A stretch of DNA of 62,613 nt, the filler included, from Bonamia ostreae (lineage: Eukaryota), in assembly GCA_040357525.1 (NCBI GenBank). It is 34 parts of 34 records of this genome, joined end to end, with 100 filler letters (N's around TTAATTAATTAA, not from the genome) between each part and the next. Parts side by side here need not be neighbours in the genome. Positions count along the whole stretch, not along the records: positions 44,380 to 46,115 come from JBDODL010001382.1; 33 more parts are not named here. One strand, 5' to 3'. This document shows positions 1 through 62,613 of the stretch, one piece after another. Under the pieces are notes generated by a model, which made no database searches, had not been told where the DNA came from, and saw nothing but the letters and a program-made list of their open reading frames with translations. The first letter of the stretch is position 1. Each line of letters begins with the position of its first letter. Made by a program: the position numbers and the translations under genes.

Positions 1-44
1 TTAATAATTTCTTATTATTTATAAAAAAACTGATTTACAAAAAG

Positions 45-1156
45 GGATCGCACTGCACAACTCTCAGCTTTAGCCCAAATGATGCTAGATCCATTTTATC
101 GCACATTAAAAGGATTTTTGATTTTAATCACAAAAGAATTTTTATCGTTTGGACATATGTTTGGCGTTAGAAACGGCAATGCGTCAAAGGAAAACGGTTT
201 TTAAACAATTTGTTCAAATTTGAAATGACTAAAAAATCGATTTTAAAAACGATTTTTAAATTTGACTTAAAAATAGCAAACGGAAGATCTCCCATTTTCT
301 TACAATTTCTTGACGCAACTTATCAACTTTGTAACCAGTATCAGTTTTGTTTTGAATTCAATTCGATTTTACTGGAAAAAATCGCAGAGGAGTCGTTTTA
401 TTGCAAATATGGAACTTTTCTTTATAACAACGAAAAAGAACGAAAAGAAAAGAAACTGCGCTATAAAACAGTTTCTCTATGGACGTACATTTTAAGAAAT
501 CCAAAAGATTACACAAATGTTGCATTCACTCCCTTGAAGGATGTAATATTGCCCCCGAAAACATTAAGACATATCGTCGTATGGCCGTTTTACTATAGAC
601 AACACATGTTTTTAAGTTGACTAAAACTGAAAAAATAATATTTTTCGCTTCAAAAATTAAAATAAATGTTCAAAGATAAAATTTTATTTTAAAAAATAAA
701 AATCGTCTCAAAGTTAAAAAAATATTTGCAAAAATAAAAATCGTCTCAAAAAATAATCGTCTCAAAGTTAAAAAAAGATTTGAAAAATCGACTAAAAAAT
801 AACAATTGCAATTTTAACATTACTTTTTAAAATAACAATTATTCAAAAAGTGATAGCGACTACAGAATTCCTTTATCTTTCGTAATGTCCTTAAAATACG
901 AAAGCGATTTTTTGGCTTTAAACAACAAAATCAAAATTTTGGAAAAAGAGGTCGACCTAATCAAATCCAAAAACTCGAATCTAAAAAAGCAAATGAAAGT
1001 TTTAGTTTCTCAATTAAGACGTCGTCAGCTAAACCTAATGAAGAAAATGCGCTGGAAGAAAATTTCAAAGAAATAACACAAATGCTTCATCAGAAGGATA
1101 TACCGAAACAAAATAGAAGCGAAAGCTTTCTTCGCATGAAAAATTTTTTGTTTTAA
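45..1156 (+). CDS. Myotubularin-related phosphoinositide phosphatase, 3' part (spliced)
   Basis: Exon from 45 reads (W)[39 protein letters not shown], then [14 protein letters not shown]....FEFN and [12 protein letters not shown], all typical MTMR motifs. C-terminal coiled coil. GT-AG introns include a probable 20-nt one at 999-1018. Confidence 0.9.
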
Positions 1157-1268
1157 ACAACTCGATTTTTCAGCTTTTGCATATTTAAATTTTCGATCTT
1201 AAAAATTGCAAAAATGGCAAATTTCCCCTCTAAAATAGCAATTTTCGCTTTTTAAAAAAATCTCAAAA

Positions 1269-1761
1269 ATGAAAAGCGAATCGATAAAACACGACTTGAA
1301 GGAAAACTACACCTTCAAATCCTCCAAAGGCACCGAAACAAAAAATCTCGAAGAAACAGATTACAAAAATTTGACCGAAAAGGAAAAAGCGGTTGAGAAC
1401 CATATGATCGGAATGGGTTTTCAAACTGACAATCTAGTCAAAGAAATTACAAACGAACCAGACGCCACCGCGAAGAAAACGTTCGAGTTGACATTGGACC
1501 AAATTAAAAACGGCAAACCAAGTTTGGAAGACGCCAAAGTGCTCGGAAAAGACGATAATTTTTATGACAAAATTGTTTTTTACGACAATATTTTTTACAA
1601 CAAAAGCAAGGTTTGAAGCTCAAGCATACACACACGGAAAAGAGTGTTCACGAGAAAATGAGGGAGGTTCATCGGGTCATTAAGCAAAGCAAGGATTTGA
1701 AGCTTAGACATGTTTTGCCTCCGTTGCACCATCCTCCGAGCATGGTTATTTTTAAAATCGC
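1269..1761 (+). CDS. Putative WH2/thymosin-like actin-binding repeat protein (3' partial)
   Basis: ORFs 1269-1616 and 1613-1761 join through a GTTTTTT...AAAAG intron. Repeated LDQIKNGKPSL, KIQGLKLKHT and VIKQSKDLKLRHV motifs resemble WH2. Confidence 0.45.
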
Positions 1762-1861
1762 NNNNNNNNNNNNNNNNNNNNNNNNNNNNNNNNNNNNNNN
1801 NNNNNTTAATTAATTAANNNNNNNNNNNNNNNNNNNNNNNNNNNNNNNNNNNNNNNNNNNN
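1762..1861. other. Artificial contig linker (44N-TTAATTAATTAA-44N); 33 such linkers occur about every 1.85 kb
   Basis: Identical 100-nt spacer carrying stops in all six frames. Flanking contigs decrease steadily in length. Confidence 0.99.
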
Positions 1862-1950
1862 ATTTTCCAAACCGATTTACGTTTTTTTTTGCAAAATTGC
1901 AAAATTACAAAATTTACCAAAAATCTGTTTTAAAATCTCAATAAAATTAG

Positions 1951-2995
1951 ATGATCCGGACGAAGTGGCCGAAAATTTTGCCGGCCGATACATGTTGGAC
2001 AGCACAATGAAAAACCAAATCAAAGAACATTTGCAAAAATTTGTCGATTCCGAAGCCGTCGCTCGCAGGAAAAGACGCGAAGAACAAAAGAGCTTTAGAA
2101 TTTACAAAACGATTCCGATTTGGAATAAATGCTCGCTTAACTTGACTTTCAACTGCGACCCGGAAAAAATGTTCCGCCAAATTTTTCTCAATATCGAGAA
2201 AGACAACGAACAAAAAGTTGTCAATTCAAACATTTAAAAGTCCGAAAAAGACAAAATAAAAAAACCGGAAAAATTGGTAAAATTGGTAACCGAAAATTCG
2301 CTGTTCCACGTTTCAGAATTCACAAAAGAACACAGAAAAGAACTTTTAGATTTGCTCAAAATTAAAATTTCTGTTTTTCCTGTTTTCGACGTCGTTCGCG
2401 TTTTGATGTGCCACGACAAATTTGTCTCCGATTTCTGGTCCGATTTTGAGCTAAAAAATAAAGTTTTCGAGAGAATGGCAGATAGCAAAGATTTCTTGGA
2501 AATGGCGATGGCTTCGAAGATTTTGAGCAACTTTATCGCCAAAAAGAGGAAAAGACCGATGTTTTGAAAACCAATTTTGAAAATCAATTTGAAAGACTAA
2601 ACGACGAAGACATCGAAATAGCCAAACAAGTTTTGCGGTTGTTGGACAACTTTTACGCAAAATCGACGACACTCGAAAAAAGCAAACACTGCGGAATGTT
2701 CAGAAAATCGGTTGTCGTCGTCGGATCCAATTTGGCGATATGGACCGGAAGAGACAACTTGAACGGGCTTTTGGACGACTACAAAAAGTTGATGGCCGCT
2801 CTTTTGAGTTTTGCCGAAGAATTGACCGAAGAGAAAGTTCTCAAAATGGCCGTAACGACGATCGCGTCGCTTTTCCTGAAAATAGAAAAAATGGAGAAAA
2901 CAGACAAAAACGGGCTAAATTTGGCTCTGAGACTTGTTCAGAACTATCCGAATTTGAAGAATCTCGAAGAGGACTTGGAGAAGTTGATTGAGTAA
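1951..2995 (+). CDS. Hypothetical helical protein, 3' part (spliced, protist type)
   Basis: ORFs 1965-2237, 2274-2567 and 2564-2995 join in frame through short GTT...AAAG introns. No family recognised. Confidence 0.6.
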
Positions 2996-3096
2996 AAATT
3001 AAAAGAATTTAATTAAAAATCTGAAAATTATTGATATGAAAATCCCGCAAATTGCCGTTTTGATATAAAAATTGCATTTTCCTGATTTCTTTAACA

Positions 3097-3591
3097 TTAA
3101 AATATCGAAACTTGTTCGAACTTGAAAAGTCTTTTATTAACATTTTCGAAATGTTTTAACAAATTTTTGTTGTTTTGCCGAAATGCCAAATTTCCAACAT
3201 TCTGTTCTTCGCTTGAATCAGAAGCGTCCGAGTGCGTTTCGAGCAAAATTTCGCTGTCGCTTTTGATTTCTTTGTCCAAATAGTCTCCGCTTAAACTAGT
3301 CTCGCAGTTAGCCGATTCTTCGCTCAAATATAACAAATCGTCATCTGTGTCCTTAAAACGTAAAAATATAATTTTTAGTCTTTGAGATTATTAGATGTTT
3401 TAGGTAAAACAAGAAGTAACAAAAATCCGATTAATGGTTGTTTAAGAACTTTTATCGTTAGTCTTGAATTGTCGAATAGGTTTTTCTTGCTCGGCGACTT
3501 TTTCGAAGGGCTGAGAGGAAAGTCCCTCAAATAACTAAACAGTTCAATGTGGCCATACAGTTCAGCGTATTGAGAAGCTGTAACCCCTTTC
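3097..3591 (-). CDS. Ankyrin-repeat protein, 3' exons
   Basis: Minus strand reads KGVTASQYAELYGHIELFSYL (ankyrin-like) after a CAG acceptor, and is spliced to the acidic ORF 3097-3336. Confidence 0.6.
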
Positions 3592-4295
3592 TGAAATTTT
3601 AAAGCAATTTTCAGATTTNNNNNNNNNNNNNNNNNNNNNNNNNNNNNNNNNNNNNNNNNNNNTTAATTAATTAANNNNNNNNNNNNNNNNNNNNNNNNNN
3701 NNNNNNNNNNNNNNNNNNGATTGATCGCTATTCGTTATCTTCATGCTTTTCGTCTCACATGTTTTTTCGTGGGTCTTTGTTTGCCCTACTTTCAATCTTA
3801 TATTCTTTATGGTATTCATATGATTGATTATGCTACAAATCATAGTAAAATATTATTTCGCTTGAAGTAGACATTTTTTGAAAAAGAATTACCATCTCTA
3901 TAGGCATATTTCACTGTCAAGACGAACAACAATATTCATATACATGTACATGTATAATACTTTGTGACATCAGCAAGGTGAAATAAACAGGTCAATGTTA
4001 AGGTAAAATAAACAGGTCAATGATGGTTTCTATGTAATAATTTGTTGTCCTCGATATTACTTATAAAACAGGAGAAAAAGAACGATACTGACGTTTCCCT
4101 TTCTAACTTTCAGGTGATCAAAACAGCACCGCACTCCATGCAAATAAAACAAAACATTCTGAGCTTTGTATCAGGATTTTGAACCTTATTGTATTATAGA
4201 GGTAACGCAGTTTGCAGGAGAACGGTTGATACAACTAAAGTTGAGAAAACGTGGACGACTTCAGCGTAACGATCGCTAAACTAGAGGGCCCATAG

Positions 4296-4440
4296 CGGGT
4301 GTTACCGGTGAACAGCGGATACCCACTCCTCCGAGGTACCTGTTCCCACATTTGATGTGTTGAGGTGTTCATACTTGCTTTACCTCTTATTTTTGTACTC
4401 TGAATGAGATTTTTATGATTTATCACTGTTCGTTATCTTC
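4296..4440 (+). repeat. Dispersed host repeat (3' end of a Penelope-like retroelement); related copies at about 3719-3830, 9060-9185 and 54655-54775
   Basis: Shared motifs GGGTGTTACCGGT..CAG.GGAT...ACTCCTCC and GAT..ATCACTGTTCGTTATCTT recur in several host contigs. They resemble an abundant oyster repeat recalled from memory. Confidence 0.65.
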
Positions 4441-5046
4441 AAGTCTTTCACTTTCCACCAACTAGCATTAAATGTTTGATAAATACAGTAAAGGCATAAC
4501 ACTTCCAGACCAGCACAAACGTGCAAATACTAAAGGTTATATAAACATGTGAAGAAAGGTTATAAAGAACGTAAAAAGTCAAGAAACAACATGTGTCAGC
4601 TTGTATTGTCGAAACAACTAATTCATAGTGCTTTGAAAGGATTGTACAATGACATGGGTCAAACAGACAAGGACAGAACGTTTTTATTTTGATGACAGGT
4701 ACATTGGACAGGTGCTTAAAATATTTATTTTTTTTTAAGTCACTATTGGTAAGTATTCCATCTTCGTATTCCTTAGTATTTTGTTTCAATCATCTAACAT
4801 TAGCACCTTGCAAAAGGGGGACTCGATATCATATTAATGCTGACAGATCAGTAAACAAGAAATAAAGACAATACCGACGAAGAATGAACAGAGAGGATAC
4901 ATATGAATTTAACAGAGACATTCTAAAATAACCTCTTTGCATACTGTGGTGTCCGGCCAATGTTACATGATGATCAATATCTCCATTTTTAGAGCAAGGA
5001 AGATATAAATTAACTTCCAAATATCCCAACTGTTGTTATCTTTACT

Positions 5047-5254
5047 CTCTGTGGAATCGTTAGATTTCCTGGAGATCAATCTTTATGGATTTCATGGGCA
5101 CCCCTATCCTACGAATTTCAAACGACGAAATTTACAATTTATATAATGTTTCAATGTATAGAGATCATATACACGAAAATATATTGTAGCAGAACGGTAA
5201 CATCATTGGTAATTCACCAAAACTGACTCCCACGAATTTAAATAATTTCAACGT
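5047..5254. mobile_element. Degenerate MITE-like element (host)
   Basis: Imperfect terminal inverted repeats of about 40 bp (CTGTGGAATCGTTAGATTTCCTGGAGATCAAT.. and ..AACTGACTCCCACGAATTTAAATAATTTCAAC). Confidence 0.45.
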
Positions 5255-5574
5255 TCACTCTTCAGGTTACAATAAAGACAAGAGAGTGATACACTGCATA
5301 TTGAAATACTTTTCCATGCATATGATCACATGGATTAACAATACTGCAGCAGAACCTCTTGCTGACTGGAAGTAATAAAACCTATATGAGAATTTAAATG
5401 AATTATGTCGATTCAAACAGATGTAAAACTTATGCGTACAAACTTTGATGCCCCAGATGCGCGTATCGACAAATNNNNNNNNNNNNNNNNNNNNNNNNNN
5501 NNNNNNNNNNNNNNNNNNTTAATTAATTAANNNNNNNNNNNNNNNNNNNNNNNNNNNNNNNNNNNNNNNNNNNN

Positions 5575-5731
5575 TGTTCTTTTTTGTGATTGTACCGATA
5601 AGTACAAAATCGTCCGGGAAACCGACTTTGCAAGGGATATTTAGTATGTCGTTGTTACCACACTCGACGATTTGGATAGAGATAAAGACGAATAATAGAG
5701 ATCTTTTGACAATTTTTATAAACCTTTTCAT
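5575..5731 (-). CDS. N-terminus of a putative secreted protein (partial)
   Basis: MKRFIKIVKRSLLFVFISIQIVECG resembles a signal peptide. The ORF runs into the contig end. Confidence 0.4.
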
Positions 5732-6355
5732 TTCTTTATCAATTTATCTCCTATTTGTTATAAGTGTTGATGTTGTTTATTTTGTGGTTCTATTTAAAAG
5801 ATTTTGGATTAGAGTATTTTATATTTGTTAATTAGAGATTTGTTGTTTATCAATATTTGATTTATATTTTTATTAAATTGCAAGATAACAGTTTTGGCAA
5901 TGCAAAATAATCGTTTATTCGAAAGTCATATCTTTTCATTCCTTTTTTCAATCATCATCGATCTTCAATTTTATCTAAAATCAACATCAATCATTGGTAA
6001 TACCAACTTCCATTCTGTTACCTAATTTTCCTTCTAATTTTGATTTAAAAATTGAAAATATTCTAATTTTAATTTTCCTTCAATTTAAATTTATTTCTGT
6101 AAAAAAATTATCTTAAATTTATTTAAAATTAATAATTTTAAAATTAATTTTAAATAAGAAATTTATGCACAAATAATCGATAAATTTTCTGTAAAAGTTT
6201 CATCCAAATTGGTTTTCATTGCCTTTCAAATTACCTTTCAGCTTCGAATACAGAGAAAATTTGATTTTTGTAATTAAAAATTTTACAAATATGTACTTCA
6301 ACAAATAAAAATCGGGTAGTTAAAAATAACCAATATTTCGGCAGATTTATTTCAA

Positions 6356-7330
6356 ATGGACCTGCAGTTGAAAATTTTTAATGAAATAAAGTCAAACGGT
6401 TTTGAAATATTAAAGAGACTTAAATCGACGGACCAAAATTCTTTTCTTTATAAAAGTCGATTTTCAAATAAAAACAATTTTAGAATCTTTGCGATTTAAT
6501 CGTTCAAAATTAATTTTAGAATTTAAATTTAACTAATTTGAAGTTGCGACACAAACTTTGCAATCTTTCAATAAATATAATAAATTTAATCAGCCAAAGA
6601 AACTAATACAAGCGAGATATTTATTGCAAGAGTCTATCATAATGTCGAAAGGCACTCTTCAATTGGATATTTATTCACGGAAAATATTTTGACAGAAAGA
6701 GATATTATAAAAACATGTGACAGTCCTTACATAGCTGAATTCAAAACATTTTTTCCAACCAATAACTTTTACTGTTTAGTTACTCGTTATTTTGATAATA
6801 TTGCGATAAAGTTTTTGAATTTGTAATTAAAGCGACTTTTTGAAGAATCACGTAATAAGTTCATCAGCAAAAAGTTTGAAGTTTTTATAAAAAGGAATTT
6901 TGATTGCAGAAATTGTAATGGCAATGAATAACGTACACAGAAACGGATATTTTATTAAAAATTTGTCAATTGAAAATGTTTTGATCCAGCAAAATGGGCA
7001 TATTTTGTTAACTTCCTTCATTTTTTCAGAAAGAAGAAACGATGTTGAAGAGATTCAATCGGGAATTTCATATCAAAACAAATTGGAAATTGGTTTTTTC
7101 GACGTACAAAATTTTTTAAGCAGGATTTATTGGAAAAAGTATTAAAAACTGAATTTTATAATGTTAAAAAAGCGCCAGAAATAATTGAACACAAACATTA
7201 TAACAAATCAGTTGATTATTGGTCGTTAGGAATGTTAATTTACAAAATTTATGAGAAAAAATATCCTTTTAATATTGAAGAAGGACATTCTATAGAAAAG
7301 TTTGGAGAAATAGAATTTTTTAAAATAAAA
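6356..7330 (+). CDS. AGC-like protein kinase, probable pseudokinase (3' partial, spliced)
   Basis: Motifs RDIIKTCDSPYI, IAEIVMAMNNVH, ENVLIQQNGHILLTSF and APEII..YNKSVDYWSLGMLIY..YPF. Microintrons at 6811-6832 (22 nt) and 6874-6894 (21 nt). Confidence 0.8.
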
Positions 7331-7899
7331 NNNNNNNNNNNNNNNNNNNNNNNNNNNNNNNNNNNNNNNNNNNNTTAATTAATTAANNNNNNNNNNNNNN
7401 NNNNNNNNNNNNNNNNNNNNNNNNNNNNNNCGTGGGACTGGTGAAAATCAATAAAGTCGGATTGAAGTGATGATACACAGTATCTTCTTCTATTATACTA
7501 ACTCTAATAATCAGAGTTTCAATCATCAGTGCTAATAATCATCAGTAATAATAACTCGTGGTTTAAAGTTTACCATTTTTATTTCAGAACAAAAACATTT
7601 GAACAACAATTTGAACAATAAAGTTAACAACAATTTGAACAATTTGAACAGTTTTTAAGAAACACAGTTTTAACACAAGTCCACATTTTTTAAAGCCTGC
7701 ATAGTTTTTAAGTCAGCACATTTTTTTCACAAGTTTGATTTCACACAGTTTATCTCTCTCCTTGCTCAGTTTCCTTTCGTTTAGGGGGTACTGATTTGCT
7801 TCATTTCATGGAATTCTTCTCCTCCGGCTCTCTCGGCACGGACTTTGTGCTTGGTACCCACGCAATTCATAGCGACCGCCATTTCTTCAATTCCTTATG

Positions 7900-8030
7900 T
7901 CATTCACTAAACCAATGATGGAGCTGTCCACACTTGTAGCAGGGATCTTTGTCTTTAGCTTTCATGACTTTCTGCAGGCAATTTGGTGAGCATTTCCGAA
8001 CTGCCCCACACGCGTAGAACGGATTGGTGA
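7900..8030 (-). pseudogene. Degenerate tandem zinc knuckles (gag-like retroelement relic, host)
   Basis: Minus strand reads FYACGAVRKCSPNC...PCYKCGQLHHWFSE*, which is CCHC-like, within a frame interrupted by stops. Confidence 0.45.
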
Positions 8031-9285
8031 CTCTTTCCTTTCTTCCTGTAGATTAGGCAGGTGGTTGTTCCTTTTCTATGGGTTTTGATGCTGCTATTTC
8101 CTCCAATTATATTATCAGGATACATGTGTGCTTGGTAAAATCACCGCTCACGATATTTATTACGTTGCCAATCCCTTCTTAGGTGGTGGAACTGCTTGCA
8201 GAATCTTCCTTGGTCATGGGGAAATATACATGCCTACATCTATTCCCGTTGCAACTCGTGTTTCAGGAAAATAGAATCCTAGGCCAGGGTCGGTCGAATT
8301 TTGGTTGGATAGATAATCTGGGGTCTGAGCCATCTTCATCTGGTTGTCAATGTAGTCTTTATGTGGCTCCATCTGAATCATAACGTTTTCTTTCTTCTGA
8401 GCCCTGTTGACGACATATATTTGCTTCTGAGCCATATCTGGAGGCAGAATGAGCTATGATACTTGGTATCATCTTTATAGCCAGCAAAGATTTCTAGAGC
8501 ATTCTACTGTATCATGAAAAAATAACACAGTTTTACTGGAAAATCCTTTTGCATCATGGACAAAGTAGCTTTTATGGAAAAACACTGCGTCATGGGAAAT
8601 TGTATTCTCTGCACCTGTCACGAGTACGACGCACTGATGGGAATGCTAGTGACCTTAATACACTTGTATTGATATTTCAAAAAATGTTTAGAAGCTCTGA
8701 AAAGCGATGTTTTTTTTGTTTTATTCCAATAATCTCTTTGGCCAAATTCATAAAGTTCTATTACATCGTAAAAGTAAAAGGAGTAATGATATTGTCTAGT
8801 TCTCGAGCTCATCTACCAGGGAAATTCATCACATACTCTGGAACACATGTTATCAAATCCGGCCCAAAACATCTACCATACACTCCGATTGTTATAAATG
8901 TACGGCGTATTTTTTTTCAATCTAATGAATCCCGATTTTTTTTTTAATTCCGTTAGGCAGCGCGTAAAGCTGGTACATTAAAAACTGCAATACATTATTT
9001 TTCTAGTACCGTTATTTATAAAAAGATACAAAACGTTATTATCACGCCACGTTATAAGGGCACACGGGGGGGGTTACCCGTAAAACAGGGATGATTACGC
9101 CAACGGGGCCCCAGGTCGCATCTATGGTATGTACAGGGGTCTGGGGTTGTCCAATGCTAAGTTTGTGGTTTTTTTTTTAAGGAGTNNNNNNNNNNNNNNN
9201 NNNNNNNNNNNNNNNNNNNNNNNNNNNNNTTAATTAATTAANNNNNNNNNNNNNNNNNNNNNNNNNNNNNNNNNNNNNNNNNNNN

Positions 9286-9600
9286 TGAAATATTTTTTTT
9301 CGTTTTAAAACATTTTTTTTATTTTTTAAAACATTTTTTTGGTTTTTAAAACATTTTTTTGATTTTTAAGACATTTTTTTCGTTTTAAAATATTTTTTTG
9401 GTTTTTCAAACATTTTTTTATTTTTGAAATATTTTTTTTCGTTTTAAAACATTTTTTTTATTTTTTAAAACATTTTTTTATTTTTAAAACATTTTTTTTG
9501 GTTTTTAAAATAGTTTTTTTAATTTTTAAAACATTTTTTTTATTTTCAAAACATTTTTTATGCGTTTTTAAACTATTTTTTTGATTTTTGAAATATTTTT
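9286..9600. repeat. AT-rich minisatellite, unit about 20-21 bp (AAAACATTTTTTT core)
   Basis: About 15 degenerate units are directly visible. Confidence 0.9.
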
Positions 9601-9715
9601 AATTAACCATGTACAAGAAACATTCTTCAATATTCAAAATCGGAAAAGTAATAATATCGGAAGACATTTTAAAATTAATAATTTACAATATTTGATTTTA
9701 GCCACAGCAAATTAG

Positions 9716-9964
9716 CCAAACGATCAATCTTCCAAAACGAAGCATTACGGCCTACCAAGTTTTTGCCCAAGCAGGAGTTCAATGTTCCTCCATCCCGGAA
9801 ATGAAGCATTAGGAATTGGTCTAGGACTCAACCACGGTACCGCCATCTATGATTTTTATTTTTCCAACCCGGATAATTTGGTTTCCTCCTCCTTGTTCTC
9901 TACTGGGCAAAACTGGTCAGAGTTGGTTATAGCGGGTCCATCTTTACGCCTACTTAAGTTTTAA
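9716..9964 (+). CDS. Probable last exon of an unidentified gene
   Basis: 82 sense codons plus stop in a GC-richer open frame after a TAG acceptor (PNDQSSKTKHYGLPSFCPSRSSMFLHPG...LLKF*), convergent with CAP-H. Confidence 0.45.
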   Translation, partial: PNDQSSKTKHYGLPSFCPSRSSMFLHPGNEALGIGLGLNHGTAIYDFYFSNPDNLVSSSLFSTGQNWSELVIAGPSLRLLKF

Positions 9965-10084
9965 ATCCATCATTTAAAAAAAAGGTTTTTGTTGTTTTCT
10001 GTTATTTTTGGGATAAAAATTTTGAGATAAAAATGGCTTTTTACGATAAAAATGTGCACAACAAAAATTTTGAGTTAGTTTTAT

Positions 10085-10700
10085 TCATTGCAATTCGACA
10101 GTAAAATCATCTTCCAAAGATGGCGTTTTCAGTTCCAAACCGTTCTCGTTCGCTAAATGCAGCAAACAAACAAAACAATATTGAACCGACACCGATTCCA
10201 TCGATTTGTTCCTCTTTTTCATCAAAGAAACCGATTCTTTGAACGAAATTTTTTTGCCGCCCAAATTTTGATCACTCAATTTTTTATTTTTGTCCAAATT
10301 TTGATCACTTAAATTTTTATTTTTGTCCAAATTTTTATCACTTAAATTTGAATCTTCTTCACTATTTGCCATTTTTTCGTTAACATTATTTTCGTCAAAA
10401 GCTTTTGTTTCTTCGATAGCTTTTAACGACCTCCACAAATTGCTTTTTAGTTGCTGGACATCGACTTGGAAAAAGGAGCGGTTCTGTTGGTTAAAAGTCG
10501 ATGACTGTTCCGACAGAAGATTTTCGAACTGAGATTGGCTGAGCGGGTCAGAGTTGTTCGGCTCAAAATCGCCTTCTGAGTCGTCAGGCGCAAAATTGTC
10601 GTCTTGGTCGATTTCCGCGATGTATCTTCTGTCGTTTGGGTTATCGTAATTGTACCATCGCACGCTGCTGTCTTCTTGTAAGAGCGGTTCGTCCTTTTCT
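10085..10700 (-). CDS. NCAPH: Condensin I kleisin CAP-H/Barren, C-terminal exon
   Basis: VDVQQLKSNLW and SVQYCFVCLLHLANENGLEL match the Cnd2 C-terminal winged-helix signature. Confidence 0.9.
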
Positions 10701-10802
10701 TTTCCTTCTTTTTATAAAGTTGTTTTAAGTTGTTGTTATTTGGTTGTTGGCATTTTTTAATTGTTGACAAAATTTTATTTGTTGACATTTTTGTTGTTGC
10801 CA

Positions 10803-11040
10803 TTTTTTGTTGTCGACATTTTTAAGTTGTTTTTATTTTTTGTTGTTGTCGACATTTTTAAGTTGTTTTTATTTTTTTGTTGTTGTCGACATTTTTAAGT
10901 TGTTTTTATTTTTTTTGTTGTTGTCGACATTTTTAAGTTGTTTTTATTTTTTTGTTGTTGTCGACATTTTTAAGTTGTTTTTATTTTTTTTGTTGTTGTC
11001 GACATTTTTAAGTTGTTTTTATTTTTTTGTTGTTGTCGAC
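10803..11040. repeat. Tandem repeat, 36-38 bp unit, about 7 copies, probably intronic in CAP-H
   Basis: GTCGAC recurs at 10812, 10848, 10885, 10923, 10960, 10998 and 11035. Confidence 0.95.
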
Positions 11041-11213
11041 NNNNNNNNNNNNNNNNNNNNNNNNNNNNNNNNNNNNNNNNNNNNTTAATTAATTAANNNN
11101 NNNNNNNNNNNNNNNNNNNNNNNNNNNNNNNNNNNNNNNNAATTATTTTGAAATTTCTTTAATCAAAATATCACTTAATCAAAAATTATTGCCAAAATTC
11201 CGCAAAAAAAAAC

Positions 11214-12690
11214 TGTTTTGGAATTGTAAGGAAAAAGAAACGGTGTCCCAAAAAAGACTTCGTTGTTGTAATTTAAAATCTGCCCAAATTTCAACCTTTA
11301 AGAAAATTTGGCTTTAAAAAACCTGCAATCATTCTCGTTCCTGCAAAAGTCGCCCAAAACGTTATTTGGCGCACTAATTTCTTCAATCTCGTAAATGTTT
11401 AGACATTGCTTTAGTTTTTCCACGTTACATTTTTCCACTTTTCGCCTTAAAAAACTTAAATAATTTTTCTTTGGCTTTTCTTCATAATTATTTTTTTGTC
11501 CACTGTAGTTTTCGCTAAATGATTTTTTCCACGACTCTTTTTTCGAAGTTTCGCTCTTTTTGTCCAAAATTTCCGTTTTCGAAGTTTCGCTGTCGATAAC
11601 TTTTGTTGTTTGCTTTGAAAATGATTTGAGTGTGTCGCCGTTTGCTTTTTTGGAAAAAGTTTCATCGTCCTTTTCTTCAGTTTTATTGTCGTTGTCCTCA
11701 TTTCCGACATTGTCATTTTCTTCAATTTTAATTTCAGAATCGGTATTATCGGGATTTGGATTTTCGGTGTCCTCTTCGTTCAAATTTTGCATCAAAATTT
11801 TTCTGTCATTTCCGTTGTGCAATTTTTCTTCTTCAACGTAAACAACTGTGTTTTTGCTTCCCAACTTTTCCTCGAAACGTTCTTTGGCTAAAGTTTGCGG
11901 CGGATTCAGATTCTTCAAATTGGTAAAATCGTCTTTGATCAGTCGCTCGGAGCCGTCAAAATCCGGTGCGACGAGTTGTTCCAACAACGTTTGTTTGTTT
12001 TCGAAAACAAGCAGTTTCTTGCCGACCGCGTCGAAGAGCGGCTGCTTCGGAGACAAGACCGATTTTAACGTGGAAGAAGTCGAAAAGATGGCGGCAACCA
12101 AAACAGCCGACGTCGAAGAGCTGTTCCCGTTAAATCTGTGTCGCAGAGAAGTGCGTTTGGAGATTTGGTCGAGCAAGTCTGAAACTTTGTTCGACTTTTG
12201 CATTTCGACTTCGAACCGCACGAGCGCGAGCGAGTTCGAAACGAAGTAAATGCTGAAAGTCTGGTTGTTGGGCTGTGGCACGGGGAGCGAGAGGTACATG
12301 AAGGGATCGAATTTCTGCGAGCGGTAGCCACAGCCTTCGCTGCGGCAGATCAGCTCCGATCGCAGTTGACCGTGGAACAAGTCCGCGATGAAAGAATTGT
12401 TCTGGGAAATGTGCCGGTTCCAACTTTCCTTCGCGTCATCGACCGCAGTCGAAAAACGCTTTTTCTCTCGTTTAAGTTCTTCGTGCAACCCGTCCAACAG
12501 AAAGGCCGTGAATTCGTGCGAGTCGTGTTGGTTGCAGCCACTGAGGAAAGTTATTTTGAAAACAAAAATAGGTTTGTTTTTTCGTCTAACGCTCGTTTAA
12601 ACGAAGACGGATTGACCGAGCTGTAGTTGCCCGACCAAATTTTCTTCAGCAATTTGGCGAATTGGGAAGCGATCGTTGAATCTTTTGTAT
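11214..12690 (-). CDS. Ubiquitin-specific protease, USP4/11/15-like (internal part)
   Basis: Motifs NQHDSHEFTAFLLDGLHEEL, NNSFIADLFHGQLRSELIC, FDPFMYLSLPVP and FFGTPFL. 23-nt intron at 12541-12563. Confidence 0.9.
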
Positions 12691-12994
12691 GAAGATTGTT
12701 TGAATGGGATTTTTATTTTGCGGAGGGATTTTATATTGGAGCGGTTGACGAATTTTTGTTTTTATTTTTAAGACCAATTTTTATTTTTAATAAGAATTTT
12801 TGTTTTTAATGAGAATTTTTGTTTTTTAATGATCAATTTTTATTTTTATTAAGACGAATTTTTATTTTTTTAAGACCAATTTTTATTTTTAAGANNNNNN
12901 NNNNNNNNNNNNNNNNNNNNNNNNNNNNNNNNNNNNNNTTAATTAATTAANNNNNNNNNNNNNNNNNNNNNNNNNNNNNNNNNNNNNNNNNNNN

Positions 12995-13764
12995 GGCGTA
13001 GTTGCAATTCTGTCATTGCCCCGGGTACATTTTTAATTTTGAGAGATTTGATTTTTTTGATTGCACGAAATGGCAATATTTCGATAAATCCTGTTTCAGA
13101 TATTATTTCGTCCAGCAACGAAGGACTTTTAATTATCTTTTTTTTAAGCAAATTAGAAAAATTAAAAATTTGGTAAAATTAAAAATTCTTATTATACCAT
13201 TTTGGCAGTTTCTGGAGAGGAATAATGTACATATCCAAACCCCAAAGATTCTCCATTTCTGTTAGTGACAATTTTCGAGGAAAGAATATCACCAAAGATT
13301 GAAAAAAGTTCGTAAAATCGTCGATTTGATATTTGTTTATTAATTTTCTTTTATTTTGCAATATTTGATATTTTAAAGTTATATTTTAATATTATAAAAT
13401 TTAGCCGTTTGAAACTTTTATAAAAATATTTCCATCTTTGAATTTAAGAGCATGAATATCCTTATTCACCCACATAATCCGACATGGTTTTCCTAAAATA
13501 GGAGTAAAATTTAGACAGTTTTTAGCATTTTTGGCACAAGAAAGGTCTGCAAAATTGACATAAGCGTATCCATATCTCTTTTTATTTTGTTTGTATTTGC
13601 ATAATTTGCATGAAAGCACCATTCCATATTTTGAAAAGATTGAAATTAAGTCGTTTTCCGTGACTTCTGGCAACAAATCGCCTTTTGAATAAAATTTAAA
13701 TTTAATATTTTAAACCGACGTATAAAGAAGAAGAATTTTTATTGAATTTTGTCTTTTTGTTCAT
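12995..13764 (-). CDS. Polyadenylate-binding protein-like multi-RRM protein (5' part)
   Basis: Motifs SSLYVGDLLPEVTE, YGYAYVNF, LNFTPILGKPCRIMW, GNIFIK and FSIFGDILSSKIV..GFGYVHY. Three GT-AG introns. Confidence 0.88.
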
Positions 13765-13987
13765 GATTTTAAATTGGACTTAATTTTTATAACTAGCTTT
13801 TTTCAATTTTAAAAATTTTAATTTCTGGATCAATCTACAAATGTCGATTTTTTATTAAGTTGGATCAGAAATTATTTATCTTTTTGTTTCGTTTATAAAA
13901 ACGACAGTTTATTGATTTTATCCATTTATTGTGAAAAGTTTTAATTTGATGAATGTTAATTTAAAAAATGATTTGATTTATTGAACA

Positions 13988-14419
13988 CTAATCCATCATT
14001 TCCTTGAACTGCTCAAAAAACACTTTTTTGCCATCGCCGATTTCATCAACAATATCTTGCACATCCTTCATCGACATATTTTCACCCAATTTCACAAGCC
14101 CAGAGTGAATATCTTTGGTCGTAATCGCCCCTTTTTCTGAAACGTCAAAGAGATCAAAAGCTTCTTTGATTTCTTGGTCTTTGTCGTAAAAAGCGCCCTG
14201 TTTCATTAAATTAAGGAATTGCTGAAAATCGAGCGAATTTTTTGCTTCGACGTCAAACGGTTTGATTATTTCTTCGATTTCGGCTTCGGAGACTTTACGG
14301 CCCATTCGTTCGAATTGAGACATCAATTCTTTTGAGCCTATCCGACCTTTCTTGTCGACATCCAGAATCGAAAACGCTTCTTTGAATTGCGATACTTGGC
14401 TTTGAGTATATTGATCCAT
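13988..14419 (-). CDS. Calmodulin/centrin/light-chain-like EF-hand protein
   Basis: 143 aa with FKEAFSILDVDKKGRI and EIKEAFDLFD. EF loops are degenerate. Confidence 0.9.
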   Translation of the reverse strand: MDQYTQSQVSQFKEAFSILDVDKKGRIGSKELMSQFERMGRKVSEAEIEEIIKPFDVEAKNSLDFQQFLNLMKQGAFYDKDQEIKEAFDLFDVSEKGAITTKDIHSGLVKLGENMSMKDVQDIVDEIGDGKKVFFEQFKEMMD

Positions 14420-14999
14420 TTTAAGCTTAGGTTTTTTTATTATATTGATTCGCGGTAGAAATTTAAAGCTCGAACATCTTTTTTTCTTATATTCGATTTG
14501 TTTATATTACTGTTGATTAGTTTATGCGAACACGTGATTTTAATAAGTCGCTCAGAAAAATTGATTTTTATCAGATTTGTTCTTACGAATAATAAACATC
14601 TTAAAAATTCAGACATTTTACATTTTAAAATTCATTGTTATTTCCTGAAACAGGACATTTTGATATTAGTGCTCTCAGTTTTCCTACTTACGATTCAGAA
14701 ATAATGGAAGAAATTTATCAAACAATAAATCCAAATAATCTGATTATTNNNNNNNNNNNNNNNNNNNNNNNNNNNNNNNNNNNNNNNNNNNNTTAATTAA
14801 TTAANNNNNNNNNNNNNNNNNNNNNNNNNNNNNNNNNNNNNNNNNNNNCTGTATCGCCAAATCATAAAAATAATTATTTATAAAATTTTCTCGAAAATAA
14901 TATTTTGACGACATTTTACATAAGCTCGATAAACAAACATAAAGTCCGATATACGAAAAAAGCTAAAACACGATTTAGCAAATTTAAAATTTAGTCAAA

Positions 15000-15809
15000 A
15001 TGGCGCACTTTATGCCACCATCCTTGTTAGCTCTATTCGCTCCCAACCCTCCTATAAAACACATCAAAGCGCCTACAAAGAAGAAACCGATTTCTTACAC
15101 TGGCCTCGCCAGCATGCTCCATTTGGTCAAAAAACACGCAAGCGACCCTCTCCCCAAAAAAGGCGCCACAAACGAAGAAAAAAGGGCGCGCCGCCGCAGA
15201 AAACAAAAGAAAATCAACGAAAGAATGATCGAAAAACGGCTCAAAGAATGGGACCCGAAGAACAACAAAGAAATCGCTTCCGATCCGTATCGAACTCTTT
15301 TCGTCGCACGGCTGAGCTACAAAGCCACGAAAGAAGATTTGCTCAAAGAATTCAATTACTTCGGAGCGGTCAAATCGGTTGCGCTCGTCAAAGACAAAAA
15401 AGGGCAGCCGAGAGGATACGCTTTCGTCGAGTTCAAACACAAAGACGATCTCAAAAGTTTTTTTCGCCAAACTTGTCCTTTTGTAAGAGGCGTACAAAAA
15501 GACGGACGGACGCCGAATTAAGGGCCGGCGGATATTGGTCGATGCTGAAAGAGGCAGAACGGTCAAGGGCTGGAAGCCGAGGAGATTAGGTGCGGATTTT
15601 TTATTTTCAAAAATTAAATTTTGTGAAAAGGGGGTGGACTTGGGAGTACCAGAAGATCGAAGAAAAAGCGCGAAAGCGAGAAAAGAAGAAGTCAGAAAAG
15701 CGGTACTGATTCGAGGAGAGAGCGCAGAAGCGGCAGAACGGGCAGAGATCACAGAGATCAGAGAAGGGAACGTTTTATAGATGAGAGAAAAACTAGAAGG
15801 AGACATTAA
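15000..15809 (+). CDS. SNRNP70: U1 snRNP 70 kDa protein
   Basis: Motifs [36 protein letters not shown] and [30 protein letters not shown] after removing introns 15457-15487 (31 nt) and 15590-15630 (41 nt). Confidence 0.97.
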
Positions 15810-16471
15810 ATTGCACGCGATTTTTTAGACATTAATGTCGATTTTTTTTATTTTTGGAAACAAAATGGCAATTTTGATATTAAAGATGATCATTTCTGAT
15901 ATTAAAATTGACCAATTCGTTTTTTGGTTAATCACTTAAATTCTTTCAAATAGGTTGCTCGCTTAAAAAACATGAAAATGCTAAAGTTTCTAAATGACCC
16001 AAATGCTGTTTCAATATTATTGATCTCTTCGATTGTCGTTCTGGTCGTTGCACTTCTTTTTTTTAGTGTTATTATTGTTAAGTTTTTTCTTCATTGTCTT
16101 CGTTGCAACGCGAGATGGATTTCAAAGTTACAAAATTCAATAAAAATTCCAAAAATCAATGTTTTTTGTAAATCTGAAAATGATCGAATTTTTAAAAATC
16201 TTTTTTCTTTAATCAAAACAAAATTTTTTCAAAAATTGCAAAATTAGATTTTCAAAAAGAAAAAACTCACCGAAAAAACTTCAAAAAACGAACAATCTGA
16301 TCTGTTTTTGGAACACATCGAAGCCAAATTTTTGGGAAACGATAAAAGCAAATGTCAAAACGGAAAAGTTTGCAGAATCGACATTAATGTTATTTTTGCA
16401 TTTTAAAGTCTGAAATCGATAAAGAAGCTCAAAAAAGCTTTCGCAACGATTAAATTTATAAATTGCACTAT

Positions 16472-16600
16472 TTATTCCTTCAGAAGATCATTTAGTTCTC
16501 CTTCGTTTATAAGCTCTTTTACAACATCAAGTCCTCCAACTAATTCCCCTTTTATATAAAGTTGTGGATACGTGTTCCAATTCGAATATTTTTTGAGTCC
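16472..16600 (-). CDS. Monothiol glutaredoxin, C-terminus (partial)
   Basis: [30 protein letters not shown], of the GRX3/4/5 type. Confidence 0.9.
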
Positions 16601-18605
16601 NNNNNNNNNNNNNNNNNNNNNNNNNNNNNNNNNNNNNNNNNNNNTTAATTAATTAANNNNNNNNNNNNNNNNNNNNNNNNNNNNNNNNNNNNNNNNNNNN
16701 TAATTGTATACACACTTCAAAAAATTGAACATTTACTAAATATACATACGGCAGAATCCACAAAAGGCTGGACAGTTCCGAAATGCCCAACTGATGTAAG
16801 GAGATTTGCATGAGCTTAGCGTATAGTCGGCACAGTCCGGAAGTCTATCCTGGCACACATCACCAACGCAGGACTTGAACAACCCTTGTAAGATACACAA
16901 AGCAATTCTTCATTATCCTAATATTATGTAGTTTTAGACCACGAGATAATTGTAATTTACTGTAAATCATTTGAAACCCCCATATTAATAGGTCATACCT
17001 GCATACACAAGGCTTAAAACCAACTTCAGAGACAGGGGCATTATCATAGCCTGAAGCACCGTAAGGTAGTTCCAAAGACAACAGTATTTATATACTTTTA
17101 TGTGATTATATCGTTAGTGGACATATTAATCTATGATAATCAGGAAAAATAAATCAGTGATTTTGAGTGAGTATGCCTTATTGGGCAAATCTTAACCAAT
17201 AGAAAACGGTGGTTTCTCTCTGGACAGAAAATCCTTTGTTGTAGATAAGGCAGACCGAAATGATTAAATTCGATATAGTGCATCAGGTACATGTAAAGCT
17301 ACGCAAAAGTATCATATATACTTGATATATGTTTTGATATTTTTCTATAGATTCCATATAGAGTACCCGAGTGTTTACTGAGCTGTAGCAATCCAAACTT
17401 TAAAATCAACGTTTGGGATTTACTTTCACTCCACGTTAAATCTGCTTGCATAGCTCGATGATTGTGACGTCACATCAGCTGTTTACAATTAATAATGAAC
17501 GTAAACCTTTCATCGGCAACCACAAATGTAAACGTATGTGAATATCCTGAATTAGTTATATTTCCTGACATTCAATCAATGATCTTTTCGTTATTATGTG
17601 CACTACTTATTTCACGACCTTTGTATTTGCGCGGAAGCGGACATCGAAAGCGTGAGTACTTCACCGCTCAAATAGAAAGGATATGTATATTTCCCGATAT
17701 ATTATGAAAATATTTCTAAACATCTGCATAAAGTTCATGTCAGAAAAGTGCAACAAGAAAAAGATGGTTGACTTAAAATTTTATCCTGATTATACAAGTA
17801 ATGCAGCGATGATGTGGACACAGTTGTAGTATTAGACATCTACATGGGTGATGCCGGGATCACCACCAACACATTTTTAATCAACTTTAAAGCTACACAA
17901 ACAACCATGAAGTCCAAAGTTCATGATCAGATTTCATGATGATGGGTCTGACTCCAAGGTCCAAAATTCACTGTTTAGCTTCAAAATTGAGAATGCATTG
18001 ACCCTGGGAACTGCAGATGGCAAGGGTCACATGAAGAAAATGATTTATAGTTATGTGATAGCACAAGAAATGCACCGAAATGTTCTTCGATAAAGGCCTC
18101 TAATTCAAAATGAACTGCATACGATGATATTTAGAATGCTATCTACAGTCTACACACATAAGGTGTACTGTAACGTTGTTGATGGTTCCGAGAATTAATA
18201 AATTCAAAGCTTTACACTATAAGCACTACCAAGACCTTTTTACAGGTTTTTGTCCAACTTTGTAAATAGGTTACAGAATCCTGAAGGATTAAGCAATTGA
18301 ACTGTGTTTGCAGCACTCACACTAGCATCATCTGAAAATCAATACAATGTCATGTACTGTACCAGTGGTTTACTGAGTGATAAGACAGAGGAGGTACTCT
18401 CTCAAATTCACGAAGGACACCTGGAAGTAACAAGGAGATTTTGTCAGTGGGCNNNNNNNNNNNNNNNNNNNNNNNNNNNNNNNNNNNNNNNNNNNNTTAA
18501 TTAATTAANNNNNNNNNNNNNNNNNNNNNNNNNNNNNNNNNNNNNNNNNNNNCAAAGTAGCATGCTTTTCTTCTTTCAAAATCGTGAACAAGTCCCTTTA
18601 AACGT

Positions 18606-20029
18606 TTATGAACGCACTGATGATAAAGACAAACCTATTTTTGACTTTTCATATTCCTCATCAAGTCCATTCAACACCGTTGTTAGAAAGGAGAGAGAGT
18701 CTTCTTGTTTATATTCACGGTAGCCAGTATTTCTAGAAAACAAAAACAACAAATCTATAAGAAATACAAAAATAAGACATACCGCATTTCGTATGTCAAG
18801 GGATCCGTCTTTGCCCAAAGTTTAATTTTGTATTTTTAAACAGCTCAAAATCCTTGATCAACGCTATGAACACAGTATGCATTTATTACATTTGTTACAT
18901 ATCCAGTCCAGTTTTCAACACAATACTATTTAGTAGCCTTTCAGAATGATTACGTTAACATGTTAGAATCTGTACAAAAACAAAAATTGAAACAAAACAC
19001 AATTCTCCTTTGCACGGGTATATTTTCGTAATGAATGAAAAAGTCTTACGAGTTGTTGAATTCGTGATGAAACTGATCTAAAATTGACCACATTTCCAAT
19101 CCCGCTGTGTTTTGATTTCTAATGCGGCATAGGATTTCTCTGAGTCTGACACTCCAAGATCCACTCTGTATAAAATAGTTAGTAAAATCAAACTGAGAAG
19201 TTATCATGGTTTTTTATTTAGATTTGAAAAAAATCACACAAATGATGTGAATGTCTTTATTACATGTCTGTACGAAATGCAATATTGTAATTCTTTTAAA
19301 GACGTATTTCACTTTCAAGAATAGATCCAAGTAGTCATCATTTCTTTTACCTTAATGACGGGTCCTAAATGTTATCATATTATGTGGATAAGTACTTAAT
19401 ATGGTAAAAATTTGTTTGTATGTAATTTATCATTAAAGTAATATTTCCCAATTTGATAGAGATTGTCATAATTCTAAACGCTAAACTAGTCTAATACCTC
19501 TTGTTTCACTGTATCTTCCAAGCATTCATAAAAACGTGGCGTTTCTGCAAGTATCTGCCAATACATGGTGCATTTAAAACATATCAGTAAAGTTTCAGAA
19601 TTCGTCCGTAACAAAGATAAAATGTTGTTGTGGTACAATGGTACATGCATTGGATACTTCACATCGGTAATTGTTCTATCATTGTTCGTTTTCACCTTTC
19701 ATTTGGCCAGTGTGCTTATTGAAATGAAAATAGCATAAATGCTGTGTCCATTAATTCTATGATATCGAACCATCTTTATCTCCCCATTGTATTTCCAAAA
19801 GCTATACACGTATATTTATCAGTAGCAGTTGCTTTTTTGAACTAATCTTCTATCAACCTTGATATACCACGACGATCTTTATCTTTATTACCATCGGCTA
19901 AACTTTTATTTGACTCTAGCAAGATTTGTTGATATAATATCAAATATAATTTACCTGTAAAATGCAATTACGATAACAAGAAAAGGCAATATTTGGAAGA
20001 CCTTTCCACTCTCCTTTTGTGCTGGATAC
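18606..20029 (-). CDS. Host USP-family deubiquitinase-like exons
   Basis: Exons WKGLPNIAFSCYRNCILQ (Cys box, 19955-20029), ILAETPRFYECLED and YREYKQEDSLSFLTTVLNGLDEE. Donors GTAAAT, GTATTA and GTATGT with long introns. Confidence 0.65.
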
Positions 20030-23000
20030 CTTAAATACAAAGAATCGCATTTCTAAGAGATGTGTAGTATTAGAAAACAAATGTAGCGAATCTAAATAAA
20101 ATGCATTGACATGTACACGTATATATGCCGATAGTGTTGGGACATTACCATTAAATTTATCCATATTTTTTTCTACTCGTCTTAATTCATGACCAAAACT
20201 GAAGTGGGCTTATGTTTCATTGGGATGTCATATTTCTCTAACTGGGCTGTGCAAAATTGGAAAATGTGCATTATTGTTATAAATATGCCTAGATGGTCGA
20301 ANNNNNNNNNNNNNNNNNNNNNNNNNNNNNNNNNNNNNNNNNNNNTTAATTAATTAANNNNNNNNNNNNNNNNNNNNNNNNNNNNNNNNNNNNNNNNNNN
20401 NTTTTCCTTTAATGTTATCTTGATCGTTTAAAAAATGTCAATATTATCTTCTTCGATCGATATAAAATACGATCAAGGATAGTACAGCACTGCAAGACTG
20501 CAAACTATTTCACTTCTTCAAGACGATTGCTAGACTAGAAAATGGACTTGTCAGGTCTGTTCCCTTCATCTTAACTTTATATATAAATTCATCGTTGTCA
20601 AATTTCGAAGATTTTAAAACACCTGTGCTACCTCCATATCTCTCTCTCTTATTTTTTTTTTTTTTTTTTTAACAATTGAATTAGTGGAATTCCTTCATCC
20701 CGATCTATTTCCTATGCAGATGTACAAATTGTTTATTTACATTTTCATCGCGCTGCGTAGGAATACATACATGTAATGTGGATATGGACACAATGAAATA
20801 TCATGCAGTGATATCCACTGCCTAAAGCTGTAAATATGTGATAAATCTATATATCTGTGTGGGTATCAATCGACACGATTTTCACTTTTCCTGCATTGAT
20901 TCGTTGATTTTTTATCAATCAGTAATTTTACAGCATAATGTAATTGATGAATTAATATTTTTATAGCATACTTTAAATGTTTCTTGCACATGTATTTATG
21001 AATTAATAATTTATAATTTATCGATCAATAAATGGGCATTGTTATATGAAAAGAAAAATGTGCATACACATGTATGTATCAACTAGGGAATTTACGACAT
21101 TATGGAACTGTCGAAGTTTATTTTAATAGATGCTTTATTTAGCTATTCAAAATGACGTTTCTCAACGCTCTCCCTTAATACAAGTATAAAATTACATGTA
21201 TGTAGATGTTAAAAATCATGGTCAAATCTGTTGTTGTTTTATAGGCATGATTCTAATGANNNNNNNNNNCTTGGTGTCCACTTTTCCGGAGAGGACATTT
21301 CTATGCAAGTGGGACGTTTTGCCAGAAAGGTATAACTATACAAATCCAGGGAATAGTGCGCCATGTACATGCAATAAGCGATGAGTTATAACGAAACCTT
21401 GACAATGACGCGATAAATACAATACACAGTATCATCGTGGATCAGATTTAGGATGCTTTAGCAAACTCCCTACAGAGTCTAGATATGGGAATAAGTAATT
21501 TTATATCCATTTTGAGTACACTGCTATAGGAAAATTGCCTGTGGGTTATACGCGATTTCCCTTTTCAGTTGAATTTAAAATATGTCAATAACTGCAAAAG
21601 AAGCAACTCTTGCAGTATTTTTATATATATGACACATTTCAATTCTCTCTCTCCGTAAGGACTGCACTACTCCAACTAAGACACTCGTATATCTATTTAG
21701 TTACAGATATTTGGATTTAGATGAAATATAGTGTAAAAGTTATGATTTGGAAGATACATTTCATAAAGGTGTGTTTAGAATTAGACGCCTATAGCTCGTA
21801 CGCTATTCACATGACGCCTGTGTCCGGACCGCTGTATCAACCTTCATATTGTATGCCAGCATCACTTAAAGCAAAACAAAAACGTGCAGTTTCTTAATGG
21901 AATCTGTGGTGTTTGTGCATTCATTGAAATCGGATTCCATCTCGAAGAAAATTTTAAATCTGCGAAAATGTAATTCAATTCTACAGCATTTTCGAATTTA
22001 TATGACTCGGGACTAAGAGGAAGAAACAAACCCATCAACTTACAATTGACAGATCCTTTTATTAGTGGCATATTTGTTATAAGTTGATTGATACTAGTAT
22101 AAGTTATGAATATTCAATATGATTATTCTGACTCATTAAGGTATACGCATNNNNNNNNNNNNNNNNNNNNNNNNNNNNNNNNNNNNNNNNNNNNTTAATT
22201 AATTAANNNNNNNNNNNNNNNNNNNNNNNNNNNNNNNNNNNNNNNNNNNNTTATATTGATTAAATCTTTAATTGATGACGCAGTTATTCTTAAATAATTT
22301 TCCAAGAGCAGATCAAAGAAACATAACGAAAATACAAGTATGTACTATTAACACATAATTGATGAAATAAAGTGCGCCATGATATAGGCATGTCTGGAAG
22401 TTTTACAACAGGGGCAGGGGATACAGATCTTATTTGCAATGTAAAATATCATTAAAAGTAGAGACCTTTTTCACATGAAAAGAGTTTAATGCAAAGATCG
22501 GGTTAGTTATTTCATAAGATAATCGTTAAATTTCGGGTCTTATGAAAACTATTTCTTAAGTTAATTTTTTTTTAAATTTCAGATTGAATTAGAATTAAAA
22601 TGTCTACATACATGTATAATTGTATATTCTACATTTCGGTAGCTCTGCCATATAGTTGCATTTGAAAAAAAGTATAGGGTTTTGAATAAATAAAGAAGTA
22701 TTTCTGGTCGGAAACCGTAAGACATTGTATAAAATCGGCGCCTGGTGTCATTTCAGATTAAGAAATACTTTACACAGCTCTATAATTCTTTGCTTTCTCA
22801 AATGTACTATGAAGATATGATGATATAAAATCATAAATATTTCTGTAGATCTGACATTACTGTTTCCGGGGTGTAAATCTCAGCGTAGCGGCTTCCGCCA
22901 CTTAAAGGGCATACTGAATTTCACAAAACAAATTATATACACTGTATAGATTGATTCTTTGATCAATGACGTGTTGGACTGAATGTACTGTTTGGGAGAG

Positions 23001-25239
23001 ACGGCATTTTCTGATGGAAAGTTGATGAATTGGAAATTGCCAGCTCTCTTTTCCATGAAGCATTTATTTGCGATTTTTTCACACCATATAAAATGTAGCC
23101 AAATTACTCAGCTATTTAGTCACATTATTTCTAAAGATCTTTGTGGCGTAAAAGGAGAGGGGTGGGCCCCCTGCCCCCTCTAAATCCACCACTGGTAAAG
23201 GTTTGATATCAATCAACGATAAGAAAAAGCATTCTGGGAAAACAGATTTAGTTGTATTAGAATTTGCATGTACTTTGAAAAGTGTTGGTATTTTCTAAAC
23301 ATTAGGTTTCACTCCAAAGGTTACTAACTCGTATTTTTCCTAATTGGAATAATGGGATTTGATATGAAAATCCATGCCTCCTTTAATGCATCTCTATGAC
23401 CTTGCTGAATCTGAAATATACCACCAATCTAAGGAATATCAGTTCACGCATCACTGTCACAACGACCGTCGCATCTGTCCAGTCATCGTCTCATACCCAA
23501 GGGTGATCTCATTTTGTACAGACGAGATCCCCCGTGGGTATCCGGTGATTCTATCCAGTCAGGGACCACAATATTTTTTCAGTTACAGTTTTGTTTTATA
23601 TAGATGAAATCAAACTATATATTCACTAAATATAAAATAGACCCTGGGGCAATGATTTCTACATCCATGGCGTCCAAATATGTACACCCCTTTCCGACGG
23701 ACTTTCGCCAAATGACTCCGCGTCATCTTGCTCTCCCTCCAATACGGGCGTCAAATGCAAAAGCTAACCACACACTGTAAAGTACTGACAACGTAAAGAA
23801 TATCGCCCTTCTTAACAAAAATGGTTTTTAAACTTAAACCGATACGGCGCCGAATGAATAACAGTGAAATACAAACTGTAGGAAAACTGTACGTATATAA
23901 ACCCGTATATAGCAGACACAAAAATAGAACTATGTGTGAATAACATTACTCATCATTAGGATGGAGGGACTTGTTTTGGTTCTGAAACATATGGGTAGGN
24001 NNNNNNNNNNNNNNNNNNNNNNNNNNNNNNNNNNNNNNNNNNNTTAATTAATTAANNNNNNNNNNNNNNNNNNNNNNNNNNNNNNNNNNNNNNNNNNNNA
24101 ATTCACCTATTTACTCATACCCTCATTTGTTTTCTATTTTGTAACAAATAGTTACATAATTCATACCCTAATTAATAAAATGTCTGGATAGAAACTTTTC
24201 TATTTTGTGTATAATGTAAAATGCATCATATACGTTCAAAAACAACCCTTAAACTTCCTCTTGTAATTAGTTTAGGGTTTTATGATTTCTCAGCTAGTAT
24301 AACTGGACTAACATGGGTGAATGTGATATGAAGGTCAACTATTCTGATATGCACTGAAAGCCTTGTATATCTGTTTTCTGAACAAATAGGACAGTATAAT
24401 CAGTTCATATGTTCCAAATCATGGACGTGTGCTGAAGTTGACAAAATCTTGATTTTCAAGTTTCCATACACACATATTTCTGAGAAAAATTGATGAGGGG
24501 AAACCCCTTTTATCTGTTTAATTTGGCATATTTCAAATAAGATAATCCCTAAAACCTGAGCAAACACTGATAAGGATATTCTCAGGAAATACCTCATGCT
24601 GAGGTATTTGTCACCGCGTCAATTACTTATTCCAAACAGTACTTGAAGGTGTATAGTTCATTCGACCCTTTTCCTTCTTCCTTATCAAAAATGACAAAAC
24701 ATCTAAACACATTAACCTTGAAAACATATACTTGTGACATAATACGTTTGCTGGCTTGCACTCTTTCTTATCGATGCTTTGTTGAAATCATAGTACACAA
24801 ATTCCTAATACTGAATAAAAATATCATGATCCCAATTAAATTGAATTAGAAATATGAGAAGATAAAATATCTTATTGTGGCCTTCTAGTCTAAAGAACTA
24901 GGTACTCTAAGCATAAAAATCGGCACTGTCTTCAAATATCATCACATTGAATATGTCCGCAAGCTGTTGCTATCAGAACACATGCAATTTTCCTTCTATT
25001 TCTTTTAGAGTATTAAACATAGCATTTGTTCTTACAAAACCCGTAAGTAACGTGATGATGTCGACTTTTATTGATAATATCTTGGAAAGTGACAAAAAAG
25101 AAGATTGCGTGCGAGTATTACCGCTTTGCATAAAAATTTCTACCTTCTCAATTAAATGAGTTGGAGTATTTCAAGTCCTAAATGGAATTGAAGCAAATTT
25201 ATGAAATAAAGGAAAATCATATCTGGCTTTAATTACCAG

Positions 25240-25541
25240 TGTTAAACAACTTTTAGGGAATTGAAATCGTATAACTGTTGTAAAATGAAGAATATTAAAA
25301 ATCATTACTTGTCAACAATTTACACGACTATTTCTCACGATAAATTAAAGACAAAACAGTTGTTTATAACAATGGAAAAAAGGAAATATATTTTACGATC
25401 ACTCATTCAAGAATTACTTTGTTCAAGACCATTCGGATTCCACGCACAGGTCCTCTGAAGTTAGTATTAAAAAGTTGCTGGATATTTTCATTCATATCTT
25501 CGTTGTGTTTTGTGATAAGGTCTTCTAACAGTCTGTTGGTA
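25240..25541 (+). pseudogene. Degenerate reverse-transcriptase fragment (Penelope-like, host)
   Basis: LSTIYTTISHDKLK and SDSTHRSSEVSIKKLLDIFIHIFVVFCDKVF*QSVG, with stops and frameshifts. Confidence 0.7.
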
Positions 25542-26058
25542 CATGTATGTCGGTATGTTGGTGGTATCCTCTCTAGTGGAAAATGGATTTTTTATTTAAT
25601 AATTTCTGTTAATGGTATTGAATCACTTTGGAGGAGTTCATAATTTCATTAGTGATACAATCCCATGCACTTGAGCCCTGGTTCTAGTGTTTTATGTATG
25701 AGAAGATTATTTAAGATTATGATTTGATTATAATTTGTCCTATCTCTTGGTTTCTTGGAAGTAATAACTGTTTGTATTTCTGATTTCTATTTACCTTTGT
25801 GCTTTAAGTTTTTAAGGACTTTTAATGTTTTAAGGCTATATTGCCGTTNNNNNNNNNNNNNNNNNNNNNNNNNNNNNNNNNNNNNNNNNNNNTTAATTAA
25901 TTAANNNNNNNNNNNNNNNNNNNNNNNNNNNNNNNNNNNNNNNNNNNNGTTTTTTAAATACTGTCGATTTGCTTGTATTCATAAAAGGTATCATCGCGCA
26001 AAGTCAATTAGCGCTTCGAGATTTTTTTAATTTGAATTTCGGGGCTCATCTTCTCGCG

Positions 26059-26198
26059 CAGACATTAAAGGCACTAAGTTTTAGCGCAACTTGGTCAAAT
26101 AAGGAGTTCTGATAAACCTGCATTTTCAATCTTGACATCAGTTTGGAAACGACAACACCGAGATTCGAACCCACGCATTAACGAACACATTTGTTCGA
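26059..26198 (-). ncRNA. tRNA-derived Pol III element (SINE-like), copy 2, lacking a clear A box
   Basis: B box GGTTCGAATC. Shares identical 25-nt and 15-nt blocks with 45315-45479. Confidence 0.6.
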
Positions 26199-26249
26199 TA
26201 AGAACATTTTGTTCGAACAAACAAAAAAAATTAAGTGGGCACAAAATTT

Positions 26250-27395
26250 TTACACTCTCTTTTTCAACATGGCCACATTTTCAACCGGCGGCGGCGGCGG
26301 AATTTGCTCGAACGCTTTCACGGGCATTTTGACTGTCGGGCGAAGCTCAATCCCATTGCTCGCAAAAAACGAAATAAAATATTTTGCGTCATAATTCGAC
26401 AAAGTCGTTTTCGGCGGTGATATTGATGGCGGCGGCGGCACATCCGAAGAATGTGCTTCCAAATGACTCTTCAGATCTTCTAAAGACGCGTTCGAATGCC
26501 CACAAATAAAACAGATGCACCGGTGCTGATCCGAGAAATGCTTTTGCATGTGGTCGACCCACAAAACTTTGTTTGTAAAACTTCTTTCGCACTGCTCGCA
26601 CGGATAAACTATTTTTTCGACCGAGTTGAGCGAATTTTCTATTTTAAACGCCATTTCCGAAATAACCTTCGGAAAACTTGTGTACTTCGGGTCAAAATGG
26701 CTTTTGGCTCTGTGGACCGCCAAATTTGCGCTCGACCTTTTTTCGCAAGAGACATTACATTAAAACCTAAAATAGACGTCGCAGACGTCACAGCGGTAAT
26801 TGCTTCCGCTCAAATGCCCTTTTTGGTGATTCCTCAAATTCCGTCTGCTGACAAAGCCGCGCTCGCAAATGTCGCACAAGAACGGGCTGCGCTTGGAATG
26901 GACGACGCGATGTCCGCTGAGCGACTTTTTGGAGCGGAATATTTTCCCGCACGTCTCGCAGCGGCAGATCGGTTTCTCATGGAGGGGGATGTGTACTTGC
27001 ATGTGTTCTCGGAGAGTGGTGGAGCGCGCGAACCGCGAGTCGCATTTGTGGCATTTGTAGCGCTTGTTTCCGGTGTGCGTGTGCAGATGGCTGACCAGAT
27101 TCCACTGGAGCGCAAAGCTCCGCTGACAGAGATGACATTGGAAAGGCTTTTCGCCGGTGTGAGTGGGCTCGTGTGCTCGGAAAGAGCTTCTGTGCTGAAA
27201 CGCTCTTCCGCAGACTTTGCAGACGAAGAGGTTTTTGGGCGACGTTGTTTTCTTCGATACGATAAGCGCGGAAGAGTTGCCAGAAAGAGGTGGATGGCCA
27301 ATCGGGAAGAAATGTGCTGTTTTCCGCGGTTGTGAGAGGTTGTTGGTTTGTTTTTGGAGTGGTATCAATTGTTGTGGTATCAACTCGATCGTCTA
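26250..27395 (-). CDS. Multi-C2H2 zinc-finger protein (5' end uncertain)
   Basis: Repeated C-x2-C...H-x3-H with a TGEKPF linker. 30-nt intron at 26737-26766. Confidence 0.92.
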
Positions 27396-27795
27396 TAAAA
27401 TTAGTTGTCAGCAAAGTTGGTATTAAAAATCACAAAAACTGCGTTATGCTGCCAACTCGCTGCAGTAAGTTGGCTACATGATGCAGTTTAAAAACATTAA
27501 CCTTTTGGCTGCTTTGCGTTTTAGCCTTAATTGCGTTTGTTTTAACTATGGCGAATTTATTTAAAATTGATCAGGCTATTTATTTGATTTAGTTTTTGCT
27601 AATTAATTGAGTTTTGTGTTTTAGTTCAGTAATGGCTTCAATGTACTAAAATTGTCTTTCATTATTTGTCGTTTACAGATTTTTTTCTGCAAAACNNNNN
27701 NNNNNNNNNNNNNNNNNNNNNNNNNNNNNNNNNNNNNNNTTAATTAATTAANNNNNNNNNNNNNNNNNNNNNNNNNNNNNNNNNNNNNNNNNNNN

Positions 27796-27916
27796 TAAAA
27801 AAAATTTTGAACCAAAAAAATCCGCGTGAACATTCCGTTCACAGAAAGTACTCGGATGAAAAGTTTAGCAAAGTTGCTTTATCCGCGGTTGCAGTCGCGA
27901 ATAAAATCGTTCTTTA
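27796..27916 (+). CDS. 3' end of an unidentified gene
   Basis: Open frame ILNQKNPREHSVHRKYSDEKFSKVALSAVAVANKIVL*, convergent with Nup54. Confidence 0.45.
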
Positions 27917-27994
27917 AATTTTGATAAATACCGTCTTTCAAATTTAAGTGGCAAATGCCGTCTTTCGACAAAATTAGGAAATTTAAAAATTTAT

Positions 27995-28910
27995 TTATTC
28001 TTCTTTTTTTGCGATTTTCAAATCCAATTCGTCCGCAATTTGATCAATATTCTGTTCGACTCTGTCCAATCTTGTTTGATAACTTTTTAACGCCTTTTGA
28101 TATTAAATTTTTGATAAAAAAATTTGGTCATTTTTAATTTTTCATTTTCAAAAATTTGATTTTGGAGATAATTAGAAACGTTGAACATTATCTCAAAATC
28201 GGTTTCATCAAATTCTTCAGATTCGTCCAAACTCTTTTGTTGGACCAGATCCTTTTTTTCAGCCATTTCCAAGTTTTCATTTAATTTATCCAATCTCTCT
28301 ATTAATCCGACGCTTTGAAGCTTTAAATTGTTCGTTCTGTTAAACAAGTTTTTCAGATCTTCTTCCGGATCAAAACCATTCAAATTCACTTTCGAATAAA
28401 GTCGTTCCTTTTGGGCAATGGCTCTAATAAGCCGGGGAGATAAGTCCGAAAAGCTGCTAATGAGTTCTTTTAATGGCGAGTCGACACTAAAAAGTTGGTT
28501 TTGTTCAAAAGCGTTAATTTCCGATTGCATTTTTAGAGCCTTTTCGGCGAAGATCTTTTTGAACGTGTTTTGCAAAGCGACGCGTTCTTTGAGAGAAGCG
28601 AAGCTGTCGATGTGAATCGCGGTTAGTCTTTTGTAGTAAAATTTTGTTTTTAGAAATTTTGTTTTTAGTCTTTAAACCTTGTGTCGTCAGGATTGGTGGA
28701 AACTCCTTCTTGCCATTTAATGACATCGGCATTCGGGGGACATAAGAATTCTTGTCCGTCCGGCGTCGGTTTGTTGTCGTACAAAACCGCCTGGAAAAGG
28801 TTGTTCGGGCTCGTCGGGTTTATCCTTCTGAAAAGATGTTTCAGCGCTGTCATAATCCCAGATAACTGGTTTTGCTCTTTGCTATACATATTATTGATTT
28901 CAGCCATCAT
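27995..28910 (-). CDS. NUP54: Nucleoporin Nup54/Nup57-like
   Basis: After splicing it reads AVLYD..PPNADVIKWQEGVSTNPDDTRLTAIHIDSFASLKERVALQ, followed by coiled coils. Confidence 0.75.
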
Positions 28911-28998
28911 TCTATTATTATAGGAAACAGATATATTTCAGTTATTTAAAGCTCAATCTAGCTTTAAATTTTTAGAACTATATGTAATTTTTATAAAA

Positions 28999-29542
28999 AT
29001 GGCAGAACAACAGATAATATTGCGATTGCCTGAAAACCTTGCAAAAAATGCACAAAAAGAATTTGCGAAAACAGAAAATCCCATTAACAAAAAAGAAACA
29101 GAAAAACCTTTTATATTAAAGTCTGAAGGCAACAAAAATAGAATTTTCAGAGTCAAATTGTGGGGCAAGTTCTACCCCGCGGTGCTCTACGATCTGCCCT
29201 GTCACATCGATTCGCAAAAAAGAGGGAAAGGCGACGTTTTTTACAAAAGCGGGGATATCAGCCAAATCCTCAAAGTTTATCCGTCCGATTGGGACGGAAA
29301 GGATTTGGAATCGGTTGACAATCGATTACAAAACAACGATTTTGGCAAAAATGGTGGGAAAAAGAGAATATCGTTCAAACTAGCGGACGGGATATCTCCT
29401 CCGACGCAATCTATTCGACATTCCTACAATTTTCCGAAGGTGTGTAACTGTGATATCCCAATAAAACATTCAGCGGAGACTGCTCCGGCACTTTGTAGTG
29501 ATTGTGGTGTGTTCTATGTTTTTATGTTGTTTTTTGCTGTTG
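28999..29542 (+). CDS. TAF7: TFIID subunit 7 (TAFII55 N domain), 3' partial
   Basis: Motifs EQQIILRLP, YPAVLYDLPCHIDSQK, FYKSGDISQIL and DGISPPTQSIR. Confidence 0.9.
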
Positions 29543-29775
29543 NNNNNNNNNNNNNNNNNNNNNNNNNNNNNNNNNNNNNNNNNNNNTTAATTAATTAANN
29601 NNNNNNNNNNNNNNNNNNNNNNNNNNNNNNNNNNNNNNNNNNTCATTTTACGTTCGAAATTTAAAATCATTAAAAATCTAAAAGAAAGAAAAATTTTAAA
29701 TTTGTAATTAAAACGCGAAAACAAAATTAGCAAAAATTTAAATTTTGGATATAAAAATCAAAATTTTGCAAAAAT

Positions 29776-31192
29776 ACATCATCTTTGAGCAAATGCAATT
29801 TGTTCTGAGCGGATTTGAACGCGTTTTCAGATTTTTCTAAAAATCTCAAAATGAAAACCCAATTTGGCTACGAGAACTTTAGATTGCTTTAAACAGATAT
29901 CAAGATCATTTTTGATATCTTCATCGCTTTTATCCAAAATTTCAATTATGCTCAATTCAAGAATTTTCTTTTCTTTGAGCAAAGCAGAAATTCGAAAATT
30001 CAATCTTTCTATTTCGTTTTGAGTTTCTTTGACCGATTCAACATTTTCTTCTAATCGCCTAAAATTTTTATAAAAATTAAAACTCCAAATTATTTTCTTC
30101 AACATTGATGTCCTTTGAGAGCTTTGAAGACGTTTCATTGAGAATAACAATTTCTTTCGTCAAGTTTTCCAAATCGTTTTTGTACTTTATTTTTTAACAA
30201 AAAACTTTTTTGTAACTTTGAAGATTGTTTTTGGCCAATAAAAGGTCTTTTTCTAGAAAGGCCGTTTTTGTTTTTAAATTCTTGCGCACTGTTTTTATTT
30301 TTTGTAGCGCTTTTGTATATTTGGTCGAAGAGAAAATGTCGTCGAATTTTAATTTTAATGATTTGGAATCGCCCATTGGCCACAACGATTCCTTTAAATA
30401 AAATTTGAAAATTTTACAAAATTAATAAACTTCTTGATGGCAAAAGATGACATTGCTTAAAATAGCTTTAGATACTTTCATAATTCGAGCTGCGATGTTA
30501 TCTATCTCCAAACATTTGTGAGTTGCGGTGACCCTTTCTCCTTCTTCGTTTATGCTTCTAATCGTCGCGTCGATTTGTTGATATCTTCTCGTTTTTGCTT
30601 TTTGCGAAACTTGAAAAGATCGGATTATTGTAACAGGTTTTCCTTTTCGAGAAATAAATTAGCAAAAAATAAGAAATCAACAAATATTTGCAAAACTTTT
30701 TACAAAACATTTAAATTTGCAACAAAACGTTAAAAATCAACAAATATTTACAAAAACTTGTACAAAACATTTAAATTTACTAAACATTTAAAACATTAAA
30801 AATCACTTAAAAACAAAAACCATCAAAAGTTTTCAATGTTAGTTTAATTTGGGCTCTTACAAGACATTCTTTTGATAACTTTTTACGTTTATGTAAATAA
30901 CTAATGGATCGTGTACGAAAGATTTCCCTTTTAGAGAATCTGGAGGATTTATCCCGGTACATGCGAAACGGAGAGCTTCAATGATCGTCTAAATTTTATT
31001 TTTATTATCAATTTTAAAAATTCGGTCAAAATATTATTTTTTTGTCAAATTTTACGAATAAAATAAAACAGTTTTTCCAGACCCGTTATTACCGGTAAAA
31101 AGTGTTAATGGGCGTTGAAATTCTATTGTAACCGGTGTGTTCGGGTCGTACGACCTTATTCCTGAAATCGAAAGTTTTTTTATTGTCGTCAT
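29776..31192 (-). CDS. RAD50: DNA repair protein RAD50, N-terminal part (at least 6 introns)
   Basis: Motifs [64 protein letters not shown] and [14 protein letters not shown]. Introns include 21 nt (30185-30205), 23 nt (30879-30901) and 25 nt (30059-30083). Confidence 0.96.
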
Positions 31193-33335
31193 TTTTAGAC
31201 GCAAAAATAGAAATTTTGCTAAATTATGAATAATCACGTGTAAAAATGCTAAGTTTGCTATTTAGCTTTAAATATAAATGCGTGTTTTGTAATTTATTTC
31301 GAAAAAAACCATAAAGTATCGCGAAAAATCGCCTTTCAAATTAATAATTTTAGAAATAAAGATTTTATAATAATTTTTAATCCCGTTTTNNNNNNNNNNN
31401 NNNNNNNNNNNNNNNNNNNNNNNNNNNNNNNNNTTAATTAATTAANNNNNNNNNNNNNNNNNNNNNNNNNNNNNNNNNNNNNNNNNNNNTTTTTGCTTTT
31501 TAAAATTAATAAACCTTTTATTGATTACTTTATTATAAAAGTTGTTTGTTTTATTATTGTTATATTAGAAACGTCAACCAGAGGAATTTAACGAGAGTTG
31601 CGCCCCATGCAACTGGCCGCTATATATCTACCTTCTCGGGAGGCCCTCGTTGAGCCCCGATGGTCATGCAATTCTCAAGACAACTTAAATAATTTCCCGC
31701 AGTTAATATCTTGTCAACATTCCCTCTTCCCCAAAAATGGTATAAAGACCATAGTGGACACTAAAAAATTATGCAAATAGAAATTTACATCTATCTCCAG
31801 ATAAATATGTGGTTCACACGAATGTCTGTTTAAATAACCAGCGAAAATGTCACATAATTCTGAGAATGAAAGATACGAATTCACAAAAAGAAAGAAAAAT
31901 CCTTCGCTGAGCTGAGGCAATTCCTCAAAAGTCAAACAAGGATCCTAGAGAAAATGTTTTTAACATTAATAAACATAAAATAAATAAATCAAAAATTTTC
32001 ATAAAAATTTTAAACTAATTGAAAATATTCAAAATGTCTGCCTCATATTTGAACCCGCTAAAAATGTTTTATCTAATACAATTAAATCAGCTGTCAATGG
32101 AGAATCTCCATTTTAAAGAATCCAGAGAAGATATGCAAAAAAGCAAAAATAACAGAGTGGATTTGGCGAAAGACTTTATTAATAATTCGAACAACAGCCA
32201 TTTAAAATTTGTCATGCGCAATATGCAAAAATATATAAACCCAGAAAATTTTGTAAGACATTTGAAAATTGAGGAGTATAATTATCTAATAATCAGTCTG
32301 ACTTTAAAAAATTTACACCTATTTTCACTACTTATTTTTTGAATGTTTAATGAAAAATCGTACGAGGAATTTATTAAATAAACAAAACTTACTGTAAGTA
32401 CTTTCTCGATTTTAATACGAGTCGTACAATGTATTAAACTTCAAAAGTTTGGACATACATCCAAACTTTCTTTAAAAAATGTAAATCGCACGTTTTGCAC
32501 TAAACAACATGGAACAAAAGTCTGCTCTGAAAAAAGTAATTCAAAATACTTCTTAGCGTATAGTCAAACAGTATAAAATATTACAAAATAATGAATGGAC
32601 ATTAAAGTAAGTTATGATCAAAAAAGTATGTTCATTAAATTCGATGAAGACTTATTGTGTCAACAGTCAAAAAAAAATTTAACATTGCATGTTCGTCAAT
32701 TATAAATTTTTTCTGAGTTCTGATAAAAATTTCGGTAACAAGAACAATTGTGGAGAAACGATTGCAAATTTAGGGGATAGATGTTTAAAAAACTTCAACC
32801 GAAAACCAATGTCCTACAGCAGCGTTAGGATTATACAAATTTCAAAAAGAGTGGAATTCAATGTCTAATCAAACACGGTACCAGTATCTATGAAAGATAA
32901 AAAGATACTGCTATCAGCTTTGAAATGAATCTACACAGTGAGAAAATTTTAATACCGTGAAACGAATAAAATTATTCTTAAAAATTTTGAAAATAATTTA
33001 AAGAAAGAAAGAGAGAGTATATTATACCATGAAAAAGATCTATCAAAAAACGAATAATACGTTTACTTTGAAAAGAAAGTTACAAAAAGTATGGCACAAG
33101 AAAGACTAAGCTTTTTGCACACAAAAAGTTATTTTATAAGAAGCAAGTGTATATAGATGATGAGAAATGTATGTGGAATAACGAAAAGGGGTTTTCTAAA
33201 CAACAAATATGCTTCTAAGCAACTCAATTGATGTCNNNNNNNNNNNNNNNNNNNNNNNNNNNNNNNNNNNNNNNNNNNNTTAATTAATTAANNNNNNNNN
33301 NNNNNNNNNNNNNNNNNNNNNNNNNNNNNNNNNNN

Positions 33336-33510
33336 TTGCAAAACTGTTTTTCTGCGATTTTATAAAAACGACAACTTTTCAGCAATTTTGCAAAACTGTT
33401 TTTCTGCGATTTTATAAAAACGACAACTTTTCAGCAATTTTGTAAAACTGTTTTTCTGCGATTTTATAAAAACGACAACTTTTCAGCAATTTTGTAAAAT
33501 ATTTATTCTG
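33336..33510. repeat. Tandem repeat, 52 bp x about 3.3
   Basis: Unit TTGCAAAACTGTTTTTCTGCGATTTTATAAAAACGACAACTTTTCAGCAATT. Confidence 0.95.
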
Positions 33511-34205
33511 CGATATTTTTATTAAAAATATTAACTGTGTAACCATTTACTCATTCGGCAACTTTCGATATGGAATAGTTTATCATCAACCCAAGTAAAA
33601 AACGACGATAAACTTGTTGAACAAACTACCATCGTGATTCAGTTCTCTCTTATTTTCTCAAAAGATCATTCAAGAGAAAAATTTTTGGGTGAGACAAATT
33701 TCATTAGAAAGGAATAAACAAAGCGATTACAAAAAATTTGCTTTTCAGCCAATCTAAATAGTGCTGAAAATCTCTGATGACAAAAAATTTGAAAAATATT
33801 TCATTAAGAAATGTTTTTTATTCTTGTTGCGTCGTATGAAAATCAAAAGCGTTAAAAAAGAGGAACAGTTGTTCCATTTCTTTTTTGTTTTTTGTTTACG
33901 AATCCAAATTTTCCGATTCCATTTATATTTTGATATAAGTATTTGTGTAGAATATTGTAATCATCATTGAATATGTACATTATTGAAATGGTTTGACGCT
34001 ATATCCATTGAACTAGCAACAAAGATTTTCAAAAAAAGATGTGGTTATTTTTCTAAAAATAACTAATTAAGATGTGGCTTGTTTCTGTGCACATTTTTGC
34101 CCCGCGCGTTTAAAAAATCCCGATATCTTTTTTATACACGGTAAAATTATATTGAGCCATTTTCTAATAAACACGCAAATATTTATTAAACAAACCATTT
34201 ACAAA

Positions 34206-34975
34206 ATGGTGTTCTGTAGACCAAGTTTCACAAAAGAGCAAAAAGAACAGATGCTCGTCTCGAAACATATTGACCTGAAAGCGGCCGCTGAATATAGACA
34301 AATAGACAACTCGGTCAAAGTTTTGTTGCTCGGGCCCGGCGAATCTGGGAAGTCGACGATTTTGAAGCAGATTCACTCGATTTTTAATAACGGATTTGAC
34401 GACGATGAGCGGAGAGGGTTTGTGCCTATCGTAAGGGAGAACCTTTTTACTGCGATCAAAGTTTGCGAATTTGACGATTTTAAAAAATTTTGTGATTTTA
34501 ATCGATAATTAATTGGTCTCAAAAATATTTAGACTTTACTTGAGATGACTGATGTCTTGGCAGAACGAGGTTTAAAGGGCACAAAAATAAGCAAAAAAAG
34601 TGAAGCGATAAAAAACGAAATTTTGAATTTTTGCAGTGTTGAAGAAGTGACGGATTGGAAAAAAGTTAATTTTGGCGTGAAATGACAATTTTACAATTAT
34701 TTATCAAATTTCTAAAAACGACTTAATTATAAAAGTTTTGTAATAAAACATCAAAATTGTGGACAGAAGAGAAAGGGCTAAAAGTTGTGTATGAGAATCG
34801 CTCGATGTACCATTTGACAGGATCTGGTGATTACTTTATAAGAAAAGCGGTATCGATAGGTAGTTCAGAATACGTGCCAACAATTTTGGATGTAATGAGT
34901 GCGAGAATTAAGACTACTGGAATATCAGAAAAATTTTTCAAAATTGGTTCGAATGGTTTCCGTGTTTTTGATGTC
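34206..34975 (+). CDS. Heterotrimeric G-protein alpha subunit (5' part)
   Basis: Motifs KVLLLGPGESGKSTILKQ, YVPTILDVMSARIKTTGI and FRVFDV. Two GTT...AG introns. Confidence 0.95.
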
Positions 34976-35387
34976 GTTTTTTTTATAATTTTTTAAAATT
35001 GGTAAAAATTGCAATTTTGTCGTTTTTAATAATTTTTTAAAATTGGTAAAAATTGCAATTTTGTCGTTTTTAATAATTGTTNNNNNNNNNNNNNNNNNNN
35101 NNNNNNNNNNNNNNNNNNNNNNNNNTTAATTAATTAANNNNNNNNNNNNNNNNNNNNNNNNNNNNNNNNNNNNNNNNNNNNTTTTATTAATTTTTCATTT
35201 TTACAATTTTTTTATAAATTGCCATTTTTCCATTTTATTAATTTTTCATTTTTACAATTTTTTAGAAATTGCCATTTTTGCATTTTATTAATTTTTAATT
35301 TTTACAATTTTTTAAAAATTGCCATTTTTGCAATTTAGCATTAAAAAATCGATTCGCAAATTTTAATAAATTGGAAATTTTGTTCAG

Positions 35388-36872
35388 AAAATATCCCGAT
35401 CGGCTTCGTGGACGCTGGAATCAATATGCCACGTAAGCAAACAGAAGATGTCGGGGCGGTTAGAGTTCTTATGCAAAATTTTCGCTCATTACTCAAACCT
35501 ATCGCACAAAGAAGATCAACGCCATTTCATCAATGTTTTTAAGTGATCTCGCCGTTTCATTTATAAAGGGCATTTGCTACGTTTTTTCGTACATCGAAGA
35601 AGAGAAGAATTTGCGTGGCGCGATTCGCTCTGTAATGAGCACTTGCTTGAATATAATGCGCAAAATGCCGGCCACCGAGGACGCCGTGGTGACAGGGATA
35701 GACGGGATCGCTCATATCGTCCAATGCTTCGATATACGACACAAACCTCTCAGTTTTATATTTTTTGAGACCACCGAATAACGGTAACAACAATAGAGCC
35801 GATTCTGAATTCCGTTGTCAGCGACATTTTGAACGACATTTGGAGCGGTTTCCTCGGAAACTTTATACTAAATCATCACGTTTTTGTTGTAACGACATTT
35901 CCAGAAAAACGACAGAATAATGGAGAGCTGCATTTCCAAATTGTGCAAGTACTTTGTAAGAAACTTTCCCGTCTGTTTCAGGGCTTCCGTCGACCGCATT
36001 TTGATCGCTTTCAAAATGGTCATGGACAAAACTTTTATTCCCTCGTTTTTAGAGTTGCGCAAAATTTTGTATTTAACAATTAAATCGCGCCAAAGCAGCA
36101 ACAATGACTTGTACATTGTAACTTGAAACAATTTAAAGAAGCTTCATTTACCTTTCGTCGATTTTCGTGGAAAAGTATGAAGACGACGAGGAACTAATCG
36201 TCAAAATATTGAACATGTTCTCCGAGTACTTTTTCGACACCGCTTCGAAAAGTTTTTAGAGCGAAGTCAAGATTTGTTCAAAAAGGATTCGTCGGCTTAT
36301 TTTTATTTGTTGGAAGACTATTTTCGAATGTGCTTCAAGTTCCTCAAAAATTCGGCCGTTGTTTTGTACCGTTCGAAGCACTTCGAAAACAGTTTTTTTC
36401 GTAAAAGCAGTTTTCGTGACCGCGATGGACGAATTGTCGATTGCGGATTATGAATCGTTTGAACTCGTCTGTGAGTTCATAAAAAGAGTTCTGATAGAAG
36501 CAAAGTCTTATGAGAAGAATAGCAGTCGAATGGAAGGGGCCGTGGCGATGAAGATTCTGCAGAAGCACTCTGCCCAACTGGTAAGCAAAGTTCTGATGTG
36601 CGTTTATTCGCAGCCGAAAAATTTCATTCCCGATTTGGCAGAAATTCTGACGGTCATTGAAAGTATGGACAAAGCAGGTACCAAAGAAGTTATGAGATTG
36701 ACCGTCAATTCCAAGTTTTAAAAGCAACATGAGAAGACTGGGGAAGATTAGAAGTGAAATAAGAGAAAATTTTTTGAACGATTTTTCGAGTGCCTTTTCG
36801 ATCGAAGACAAAACTGACGTTTTGATTACTTTTCATGGAATGTGTCAATTGCATTATATTAAAAACAATTGA
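35388..36872 (+). CDS. TNPO3: Transportin-3/Mtr10-like importin-beta family protein, C-terminal part
   Basis: Spliced translation SFIYLSSIFVEKY...LEDYFRMCFKFLKNSAVVLYRS..IFVTAM...VCEFIK tracks TNPO3 as recalled. Introns of 34, 25, 28, 20, 19 and 19/22 nt, plus one of 17/44 nt. Confidence 0.75.
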
Positions 36873-37298
36873 TTTTTTGTTCAATAATGACTTATTTTTG
36901 AAATAAATTTTATCTTCTAATGGANNNNNNNNNNNNNNNNNNNNNNNNNNNNNNNNNNNNNNNNNNNNTTAATTAATTAANNNNNNNNNNNNNNNNNNNN
37001 NNNNNNNNNNNNNNNNNNNNNNNNTTTTTCAAATTGTTGTTACCAATTCTTTCGGTGTCATCATCCTCAACATTTTGTTTTAATGTAGCAATCGAAGTAA
37101 CACAAAAGAACAATACAAAAAAAGATATTTTGATCATTTCGGTTTTAATTTTTTGGCTTTATTTTTTAATGTTAATTTTACGTCGCTGAATATTCAACAA
37201 AATATTCATTGACGAAAATTAAAATATTTGCAAAAAAAGTATTTTTATTACGAAATTCAACTTTTGTAAAAATATTGAAGTAAAAAATCAACAAAAAT

Positions 37299-38421
37299 TT
37301 ATTTTTGAATAATCAATCCATTCAGAAAATCAAATCGGTTACCATCCGGCATCAAAGTACTAAATTCCCCCAAATCGTCAACAACTTTCAAATAGCCAAA
37401 TTCGTCGATCCCTTTAATCACAAAATCTCGATTTCGAACATTTACTTTTTGATCGCTGTGCATCCAAAACTGATAATATTTTTTCAAAAAATAGCCGCAA
37501 AAGCCATTTTCTTCAAATTTTTCAAAATTTGAAGAAAAAATTGTTAAAAAATCAAATAAAATGTCTTCCGCCAAATGTTTTGGTAATTTTGCACTTGTTG
37601 ATATTTCCGATAAACATGTTGTTGGCGACTTGTTATATACATTTAACCCAATTCCTATAGTAATTTAATGTTCATATTCAATAATTTCCAAAAATGAATT
37701 TGATGTACATATTCAAAATTAGAAAAAAAACCGCAAACATATTCGTTATGTTTTCCAGGAACTCTGTTACAAAGAACTCCCCCGATTTTAATTTTTTTGT
37801 CAAAATAAATATCGTTTGGCCATTTTATATAAATATTCTTTTTTTGTAAAATTTTAAAACTTTAAAATTGTCCGTTTTTTTAATTGCGTTAAGCAACATT
37901 AATGTCACAAAGTATTGAAGGAAATGAATATTATTTTTGTTTATAATTATTTTGAAAGAAAACATCAAACAACCTTCGGGGGATTCCCAAACATTATTTT
38001 TACGCCCTTTTTTTAAAATTTACAAAACGGAGAAAAATTGTAAAATTTACAAAATTTTTTTAAAATTTTTTTAAAGGAGATAAATTATTTAGTCAAACCA
38101 ACTCCGTTTATTTGTTTATGAGCAATAAAAACGCTGCCATCCGGCAACCAGCTCAATTGACTAAATTTTACAGAAAATTAAAAACTTTGCCAATAAAGTT
38201 TGCGTTGAAGTTATTAAATCCGAATGCAAAAAATGGCGGAAAAGTTTATTTTTCGAAAATTTTGTAAAAAAATAGTCAAAATCAAAATTTCGTTTTTGGA
38301 TGATTTGCAGAAAATCGGCCATTTTGAAAAAAGGATTTATTTTAATATTTTCAAATTTTAATTTGTTCTCTTTTATATTTTTGCATTCACCAGAAAACAG
38401 TGCATTTATTTCAAACGACAT
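37299..38421 (-). CDS. Biotin--protein ligase (holocarboxylase synthetase)
   Basis: Motifs TSTQTLL, QINGVGRKNNVWESPEGCLMFSF, IKWPNDIY, KIGGVL, GIGLNV and LMPDGNRFDFLNGLI. Introns at 37838-37860 (23 nt) and 38161-38185 (25 nt). Confidence 0.95.
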
Positions 38422-39993
38422 CTTTAACGAATTGAAAAGTCCGGTTTTTAAATGTCCGATTTATGTCGAATCGATCAAATTTTATACCAAAAGCCAAATA
38501 TATTAAAGCTTAAATGCAAAGTCCGAAATAATTTAAAATTTAGCTTTTTTGAAATGTCCTGTGATATATCAAAAATTGATTCCAATGTTCATAGTAAAAA
38601 TTTAGACAATTTTAAGGTCAACAACCAATTTACTCGATTGACATTTCTCCTTGTTCCAAATATCTTGCTACAGCTGGCGGCGGTTTATAGTCTTCACATA
38701 GAAACATTTAGCCCTAAAATTTTGATAAAACGAATGTACAAAATTTTACCAAGTTCAAGTTTTATTNNNNNNNNNNNNNNNNNNNNNNNNNNNNNNNNNN
38801 NNNNNNNNNNTTAATTAATTAANNNNNNNNNNNNNNNNNNNNNNNNNNNNNNNNNNNNNNNNNNNNTATATATGAATAAAGATAAATTTAGAATCATAAA
38901 GCTATGTACACGAAATTTCCGTTTTGGTACAAAAATTGAGAGGAGAGAGACGGACAAAGCATGCGCTCGCATTGTAATATATCCTCAAAGGTGAATACGT
39001 TCAGCAGCCTGTAATTTTCTAAAAAACTCAAGAACATTAAAATCTTTGCAAAATGCATATCTTTAACATCCACATAACAATTCGTAATATAAAGTTTTCG
39101 CTTTAAAACTGAGGAAGGAGTAAGACGGACAATTTATATACCCTCTACAGTGTATTCAATATTCCCTCAAAATTGAATTAAGTTCAACAACCTAATATTT
39201 GCTTAGATAGTGAAGAAAATCAAATTCCTTGTCACATGAACACCGTCAATATGAATACAGACATTCTGTACAACAAGATCCTCACTAGTATACTGAGAGA
39301 GGATGGGCATATAACATACAATGTACACTTTTAACAGATTTACATGTATCAGTAACAACGAGAAAAGGATTGACCAAAAGATATTTTCTAAACTAGCTTC
39401 AAGATTAGATTCCCGGGACTTTCTATTATACACGTATTTTATAGATTTATTGCCCTCAAGACAAAAGTGAAACTGAATGTGGTTGAGTTCTTGATGGAGT
39501 GTCGGAATGGGGTATTATGTTGTCTGCTTTTTATACATGTCCGCGCCTTTATGACCTTATATCTCTGAAACTTAATCATTCAAGATAGAGAACTCATGCT
39601 TCGTAATTTAAAAGGACATAGCCATATCACTGATTAAGGTCATTCATAGAAACACATTTGATTGTATATTGTATATACAGTCTTGTTTGATCAGAACCTG
39701 AAATAATGAGTTTCATCGTGTTTCTAGATTAAGAAATCTTTAGAGGTCATAACGACCGCTACATGATTTATAAAATGCAAGAGTGATCGAAAAATCCATT
39801 GTTCTATGAAGAATGAAATAAATGTTTGCGTTACAAAGGATTTTTATATCATATTTTATATTTTCCCCATATATGGAAACTGGAAAACATAACAATTTTT
39901 TTTAAATTTCAAGATTCAGTTTTCCGGTTTAAAAACTTTGGCATTGTGAACATGCCTTTGAGATATCTAAGTAGATATATTTGTTTGTTTTAG

Positions 39994-40260
39994 AACCAGG
40001 TGATCCTTCTTGTTCTAAAGCGAAGTACCAATCAACAAATAATTCGATAACGATATTCGGAGCGAGTATTTCAGCGGAAGGTGCTGATTCATATAAAGTA
40101 TGGAAATCAAAGGACCCAGAGATACAATTACTAATTCTTCACGACCAAGATGCAACCTTCTACAACTTAACGACAAATACCGATTACAAGATTTTTGTAC
40201 AATCTAGAAGTCCTTACGGGAAACTCAGCATTGGAACATGCAGGTTTTCAACAGCAACTA
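39994..40260 (+). CDS. Host fibronectin type III-like exon
   Basis: 267-nt phase 1-1 exon (TAG acceptor, GTACGT donor) encoding STNNSITI...YKV...FYNLTTNTDYKIFVQS. Confidence 0.7.
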
Positions 40261-40795
40261 GTACGTTTATATTATTGTATTTCATGTTTTAAGGTAACAT
40301 TGCCCTTTCTTAAGACCAGTTTCCAGTTATTGTTCTCCAATGATTAAGATTTTGAAGCTACCAACGATGAAAAATCTCACATCAAATCTCAGCATTATAC
40401 ACTGAATCTTTTAATCATCTGATATTTTGCTAGAAGGGTATGCCACTAACTTTATTCTGAAATGCCATTTGAAAAGAAATATTTGAGATTGTTCGTAAGT
40501 TTTTCTAGCTATATGATGAGAGTTTACACCAGATTTAATTTATTCAAAAACACACTTAAAAAATGGAATAAGCATAGTACACATGCAATTTATGATAATA
40601 AAGCCNNNNNNNNNNNNNNNNNNNNNNNNNNNNNNNNNNNNNNNNNNNNTTAATTAATTAANNNNNNNNNNNNNNNNNNNNNNNNNNNNNNNNNNNNNNN
40701 NNNNNAAGCTGCTGTGAAGGAAAATAACATTGAATTCATACAAAAATATTTAAAATTGGGAATCGATTACAAAATCTCAGCAAAAATAAAAATAC

Positions 40796-41141
40796 GGGCA
40801 ACGCAATGATTCACCGCAACAATCGGTTTCCGCCAAAGTTGCGATAGCGTCCGCACCACCAAAGCAACGCTTATCAAAGGACGCGCTATTCCCGGCCCTT
40901 TTGTATAAGCGATCGCGTCGATATCGACCGGTTTCAAACCAGATTCCAAAAACGCTTTTTCGATCAACTCGAAAATATGTTTTCTGTGGTGCGTCGCCGT
41001 TTCCTTCGGGAGGAAACCTGTCCCGGGCGGAGAGATAAAAGTGTGGCGTTGGTTGGCTAAAATCTTCCCAGAAGAAGTGACTATTCCAACGCCCAATTTG
41101 TTCGCGGAACCTTCGAATCCGATTATAACGGTTTCGGACAT
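40796..41141 (-). CDS. KAE1: tRNA N6-threonylcarbamoyltransferase Kae1/OSGEP, first exon
   Basis: Motifs [37 protein letters not shown] and VAVNHCVA. Confidence 0.97.
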
Positions 41142-41597
41142 TTTTAAGCTCTTTTTAACAAGTTTTATGGACAATTGTTAAATAAAATGTTTTTTCTTTT
41201 GCGAAATTTTAAAATAAATCGCAGTTTGATTTTTAAAACAAGTTTTTTTTATAAAAATGTCATTTTTTCTTTACAATTCTTTACAATTTTTTGTTTTTGC
41301 GAATTTTTGAAAATTTTAAATTACTGTTTTTGTGCCATTTATCGCAACAAAAAAAAGGCATTTTTGGTAAAAATCTTTTACAAATATAAATGTTCTTTAC
41401 TGCAAATATAAATTTAAGCAAAATTAAATATCGCCATTTCACAAAATTTCTGCAATTTTTTTGTAACGCGATATTTACAAATATTTTAAATTTGATATTT
41501 GCATTCTATATTGCAAATTTGTAACGTTTTAGTGGATCCATTGCATTTTCAATATTAATAAAATTCCATACAATTAAGCAATTTAGAAAGCTAGAAG

Positions 41598-42442
41598 ATG
41601 TCCGAAAAAAACAATGATCCAAATATTCTCAGAAACATGCCTCACGGACTGCACAAACTTTTCGGAACAGGCGACAACGGCACAACGAGTTTCAAAGAGC
41701 CGCCCGAAATTGCGGCAAATTCGGACAAGGCGATCCGAAGAGAATCTACGATGATTCTTCCGCCAACACTTAATCCTGATAACTTATTCGACCGTATTTT
41801 TTACAGAAAATAAATTTTTTCTTTTTGAAAATAATTTTTTTAAATTTTTTTGGATTTTTGAAAATAAATTTTGCTTTTTTAAATTTTTTGAAAGCAAATT
41901 TTTTCTTTTTGATTTTTTTTGAAATTTTTGAAAATAAAATTTTTTCTTTTTTAAATTTTTTGAAAGCAAATTTTTTCTTTTTGATTTTTTTGATTTTTTT
42001 GAAAATAATTTTTAATTTATCCAATAACAAAAATAATAATACGACAAAAAGCCGACAAATTCGTTTCAGACAGAACAAAAATTCAGTCCTCGGACAACAA
42101 AAGCGAAAATCTCGCCGACCCCGTCGCAGTTGAGTTCGCAGCGTTCGGCCCGAATTGCTATAACCAAAACAACCCGAAACAAGGCCAAACGGCGTTCAAC
42201 GCGGACTATTACTACGCCATCAACGAACAAAGCAAAAATCTCTCCAAAAATAATCTCTACGTCGGAGGGATCCCGGCACATTACATGCAAAGCGATCTCC
42301 TGAACATCTTCAAAGAATATGGCAATGTCACTTCCGTCTTCATCACTCGCGCGGGCGGAATCGCTTTTGTCGAATTTGAGAAGGAGGAAAGCGCTCAAAG
42401 AGCCATCGCCGCTCAAAACAATAATATTCCGCCAAAAGTTTA
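41598..42442 (+). CDS. RRM RNA-binding protein (5' part)
   Basis: NLYVGGIP (RNP2) and GIAFVEF (RNP1). One intron of about 275 nt filled with AT tandem repeats. Confidence 0.8.
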
Positions 42443-42542
42443 NNNNNNNNNNNNNNNNNNNNNNNNNNNNNNNNNNNNNNNNNNNNTTAATTAATTAANN
42501 NNNNNNNNNNNNNNNNNNNNNNNNNNNNNNNNNNNNNNNNNN

Positions 42543-44279
42543 AGATAGACGCTCTGTTTGGTTCGAAAAGTCGTCCGAGTTGTCTGTACGTTCGATATTC
42601 AGTTGTTCAATACGCTGGTCTCTTTCCGCAACTAATTCCGCCATTTCCGATATCCTTCGTTCTAGTTCATTGCAGCGTACTCGTAATTGTTCACATTCGC
42701 CCAATTGCTTCGTCAATCGATCGCAGTCCGTCTCACGATCACGTAATTGACCCTCAAGTGAAATTTTTACCGCTTCCAGCTTTTGGGTATCATTCAGCAA
42801 TCCGTCAATTTGCACCGCGGTGCTAGCCGCGGCTTCCTTCGCAGCTTCGATACGTGTACGCAGATCTTCTTCCAACTCAATAACCCGGTTTTCTAGTTCA
42901 ATAATTTTTGTATTTAATCTATCGTTCTCTTGTTTATATGCCAACAATGTTGTTTGGTACTGGTGTATATCGTTAGCAACCGAATCGTCCGCTGCACACA
43001 TTTGGGCATTACGAGTTTCTAAAAGCCGAATATTTGTATCCCGTTGTCCAATAATATCCTGCAATTCTTTAATTTTTTCAACATACTTATTATTTAACTG
43101 GTCGCTTTGCGCAGCTTTTCCAAGCGCTTCCGATATCCTTCGTTCTAGTTCATTGTATCGTACTTGTAATTGGTCAAATTCGGTCAATCTCTCCCTCAAT
43201 CGATCGCATTCCATCTTATACCTAAGCGATCCCTTCTGAAGCTCGTCGTTTTCTGTATTCATGTTTTGGAGGTCGGTAAGCAATCTGTCAATTTCATTCT
43301 TGTCTTCTGTCGCAGCTTTAATACGTGCATGCAGGTTTTCCTTCAAATCACTAACCTCGATGTCTAGGGCTGTAATTCTTTGGTTTAAACCTATAATACT
43401 AGCATTCCGTTGTGCAATTTGACCATTCAATTGTTCAACTGCTCCATCACACGTCTCTTTCGATGTACAAAGTTGATTTCGGAGATTGTCAAGTTGAGTT
43501 TTTAACGCACCATTCTCTCGATCCAATTTGTCAAATTGTTCGTCACGTTGTGCAATACGTTGATTTAATACAGTAACAGATTCTTGAGATGTAGTGTATT
43601 GTTGTTGGATATCGGCCAGTTCTTTTTGTAATGCATCGAATTTGGCAAGATACTCATTTTTGTGTTCGCCTAACGTATCAGTGCATACTTTAATATTCGT
43701 CGTCAAGCGTTCAATAGTTTCTTCACATTTATTTTTTCCCTCTTGAAGTTTTTCAATTTCATTTTCGCAATCCTTTATTTGGGTAGATATCTTACCATTG
43801 CTTTCTTGTAATTGTTGCTTTTCAATTTTCAATCGATCACTCGTCTGGGTAACCCCTTCCAACTCGGTGCGTAACGATTCGATAAGTTTCGCATTGTCTG
43901 TTAAGCTACTATTCGTCACCGATGCTACAGCTTCCAATTCCGATACAGTCTTTTGATATTCGGCAAGTTTTTCATTAGCGATACCCAATTTGTATTCCGA
44001 ATCAGTATAATGCTTATTAAGTTGATCACTATCGGCTTTCAATTTATCCAATGTCTCCGTAAGGGTTGTATTTTTTTCACGCTCAGTGTTTAATGCCTCT
44101 CTAGTGGAAGTTAAATTATCGTTTAAAGTTCCCGCTTGTTGTATAAATGCCCCCGAGCGATTCTTCAATTCTGACAATTCATCTTTACGTTTCTGTAATT
44201 CTTTAGCACTATTCGCATTGGATATCTTAGCGCCTTCTAATTCCTTATTTAATCGTGTCGACTCAACTTGTGCAGTATT
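42543..44279 (-). CDS. Long intronless coiled-coil protein (internal fragment, origin unclear)
   Basis: Open across the whole contig, heptad-rich, with internal repeats such as CDRL...EQL.VR.NELERRISE occurring twice. Confidence 0.8.
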
Positions 44280-44379
44280 NNNNNNNNNNNNNNNNNNNNN
44301 NNNNNNNNNNNNNNNNNNNNNNNTTAATTAATTAANNNNNNNNNNNNNNNNNNNNNNNNNNNNNNNNNNNNNNNNNNNN

Positions 44380-44827
44380 TTATAGTTTTGACTTTGCACT
44401 GATTAGTCAAATCGAATTTGGAGATTGAGCCGTCTTTTGATCCGCTGAAAAGAAATTTTCCGTCTGGACTGATGTCGATCGCAGTGACGGTTTGGGAATG
44501 TTTTGTTAGCCCGGAAACGCTGAATTTTGACGAATTTAGTAATTTGTCAAAATTTTGGGCTATTTTTAGTGTTGAAATTCCGCCTTGTAAATTTAATTTT
44601 TTTGTTATTTTTTTTGTTATTTCTTTGTCATCGCGTTCGTTTGTCTTTTCGTTATCGCTTAAAATGCTAACCTTTAGTTTCTTAATATAGTCTTTTGCCA
44701 TTTTTAGTCTGTTGTTTTTGTTTTTATCGGATTCGCTTTCTTCGAATTCAGAATTTAGAGAAGACGCGTCTTGATCATCGGATTGATCTAAAGCTAAAAA
44801 GGGATCTGTAAATTTGCGTTTGCTCAT
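44380..44827 (-). CDS. RRP9: U3 snoRNP WD40 protein RRP9/U3-55K (5' part)
   Basis: Motifs DPF, an acidic stretch, RLKMAKDYIKKL and HSQTVTAIDISPDGKFLFSGSKDGSI. Confidence 0.85.
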
Positions 44828-45069
44828 TCTTCGAACTTAGACAGATATTTGTCAATTTTATTAACGCAAATTAGCATATTCAAGTTTAGCAAAATTGAAT
44901 TGCAAGAAATGTTGGCACTTATTGCTCATTTGCCAATATTTAAATTTGATTAGACATTTTAAATGATCAAAAAGCGAAATTAAAAAAGCAAAATTAAAAA
45001 GCGCCTTTTTGTCGTTGATGATCGACGGCAAAAAGTAAAAATAAGATTTGTTTAAAAATTTAAACAAGA

Positions 45070-46115
45070 TCAATTATTTACTGAAAACTCATCATCGAGT
45101 TGTTTCAAAGTTCTAAAAATGTCTTTAAGAGGACAATCGGATTTAAGCGCCACATCTTTTTGACTGTTTTTGTCCAAATCTTCAAAAATGTTTAGCAAAT
45201 TTCCGTCCAAAAAATTTTCCATCTGAACTTTTTCGTTGGTTCGATCAAAAAACTCTCTATATCGCATGTGCCTAGTTTTGACAAAAATTGCAAAAATCAA
45301 AAATTTGTCGGTTACAGACATTCAAGAACCGAAGTTTATAGAAGCAACCTCAGTCAAATTAGGAGTTCAGATAAACCTACTCTCCGTCTTGACATCAGTT
45401 TGGAAACGACAGCTTCGAGATTCGAACCCATGCGCGCACGAATGCGTACACTTTGTCCGAACCACTGAGCCATCGCGCCAAAAAATTTTAAAATTCGAAA
45501 AATGGAATAATCGAACAAAAAAACTTGAGCAAACTGTGAAAATTGGAATAATTGTTGCTTAAGACGTTCTGTAGTTTTTTTATTTTCGAAAGGTCGTCAG
45601 AGTCGACTTTAAAGACCACCCCAAATTCTCCTTCCGCGGTGCCGAAAAAGATGATTCTTTTTCTGTTGTGGTCTTCTATCGGGTTAAAGTCTGCGGAAGT
45701 TCGGTCCATTATTGTTATTTTTGATCCCAAATGAAATCTTCCTTTGGTCTATTTTTGGAATTAAAAATGTGAAGCGAAAACAGCGAGATCCGGCAAAAGT
45801 CTTTTGGAGGAATCGACGTCTCGTTTTATGTACCTCAAATTTCCGTGGCGATCGGCAGTGACAAAATTGTCTTTGTCCAAAAATTCCGTGTCGGTGACAA
45901 AGCTCATTCGGCAATCGCTCGCCAGTTTATGCAACGTTTCTGTGTCGTGGCCCAATAAAGTGATTGATCTCATGATGTCCTAAAATGTGTTATTGTTCCA
46001 GTTAATTTTATTGTCGAATTTAAGTTTGAGATAAAGAATAAATTACCCCGGAAATGATGAGATTGTTTAAATTTTTGACTTTTAAAGTCAAAACATGGCA
46101 GTTAAATTTTGTGAC
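45070..46115 (-). CDS. DDB1: DDB1-like (CPSF_A family) C-terminal part
   Basis: Motifs IISGDIMRSITLL, FLDKDNFVTAD, GRFHLGS, FFGTAEGEFGVV, HMRYREF and NFLDGNLL. Introns include 45272-45524 (253 nt). SF3B3 or CPSF1 are not fully excluded. Confidence 0.7.
45315..45479 (-). ncRNA. tRNA(Ser/Leu)-derived Pol III element (SINE-like), copy 1, intronic
   Basis: Starts GGCGCGA. A box TGGCTCAGTGG (45462-45472), B box GGTTCGAATC (45419-45428), no intact anticodon arm, a body of about 90 nt, then T-runs. Confidence 0.7.
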
Positions 46116-47309
46116 NNNNNNNNNNNNNNNNNNNNNNNNNNNNNNNNNNNNNNNNNNNNTTAATTAATTAANNNNNNNNNNNNNNNNNNNNNNNNNNNNN
46201 NNNNNNNNNNNNNNNTTGCTACGACAGAAAAAAGGAGAAAATATGTCGATCTACAATCGACGGAAGAAAACTCTCATAATAGTACTCATTACCAGCTCAT
46301 CGGAGTTATCGCGCAGTGTCATTGATAAAAAAAAGAGAACAAATATCGCAAGCAACTGTGAGATTACCAGTGCATAAAGGAAACGTTCACAGTGTTATAC
46401 ACCCTCCACTTTTTTAAAAAGTTAATATACATGGTGTATTTTTTAAAAACAATAATATAGCTATTGGTAGAATTGCATTTTATTTTATTTTCTAACATAG
46501 TTTATTAAACTAACATGCTTGTTCAAAACTCCACCCCACCTATTTTAAAAAAAAATGTTATTTTGTAATTTTCAAAATGCATATCGAAACGCATTAGTTG
46601 TTTTAATTAGTGTTATACGTCCCAAAATATAAATAGAAATGTAATTTGGCCAATGGATAATTCAATTTAAAATATTGCAAAAGTAAAGGGTTACATGAGA
46701 TTGTACGATTTCAAAGTCCACACCATATGAAGATATATTCTAAATGTATGATATAATAAAATATGAATGACAGGAACATCACAATTAATTAATTGAATTA
46801 TAATGATAATGAATACCAATTCCAAAAGTATGTTGAAAGCCCGAGTTCAGTTAACTCAATGGTAAATGTTAATTGAATTATGTCTCCTTTAATCTGCTTT
46901 TTTATATTTAATTAGAAGTGTCAATTGGATTAATTAATACACTGTTTCTTTGGTTTACATCTGGTTTTGTGTCGCATCTGGGAATTTTCAGTTTCTATTT
47001 TTAGTTTCGATCCCTGATCCTTGATGCTTGATGTGCTTATATTGGACCTTATTTACTACTACCAATCTTCAGTTGAACAACTTCATAAACTGTTGTATTG
47101 AATGCATCACTACATTGTTGAAAACACTGTGTACAAATAAAAGTTCACATTCCCCTGCTCCAGTGACCACAAATATCGTATTGCACGTATATTTGTTCGC
47201 TGCTCCAATAAACACAGATTGCTATTACATATATACATGAACGCAAGCGTCAAAGAACGGCCGACCACAATGGCTGATTATTGTTGTTTACATATAAACC
47301 AAGTTTCTC

Positions 47310-47951
47310 TTCTACAATAAACCAATGTATGCCTATCATCACTCAAGTTCCATTTCTCTATGTCCTTTGCACGATTTCCCTTTGAAATAGACTGCAAAAT
47401 GTCCAAGCTATAACTCAGAAACTTGATGAGAGAGAATCCACTAATTTGAAATAAATAATACATGGCATGGAACAATGATTTTGCAGCTTCTTCTGTCGTC
47501 ACTGATGATAAACAGTCATCTACATACATGTTTGTTAACAACGTCTTTGTGGCTTTAGGCAGAAAGTNNNNNNNNNNCCGTGTCGGTACTCTCTTCTGCA
47601 GTTCGAAAGAGGGAAAAGTAGCAACACCTCGGTGAATCTGTGGCACCCAAGATATGCACATGTCCTTTCTACTTTAAAGGTGCCTCTTCAGTATTTCCAT
47701 TTCTCTACCAAAAGAAATACAAACAATCTATGGGAGACATATTCACTTGGTAAAACATAGATTATAATATGTCTCCTAATACAGCAACCTTCTCTTGACG
47801 AATGCAAATGACAACAGCTAGAAGATTGCTTGCTAAGTTCGGTCCTTATAATACAATGAGATTCCATCGAAATTTGCAGAACAATCAAATACCACTCGTA
47901 GTTTATCAAATATTTTTTTTGAATGGTAAACACCATGGTGGGGTAGATACC
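47310..47951 (-). mobile_element. BEL/Pao LTR retrotransposon RT remnant (host)
   Basis: [19 protein letters not shown] and MYVDDCLSSV...GFSLIKFLS, with frameshifts. Confidence 0.85.
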
Positions 47952-48250
47952 NNNNNNNNNNNNNNNNNNNNNNNNNNNNNNNNNNNNNNNNNNNNTTAAT
48001 TAATTAANNNNNNNNNNNNNNNNNNNNNNNNNNNNNNNNNNNNNNNNNNNNAAGAGCATATTGTTTTAACAGAAAATTATGTCGTCTTAGCATTTTAACC
48101 ATTTTTACAGAAAATTATGCGAAGTTGCTATCCTTTTACATTAATTTGTAAAAAATCACAAAAGACTAATCGCTTTAACGATTTAAAGAAAATGTGTTTC
48201 TCTATAAAGAATATTTAAAATAACTTACAATAAACCAATCAAAAAATAAT

Positions 48251-49786
48251 ATGGTTAATTTGAGCTTTTTCTTTGTATCTCTAGTTCTTTGTTTTCAAAA
48301 CATAAATGGCTTCAATTGCAGAGTCCCAGAAGATTATGTCAAAGACGACTTTTATGGTTGCAAAGTTTATAAAAACATTTGGACGCTGTTTCATACAATT
48401 TTTGTGGGCACATGTTTAGTAAAAAAAGATACTCCTATCACGAAAATATTGTACTACAACACTCAGACTAAAAGCTATGTAGGTCAGGTGACTTGCGATA
48501 GTTTGTATGACAGAAGTAAATTGAGAAGGCGAGCATGTTTATCTAAATAAATAATAGTTGTTGCATTACAGAAGTGTACAGACACGCAAATTGCCTTAAA
48601 ACCAGACGCATCTTGTTCAAGATCTGGTGCCTACGTATCTCAGAATTGCAGAATATCACTTCCACCAGGAATGCGATTCAAATTCGGAAATACTTTAACG
48701 ACTACTGTCACTTTGGATATCTCAAACTCAAGGCAAATGTGCCAACATGTCTATAAATCTTGTAAATACTCGAATCAATTGTTACCTGCCTCAAGTTGTA
48801 CAACTGACAATCCTTCACTGTTCTATGATCAATGCTCATTCGGAATTAAATCCCCAAATGCGTTTAATGTCGATGGAAAATTTGAATTACAATCAACTTG
48901 GATTTGTGGTCAAAATGGAATTATCAAAACTTCGTACAAATATTCAGCCGGATGTCCTGATGGATTTTTGCAAACCAAACACCTCAACGCTAATAAGGGA
49001 TGTGAAAGATTGATAGCAAATTTTTTATTTGGGAAATGCGATCTTTCGCGAGATAACGCTAAATTCCAAAATCCCACTCTTCCGAAATTGTTACAAGACA
49101 CTTTCCCTTATGTTTGTAACAACGGACAGGATAATAGTAACAAGTTGGTAGTTGTCATAGGATGTTTGCGTTACCAAACTACTTTTGCAAACGCTCTAAC
49201 TCCAGACAAAACTTGTGTTGCTTCAAAAAGTCATTTTTTTCGCAAATGTGATTTTCATGTAGCAGAAAATTATAGATGGGTCAACCCCCAGAACAAATTG
49301 CTTTCTCTCATTACTTCGGATTGCGATGATGATGGAAAACGAAGTCCTGAAAAAGTACTTTTGGTAAAGGGATGTCCAAAACCCACATCAGTGACTCCAA
49401 CACGCTATTCGCTCGATCACAAATGCACAACTACAAATTCTCTGTACTTTGAAAGTTGCCTGGCAATCGCTATGCCTAGATGGCTTTTCACGGTCAATTC
49501 TTCTTTTCAAGATGAAGTCTGCATTGGCTGTGACAATGGAAAATCAAATGTAACTAGACTCGACTTAATTCCTTGTAATCTATTTTTAAATATTAGTCTG
49601 TCCGCTTCCAAGGTTTGCTTCAAATCCCGGAGCTGTGCTACCAAAAGAAGTTTGCATAAGATATAAGAATGGATTCGTTAAATCCTGCCGCGTGGACCAT
49701 GGTATGTTTTTCAGAATGTATGAACACGGTTCAAGAATTGATTCGAAATTGTTACCATGTTCTCCTACCTTTGATCCAACTTCGTT
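48251..49786 (+). CDS. Secreted cysteine-rich repeat protein (protist type, 3' partial)
   Basis: Signal peptide MVNLSFFFVSLVLCFQNING. Repeats of about 60 aa with 4 Cys. Introns 48537-48557 (21 nt) and 49575-49596 (22 nt) join three ORFs. Confidence 0.8.
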
Positions 49787-49886
49787 NNNNNNNNNNNNNN
49801 NNNNNNNNNNNNNNNNNNNNNNNNNNNNNNTTAATTAATTAANNNNNNNNNNNNNNNNNNNNNNNNNNNNNNNNNNNNNNNNNNNN

Positions 49887-50216
49887 AACTGTTTAAGATC
49901 TTCGACGATTTTGTCTCTTCTTACAAAAACGGAATTGAATTTTGGAAGAAAGTTAAGCAAAAAGAAGATAGAGACAAAAAGAAAAAAGATTTTGCGATAG
50001 AAAACAAAAAAAGACTCGAAAAAATTAGACACAAATCTAGAGGTTTTGCTAAATTTTAACTGTTTTATTTTTTCCAAAATTTTAACTTTGATGAAAGACA
50101 AAAGAATTTCTTTAAATAATGGTGTCACTGACAATGTCGTAAACAACTTGAAACAGGCACATTCTGATGCGATTACGCAAGAGATTTTGCGAAGAAGGAA
50201 ATTGTCGCAACAATAA
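49887..50216 (+). CDS. Formin C-terminus (end of FH2 plus DAD motif)
   Basis: LFKIFDDFVSSYKNG..., then after one intron NGVTDNVVNNLKQ...ILRRRK*. Confidence 0.7.
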
Positions 50217-50601
50217 AAATCAGAATAAAATTTTGATTTTTAAATTTTCCGCGATTTACAAAAATTTTGGTCGTCATTTTTTAAAGAATTTAATTTTAAT
50301 ATTTTTCGTTGTTCATTTTTTGTTTCTTTTTTTTTCGCTTTTGTGAAAATAATTTTTAGTCCTTTTTTTTCGCTTTTGTGAAAATATTTTATCGTCGTTC
50401 TTCTTTTTTTCGTTGTTTTTTTTAGTTTTTCTTATTCAAAATTAAATTTCATAAAAATTCGCCTTCTAAAAAATTGTAAAATTTTAAATTATCTAAAATT
50501 CGAAGTCTAAAACTTTTTATAGCAAATCTATTAATTAAAATTTCGCTTAAACCCAAATTTAGCCGCCGCTAACGATATTTAGCTTAAACAAACTGAACAA
50601 A

Positions 50602-51579
50602 ATGCAAAAATTTGCAAATTTTTCAAATTTCCGATATCGCTTAATATTCGCAATACTTTCAGGCAAAAAAATAGCATTTGCACTGAACAAAAATTCACGC
50701 CTAAATTTGCACCAAAACACTTTTCTCGATTTGTGCAAAAAAATTTGTAACGACTTTTATACAGACATCGATAAAAATTATCTTGTGATCAACCCCGGTA
50801 CCATCGTCAATGGCACCGATATCGAATTTGATTGCGGCTATGAAAAACCAATTGGATATTTCATTGAAGGAATTCTGGTTTTAGCTTTGTTCGGCAAAAA
50901 CGATCTGAAAATAACTTTTGCTGGAAAAACGAGTTCTTTCGGAAATATTTCGGTCGATTTTGCGAAAAATCTGGTGGAGACACTGAAACATTTCGGTGCC
51001 AATAATTGTGTGCTCGAAATTAAGAAAAGAGGTTCGTGCAAAGAAATGCCCGCCGAAATCAGTTTAATAGTTTCTGTGGTCAAATCTTTGAAACAGGTCA
51101 ATTTGGTCGATTCTGGCCATGTTGAGAAAATAAGAGGAATTGCTTTTTGTGAAATGGTGCCTCCCGCGATTGCCAATAGAATGTCAATTACGGCCAAAAA
51201 GATTTTGAAGGATTTTTTGCCCGACGTTTGGATTTTTACAGAAGCGTTTAATCGGAAAATTTTGATGTTTTAAAAATGGAAAATATTTTGAAAATGAAAG
51301 AAATAAAGAAGATAAAAATTTTGGGATATGTTTGACAGCCGAGTCCTCGACAGGGAGTCTGTTAAGCGGCGAAGAATGTTTGCACGACAGTTTATCGCCG
51401 GAAGAGGTGGCTGAAAGGGCAACCAAATTTGTGTTAAAAGAGATTTCTCATGTTTGAAGCAAATTAACAAAAAAGGGAGGGTTTTTTGACGAGAAAACTC
51501 AGCCTTTCGTCATTTTGTTAATGGTTTTGTGTAGAGAGGACGTAAGTAATGTCAAATTTGGGAAATTATCTAATAAAGC
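50602..51579 (+). CDS. RCL1: RNA 3'-terminal phosphate cyclase-like protein (3' partial)
   Basis: Motifs NFRYRLIFAILSGKKI, PIGYFIEGILVLALFGK, EKIRGIAF, FLPDVWIFT, SPEEVA and GGFFDEKTQ. 24-nt intron at 51452-51475. Confidence 0.92.
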
Positions 51580-52364
51580 GTTATTTTTTAGATTCTTTGA
51601 CAAAATCTGCAAAAAAATTTGNNNNNNNNNNNNNNNNNNNNNNNNNNNNNNNNNNNNNNNNNNNNTTAATTAATTAANNNNNNNNNNNNNNNNNNNNNNN
51701 NNNNNNNNNNNNNNNNNNNNNATTCTCAGCACCAACAGACATTATGAGTACCAACAGTAAAGATATCAGTAATTATCAGAACCTATCACCACCAACAACA
51801 CTATAACAGTAATTATCAGCAAATAGCAGCAAAAAACGACAATCTCAGTACATTTTCCGTCCTGTAGTGTAAATGGTATGCCATGGCTAATTATGATGAA
51901 TCTTGGATCATAGTTAAGACCAGGCTACATGTATCATGGCGAAAGTAAAATAAGTTTTTAATAGGAAATATTCATGAAAAAAATGTTGAAATGGATTCAA
52001 CTTGTTTTTCTTTTTTTTTTTCCTCAGTATATTTCATATATTTATTCTTATCAGTCTGCTTCATACTACAAATGTCTACTTTTTTGACAAATTTCATTTG
52101 GATCTGTGCTACTATAGTGCTGTTATCAATGACAAAGAAGCAACCTGATTTTCATATGATTGACACTCTGAATCAAAAGGGGACAAAAGTCCAAAATCTA
52201 GTGATTGACTATGATGCCATTCTCTGAAAACTGATCCGTCTCTTTCTGGTGCCCAGCAGGACGGACACAATCTTACAATCAAAGATATTGTCATTTCACC
52301 ACCTGGGGAGTCACGACCACGCTTAACTGAATATTTAGTTAATAAACTTCGTCATTTTACTGAT

Positions 52365-52736
52365 CTATGAGGACCAGACATATAGGAGAGGTCTTCGTAT
52401 GAATTGTCCGATAATAACCAACTTCCCATTATGGAGAGAAATTAGAAATGTTGCAAACGAGTAAACAGTAGTTGCAATCTGCATAACTGACATGGATAAA
52501 TCATACAAATCAATGCTCCTAATTTGTAAAACATAAATTTCTTGACTTGTTGTAGGAAATTTGATAGGTCTGGGGAGTTTGCTAAACGATGAATTGTTAA
52601 TCCACTTCGAGCACAAAATGTTACGGAAATTGGATCGTAACAAATTTAGATTCTCATTCCCTGCTGCAGAATTCACTAAATCACGCAAAAGTCGAATAAA
52701 GGAATGTCCCAGTATTACTTCCCAGCGCGGCGCCAT
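52365..52736 (-). pseudogene. Degenerate SGNH-hydrolase-like ORF of the type carried by Ngaro/DIRS elements (host)
   Basis: VILGHSFIRLL and YVLQIRSIDL resemble ILGHSFIRRL and ILQIGGNDL. Confidence 0.5.
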
Positions 52737-55506
52737 GTTTGCAGTACAAGCGAAGCACTGTGTCTATTTCTAGACATCAACAACCTGCGGACGATATTTT
52801 TTCCCGTCAAAATGCAAGGCAATTCTCAAAATGATACGCAACGTGGCATGAAAATCTAATTCATGACAATTTATGAACTAAAAGTTTTATTACCTATGTA
52901 AAGTAAACTACATTCTATGTTAACAATTGTTGACAAAATTTTGCAGCTTGTTCGAATGGCGAAAGCATCAAAATGATACGATTACTGTCTTCTGATTGAC
53001 TTAGAAGAAAAAGAAGTACCTCTAAGGAAATGATGACATAATATAGTGATAAAGTGATTAAAGGGTAGTCAATAAATACTACAAATTTGGTATATAAAAC
53101 ATTTAAATGTGCCATTAAATATCATTATTGCAAGGAATTGTCACTTACGTTGCATTCATATCGGGGATACTTTTCAATGCAGTGTTGATAGATGATAATT
53201 CTGTGAACGGTTCCAATTTCATCCCCAGTGAACGGCATATCAAACAAAGTTTGTCTGATTTAGGATTGACATGGTACTTCTCCCAAATGATTAAAATTTC
53301 AACTGCCTGTGATATTTCAATTGTTGACGCTTCGGCATATTTGGAATTCAAGGCAGTTGATATCCTACTTGTGATTGCTGTGTTGAAAAACTAGGGCGAA
53401 AAAAAAAGATATTCGGTGAATAATATCAAACTTAAATATTTATTAATCCCAGAAAGNNNNNNNNNNNNNNNNNNNNNNNNNNNNNNNNNNNNNNNNNNNN
53501 TTAATTAATTAANNNNNNNNNNNNNNNNNNNNNNNNNNNNNNNNNNNNNNNNNNNNTTGTTATAACGAAATGCTTATCTCTTTATAATGATATGACTATT
53601 ATAACGAGATAACGAATGTAAGCTATATCGTTATAGCAACAACAACAAAATAATAACGAAATTTTAACTTGTTATTCAATAATTGTCTTTCAGTTTTGAA
53701 AGTATATGAGATGATATACGAGGTACCTTGAGCTTCTTCACACCGTTTCATCTAGTGCCAACATGCTCCGTGAAATGTATGTCGATGGGAAGAGGCTCAA
53801 GTTTTATCATCTCATATTCTTTCAAAATTCTTATATTTACATAAGCCTTCTCAGGCCATAAACCGAGAATAGACTCAATTGATTACGTATACCTTATACG
53901 GTTTAAACCGTGCGCAAAAAAAGTATATGAGAAAATAGTCTTTAGTTTCAATTCCTAAAAATATTAAGGAAAATATAAATAAACATTTTACGGGATACCG
54001 TACTCGTTATAAAGATTTTTTTTTTCATTCTAGAAAATGAGCCCGTTCGCAACCTAGTAATTTAATTCCTCTATTGTTTATTTGGTTTGAACTTTGGTGC
54101 TCTCAGAAAAATGTCCTTCATTAAAGACGGTGTGAACGAACTTTAATTTGACATATTGTGTTTCTATAATTATTGAGAATATTTTCAAAGAATAGAATAG
54201 AGATTCCTTCTGAACCAAAGTGACCTCAAGCTCCCGATTTTTTTCTTCGGAATTTTGGTATAGGCCTTTGATACTATTGTAGTGCAAGATTCGAAACATA
54301 TTGCATTCAAGTTAAAGTTATTCTACTTTTGTATACCAGTACCTAATGAAATGCTCCAAGTACATGCATTTTGTGTCAGCAATGTTCCAACTTCTCCTTT
54401 AACTGATACTGTGTAATTGTGTCCTCTTTGTAGAAATTGCCCAATATTATAAGGTGTTGGAAGTTTGCTTTTAAATATTTCCTCCGACGTATTCGAACTT
54501 GACGTGATTGTGACATGAAAAGTTTTCATCAGCTTTTTCATATCCTCGTTGATGTATATGACAGTTTTATTTATTTGTACGTGTGAACAATCCAGAACTG
54601 GATCTACAATTCAGTAAAAGATAATTTAGTTTGAACAGCATGCATCCGATCTGATGAATCATAGGTATTTTGATTATATGTCTGGTATTTTTTGGGGTCC
54701 ATGTTTGCCCTACTTTCAATTTTTGTTCTAATTTTTATAGGATCTATGAGCTTGATCACTGTTCATCATCTTAACTCTTTTTCATAACTTATGCAACGTA
54801 AATTATTTGATTTGATCCGAACTGAAAAACAACTTTAAAGTTCATTTTTGACTTGTTTGACTCTTGGATATCAATTTTCCTTATTTGTATACATTGTTTG
54901 CGCCATCTTTGAACGTTGTCAGGGAGAGGGCAAGTTGATTTTTCGAATATAAAGGAATTAAGGACCTATCAGACTAAATTAATGTTGCTAAATCATGTGC
55001 AATACACTGACAAGTAGTTTCAGCTGTACAGATCCAAGAATTGGTAGAAATATAGCACGTGCGTTGGAAAGAGTTTTAAAAACACGGGTCTTATTTTTGA
55101 ACCATTTTCATTCATATTTCTACAACCAAAGTATTTTGTATGCATATTCAATAGTTTTTTGCTGTATTTTTTCATAGACAATATGACATTGGCCACGAAC
55201 ATAAAGTACCAGAGTAATAACGATGTCTAATTTTTGTTGAATTCAACCTCATTCTATTGTGCATGTGACAAATCTAGTACGGCGTTTTATANNNNNNNNN
55301 NNNNNNNNNNNNNNNNNNNNNNNNNNNNNNNNNNNTTAATTAATTAANNNNNNNNNNNNNNNNNNNNNNNNNNNNNNNNNNNNNNNNNNNNCTAAATTTT
55401 TATTAACAATTGCAAAAAAAACGTTCAATCAAAAAACTAAAATTGAAAAATTTCGCTTAAAAAGATATTAAAATATCTAAATTTATATAAAATTCGCAAA
55501 AATTAG

Positions 55507-56928
55507 AACAAACACGGACAGAAAACACATTTCAACTATTGTAAAAGTAGTCAAAAACGTCAAAATCAGTAGAGATTCCACAAAATGGCACACCGAATTT
55601 TCAGTAGAAAAGTCAAAACTGCTCCAAGAATATGAGACCGGTTGCACTCTTTGCGTGGCTCCGAGAAACGATTTTTGGTTGGTCGACAAAATCTGCAGAA
55701 GATTTGGTTGGAACAAAAATCTTGTTTTTTCGATCAAGTCGAATGGCGGTCTTTTGGATTCCCGTTTTTGCACTAAAATTCTCAACCTTTTTAACGAAAA
55801 ATCTGAAAAATTTTTAAAATCTGTAAAATTTAGCCAAAATTTAACAAAAGATTTGAAAGCTTTCGAAAACCCGATGACGATAAAACGTGCTCTTTTGTGG
55901 TATTTTGATTTGACCCATTTCCCAAAAATGTCGCTGATAAAATCTTTGTCAAATTTTGTCGAAGACAAAGCCGAAAAGTCAATTATCGAAAAATTGGCCA
56001 AATTGGACAAAAACGTTTTTTTGCAAAATTTAGAATGAAAAATCGCGCGAAAACTTGGTCAAAGACTTTTCAGTTTTGGGATTATTTAACCAATTCAAAT
56101 CGCTGAAACTGAAATTCGAGGATTTTATATCAATTTTCCCGCGACTGCTGCCACGCGAGTACACTGTTTCTAGCGCTTATAACGTTTCTAGACCAATCTT
56201 AAAATTATTTAGCCAGAGAAAAAAATCGTTTCGGTTACATATTCTCTTGTCGGAGAAGATGAGCCGTTCGGGGTCTGCACGAAATATCTCAAAAACTTGA
56301 GAGCGGAAAAAGACAGCGCCGCCGTTTTTTTGAAACAGTCGTCTTTGAGGCTCCCCCGAAAATTGGATGGCGCCGCTATAATAATGGTTGGCGCTGGATC
56401 GGGATTAGCTCCTTTCAAAGGATTTGTCGAGGTTTTGTTTGATCAGTTTAGCACGGCGCGGCAGAGAAAGAAAGAGCAGGAATCGGAGATTGGTGTTTGT
56501 TTTTCGGGTGCAAAAGCAAGAAGAACGATTTTATTTATGAGAGCGAATTGTTAACGGCAGAAAAATCTGGTTTTTTTCTGGCAGTTACAAAATAAGGCGT
56601 TTTGAAGCATTTGTTTGTGGCGTTTTCTAGAGACCAAATAAATAAAATTTATGTGCAAGATAGAATTAGAGAGAATTCGGGGATCGTTTGGAAGTTGCTG
56701 TGTAAAAGACGATCATTTATTTTTATTTGCGGGTTCCTGATTTTAAATTTTCGAATTTTTTTAATTTAAAAAATCGATAATTCAATAGATCGACAGGAAT
56801 GGGATTAAGCGTAAAAACTGAAATAAAAAGAATAGTTTTAGACAACTTGAAAAGTAGAAAAAAGGCAGATCAATTCATGGAAAAATTGAGAGACGAGAAA
56901 AGAATTGTAAGTGAACTTTGGGGATAAT
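55507..56928 (+). CDS. Diflavin (NADPH-cytochrome P450 reductase-like) oxidoreductase, FAD/NADPH domains
   Basis: Motifs PRLLPREYTVSSA, GVCTKYL, IIMVGAGSGLAPFKGF, LFFGCK, VAFSRDQ..KIYVQD, FICGS and C-terminal ELWG*. Introns at 56015-56033 (19 nt) and 56432-56451 (20 nt), among others. Confidence 0.93.
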
Positions 56929-59900
56929 TAAATTATAAAATTGCTTTTGTAGAATTTTTTAATTGAAAATGAGTTTTGTCTTAATGATTAAAATTGGCAA
57001 AAATTATGAAAAAAGTTGGCAAAAATTTGCAAAATTAATAAATCTTGTCTAAAAATGGTTAAAATTGGCAAAAATTATGAAAAAAGTTGGCAAAATTAAT
57101 AAATCTTGTCTAAAAATGGTTAANNNNNNNNNNNNNNNNNNNNNNNNNNNNNNNNNNNNNNNNNNNNTTAATTAATTAANNNNNNNNNNNNNNNNNNNNN
57201 NNNNNNNNNNNNNNNNNNNNNNNTAAAGAAGTTGAAGAAAAATTGGATAACTTCAAGGATAGGTTTCGGCTCAACAAGAACAGGTTTCTTCCGACAATGA
57301 ACTACACTGAGGAAATGTATCCAAGAACATAAATCGACTACATGACATTGTACAATCTGCTTCAGATGATGAATGGAGCTAATGATTATTTGAAGTATAT
57401 TGTACAAAACCAACGTCAAACATAGCCGTTATCATTGCATTGCTTTTCACAGATAACGAAAGCGTTGACCTATGGAATTTTATTGTTTAATATATGACAA
57501 TTGTACTTATTGCTTTTCATGTCATACAAATACTTTAGTATATAAACTGCCTCTCGGTTTTATTTTAAACAGCTCTTGATAATGTTAGAACAAAATATGG
57601 TCATTTAGCATAAATGATGATGATAGTTAACAATACAGTTAACAATATAGCATTAAATTAAAAACCATCATATGGAATATATAACTTGCATACTAGATAT
57701 TACATGAACTATAGAAAAAGGGCAACCACTCCGAGCTCTAATCATGACCCCCCTCCCCACCCCACCCCACCCCACCAAAAAAAACACAACCCAGAAAAAC
57801 GAATATATGACAAGTAATCAGAATGTTGGCTGTCGAAATGAAGACTTTCTGATAAAAATGATAACAATGATCTACAGAAATGAACCCCACTGTACTATTT
57901 GACGTAACAAAGTTCAACTCGATTGTCTTATTGGATGAAAACTTTCATGATATTTTGTCGTTATTTACCGCCATTATCAAGTATGAAAGCTGTATTTGTG
58001 TAACATCGCTTTTCAGATATTTTGTTAACATCATAAAGGTATCCAAAGTTTGAACTATACTATGCGTTACGGTAATTTCCATACAATACTGTGACCTTGA
58101 AATCGCCCCTAATGTGCATTGACATATGTGATGTGTGTAAACAGTTCCTTAGGGCATGCTAGCGGAAAATGAGGATCATTTGATTATGTGTTGTGTAAAA
58201 CGGGGGTTGGACATATGTGTCTTGCAAATCTTGCTGGGGTGTGCTCTAGTGCTCTTAAAATCAAGCATTGTTTGCGAGATTTGCAATCAAATTTTACGAT
58301 GATCGTCATTTCTAGTAAAATATCAACGATGACGGAATGAAAGAAAATATATCAATAACATAATTACTAACTCAATATCCGATGCAGGTTAAATGCTTAG
58401 CTGAATTCCCACACACGAATGCAAACTGTAACAATTGGCGGTTCAATCCAAAATTTCCTGATCTTATCCAATGTTTACGAGTGCCAATCGAGTATCTACA
58501 TGTAGTACCATTTTATTTACACTGTCTTCGTGATGAAAATTAAAGTTCCTGAGCTTTTATTTCTATAACGTACCATACAAACAGATCATCTAGGTCACAA
58601 GTATCTAGCAAGTAAAAATATACATGTATTACAGAACAGCCCCTTAGAACGACAATGTTAACTCTGCACAATTCACAACCTGACTACATATGTACACATG
58701 TAAATCAAATCAATTCGAACAGAACAAAAACAGTCCTCACTCATGTCACTCTCGATTATATGTCTGCAATCATGTTTTGTTTATGCCTTTTATATTTCTT
58801 ATCAGTATCATACTTTTATAATGACAAACTCCATCAAATGAGTCTCTGATTCTTGTTTGAACATTTCATGCAAAAACTAGGGGAGTTTTGCTATGTAAAA
58901 CAAAAATTGGATGTGCAATAACATTCAACTAGTTATGTTCCCCAAACAAAGTTNNNNNNNNNNNNNNNNNNNNNNNNNNNNNNNNNNNNNNNNNNNNTTA
59001 ATTAATTAANNNNNNNNNNNNNNNNNNNNNNNNNNNNNNNNNNNNNNNNNNNNTCTCATGTAATAAAGATACAAAAGTTTTACCACCAAGAATTAACAAA
59101 TGATGATAAATACAAAATGATCAAAAGGTCTGAACAGCGCATTTATTACCCTTTTTATACAGTACTTACATTTTGATAAAAGTCGGGGATAGGGAGTGGG
59201 TTGATGTTCGGTTCCATTTACAATAGCAAAACTTACTGCTATAGTTTCTTTATTGATATTTTTATTTATCAAAATTTAAGATTATATTTCCTTATGTCTA
59301 TCCAGTGTGTAATTGATGAAATGCAAACATCCAGTAGATAAAAGACTTCTGGAACATTGTTATTGACGACAGCGACAAAGATCGCCATCTTTTTTTTTTT
59401 TTTACTAGTACAGGTATATATAACAGTATCGTTAACAGATCCGGGCCACAGCATACAATGGCAATATGTGTTTTGTTTTTCATTTTAATGCGACATATCA
59501 GTCTTGATTTAACCATAATGATCTTTTGACGTGATTGCAAAGTAAAGCTATCGACAATATATATTTTTCCGGTTTGGCCAATTCACGATGGCTAATAATT
59601 TGATATCAATAGAAAATAAATCTAAATTGACTTTTACATTGTATAACTATAACAAAATTAAGACAGTTATATATTAACACCGACAAATATGTCAAGAAAA
59701 TTATTCAAACAATAAACTTACCCCAAGATCAATACCGATAATGGATGGAAACACACGAGTCTTATCGCTGTTAGGTACGGCAGTATGGATGACAACATGG
59801 GATATAAATACATACATATCCAAATCTCAAAGGTACTATATTGAAGATGCTACCGTGAGAGCTAGCGCAGCTACACATATGTATGCGCGGATCCAGAATT

Positions 59901-60169
59901 TATTCCCAGGGAAGTCAGTTTCATCCCATACATTTCTCTGAGAGTTTGGATCGAGACTAGGGATTAATCTTAGGCATTTTACATATACAGCTTGACCTGC
60001 TTAAAGATAGGCAAATATACTTATTTTCTATAAAACTGAGGGGGTAGTGGGTTCGAAACCTCAATCCCTCTCCTCCTTCATTTGCGCTCCCGATATAACC
60101 TCTGCCTATTGGATTAAGATATTAAATTTAAAAGAAAACGGGAAATATATGTAGTGTATTAAAAATCGA

Positions 60170-60305
60170 GGCCCGCCCGTGCCACGGCTGCGTCATACCA
60201 AAGACGTAAACATACATGTAGGTAGTGTTTCCTCCCTCGCCAAACACGTGGCATTTAGAAGTGAGAATCAATCATGGGTCTTTCGGACAAGACCTTCAAA
60301 ACGTG
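60170..60305 (+). mobile_element. Bivalve SINE fragment (host)
   Basis: GTCATACCAAAGAC...GGCATTTAGAAGTGAGAATCA...GGGTCTTTCGGA..AGACCTT matches a common oyster SINE body as recalled. Confidence 0.6.
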
Positions 60306-60914
60306 CTTTGCATTACTCGATATGCCAAGGATTGAACCTAGTAACTAGATTTGAGTGGTCGTTACATTATGTATTTCTGATGAAAAAATGCAATAAACAG
60401 ACAGTCAATGCTTTAGTTGTATTATGAACTCAAATCATAGACCATGGCGTCACACATTTTCTGACCCTGCCTATCAATTAATATTACTTAAATTTGGTGT
60501 CATGTTGCATTGTATCTTGTTGGCAATCACCACAATAAAATTGAGATGATCTACGTAAGTTTCTAATCTTAGATCAATGAGACGTGGTTTTGTGAGTCTC
60601 CGCCATTTTTATGAAGAACTTCAGGAAATGTGGTGACCAATGAGATTTGCAGCTTCAGACGAATTTTTTTTCGCGCGATTTAATTTTAATATTTATTCAA
60701 GAGCTCGTAGGCCGACTCGCTATAACACTAGTGTAAATGACCAATGGAAGCTTTAATATGTGTATGATACCGTAACAAGTTATNNNNNNNNNNNNNNNNN
60801 NNNNNNNNNNNNNNNNNNNNNNNNNNNTTAATTAATTAANNNNNNNNNNNNNNNNNNNNNNNNNNNNNNNNNNNNNNNNNNNNTTAATGCCCTTTAATTA
60901 AATTTATATAATAC

Positions 60915-61715
60915 CTTAAACACAGCCTTTAGCGAACCATTTAGTCCTATAAAATCGAAATTAGTGTTATCTAATCCAATATCATAGGAATCTGTTATAA
61001 ATGTGTCAATTTTTCGATTATAAATTGAAAATCTTAAGCGAGTTTTGTTAGTTGACTAAAATTATTAATGTAAACTTTAAATAGAATAGCTTTAACACTT
61101 AAGAACACATGATTAGTTTCAAAATTATTTTTATTAAATTTATCACCGCCTTTTTTTTCTAAAACATCAATTATTGATTTATTTTCTTTTCTTTGCTTTA
61201 TGTTTTTAAAAGTCAAACTTTAATTATTTTAGTCCATATAGATTTTTCTTCGATATTTTCAACGTATAAATTTTTGTGCTAAAAATCATTTATAAAACTA
61301 ATTTGAATAAATTTATAATATTGTTTCCTACTTTGACTAGTTTTCCAGAAGGATCTCTTGGTATTGAAAATCCTTCGTTCGTTTTTCCAATATCTTCAAT
61401 TAAAAGAATCATTGCATCGATATATCTTTCCACATAATTTTCATGAATTTTTGGATTGTTAACTTGTTTCCAAATATCCAACAATATGCTTGCTTTTTCT
61501 TTGAATTCATGATATTTCATTACATTATTTTTCTACAATAGTAATTATTGAAAAACAGCTAGACATGATTGTTGAATTCTATTTATTTCTTTCAAAACTA
61601 AATATAGTTCATTCTTTAGGTCTACGATTTAAAATTAATACAGTAAACTTTCCCTTTTTATCAAATTTAATCTATAATAATTTAAATGAAACTCTGACTT
61701 TCTGTTTTCAATCAT
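60915..61715 (-). CDS. DOCK-family GEF N-terminal-like protein (5' part, 5 microintrons)
   Basis: Spliced translation includes NELYLVLKE, IPRDPSGKLV..NIINLFKLH and LRFSIYNRKIDTFITDSY...LKAVFK. Introns of 27, 24, 20 (61279-61298), 23 (61196-61218) and 20 (61056-61075) nt. Confidence 0.7.
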
Positions 61716-62613
61716 TATATGAATATGTGATATATATGTATAAATATTAATCAATAATTATACTCTAAATATTCTTATACATTCGCGCAGTTAAATTATA
61801 TACTTATAATTTAAGGAATGTTATAGACATTTACTATGTCTCATATACCCTGGGGCAGCAGGCTAGTCAATAACGTTTACATTCCCCTGGTTTTATTTAT
61901 TGATTAATACGGACAGGATTCTATTTGCCGTACTTTCGTTCGTTATTGTCTACTTTCGAGTGAGGATAATTAAAATGGTTTACAAAAATAAAATGATTAT
62001 ACATATGTTTATTTATAACCAAATATAGTATTTTGACTGAAAACTGTTTAAATTTGTATTTTTATATAAAAATCAGAATCGCAAATAAGGCAAATAATAG
62101 AATATAGGCAATTGAATTTATCGAATGGCAATCGAATAATGTATATAAAATCTATATGGAGACATTAGGAACCTTTCACTTGACGAATTTTTGTTTTCGT
62201 ATATTGATTTTTGTTAAGTTATTTTAGTCCATTTTTTATTTAGGAATCATCTCTCGAGACATTTCTTGAATATAATACTTCTGAACTTGTAATAGTTGAT
62301 AAGACTTCTGAACTTGCATTAGTAAATCTCTTATTATTCTCCTTTGATTAGTTGTAGTAAATTTTTGTATGCTTTAAGCATGTAGAGTACTGTTCGCGAT
62401 ACTGTTCCTTTATTCCAGCACATGTATAATTGTTCGATTTTAATTTTTTTAATCTAGTTGGGTTTTAGTTATTTCACGTATTAATGATATAAGACACATC
62501 TTCTTGTTATTTTAGGTCTGATGTAATTAGTAGTTGTGTGCCTAATTCATGTTTCTTGTACGCATACTACGTCATAGTTTCCCGATTTTAATTTAAAACC
62601 TTTATATTTTTAT

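What the first reader, a model, noticed from the sequence alone, without database searches (positions are those of the whole stretch)
999..61298. Pervasive 19-25-nt spliceosomal microintrons in the protist genes
Seen: conserved proteins only read through if very short GT..AG segments are removed. 19 nt: 36392-36410, 56015-56033. 20 nt: 999-1018, 36252-36271, 56432-56451, 61056-61075, 61279-61298. 21 nt: 6874-6894, 30185-30205, 48537-48557. 22-25 nt: 6811-6832, 49575-49596, 12541-12563, 30879-30901, 37838-37860, 61196-61218, 51452-51475, 30059-30083, 35880-35904, 38161-38185. In the TNPO3-like gene the 20- and 19-nt choices restore residue spacing to human TNPO3 as I recall it. Established: introns this short occur in few lineages (heterotrich ciliates, Paramecium, chlorarachniophyte nucleomorphs, mikrocytids, microsporidia). 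Inference: this genome has an intron-rich, microintron-adapted spliceosome that standard gene finders would miss.
Basis: partly seen in the sequence, partly recalled or inferred. Interest (0 to 1): 0.85.

Follow-up and report, generated by a model that had tools for sequence, protein, structure and literature searches.

The report
Short introns in Bonamia ostreae genes
The genes of the oyster parasite Bonamia ostreae are broken by many real but very short introns, some only 19-25 bases long and others up to about 180, that start with an unusual GTTTT signal, and public gene models partly miss them.

Summary
The window is 34 short contigs (about 1.75 kb each) joined by linkers. Two exact protein hits name the organism as Bonamia ostreae (Haplosporidia, Rhizaria).

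All 20 claimed segments are GT..AG on their coding strand, and 18 of 20 start GTTT.
- 9 of 20 have independent support. One is spliced out in an RNA-like run. Seven restore profile continuity, one of them only partly. One is identical to a public gene model and lies inside an unbroken NAD_binding_1 match.
- The other 11 rest on open-frame logic only. None is refuted.

The same genes also hold at least 15 longer introns (27-178 nt). Spliced contigs directly show introns of 34, 44 and 94 nt. So this is a broad short-intron distribution with a floor near 19 nt. It is not a narrow microintron system like that of mikrocytids.

The donor signal is unusual. T is at +3 in 23 of 23 supported introns, at +4 in 21 and at +5 in 17. 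The acceptor is A/T-AG behind an A-rich tail.

Of three claimed introns that lie inside public models, one is modelled correctly.

The genome paper calls these introns "canonical". Their length and signal are not described in the text I could see. An earlier scan note on other DNA (Naegleria, 39-46 nt introns) was judged ordinary.

Verdict: real, and a new member of a known kind.

The parts
36252..36271 (+). 20-nt intron, TNPO3/IPO13-like gene (claimed)
   Evidence: In run X4 one contig ends at 36251. A 42-letter arm runs on with 8 loose letters that match 36276-36283, which fits a 36251>36272 joint. An unspliced arm is also present (record 19). DNA runs X1 and X2 carry the segment.
35535..35568 (+). 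34-nt intron (not claimed)
   Evidence: X4 joint 35534>35569, GT..AG, side 147. Absent from X1 and X2.
35753..35796 (+). 44-nt intron (not claimed)
   Evidence: X4 joint 35752>35797, GT..AG. A second contig has 8 loose letters equal to the end of the upstream exon. My own 17-nt prediction here was wrong.
36045..36138 (+). 94-nt intron (not claimed)
   Evidence: X4 joint 36044>36139, GT..AG, side 48. Record positions 48 and 49 are adjacent.
35259..35387 (+). 3' part of an intron of at least 129 nt that holds a 50-nt tandem repeat
   Evidence: X4 record 16 joins 35388 to letters that, in DNA run X2, lie just before 35259. In X2 the donor reads G + TTTTTAG.
35880..35904 (+). 25-nt intron (claimed), boundaries not fixed
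   Evidence: The frames on both sides are set by RNA joints and need a shift of 1 mod 3. The spliced model is open for 409 codons. Donors giving 19 or 16 nt keep the same frame. No X4 cover at this site.
36392..36410 (+). 19-nt intron (claimed), boundaries not fixed
   Evidence: X4 depth is 185.9 at 36401 inside the segment, against 1028.7 at 36320 in the exon. This is only a hint. No spliced contig is listed. A 16-nt variant keeps the same frame.
36715..36736 (+). 22-nt intron (not claimed)
   Evidence: Predicted. Public-collection model P0004 splices it. The 33%-identical relative P0005 aligns across the junction without a gap.
56015..56033 (+). 19-nt intron, CPR-like flavoprotein gene (claimed)
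   Evidence: FAD_binding_1: the upstream exon ends at profile position 141 and the downstream exon starts at 142. Public model P0002 instead skips to 56213 and loses this exon.
56184..56212 (+). 29-nt intron (not claimed)
   Evidence: It closes exon 56034-56183, which matches FAD_binding_1 148-194. The model is open for 423 codons.
56432..56451 (+). 20-nt intron (claimed)
   Evidence: Identical to the intron in public model P0002. NAD_binding_1 matches residues 227-332 as one stretch across it.
56570..56596 (+). 27-nt intron (not claimed)
   Evidence: Public model P0002. It lies inside the unbroken NAD_binding_1 match.
56733..56788 (+). 56-nt intron (not claimed), donor GTTCC
   Evidence: Public model P0002. 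It lies inside the unbroken NAD_binding_1 match.
51267..51300 (+). 34-nt intron, Rcl1 gene (not claimed)
   Evidence: Public model P0001. RTC_insert matches 2-102 as one stretch across it.
51452..51475 (+). 24-nt intron, Rcl1 gene (claimed)
   Evidence: TIGR03400: the upstream exon ends at position 279 and the downstream exon starts at 280. Public model P0001 reads into the intron and stops.
12541..12563 (-). 23-nt intron, ubiquitin hydrolase gene (claimed)
   Evidence: UCH profile: 83, then the split codon at 84, then 85.
37838..37860 (-). 23-nt intron, biotin-protein ligase gene (claimed)
   Evidence: TIGR00121: the upstream exon ends near position 89 and the downstream exon starts near 88.
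38161..38185 (-). 25-nt intron (claimed), frame logic only
   Evidence: The spliced model is open for 314 codons. The flanking exons gave no profile hit.
38007..38098 (-). 92-nt intron (not claimed)
   Evidence: Homology-guided junction. Two candidates share one donor.
37655..37731 (-). 77-nt intron with a 35-nt tandem repeat (not claimed)
   Evidence: birA coordinates 90-125 and 122-221 on the two sides. Junction chosen. Repeat found.
6811..6832 (+). 22-nt intron, protein kinase gene (claimed)
   Evidence: Supported jointly with 6874-6894. The Pkinase profile gap is 16 positions for 15 residues of the 41-nt exon plus split codons.
6874..6894 (+). 21-nt intron (claimed)
   Evidence: As for 6811-6832. 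If retained it gives an in-frame stop.
30879..30901 (-). 23-nt intron, Rad50 gene (claimed), donor GTTAT
   Evidence: rad50 TIGR00606: the upstream exon covers 43-69 and a later exon starts at 85. The 23-aa exon in between gave no hit. The model is open for 332 codons.
30989..31069 (-). 81-nt intron (not claimed)
   Evidence: It joins the Walker-A exon (rad50 2-43) to the next exon (43-69).
30643..30820 (-). 178-nt intron with a 30-nt tandem repeat (not claimed)
   Evidence: The only frame-compatible GT..AG candidate of 200 nt or less. Repeat found.
30392..30430 (-). 39-nt intron (not claimed)
   Evidence: rad50 85-159 and 159-213 on the two sides. Junction chosen.
30185..30205 (-). 21-nt intron (claimed), frame logic only
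   Evidence: Coiled-coil part with no profile hit. Open model. Recovered by the GT..AG-only path search.
30059..30083 (-). 25-nt intron (claimed), frame logic only
   Evidence: As for 30185-30205.
197..276 (+). 80-nt intron, myotubularin gene (not claimed)
   Evidence: Myotub-related profile 244-292 and 297-352 on the two sides. Unique candidate.
999..1018 (+). 20-nt intron (claimed), frame logic only
   Evidence: Coiled-coil tail that no profile could test. The model still has 6 stops elsewhere.
48537..48557 (+). 21-nt intron, Cys-rich protein gene (claimed), frame logic only
   Evidence: The spliced model is open for 497 codons. The only database hit is the window's own unspliced ORF.
49575..49596 (+). 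22-nt intron (claimed), donor GTAAT, frame logic only
   Evidence: As for 48537-48557.
61056..61075 (-). 20-nt intron (claimed), frame logic only
   Evidence: The spliced model is open for 191 codons. No family hit.
61196..61218 (-). 23-nt intron (claimed), frame logic only
   Evidence: As for 61056-61075.
61279..61298 (-). 20-nt intron (claimed), frame logic only
   Evidence: As for 61056-61075.
34461..34532 (+).
   Evidence: G-alpha profile on exon 1. One of 6 frame-compatible candidates, and the only donor position that starts GTTT (shared by 2 of the 6).

Best explanation
These are ordinary-mechanism (U2-type, GT-AG) spliceosomal introns in nuclear genes of Bonamia ostreae.

Shown:
- The genes are densely interrupted, at about 3-5 introns per kb of coding sequence in the genes studied.
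- Intron lengths run from a floor of about 19 nt up to about 180 nt.
- Of the 23 independently supported introns, 10 are 19-24 nt. Of all 36 placed, 21 are 25 nt or less.
- The longer introns often contain AT-rich tandem repeats.
- The donor is a departed signal, GTTT(T)(T/A), in place of the usual GTAAGT type. The 3' end is A-rich and ends in A/T-AG.
- Retention of any one intron puts stops in frame.

Inferred:
- Recognition of such short introns relies on this extended U-rich donor.
- A branch A lies about 8-10 nt before the acceptor.
- The snRNAs that read the donor (the U1 5' end and U6) have co-evolved with it or have been lost.
For: Organism: exact hits to NCBI proteins named Bonamia ostreae.

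RNA and DNA:
- Run X4 carries three GT..AG joints (34, 44 and 94 nt).
- X4 also has the spliced arm of the 20-nt intron and a joint over an intron of at least 129 nt.
- DNA-type runs X1 and X2, from two studies, carry all segments. Their only indels lie in an intronic repeat.

Homology: profile positions run on across 8 claimed junctions once the segments are removed.

Open frames: the spliced models are single open frames of 170-497 codons in about 30% GC DNA. Leaving in any one intron gives 1-24 stops.

Splice signal:
- T is at +3 in 23 of 23 supported introns, at +4 in 21 and at +5 in 17.
- 9 of the 10 chosen without regard to motif start GTTT (P = 1.3e-6).

Public models contain introns of 20, 22, 27, 34 and 56 nt.
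Against: - 11 of the 20 claimed segments have no support beyond frame logic.
- Frame logic misled me once: I predicted 17 nt and RNA showed 44 nt.
- Window-wide bridging tests gave GT..AG rank 44-192 of 256 boundary pairs. GTTTT..[AT]AG scored 9.0%, against 0-12.8% for decoys.
- X4 is only guessed to be RNA. It also holds unspliced contigs across 36252-36271 and 36392-36410.
- No spliced contig was listed for the 19-nt segment 36392-36410.
- AAG at the acceptor is barely above composition: 14 of 23 against 40% (P = 0.04).
The unflagged G-alpha gene shows only introns of about 59 nt or more.
Confidence: 0.9

Rival explanations
1. A constrained microintron system. In this view nearly all introns of this genome fall in one narrow class (19-25 nt), as in mikrocytids (16-17 nt), heterotrich ciliates (15-16 nt) or chlorarachniophyte nucleomorphs (18-21 nt).
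For: 20 candidate segments of 19-25 nt lie in 10 of the 34 contigs. No placed intron is shorter than 19 nt.
Against: RNA-like contigs show introns of 34, 44, 94 and at least 129 nt in one gene. 13 of the 23 independently supported introns are 27-178 nt. The G-alpha gene has none of 25 nt or less.
Confidence: 0.04
2. Some of the 11 unverified segments are wrongly delimited. The true intron would use another donor or acceptor, or would be part of a longer intron, even though an intron is present there.
For: Same-frame alternatives exist: 16 or 19 nt at 35880-35904 and 16 nt at 36392-36410. My 17-nt prediction proved to be 44 nt. Public model P0002 used a 198-nt alternative at 56015.
Against: 10 of the 11 start GTTT, like the supported set. 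In 10 of the 11 the chosen boundaries give fully open models.
Confidence: 0.4
3. The frame breaks are sequencing or assembly errors (homopolymer indels) in a poor draft assembly, not introns.
For: The assembly is highly fragmented (contigs of about 1.75 kb), and the segments are rich in T and A runs.
Against: Contigs of two DNA-type runs from different studies agree with the window across contig 20. The only exceptions are two indels in an intronic repeat. An error would not need the removal of 19-25 nt bounded by GT..AG to restore profile continuity.
Confidence: 0.01
4. The segments are removed at the DNA level (like ciliate eliminated sequences), and X4 is a DNA library of the processed form.
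For: The kind of X4 is only a guess, and it holds both forms.
Against: The boundaries are GT..AG on the coding strand, not TA..TA. The organism is a rhizarian, not a ciliate. The published annotation was trained on transcript reads (passages of PMC11069148), and public-collection models that match the window splice the same kind of segment.
Confidence: 0.01

Closest known systems
Mikrocytid introns (Mikrocytos mackini, Paramikrocytos canceri; PMC10245619, abstract and passages seen)
   Same: They belong to the same class of parasites (Ascetosporea). Their spliceosomal introns are very short and have conserved sequence, and splicing is partial.
   Different: Mikrocytids have 224 introns, all of 16 or 17 nt, and a much reduced spliceosome. 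Here lengths are 19-178 nt, the density is far higher, and no intron is under 19 nt. Their intron sequence logo appears only in a figure that I could not see, so whether the donor is shared is unknown.
Entamoeba transformed donor GUUUGU with a co-evolved U1 snRNA (bioRxiv 10.1101/2022.06.08.495308, passages seen)
   Same: U at intron positions +3 and +4, where almost all eukaryotes have purines. The extended donor is strict.
   Different: Entamoeba keeps G at +5. Here +5 is T in 17 of 23 and G in 3 of 23, a third departure from GUAAGU. Entamoeba is intron-poor. No U1 could be looked for here.
Chlorarachniophyte nucleomorph (18-21 nt), heterotrich ciliates (15-16 nt) and Paramecium (about 25 nt); lengths as cited in PMC10245619 and in the abstract of PMC5014332 (listing)
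   Same: GT-AG introns near the lower size limit of splicing, in AT-rich DNA.
   Different: Those systems have narrow length classes. Here there is a long tail to about 180 nt.
Published B. ostreae genome annotation (PMC11069148, passages seen; models P0001 and P0002, with P0004 from an unnamed source)
   Same: The same genome. The paper reports a mean of 2 introns per mRNA, and the models already contain 20- and 22-nt introns.
   Different: The text calls the introns 'canonical' and, in the passages I saw, gives neither lengths nor a donor signal. In 2 of the 3 models compared here, a claimed intron is missed or replaced.

Membership tests
U2-type GT-AG spliceosomal introns | GT at the 5' end and AG at the 3' end on the coding strand | tested here: met
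   20 of 20 claimed and 23 of 23 supported introns.
U2-type GT-AG spliceosomal introns | The segment is absent from transcripts but present in genomic DNA | tested here: met
   Shown for introns of contig 20 only. X4 gives three listed joints, plus the 20-nt intron and the one of at least 129 nt inferred from loose ends. X1 and X2 are unspliced. X4's RNA status is a guess.
U2-type GT-AG spliceosomal introns | Removal restores the reading frame and collinearity with homologues | tested here: met
   Profile continuity at 8 claimed junctions. Open models.
U2-type GT-AG spliceosomal introns | Canonical donor consensus GTRAGT | tested here: not met
   +3 is T in 23 of 23, +4 is T in 21 of 23 and +5 is T in 17 of 23.
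U2-type GT-AG spliceosomal introns | Branch-point A and pyrimidine tract before the acceptor | tested here: inconclusive
   There is no pyrimidine tract. Positions -4 to -10 are A-rich (7-15 of 23 A per position, mostly 11 or more). No fixed motif could be drawn from 23 sequences.
U2-type GT-AG spliceosomal introns | snRNAs and spliceosome proteins are present | not testable with these tools
   No whole genome is held. No Rfam family matched in the window.
Narrow-class microintron systems (mikrocytid, heterotrich or nucleomorph type) | Nearly all introns fall within a span of 2-4 nt | tested here: not met
   Supported lengths are 19-178 nt, and 13 of 23 are above 25 nt.
Entamoeba-type transformed donor | U at +3 and +4, G at +5, and a U1 5' end changed to match | tested here: inconclusive
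   +3 and +4 are met. +5 is mostly T, so that part is not met. U1 is not testable.

The most novel reading that the evidence does not exclude
Bonamia ostreae splices with a transformed code. The parts are a GUUUU(U/A) donor that departs from GUAAGU at three positions, no pyrimidine tract, an A-rich 3' tail ending in A/U-AG, and a minimum length near 19 nt. A code like this requires a U1 snRNA with a rewritten 5' end, or splicing without U1. This code may also be the ancestral state from which the 16-17-nt introns of the related mikrocytids were squeezed.
Probability: 0.35. Interest if true: 0.7.

Novelty: new member of a known kind. Interest (0 to 1): 0.48.

Why it matters
- It adds Haplosporidia to the few lineages with introns near the lower size limit of splicing. 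Here the tiny introns coexist with longer ones, so one spliceosome must handle 19 nt and 180 nt.
- The donor departs from the near-universal purines at +3 and +4 and from G at +5. Only Entamoeba is on record with a comparable change, and there U1 co-evolved. That prediction can be tested directly in this genome.
- It bears on how the extreme mikrocytid introns arose within the same parasite class.
- There is a practical side. Public gene models of this notifiable oyster parasite are truncated or lose conserved exons where short introns are missed. This can inflate inferred gene loss and mislead marker or target choice.

Tried and rejected
- Boundary-dinucleotide 'bridging' scans and motif-against-decoy bridging rates. 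They did not discriminate. Exons are often shorter than 30 codons, and GC-rich coding DNA is open in several frames.
- A GT..AG-only path search with a codon score trained on 18 ORFs. It recovered 5 of 20 claimed introns and scored antisense strands nearly as well. I dropped it as a catalogue tool.
- The idea that the U-rich 5' end pairs with the A-rich 3' end. 14 of 23 short introns fold to 0 kcal/mol, and the mean z against shuffles is 0.05. Rejected.
- Rfam scan of the window: 0 matches, so no snRNA to inspect.
- TNPO3 spacing. The exon 36274-36390 found no solved chain. P0004 matched transportin-3 only at E = 1.2. Pfam gave TNPO3/IPO13 pieces below cut-off. No spacing test was possible.
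- No profile hits for the exons beside 38161-38185, 30185-30205, 30059-30083 and the three contig-34 segments.
- Sequencing runs: no RNA holder is listed on record. Nothing from X8 was laid. X4 had no cover at 35890-35948 or beyond 36440.
- The homology search for the Cys-rich gene returned only the window's own unspliced ORF.
- A metagenome scan for the locus of relative P0005 confirmed no locus.
- Earlier-findings look-ups: no notes on this genome. One unrelated Naegleria note turned up.
- Literature. Searches 'Bonamia ostreae + introns + genome', 'Haplosporidia + intron + actin' and 'Bonamia + short introns' found no description of intron length or donor signal in B. ostreae. The transcriptome paper PMC9329632 has 0 occurrences of 'intron'. 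Supplements of PMC11069148 may hold intron statistics, and I could not see them.
Full report
WHAT THE WINDOW IS

The 62,613 bases are not one locus. They are 34 contigs of 1,730-1,761 nt, ordered by falling length and joined by a 100-nt linker (44 N, a 12-letter all-frame stop string, 44 N). GC is about 0.30.

The open frames carry eukaryotic families: TAFII55, condensin Cnd2, RTC/Rcl1, UCH, FAD_binding_1, importin repeats, myotubularin, G-alpha, TsaD, RRM, WD40 and EF-hand. Two searches returned 100%-identical proteins that NCBI names as Bonamia ostreae. This is a haplosporidian (Ascetosporea, Rhizaria) parasite of flat oysters.

The genome paper reports a 12.24-Mb assembly in 9,705 scaffolds with N50 1,417 bp, 33.3% GC and a mean of 2 introns per mRNA. 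It annotated with funannotate trained on published transcript reads (PMC11069148, passages seen).

THE OBSERVATION

18 of 20 begin GTTT.

RNA AND DNA EVIDENCE

I chose contig 20, the TNPO3/IPO13-like gene, which has three claimed introns, and wrote down my predictions first.

Contigs of two DNA-type runs from different studies (X1, X2) cover the contig collinearly. Their only indels are at 35307 and 35347, inside an intronic tandem repeat. The frame breaks are therefore not read errors.

Run X4 is guessed to be RNA. It shows the following:
- Three GT..AG joints that skip 35535-35568 (34 nt), 35753-35796 (44 nt) and 36045-36138 (94 nt).
- A contig that joins 35388 to letters which in DNA lie before 35259. 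This is an intron of at least 129 nt whose donor in X2 reads G+TTTTTAG.
- At the claimed 20-nt intron, a contig that ends exactly at 36251. A short arm carries on with letters matching 36276-36283, which is the pattern expected for a spliced bubble arm. An unspliced arm is also present.

For the claimed 19-nt segment 36392-36410, X4 depth is 185.9 inside against 1,028.7 in the neighbouring exon. No spliced contig was listed, so this is only a hint. The claimed 25-nt segment had no X4 cover.

My own 17-nt prediction at 35753 was wrong, and the 34-nt intron had been missed by both readers because it contains no stop in one frame. Frame logic alone is fallible here.

HOMOLOGY

I scanned exons as separate proteins and compared profile coordinates across each junction.
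- UCH: 83, split codon at 84, then 85, across 12541-12563.
- Rcl1 (TIGR03400): 279 then 280, across 51452-51475.
- FAD_binding_1: 141 then 142, across 56015-56033.
- birA (TIGR00121): about 89 then 88, across 37838-37860.
- Pkinase: a gap of 16 positions for the 15 residues supplied by the 41-nt exon between 6811-6832 and 6874-6894.
- rad50 (TIGR00606): 43-69 before 30879-30901 and 85 onward two exons later. This is partial support.

Together with the public-model case below, that gives 9 of 20 claimed introns with independent support. The other 11 lie in poorly conserved parts, and the exons gave no hits.

After splicing, every model but one is a single open frame:
- TNPO3-like: 409 codons, ending in a stop.
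- CPR-like: 423 codons, ending in a stop.
- Rcl1: 320 codons.
- Biotin ligase: 314 codons.
- Rad50: 332 codons.
- Cys-rich protein: 497 codons.
- The contig-34 gene: 191 codons.
- Kinase: 170 codons.

Leaving in any single intron gives 1-24 stops. The myotubularin model keeps 6 stops from a stretch I did not model.

PUBLIC MODELS

- P0002 (CPR-like) splices 56432-56451 exactly as claimed, and NAD_binding_1 runs unbroken across it and across two further introns of 27 and 56 nt. At 56015, however, it jumps 198 nt and drops the exon that matches FAD_binding_1 148-194.
- P0001 (Rcl1) has a 34-nt intron but reads into 51452-51475 and stops, losing profile positions 280-315.
- P0004 (unnamed source) splices a 22-nt intron at 36715-36736. 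A 33%-identical relative aligns across that junction without a gap.

So 20- and 22-nt introns are already in public models, but only 1 of the 3 claimed introns inside these models is modelled correctly.

LENGTH DISTRIBUTION

Homology-guided junction searches placed further introns of 80 nt (myotubularin), 92 and 77 nt (biotin ligase), 81, 178 and 39 nt (Rad50) and 29 nt (CPR-like).
- Of the 23 independently supported introns, 10 are 19-24 nt and 13 are 27-178 nt.
- Of all 36 placed, 21 are 25 nt or less.
- None is under 19 nt.

In the unflagged G-alpha gene the candidates are 72 nt, 59-98 nt and one that runs off the contig. A 610-codon coiled-coil frame and a 172-codon EF-hand frame have no interruption.

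Three of the long introns contain tandem repeats of 30-50 nt. A fourth intron, which begins at the end of contig 19 and runs off it, holds a 44-nt repeat.

SPLICE SIGNALS

In the 23 supported introns, T is at +3 in 23, at +4 in 21 and at +5 in 17. Position +6 is T or A in 21.

In the 10 chosen by RNA, public model or unique candidate, 9 do (P = 1.3e-6).

The acceptor has A (14) or T (8) at -3 and C once. AAG is only slightly above its 40% share of NAG (P = 0.04). Positions -4 to -10 are A-rich and there is no pyrimidine tract.

All 7 introns whose length is a multiple of three carry an in-frame stop. Given the donor sequence, the AT-richness and the way the introns were found, I draw nothing from that.

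NEGATIVE RESULTS

- Window-wide bridging statistics did not single out GT..AG or GTTTT..AG.
- A simple path-search gene finder performed poorly.
- The short introns are not structured.
- No snRNA lies in the window.
- The TNPO3-spacing argument could not be tested.

COMPARISON AND NOVELTY

Mikrocytids, in the same class, have 224 introns that are all 16-17 nt, and a reduced spliceosome (PMC10245619, abstract and passages). The B. ostreae paper contrasts them with 'canonical introns' in B. ostreae. In the passages I saw it gives no lengths or signals. The transcriptome paper never mentions introns. Supplements were closed.

[quoted passage not shown] Here +5 is also mostly U.

MECHANISM

Shown:
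- The segments are present in DNA and absent from spliced contigs.
- They have GT..AG ends on the coding strand.
- Removing them restores frame and homology.

Inferred:
- Normal two-step splicing by a U2-type spliceosome that tolerates 19 nt.
- Definition of the intron by the extended U-rich donor and a branch A about 8-10 nt before the acceptor.
- A U1 and U6 interface adapted to GUUUU.
- Growth of the longer introns by tandem duplication.

VERDICT

The introns are real. The reading 'pervasive 19-25 nt' is too narrow. The most interesting point is the donor signal together with the 19-nt floor, in a relative of the mikrocytids.

Noticed in passing
whole window; linkers at 1762-1861, 3619-3718 and so on: The window is a chain of 34 contigs in order of falling length, joined by N44 + a 12-letter all-frame stop string + N44. 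Neighbouring 'genes' across a linker are therefore not neighbours in the genome.
   Followed up: yes
30686-30789, 35182-35337, 37662-37729, 34979-35078: Three of the longer introns (178, at least 129 and 77 nt), and a fourth intron of the G-alpha gene that runs off contig 19, contain AT-rich tandem repeats of 30-50 nt. Long introns may be short ones that grew by tandem duplication.
   Followed up: partly
9288-9600, 10739-11040, 12751-12894, 33336-33514, 56989-57119: Many contigs end in AT-rich minisatellites. This probably explains why the assembly breaks into pieces of about 1.7 kb.
   Followed up: no
51452-51475 and 56015-56212: Two public gene models are faulty. The Rcl1 model P0001 stops inside an intron and lacks profile positions 280-315. 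The CPR-like model P0002 skips the exon 56034-56183, which carries part of the FAD-binding domain.
   Followed up: yes
35465, 35819, 36284, 36320, 36401 and others in contig 20: There are single-base differences between the window and runs X1, X2 and X4. Some are shared by X2 and X4 but not X1, which suggests several strains or alleles of the parasite in public data.
   Followed up: no
36413-36869: A 147-aa protein from an unnamed source (P0005) is 33% identical to the C-terminal part of the TNPO3-like protein. It starts close to the same exon boundary, so it may be a partial model from a related organism. No locus was found in metagenome contigs.
   Followed up: partly
25949-27695 (contig 15): This contig has the highest GC (0.44). 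It has long overlapping open frames on both strands (283 aa on +, 210 aa on -). The + frame, the only one scanned, has no Pfam family. It may not be a protein gene of the same kind.
   Followed up: no
42495-44327 (-) and 13988-14506 (-): A 610-codon coiled-coil frame and a 172-codon EF-hand (centrin-like) frame are uninterrupted. Intron density is therefore very uneven between genes.
   Followed up: no
48224-48536: By eye, the exon upstream of the claimed 21-nt intron starts with a Met followed by a hydrophobic stretch. The spliced Cys-rich protein may be secreted. The only database entry starts at an internal Met.
   Followed up: no

Follow-up and report, generated by a model that had tools for sequence, protein, structure and literature searches.

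A predicted GUUU(U) 5′ splice-site consensus alongside a retained U1-70K gene in contigs of the oyster parasite Bonamia ostreae

The gene at positions 15,000–15,809 raises the question of how 5′ splice sites are recognized in an organism that retains U1-70K and whose donors, according to an earlier note on this DNA, read GTTT(T) rather than GTRAGT. The gene lies in a window of 62,613 nt (filler included; assembly GCA_040357525.1) that consists of 34 short contigs, falling into two compositional groups and representing two organisms. Seventeen of the contigs form a CpG-rich group and are of protist origin, with the sole named public protein record, P0028 on contig 31, being that of Bonamia ostreae, a haplosporidian oyster parasite. 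In the accessible text of a published account, B. ostreae is said only to carry canonical introns, at about two per mRNA (PMC11069148), and no paper stating a donor motif for Bonamia or haplosporidians was found in a search of the accessible literature. The donors GTAAAT, GTATGT, GTACGT, and GTAAGT had been proposed for the host contigs, and this held for the one exon that was checked: it lies on contig 10, encodes a ShK domain, and has GTATGT after it.

The interval 15,000–15,809 coincides exactly with one gene, which begins with ATG at the first position and ends with TAA at the last (Table 1). The Pfam scores of its product are 67.6 bits for U1snRNP70_N (cut-off 23) and 58.9 bits for RRM_1 (cut-off 20.7), and, with both introns removed, the protein aligns end to end with 10 homologues, without gaps at either junction. 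Both RNP motifs are conserved, and the order of the U1snRNP70_N motif, RRM, and charged tail identifies the protein as U1-70K (SNRNP70), the nearest outside homologue being 46–47% identical. The gene was thus correctly described as well conserved and as carrying a GTTTTTTT intron, for which the alternative feasible donor within five codons is GTAAGA; the second intron, which had gone unnoticed, interrupts a conserved stretch downstream of the RRM. Since U1-70K has been kept, the U1 snRNP is probably still in use.

In the CpG-rich contigs, 46 introns were inferred by a search limited to GT-AG pairs, with 19 pinned by protein homology and 27 by reading-frame continuity alone. A GT...AG pair resolves every one of the 19 homology-anchored junctions at the position that homology demands. 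Listing every frame-rescuing GT..AG pair gave 1783 candidates, too ambiguous for use, and gene chaining with a 9-bit intron penalty lost genuine small exons; in the motif-blind chaining, the score penalizes TTT codons. In several genes the same domain profile continues from exon to exon, as for Pkinase in the kinase gene (profile positions 18–82, 104–152, and 154–207 over consecutive exons), AAA_23 in the Rad50/SMC-like gene (1–36 and then 34–62 on the two sides of the P-loop intron), the G-alpha profile (4–71 before and 112/113–190 after the middle exon), and FAD_binding_1 (10–137, then 148–189 in a 50-aa exon at 56,034–56,183). By hand, the acceptor of the second G-alpha intron was shifted to retain a conserved Trp-containing stretch, and a donor at 56,700 (GTGTAA) in the FAD-binding reductase gene was dropped on comparison with P0028 in favor of 56,733. 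A PDB search with the CPSF_A exon returned no match, and a homologue search with the importin-like gene on contig 20 found none.

Table 1. Exons and predicted introns in the CpG-rich contigs (positions along the window).
Feature	Position	Strand	Length (nt)	Donor	Evidence or remark
U1-70K exon 1 (U1snRNP70_N motif and most of RRM)	15000..15456	+			Pfam, homologue alignment
U1-70K intron 1, phase 1	15457..15487	+	31	GTTTTTTT...GTAAG	removal restores conserved RRM without gaps
U1-70K exon 2	15488..15589	+			homologue alignment
U1-70K intron 2, phase 1, non-GTTT	15590..15630	+	41	GTGCGG...GAAAAG	sole feasible GT-AG pair
U1-70K exon 3 (tail rich in Arg, Ser, and Asp; TAA stop)	15631..15809	+			homologue alignment
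Myotubularin-like intron	197..276	+	80	GTTTTT	anchored; Pfam Myotub-related 244–292 then 297/299–352 in flanking exons
Protein kinase intron	6811..6832	+	22	GTTTTT	anchored; three-frame reading, unique feasible donor
Protein kinase intron	6874..6894	+	21	GTTTGA	anchored; three-frame reading, Pkinase profile
Rad50/SMC-like intron, splits P-loop region	30989..31069	-	81	GTTTTA	anchored; AAA_23, unique donor
Rad50-like intron	30879..30901	-	23	GTTATT	anchored; homology reading
Rad50-like intron	30643..30820	-	178	GTTTTT	anchored; also in predicted protein P0029
Rad50-like intron	30392..30430	-	39	GTTTAT	motif-blind chaining, P0029 exon map, unique donor
Intron	30185..30205	-	21	GTTTTT	motif-blind chaining, P0029 exon map
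Intron	30059..30083	-	25	GTTTTA	motif-blind chaining, P0029 exon map
Intron	29837..29858	-	22	GTTTTC	frame continuity only
G-alpha intron	34461..34532	+	72	GTTTGC	anchored; G-alpha profile, chaining
G-alpha intron	34677..34735	+	59	GTGAAA (alternative GTTAAT)	chaining
Biotin-protein-ligase-like intron	37655..37731	-	77	GTTTTT	homology-anchored
Biotin-protein-ligase-like intron	37838..37860	-	23	GTTTTA	anchored; BPL_LplA_LipB profile 38–83 then 95–126
Biotin-protein-ligase-like intron	38007..38098	-	92	GTTTGA	homology-anchored
Biotin-protein-ligase-like intron	38161..38185	-	25	GTTTTT	frame continuity only
CPSF_A-domain intron	45749..45781	-	33	GTTTTC	anchored; CPSF_A 147–207 then 219–283, unique donor
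RNA 3′-phosphate cyclase-like intron	51267..51300	+	34	GTTTTA	anchored; RTC_insert 2–47 then 59–94, unique donor
FAD-binding reductase intron	56015..56033	+	19	GTTTTT	anchored; FAD_binding_1 profile, unique donor
FAD-binding reductase intron	56184..56212	+	29	GTTTCT	anchored; chaining, FAD_binding_1 profile
FAD-binding reductase intron	56432..56451	+	20	GTTTTG	anchored; chaining, also in public model P0028
FAD-binding reductase intron	56570..56596	+	27	GTTTTT	anchored; chaining, also in P0028
FAD-binding reductase intron	56733..56788	+	56	GTTCCT	anchored; taken from P0028
Importin-like intron 1	35465..35511	+		GTTCTT	frame continuity
Importin-like intron 2	35753..35769	+		GTTTTA	frame continuity
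Importin-like intron 3	35880..35904	+		GTTTTT	frame continuity
Importin-like intron 4	36111..36138	+		GTACAT	frame continuity
Importin-like intron 5	36252..36271	+		GTTTTT	frame continuity
Importin-like intron 6	36392..36407	+		GTTTTT	frame continuity
Importin-like intron 7	36715..36733	+		GTTTTA	frame continuity
Intron	999..1116	+		GTTTTA	frame continuity, low confidence; ambiguous boundaries, 6 feasible pairs
Intron	1150..1238	+		GTTTTA	frame continuity, low confidence
Intron	1611..1624	+		GTTTGA	frame continuity, low confidence
Intron	2220..2240	+		GTCAAT (or GTTGTC at 2217)	frame continuity
Intron	2561..2595	+		GTTTTG	frame continuity
Ubiquitin hydrolase intron	12592..12608	-	17	GTCTTC	frame continuity, low confidence
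C2H2 zinc-finger intron	26737..26766	-	30	GTTTTA	frame continuity
Nup54-like intron	28628..28677	-		GTTTAA	frame continuity
Nup54-like intron	28060..28091	-		GTTAAA	frame continuity
CPSF_A/WD40 contig, downstream intron 1	45465..45534	-		GTTTGC	frame continuity
CPSF_A/WD40 contig, downstream intron 2	45272..45376	-		GTTTAT	frame continuity
CPSF_A/WD40 contig, downstream intron 3	45005..45081	-		GTAAAT	frame continuity
CPSF_A/WD40 contig, downstream intron 4	44836..44865	-		GTTAAT	frame continuity
Intron	51433..51459	+	27	GTTAAA	frame continuity; 3 feasible donors

[quoted passage not shown] The lengths are not confined to a window of 1–4 nt, which sets the introns apart from the fixed-length ultra-short class of mikrocytid, heterotrich, or nucleomorph type. 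Each of the three phases is represented among the introns, which interrupt conserved coding sequence and have a base content of 76% A+T and 41% T. Minor (U12-type) introns have the donor RTATCCTT, which occurs in none of the 46 in a tally of donor hexamers.

GTTT begins 34 of the 46 predicted introns (74%), as compared with 23% of all same-strand GTNN (binomial p = 6e-13), and 16 of the 19 in the homology-anchored subset (p = 4e-8); GTT begins 40 of the 46. Relative to the 40.7% T of intron interiors, T is in excess at +3 (40/46, p = 1e-10), +4 (35/46, p = 1e-6), and +5 (28/46, p = 0.005), but not significantly at +6 (22/46), so that the share of U declines from 87 through 76 and 61 to 48% and lies at background beyond. 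A purine occupies +3 in only 4 introns (A in 2), C occupies +3 in 2, and G occupies +5 in 6. GTTT prevails in short and long introns alike (23/30 at 40 nt or less, 11/16 above), and the motif is loose, with the top hexamer GTTTTT accounting for 12 of the 46 and non-GTTT donors, among them the GTGCGG of U1-70K, for another 12. All seven donors listed in the earlier note (999, 6811, 15457, 30205, 36252, 36392, and 56015) are GTTT sites, that at 30205 lying on the minus strand, and the general claim of GTTT(T) donors held; the accompanying remark that they often follow an exonic A fared less well, since A stands at −1 in only 18 of the 46 by raw count.

Several controls bear on whether this excess reflects the method. 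Under motif-blind chaining, GTTT was found at 25 of 35 sense introns but at only 2 of 21 antisense ones (Fisher p = 6e-6), a contrast that weakens with uniform codon scoring to 30/65 versus 20/75 (46% versus 27%, p = 0.02). Where a junction has a single frame-feasible donor, that donor is GTTT in 22 of 28 cases. In addition, two independent database gene models have seven introns in common with the predicted set, six of them GTTT. Thus, the predicted donor consensus of the CpG-rich contigs is GUUU(U), not GURAGU. In 10,734 nt of exons, GTTTT occurs 33 times, whereas codon shuffles predict 16.8 occurrences; the motif is in excess in exons rather than avoided there, and it cannot suffice as a signal.

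On the acceptor side, the base at −3 is A in 25 introns, T in 15, G in 4, and C in 2, and the final four bases are AAAG in 19 of the 46. Acceptors are mostly AAG or UAG preceded by an A-rich stretch (A makes up 41.5% of the 3′ half of short introns), rather than YAG preceded by a pyrimidine tract. As for a branch-point adenosine, there is a weak excess of A at −3, −4, and −8 and no fixed motif. Pairing between the 5′ U-run and the 3′ A-run within introns was considered but found no support, the mean folding energy of 27 introns of 16–40 nt being −0.80 kcal/mol as compared with −0.71 kcal/mol for shuffled sequences.

Pairing with the canonical U1 5′ end had been expected to be poor, and it is: the 46 donors match its ideal partner, GUAAGU, at a mean of 2.80 of 6 positions, as compared with 4.24 for the partner of an Entamoeba-type guide and 4.72 for that of an A-run. 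Because roughly half of the six positions would stay unpaired with the canonical end, the most likely account, by analogy with what is reported for Entamoeba and at a probability just short of even, would be that the 5′ end of U1 snRNA became A-rich (...AAAC type) in step with the donor. A short helix running from GU into such an A-rich guide would leave a share of U that falls with distance from GU. U6 could remain canonical under this account, since its ACAGA box pairs with U at +4 and +6 and wobbles with U at +3; the unchanged box matches the donors at a mean of 3.28 of 5 positions and GUAAGU at 3. Introns would then be chosen by the donor motif together with a near (A/U)AG and a U/A-rich intron composition, the donor alone being insufficient. 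In the window itself, Rfam searches at gathering scores and at E ≤ 10 found no snRNA gene (no match at the former, 10 chance-level matches at the latter), and a tRNA scan found no tRNA.

Alternatively, U1 and U6 may both be canonical, with the weakly paired GUUU(U) selected through intron definition over 16–35 nt, through U/A-rich composition, and through proteins that read U-runs, for example U1C or TIA-1/Nam8-type RRM proteins recruiting U1; this is a serious possibility, if clearly below an even one. It would suit a motif that is degenerate and low in information (relative entropy of 0.70, 0.45, and 0.17 bits at +3, +4, and +5), the A+T- and T-rich introns, the slightly better fit of unaltered U6 ACAGA to GUUUNU, and the frequency of GTTTT in exons, which means that context must decide. 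It would also follow the majority of lineages with atypical donors: in the accessible part of the relevant survey, Saccharomycotina, Giardia, Trichomonas, Micromonas, and Thecamonas are listed with canonical U1, and compensated U1 is deemed rare, being named for Entamoeba, Mastigamoeba, and, with doubts, Physarum (bioRxiv 10.1101/2022.06.08.495308). That compensation is, in that survey, the exception argues against a co-evolved U1, as does the looseness of the motif, with a top hexamer of 12/46 as compared with the 88–90% reported there for Entamoeba. However, three consecutive mismatches to canonical U1, at +3 to +5, would be more extreme than the single mismatch of the GUAUGU donors so described, the T excess is position-bound and declines from +3 to +6 rather than extending throughout the intron, and no TIA-1/Nam8-like protein could be assigned within the window. 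An RRM protein on contig 23 was considered as TIA-1/Nam8, an assignment left unsupported by its merely generic matches to Sxl/ELAV/PABP. The RRM on contig 8 is that of PABP RRM1.

It is unlikely, though not negligibly so, that the donor is picked without U1 pairing, directly by U6, U5, and Prp8, in a step toward the reduced spliceosome of mikrocytids, with U1-70K a remnant or retained for a different role. U1-independent recognition may occur in this clade, by analogy with the related mikrocytids, for which the accessible text reports introns of 16–17 nt, only U2, U4, and U6 snRNAs, and 17–19 spliceosomal proteins (PMC10245619), and pairing with U6 ACAGA would be improved by exactly U at +3 and +4. 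The U1-binding RRM and N-terminal motif of U1-70K are nevertheless well conserved, which favors a working U1 snRNP, and a motif driven by U6 should be enriched in G at +5 and U at +6, both of which are at background, and could be expected to use C at +3, a better partner than U for the G of U6 but present in only two introns. It is very improbable that frame-based intron inference in an AT-rich genome full of T-runs created the GTTT excess: the TTT penalty of the chaining score, the reduced contrast under uniform scoring, and the small sample (about 30 kb) would allow it, but the homology-anchored introns, the single-donor junctions, the identically scored antisense control, and the agreement with two database models all speak against it.

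The reading of a co-evolved U1 leads to a wider and still tentative proposal, held at somewhat less than an even chance: in Bonamia, and perhaps in haplosporidians generally, the U1 guide would have been rewritten to an A-run (...AAAAC) matching a GUUUU donor, independently of the Archamoebae and as the second such case after theirs, and the lineage would be an intermediate toward the mikrocytid state of 16–17 nt introns and a U1-less spliceosome. How splice-site consensus and snRNAs change jointly is an open question, and GUUU donors, a kept U1-70K, and relatives apparently without U1 would together form a three-step series within one clade (paramyxids/haplosporidians, then mikrocytids), in which existing public data would allow the order of events to be tested. 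In practical terms, tiny GUUU introns mislead gene callers: the public model on contig 31 omits the 50-aa exon carrying part of the FAD-binding domain, and the database model on contig 17 lacks the Rad50 P-loop exons. A species-specific splice model would improve the proteome of this oyster pathogen.

Like canonical U2-type introns (GURAGU...Y-tract...YAG), those predicted here have GT/AG termini and cut conserved coding sequence in three phases, but they lack the +3 purine, the +5 G, and the pyrimidine tract, and mostly have A, seldom C, at −3. With the GUAUGU lineages (Saccharomycotina, Giardia, and Trichomonas), as far as these are described in the accessible literature, they share a lineage-wide departure from GURAGU, although GUAUGU departs from U1 complementarity at +4 only. 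Myxobolid myxozoans and Dicyema, which in the accessible account have ultra-short introns of median 22–27 nt and a 5′ signal reduced to "GTa" (PMC13644364), are likewise parasitic and share the reduced 3′ signal (AG only) and weak A's before AG; Bonamia differs in having mostly T, seldom A, at +3. The intron lengths had at first suggested a dicyemid or myxozoan source for these contigs, a reading abandoned in view of the species named in the P0028 record. With the mikrocytids Mikrocytos mackini and Paramikrocytos canceri, which belong with Bonamia to the parasite class Ascetosporea (PMC11069148, in part), the introns share a position at the lower length limit. Unlike mikrocytid introns, however, whose length is reported to be always 16 or 17 nt and whose sequence is reported to vary little (PMC10245619), those of Bonamia are variable in length and loose in sequence, and U1-70K is present. 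Closest in kind is Entamoeba, which according to excerpts has GUUUGU(U) donors and a co-evolved U1 5′ end, AACAAAC (Roy and Bowser, bioRxiv 10.1101/2022.06.08.495308): in both, U replaces purines at +3 and +4, the genome is that of an AT-rich parasite with short introns and retained U1 snRNP proteins, and an unaltered U6 ACAGA could pair better with the donor. Entamoeba is, by the same excerpts, intron-poor and strict, with one hexamer predominating and +5G/+6U near-fixed, whereas in Bonamia +5 is mostly U or A, +6 is U in about half of the introns, and many introns are of 16–35 nt. If the U1 guide has indeed been rewritten in Bonamia, the change would therefore sit, unlike that of Entamoeba, amid many loosely defined 16–35 nt introns with AAG acceptors.

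The contigs of the window (62,613 bases; 34 contigs of 1,730–1,761 nt each, ordered by length and not forming one locus) split cleanly by composition, with observed/expected ratios of 1.37–1.91 for CpG and 0.37–0.64 for TpA in 17 of them (contigs 1, 2, 4, 6, 7, 8, 9, 15, 16, 17, 19, 20, 21, 23, 25, 28, and 31), mostly 0.56–0.98 and 0.65–0.92 in the remainder, and mixed values in contigs 24 and 34. A contig 31 exon used as a query retrieved an identical public protein, P0028, named 'hypothetical protein MHBO_003007, partial [Bonamia ostreae]' at NCBI. Thus, the CpG-rich group belongs to the haplosporidian oyster parasite, with the CpG-poor group presumably being its host or another organism, and the earlier note's division into protist and host contigs is right. 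The 17 parasite contigs have a G+C content of 25–44% with TpA depletion and a strong, unusually large CpG excess.

On roughly 30 kb of parasite DNA, 46 introns were inferred from genomic sequence alone, 34 of them beginning with GTTT and 40 with GTT, most often as GTTTTT (12) or GTTTTA (9). Against a background of 40.7% T in intron interiors, T was found at +3 in 40/46 donors (p = 1e-10), at +4 in 35/46 (p = 1e-6), at +5 in 28/46 (p = 0.005), and, without significance, at +6 in 22/46; the T enrichment over background composition on which the earlier note had staked its claim therefore holds in this sample from +3 to +5. A purine at +3 and G at +5 are rare (4/46 and 6/46), and the last exon base is A in 18/46 and G in 13/46, without the canonical G preference. 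The introns are 14–178 nt long (median 30; ≤35 nt in 29/46), with GTTT in 23/30 of those ≤40 nt and in 11/16 longer ones. The 3′ splice site, on which the earlier note was silent, is as atypical as the donor, being mostly AAG: position −3 is A in 25, T in 15, G in 4, and C in 2 introns, 19/46 end in AAAG, no pyrimidine tract was found in the 46-intron set, and the 3′ half of short introns is 41.5% A. To the eye, a T-rich unit of ~30 nt carrying GTTTTGTAAA-like cores, repeated in tandem in degenerate form, appears to make up most of the 178-nt intron in the Rad50-like gene, and such repetition may be a route to longer introns.

The gene for U1-70K was correctly described as present and well conserved, with a GTTTTTTT intron: the Pfam scores each exceed their cut-offs (U1snRNP70_N, 67.6 bits; RRM_1, 58.9 bits), and the best outside homologues are 46–47% identical. 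Removal of the two introns interrupting its coding sequence yields 245 residues, which align with 10 homologues gap-free at either junction and retain the N-terminal motif, both RNP motifs, and the charged tail. Its second donor, previously overlooked, is non-GTTT. Compared with the sequence that would pair ideally with the canonical U1 5′ end, the 46 donors agree on average at 2.80 of 6 positions, versus 4.24 for an Entamoeba-type guide (AACAAAC) and 4.72 for an A-run guide (...AAAAC); an unchanged U6 ACAGA would match them at 3.28 of 5 positions, with GUAAGU scoring 3. A putative A-rich U1 5′ end that co-evolved in the parasite is tentatively favored, because U1-70K is conserved, the donors mismatch canonical U1 at three consecutive positions, and U declines stepwise from +3 to +6.

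The main rival, and a possible one, is that canonical U1 would pair weakly while intron definition and U-binding proteins pick the site. The donor motif holds only ~1.3 bits beyond GT, and exonic GTTTT is not avoided (33 in 10,734 nt vs 16.8 expected from codon shuffles); therefore, the motif alone is insufficient to define introns, and a nearby (A/U)AG and U/A-rich intron composition must share in the task. GTTT (72 vs 49.8) and AAAAC (66 vs 50.3) are likewise in excess in the same exon sample, homopolymer runs across codon boundaries appearing to be favored in parasite exons. A hairpin of the 5′ U-run with the 3′ A-run found no support (−0.80 vs −0.71 kcal/mol in shuffles). Choice of the 5′ splice site independently of U1 is unlikely. 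Searches of the window at Rfam gathering scores or E ≤ 10 revealed no snRNA genes.

That the GTTT excess is an artefact of intron inference is highly improbable: when open reading frames were chained motif-blind across GT...AG gaps of 14–120 nt, scored by codon usage alone (trained on 17 Pfam-supported ORFs), GTTT was chosen in 25/35 donors on coding strands, as assigned for each contig from Pfam hits, versus 2/21 spurious 'introns' on the opposite strands (Fisher p = 6e-6), the coding-strand background being 239/1,023 GTNN (23%). When all sense codons were scored equally, which gives noisy chains extending through intergenic DNA, the contrast was weaker but still present (30/65 sense vs 20/75 antisense; p = 0.02). 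P0028 and P0029, a database protein on contig 17, agree with the inferred introns at the shared sites tabulated, and P0028 supplied one more donor. Reading in three frames, together with where adjoining exons fall on the Pfam profiles, fixed further introns in the myotubularin, kinase, Rad50-like, G-alpha, biotin-ligase-like, CPSF_A, and RNA-cyclase-like genes. GTTT begins 16/19 homology-anchored introns and, in an earlier 42-junction version of the set, 22 of the 28/42 junctions with only one possible donor within five codons.

Coordinates of features along the window
Feature	Position (strand)	Length	Remarks
Spacer (example)	14749-14848
Extra 10-N gaps	21260-21269; 47568-47577
U1-70K gene	15000-15809
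U1-70K intron 1	15457-15487	31 nt	starts GTTTTTTT, ends GTAAG
U1-70K intron 2	15590-15630	41 nt	starts GTGCGG, ends GAAAAG
Introns of the 46-intron set (examples)	56015-56033; 37838-37860
Donors shared by P0028 and chained set	56015; 56432; 56570
Donor taken from P0028	56733		GTTCCT
Donors shared by P0029 and inferred set	30430; 30205; 30083
Rad50-like gene intron	30643-30820 (-)	178 nt	shared by P0029 and inferred set
Single intron in P0028	56015-56212 (+)	198 nt
Exon inside it	56034-56183	50 aa
P0029 wrong-frame start and missed exons	30821-31261 (-)
RRM protein, PABP type	13404-13709 (-)
RRM protein, generic	42045-42440 (+)
Contig 24 open frame	42543-44279 (-)	579 aa
Contig 15 hairpin	27434-27491
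Contig 10 ShK exon	~16739-16909 (-)		GTATGT near 16749

Exons get lost in annotation through such tiny introns. The exon inside P0028's single intron matches FAD_binding_1 (profile 148–189, E = 1e-5), and the stretch therefore holds one intron of 19 nt and another of 29 nt. P0029 begins in an incorrect frame and lacks two exons, the N-terminal P-loop exon of the Rad50-like gene and the one after it; introns of 81 and 23 nt separate them. One RRM protein can be assigned clearly to poly(A)-binding protein RRM1 (E = 5e-33 against yeast Pab1); the matches of the other are of generic Sxl/ELAV/PABP type only and do not support a TIA-1/Nam8-like identity.

Of the donors GTAAAT, GTATGT, GTACGT, and GTAAGT earlier attributed to host contigs, GTATGT was seen at the one exon checked, a Pfam ShK-domain exon of CpG-poor contig 10 bounded by ...ACAAG and GTATGT, which is consistent with an animal (host) gene spliced at sites of canonical type. 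GTTTTT accounts for 5.8% of GT-hexamers on parasite contigs versus 1.5% on the others. The open frame of contig 24 (CpG 1.47, TpA 0.79) runs off both contig ends, and its only Pfam matches are of coiled-coil type (tropomyosin, filament), none reaching its cut-off. Directly upstream of the contig 15 zinc-finger gene, a palindromic hairpin scores 28.6 and 26.2 bits on the two strands against the mir-5366 model (E = 0.07 and 0.33), far under the gathering score of 73, and is probably a mere inverted repeat. Spacers between contigs are made up of TTAATTAATTAA flanked on each side by 44 N.

According to Roy and Bowser (bioRxiv 10.1101/2022.06.08.495308), all five Entamoeba species combine GUUUGU(U) donors with a U1 5′ end of AACAAAC, and Mastigamoeba has a different compensated U1; a canonical U1 is said to be retained alongside atypical donors in yeasts, Giardia, Trichomonas, Micromonas, and Thecamonas. 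Mikrocytids, related ascetosporeans, are described in the accessible text as having introns of 16–17 nt, with U2, U4, and U6 the only snRNAs found (PMC10245619). In its 11 passages on introns and splicing, a B. ostreae genome paper mentions canonical introns, about two per mRNA, and nothing more on them (PMC11069148), and literature searches, supplements aside, turned up no paper that describes GUUU donors or AAG acceptors in Bonamia or haplosporidians. The finding would gain interest should the U1 guide prove rewritten. The parasite's GTTT donors differ from the 'GTa' donors that a recent survey, in the text available, gives for ultra-short animal introns (PMC13644364). Overall, the parasite presents a lineage-specific transformed splice-site consensus.

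Follow-up and report, generated by a model that had tools for sequence, protein, structure and literature searches.

A probable tRNA-derived, SINE-like repeat family in Bonamia ostreae, with one copy in a DDB1-like gene

A 165-nt repeat unit embedded in a DDB1-like gene is probably one copy of a tRNA-derived, SINE-like family carried by the Bonamia ostreae nuclear genome. The unit would consist of a 73-nt head that descended from a tRNA and kept the A and B boxes of its internal Pol III promoter, followed by a body of ~92 nt that appears to be family-specific. Pol III would have transcribed a source copy, starting at nt 1, the transcript would have ended at a downstream T run (T5 runs lie 10-25 nt past the unit), and the RNA would have been copied back into DNA by a LINE reverse transcriptase. 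One such copy would then have been inserted, sense-oriented, in a DDB1 intron of ~80 nt, made up of the 45 nt that now lie 5' of the unit and the ~40 nt that lie 3' of it, bringing it to 253 nt.

The window, that is, the whole stretch of DNA analysed (1-62613; 62,613 nt), consists of 36 unplaced pieces of ~1.74 kb each, arranged by descending length and separated by linkers of the form N44-TTAATTAATTAA-N44. Because these linkers are artificial, genes on either side of one are not genomic neighbours. The DDB1 piece that carries the repeat covers 44380-46115 (1736 nt).

Repeat unit and tRNA-like head

The unit, its parts and the words that follow it are arranged as listed.

45315..45479, minus strand: whole repeat unit, head plus body, 165 nt, shared by family members
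45407..45479, minus strand: putatively tRNA-derived head, 73 nt, with A and B boxes and a degenerate anticodon arm
45462-45472, minus strand: A box, nt 8-18, consensus match
45419-45428, minus strand: B box, nt 52-61, consensus match
45315..45406, minus strand: body, ~92 nt, with its 3' end AATGTCTG at 45315
45282..45305, minus strand: three tandem AATTTTTG-like words with T5 runs, 10 nt past the shared unit

The boxes were identified using TRGCNNAGTGG and GGTTCGANNC, which we take to be the A-box and B-box consensus sequences, respectively. The A-box consensus has a single site on both strands of the whole window (45472), as compared to 0.2 expected, and the B-box consensus GGTTCGANNC has three occurrences, as compared to 0.9 expected. 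The two were found together at tRNA spacing once in the window and not at all in 300 first-order Markov simulations. Counting from the G at 45479, the T loop, TTCGAAT, occupies nt 54-60. A preliminary description of this DNA had quoted an A box, a B box and a T arm on the minus strand, and these letters were found where it had placed them. It had also seen a Ser/Leu-like variable arm. Since the boxes stand at canonical class-I tRNA positions within a 73-nt head, that part of the description does not hold, and there is no long variable arm.

The head does not form the cloverleaf of a tRNA gene. The anticodon arm is missing, as had been described, ARAGORN reports no tRNAs in the window and Rfam returns no tRNA match. 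More broadly, Rfam gives no matches at gathering score in the window, and a search of 45100-45700 at E values of up to 10 gave five noise matches, none of them to a tRNA or snRNA. An intact tRNA and a known Rfam family had both been named beforehand as outcomes that would count against a new element, and the sequence was found to be neither. Decay has made the head unrecognisable to ARAGORN and Rfam, so its descent from a tRNA is argued from the positions of the boxes, the T loop and partial pairing of the acceptor.

A body of about 90 nt followed by AATTTTTG words had likewise been described, and both are present, the body measuring ~92 nt and the words forming a three-copy tandem. Two body blocks are conserved (nt 69-91 and 103-127) and two stretches are variable (nt 92-102 and 128-150). 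The AATTTTTG words with their T5 runs are a candidate Pol III stop or tail, and could serve as either; they are missing in the second copy described below. A single-sequence RNA fold across 191 nt has a z of -2.8, and in a two-copy consensus fold 2 of 29 pairs are compensated, which together are too little to argue for structure.

A dispersed family in parasite DNA

A second copy was first reached with the B-box word when up to three mismatches were allowed. It lies on a separate contig, next to a zinc-finger gene.

26059..26217, minus strand: second family copy (copy 2), nt 19-165, A box lost; nhmmer E 4.9e-17, also found by blastn
26250-27392, minus strand: C2H2 zinc-finger gene with a 30-nt GT..AG intron at 26731-26760, the removal of which completes a C2H2 finger

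Copy 2 begins ~30 nt downstream of the stop of this gene, whose coding frame ends at 26250. The DDB1 copy and copy 2 are 81% identical across 121 nt by blastn, and nhmmer aligns nt 19-164 of the unit; neither program found a third copy in the window. The GGAG/CTCC inner stem is broken in copy 2, which also lacks the AATTTTTG words and a nearby T run, and no tail is common to the two window copies.

Contigs of four public sequencing runs were aligned to the 1736-nt DDB1 piece at a likeness of at least 80%. X1 and X2 are DNA runs from mixed samples. The RNA label of X3 is a guess, and the presence of spliced contigs and of empty intergenic bins indicates that this run does hold RNA. Real sequence was available for only two copies, the other ~30 being known through summary tables. 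The preliminary description had proposed copy number as a check on its claim, and the count came to two copies in the window and ~30 distinct contigs matching at 80% or more in each of X1 and X2, of which some could be the host's because the samples are mixed. In X1 and X2 the flanks of the unit have a depth of 6-16, and bins at 45366-45481 sum to 233-292; across the three bins at 45308-45481, the sums are 97-288 in X1 and 137-292 in X2. Single variant contigs have depths of 8.6-12.9 in DNA, which is the level of the single-copy flanks. At 45414, a letter other than that of the window was found in 28 contigs of X1, 31 of X2 and 22 of X3.

Loose ends with unlike flanks gather at 45479 (five contigs in X1, five in X2 and four in X3), from which it follows that the family begins exactly at tRNA position 1. 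Pol III-derived retroposons typically have their 5' edge at this position. Towards the 3' end, likeness is lost at 45392/45384, 45344, 45330 and 45315, and these scattered stops reflect the indel-rich middle (nt 92-102) and the variable 3' third of the unit. The furthest 3' end held in common is AATGTCTG at 45315, which is reached by two X3 contigs and by copy 2. At nt 65-66, most copies have GT and the DDB1 copy has AA; with GT the A7-U66 acceptor pair is regained, as would be expected of a sequence descended from a tRNA. Some contigs are mosaics that share the head alone or the body alone. Joints at 45343/45449 and 45480/45384 indicate that copies elsewhere are inverted (head-to-head) or in tandem, with adjacent opposite-strand copies in one contig each of X1, X2 and X3 and a tandem arrangement in one contig of X1. 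The family is present in the RNA-like X3 contigs and in X7, the latter having no more than a diverged 61-nt relative of the head, with 9 differences, from which no habitat is inferred. Exact body words had no occurrences in the metagenome contigs and genome contigs searched.

Both window copies lie in parasite DNA rather than in host contamination, as they are joined to compact genes with tiny introns, namely 27, 33 and 67 nt on the DDB1 contig and 30 nt on the copy-2 contig. The protein of the DDB1 piece is identical to the NCBI Bonamia ostreae record 'DNA damage-binding protein 1, variant 2' (150 aa), and that of the piece at 50563-51270 is identical to another NCBI Bonamia ostreae record, an rRNA-processing endoribonuclease. 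The G+C content of the pieces is 26-41%, that of the zinc-finger gene contig being 40% and above the window average. Window G+C agrees with that of the published Bonamia ostreae assembly, for which the main text of PMC11069148 gives 12.24 Mb, 9705 scaffolds, an N50 of 1417 bp, 33.3% G+C and 4.33% repeats.

Other features of the window were noted in passing. An A-rich low-complexity coding stretch of a WD40 gene (44554-44669) has a summed contig depth of 2651-7209 in the two DNA runs, which probably represents matches to simple sequence of other organisms and has no bearing on copy number. At 35189-35312, a blastn with the element gave three evenly spaced matches to AAATTTTTG-type words, ~50 nt apart, which suggest a small tandem array. 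A T-arm-like word, GGGTTCGAAAC, occurs at 60030-60075 (plus strand) on a contig that has no long open frames; it is unlike the DDB1-intron family and may represent either another tRNA-derived repeat or host-like sequence. A scan for bacterial promoters and terminators gave one promoter-like and no terminator-like sites, and is irrelevant to an element of Bonamia.

The DDB1 host gene and its 253-nt stretch

The gene that surrounds the repeat was assigned from two exons upstream of the stretch, and the exon structure is as follows.

45782..45978, minus strand: DDB1-like exon, Pfam CPSF_A profile positions 148-207; bounding introns of 33 and 67 nt are spliced in X3
45525..45748, minus strand: DDB1-like exon, CPSF_A profile positions 219-284
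45272..45524, minus strand: GT..AG stretch, 253 nt, an intron by frame, unspliced in the RNA-like contigs seen
45488..45490, minus strand: TAA that ends the public DDB1 model, 12 codons past the 5' splice site
45070..45271, minus strand: presumed last DDB1 exon, 66 codons plus stop, in frame once the 253 nt are removed

Pfam PF03178 (CPSF_A) matches the two DDB1-like exons with E values of 1.5e-07 and 9.2e-05, and the public DDB1 protein aligns to residues 927-1059 of the 1140 residues of human DDB1 (E 5e-4, solved DDB1 structures). Removal of 45272-45524 joins the flanking exons in frame. The frame of the presumed last exon is open for 83 codons in DNA of 33% G+C, and its FLDGNLL may correspond to the C-terminal DDB1 motif, which it resembles. 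Homology searches with this exon gave no DDB1 match: Pfam returned only DUF3848 (E 0.065), the PDB one unrelated match (E 1.8), a set of 1.84 billion representative proteins one unrelated 2420-aa protein, and the ESM Atlas only helix-turn-helix clusters, whose 0.78 is too low to be useful. The 74-aa exon searched alone had no PDB matches.

In X3, the three short introns of the DDB1 contig are fully spliced, and there is no joint that spans the 253-nt stretch. The 3' splice site is crossed by one X3 contig, which is continuous over 44986-45378. A second covers 45384-45552, with 28 letters on the exon side, which is below the 31-letter bridging rule. X3 has no cover over the exon part 45598-45655, and such a hole proves nothing. 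The preliminary description had called the stretch a DDB1 intron. Its GT..AG ends and the preserved frame agree with this, but the RNA-like contigs retain the stretch and the public DDB1 model reads into it. By gene logic the stretch is an intron, one seen only unspliced in a single RNA-like data set, and rare splicing is possible. As introns on the two contigs measure 27-67 nt, the stretch exceeds the usual size 4- to 9-fold, and not about tenfold as had been described. The insertion may have made a short-intron organism fail at splicing the enlarged DDB1 intron. There is also a bearing on annotation, in that the public DDB1 model passes the 5' splice site, ends within the element-bearing stretch and lacks ~80 C-terminal residues that are present in human DDB1 past the aligned portion.

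Alternative origins and comparison with known systems

Several hallmarks of a SINE are found in the family. The internal Pol III promoter is present, with the boxes at nt 8-18 and 52-61 of the 73-nt head; the copies are dispersed, as two lie on separate contigs and the run contigs have unlike flanks at 45479; and the shared unit of 165 nt falls within the ~80-700 nt of these non-coding elements. A search for target-site duplications at the DDB1 copy gave only the flanking repeat AAATTTTT, a word with 81 occurrences in the window, and the same search gave none at copy 2. Open frames in 46216-47951 bear some resemblance to an LTR-retrotransposon polymerase, and two reverse-transcriptase-like ORF fragments at 47281-47948 have no Pfam match at E values of up to 0.01. 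The suggestion of a tRNA-derived SINE, which the preliminary description had put forward, agrees with the dispersed family, the Pol III boxes and the sharp 5' edge, but a target-site duplication or shared tail was not demonstrated.

Variant contigs of the family reach depths of 2025-3263 in X3, as compared to 650-865 for the neighbouring exons, and the same variants are single-copy in DNA, although contig depth is a poor measure of expression that shows no RNA start, end, strand or polymerase. These depths would suit a set of dispersed, working Pol III genes in which a tRNA-like leader drives, or is joined to, a functional small RNA of ~165-180 nt used by the parasite. The DDB1 copy has what such a gene would need, since both of its boxes are intact and T5 runs lie 10-25 nt beyond the unit, and the invariance of the body blocks among ~30 contigs would be ascribed to selection, although this invariance is biased by the 80% cut-off. 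Nevertheless, working genes of this kind appear unlikely, given that the copies differ by 5-20% plus indels at nt 92-102, that copy 2 has neither an A box nor a nearby T run, that the stems are not kept (GGAG/CTCC is broken and only 2 of 29 pairs are compensated) and that no Rfam family matches. A C/D snoRNA was considered separately and rejected: no terminal D box matches the C-like TGATGT at nt 83-88, copy 2 has CAGA in place of the CTGA of nt 110-113, and no snoRNA family was found above noise.

tRNA-derived SINEs are common in molluscs, the phylum of the host, according to PMC4758252, and the parasite resides within host cells. There is accordingly a slim chance that the family is an oyster SINE that was acquired horizontally by the parasite or occurs in both genomes. 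Contamination is, however, excluded for both window copies by their compact AT-rich contigs and tiny introns, and only ~30 contigs at single-copy parasite depth were found as opposed to the thousands expected of a bivalve SINE. Moreover, two body words (9 and 11 letters) occur 0 times in four of the five mollusc SINE consensus files of PMC4758252, and 0 times in eight supplements of PMC11481361, its consensus FASTA excepted.

The failure to demonstrate either a retroposon tail or a target-site duplication would also be accounted for by a non-autonomous, MITE-like DNA transposon, or by a repeat spread through duplication, that merely contains a tRNA fragment. This is very improbable, as no terminal inverted repeats fit at the family edges, where only A/T-rich flank word pairs were found, and the 5' edge falls exactly at tRNA position 1. 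Finally, an snRNA-like gene that has an Sm site and a stem-loop resembling that of U4, which had been offered earlier as a weaker possibility, finds support in the GTCAA, TTGAC and AGGTTTATC letters that are kept in both window copies but can for practical purposes be set aside, since the Sm-like AATTTTTG site is not part of the shared unit and does not occur in copy 2, the inner stem is broken in that copy, no snRNA family matches in Rfam even at E values of up to 10, and the sequence is multi-copy and divergent.

A tRNA-derived, SINE-like retroposon thus remains the preferred reading. The element is of an ordinary kind and apparently undescribed in this group. The words 'SINE' and 'tRNA' each occur 0 times in the main text of the Ascetosporea genome paper (PMC11069148), and the literature searched, which for PMC11069148 was the main text, gave no description of a SINE from Bonamia, Ascetosporea or Rhizaria. 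If confirmed, the family would be a SINE in a group for which no printed SINE record was found, and it would imply that a LINE reverse transcriptase is active in a parasite whose genome is strongly reduced. It may also offer multi-copy, parasite-specific marker sites.

The head resembles tRNA genes and pseudogenes in its A box, its T arm and loop, its partial acceptor pairing and its length of 73 nt, and differs from them in having no anticodon arm and in the conserved 92-nt extension that is repeated along with it. In plants, tRNA-led dicistronic tRNA-snoRNA genes are known. The Bonamia element is similar to these in that a small-RNA-sized body and a T run come directly after a tRNA-like unit, but it has no terminal D box and no snoRNA family above noise. 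In comparison with tRNA-derived SINEs, the Bonamia copies are without a shared tail, a clear target-site duplication or a known LINE partner, and unlike known SINE families they are low in number (tens) and reside in a rhizarian parasite with a 12-Mb assembly rather than in an animal or plant. The Background of PMC11481361 describes SINEs as having a head-body-tail architecture. Like the tRNA-derived members of that class, which SINEBase likewise defines and of which the bivalve and gastropod families of PMC4758252 are examples, the element has a tRNA-sized head with boxes at tRNA positions. Like them, too, it is short, with a family-specific body and tens of dispersed, diverged copies, includes head-only and body-only mosaics, and sits in or beside genes.
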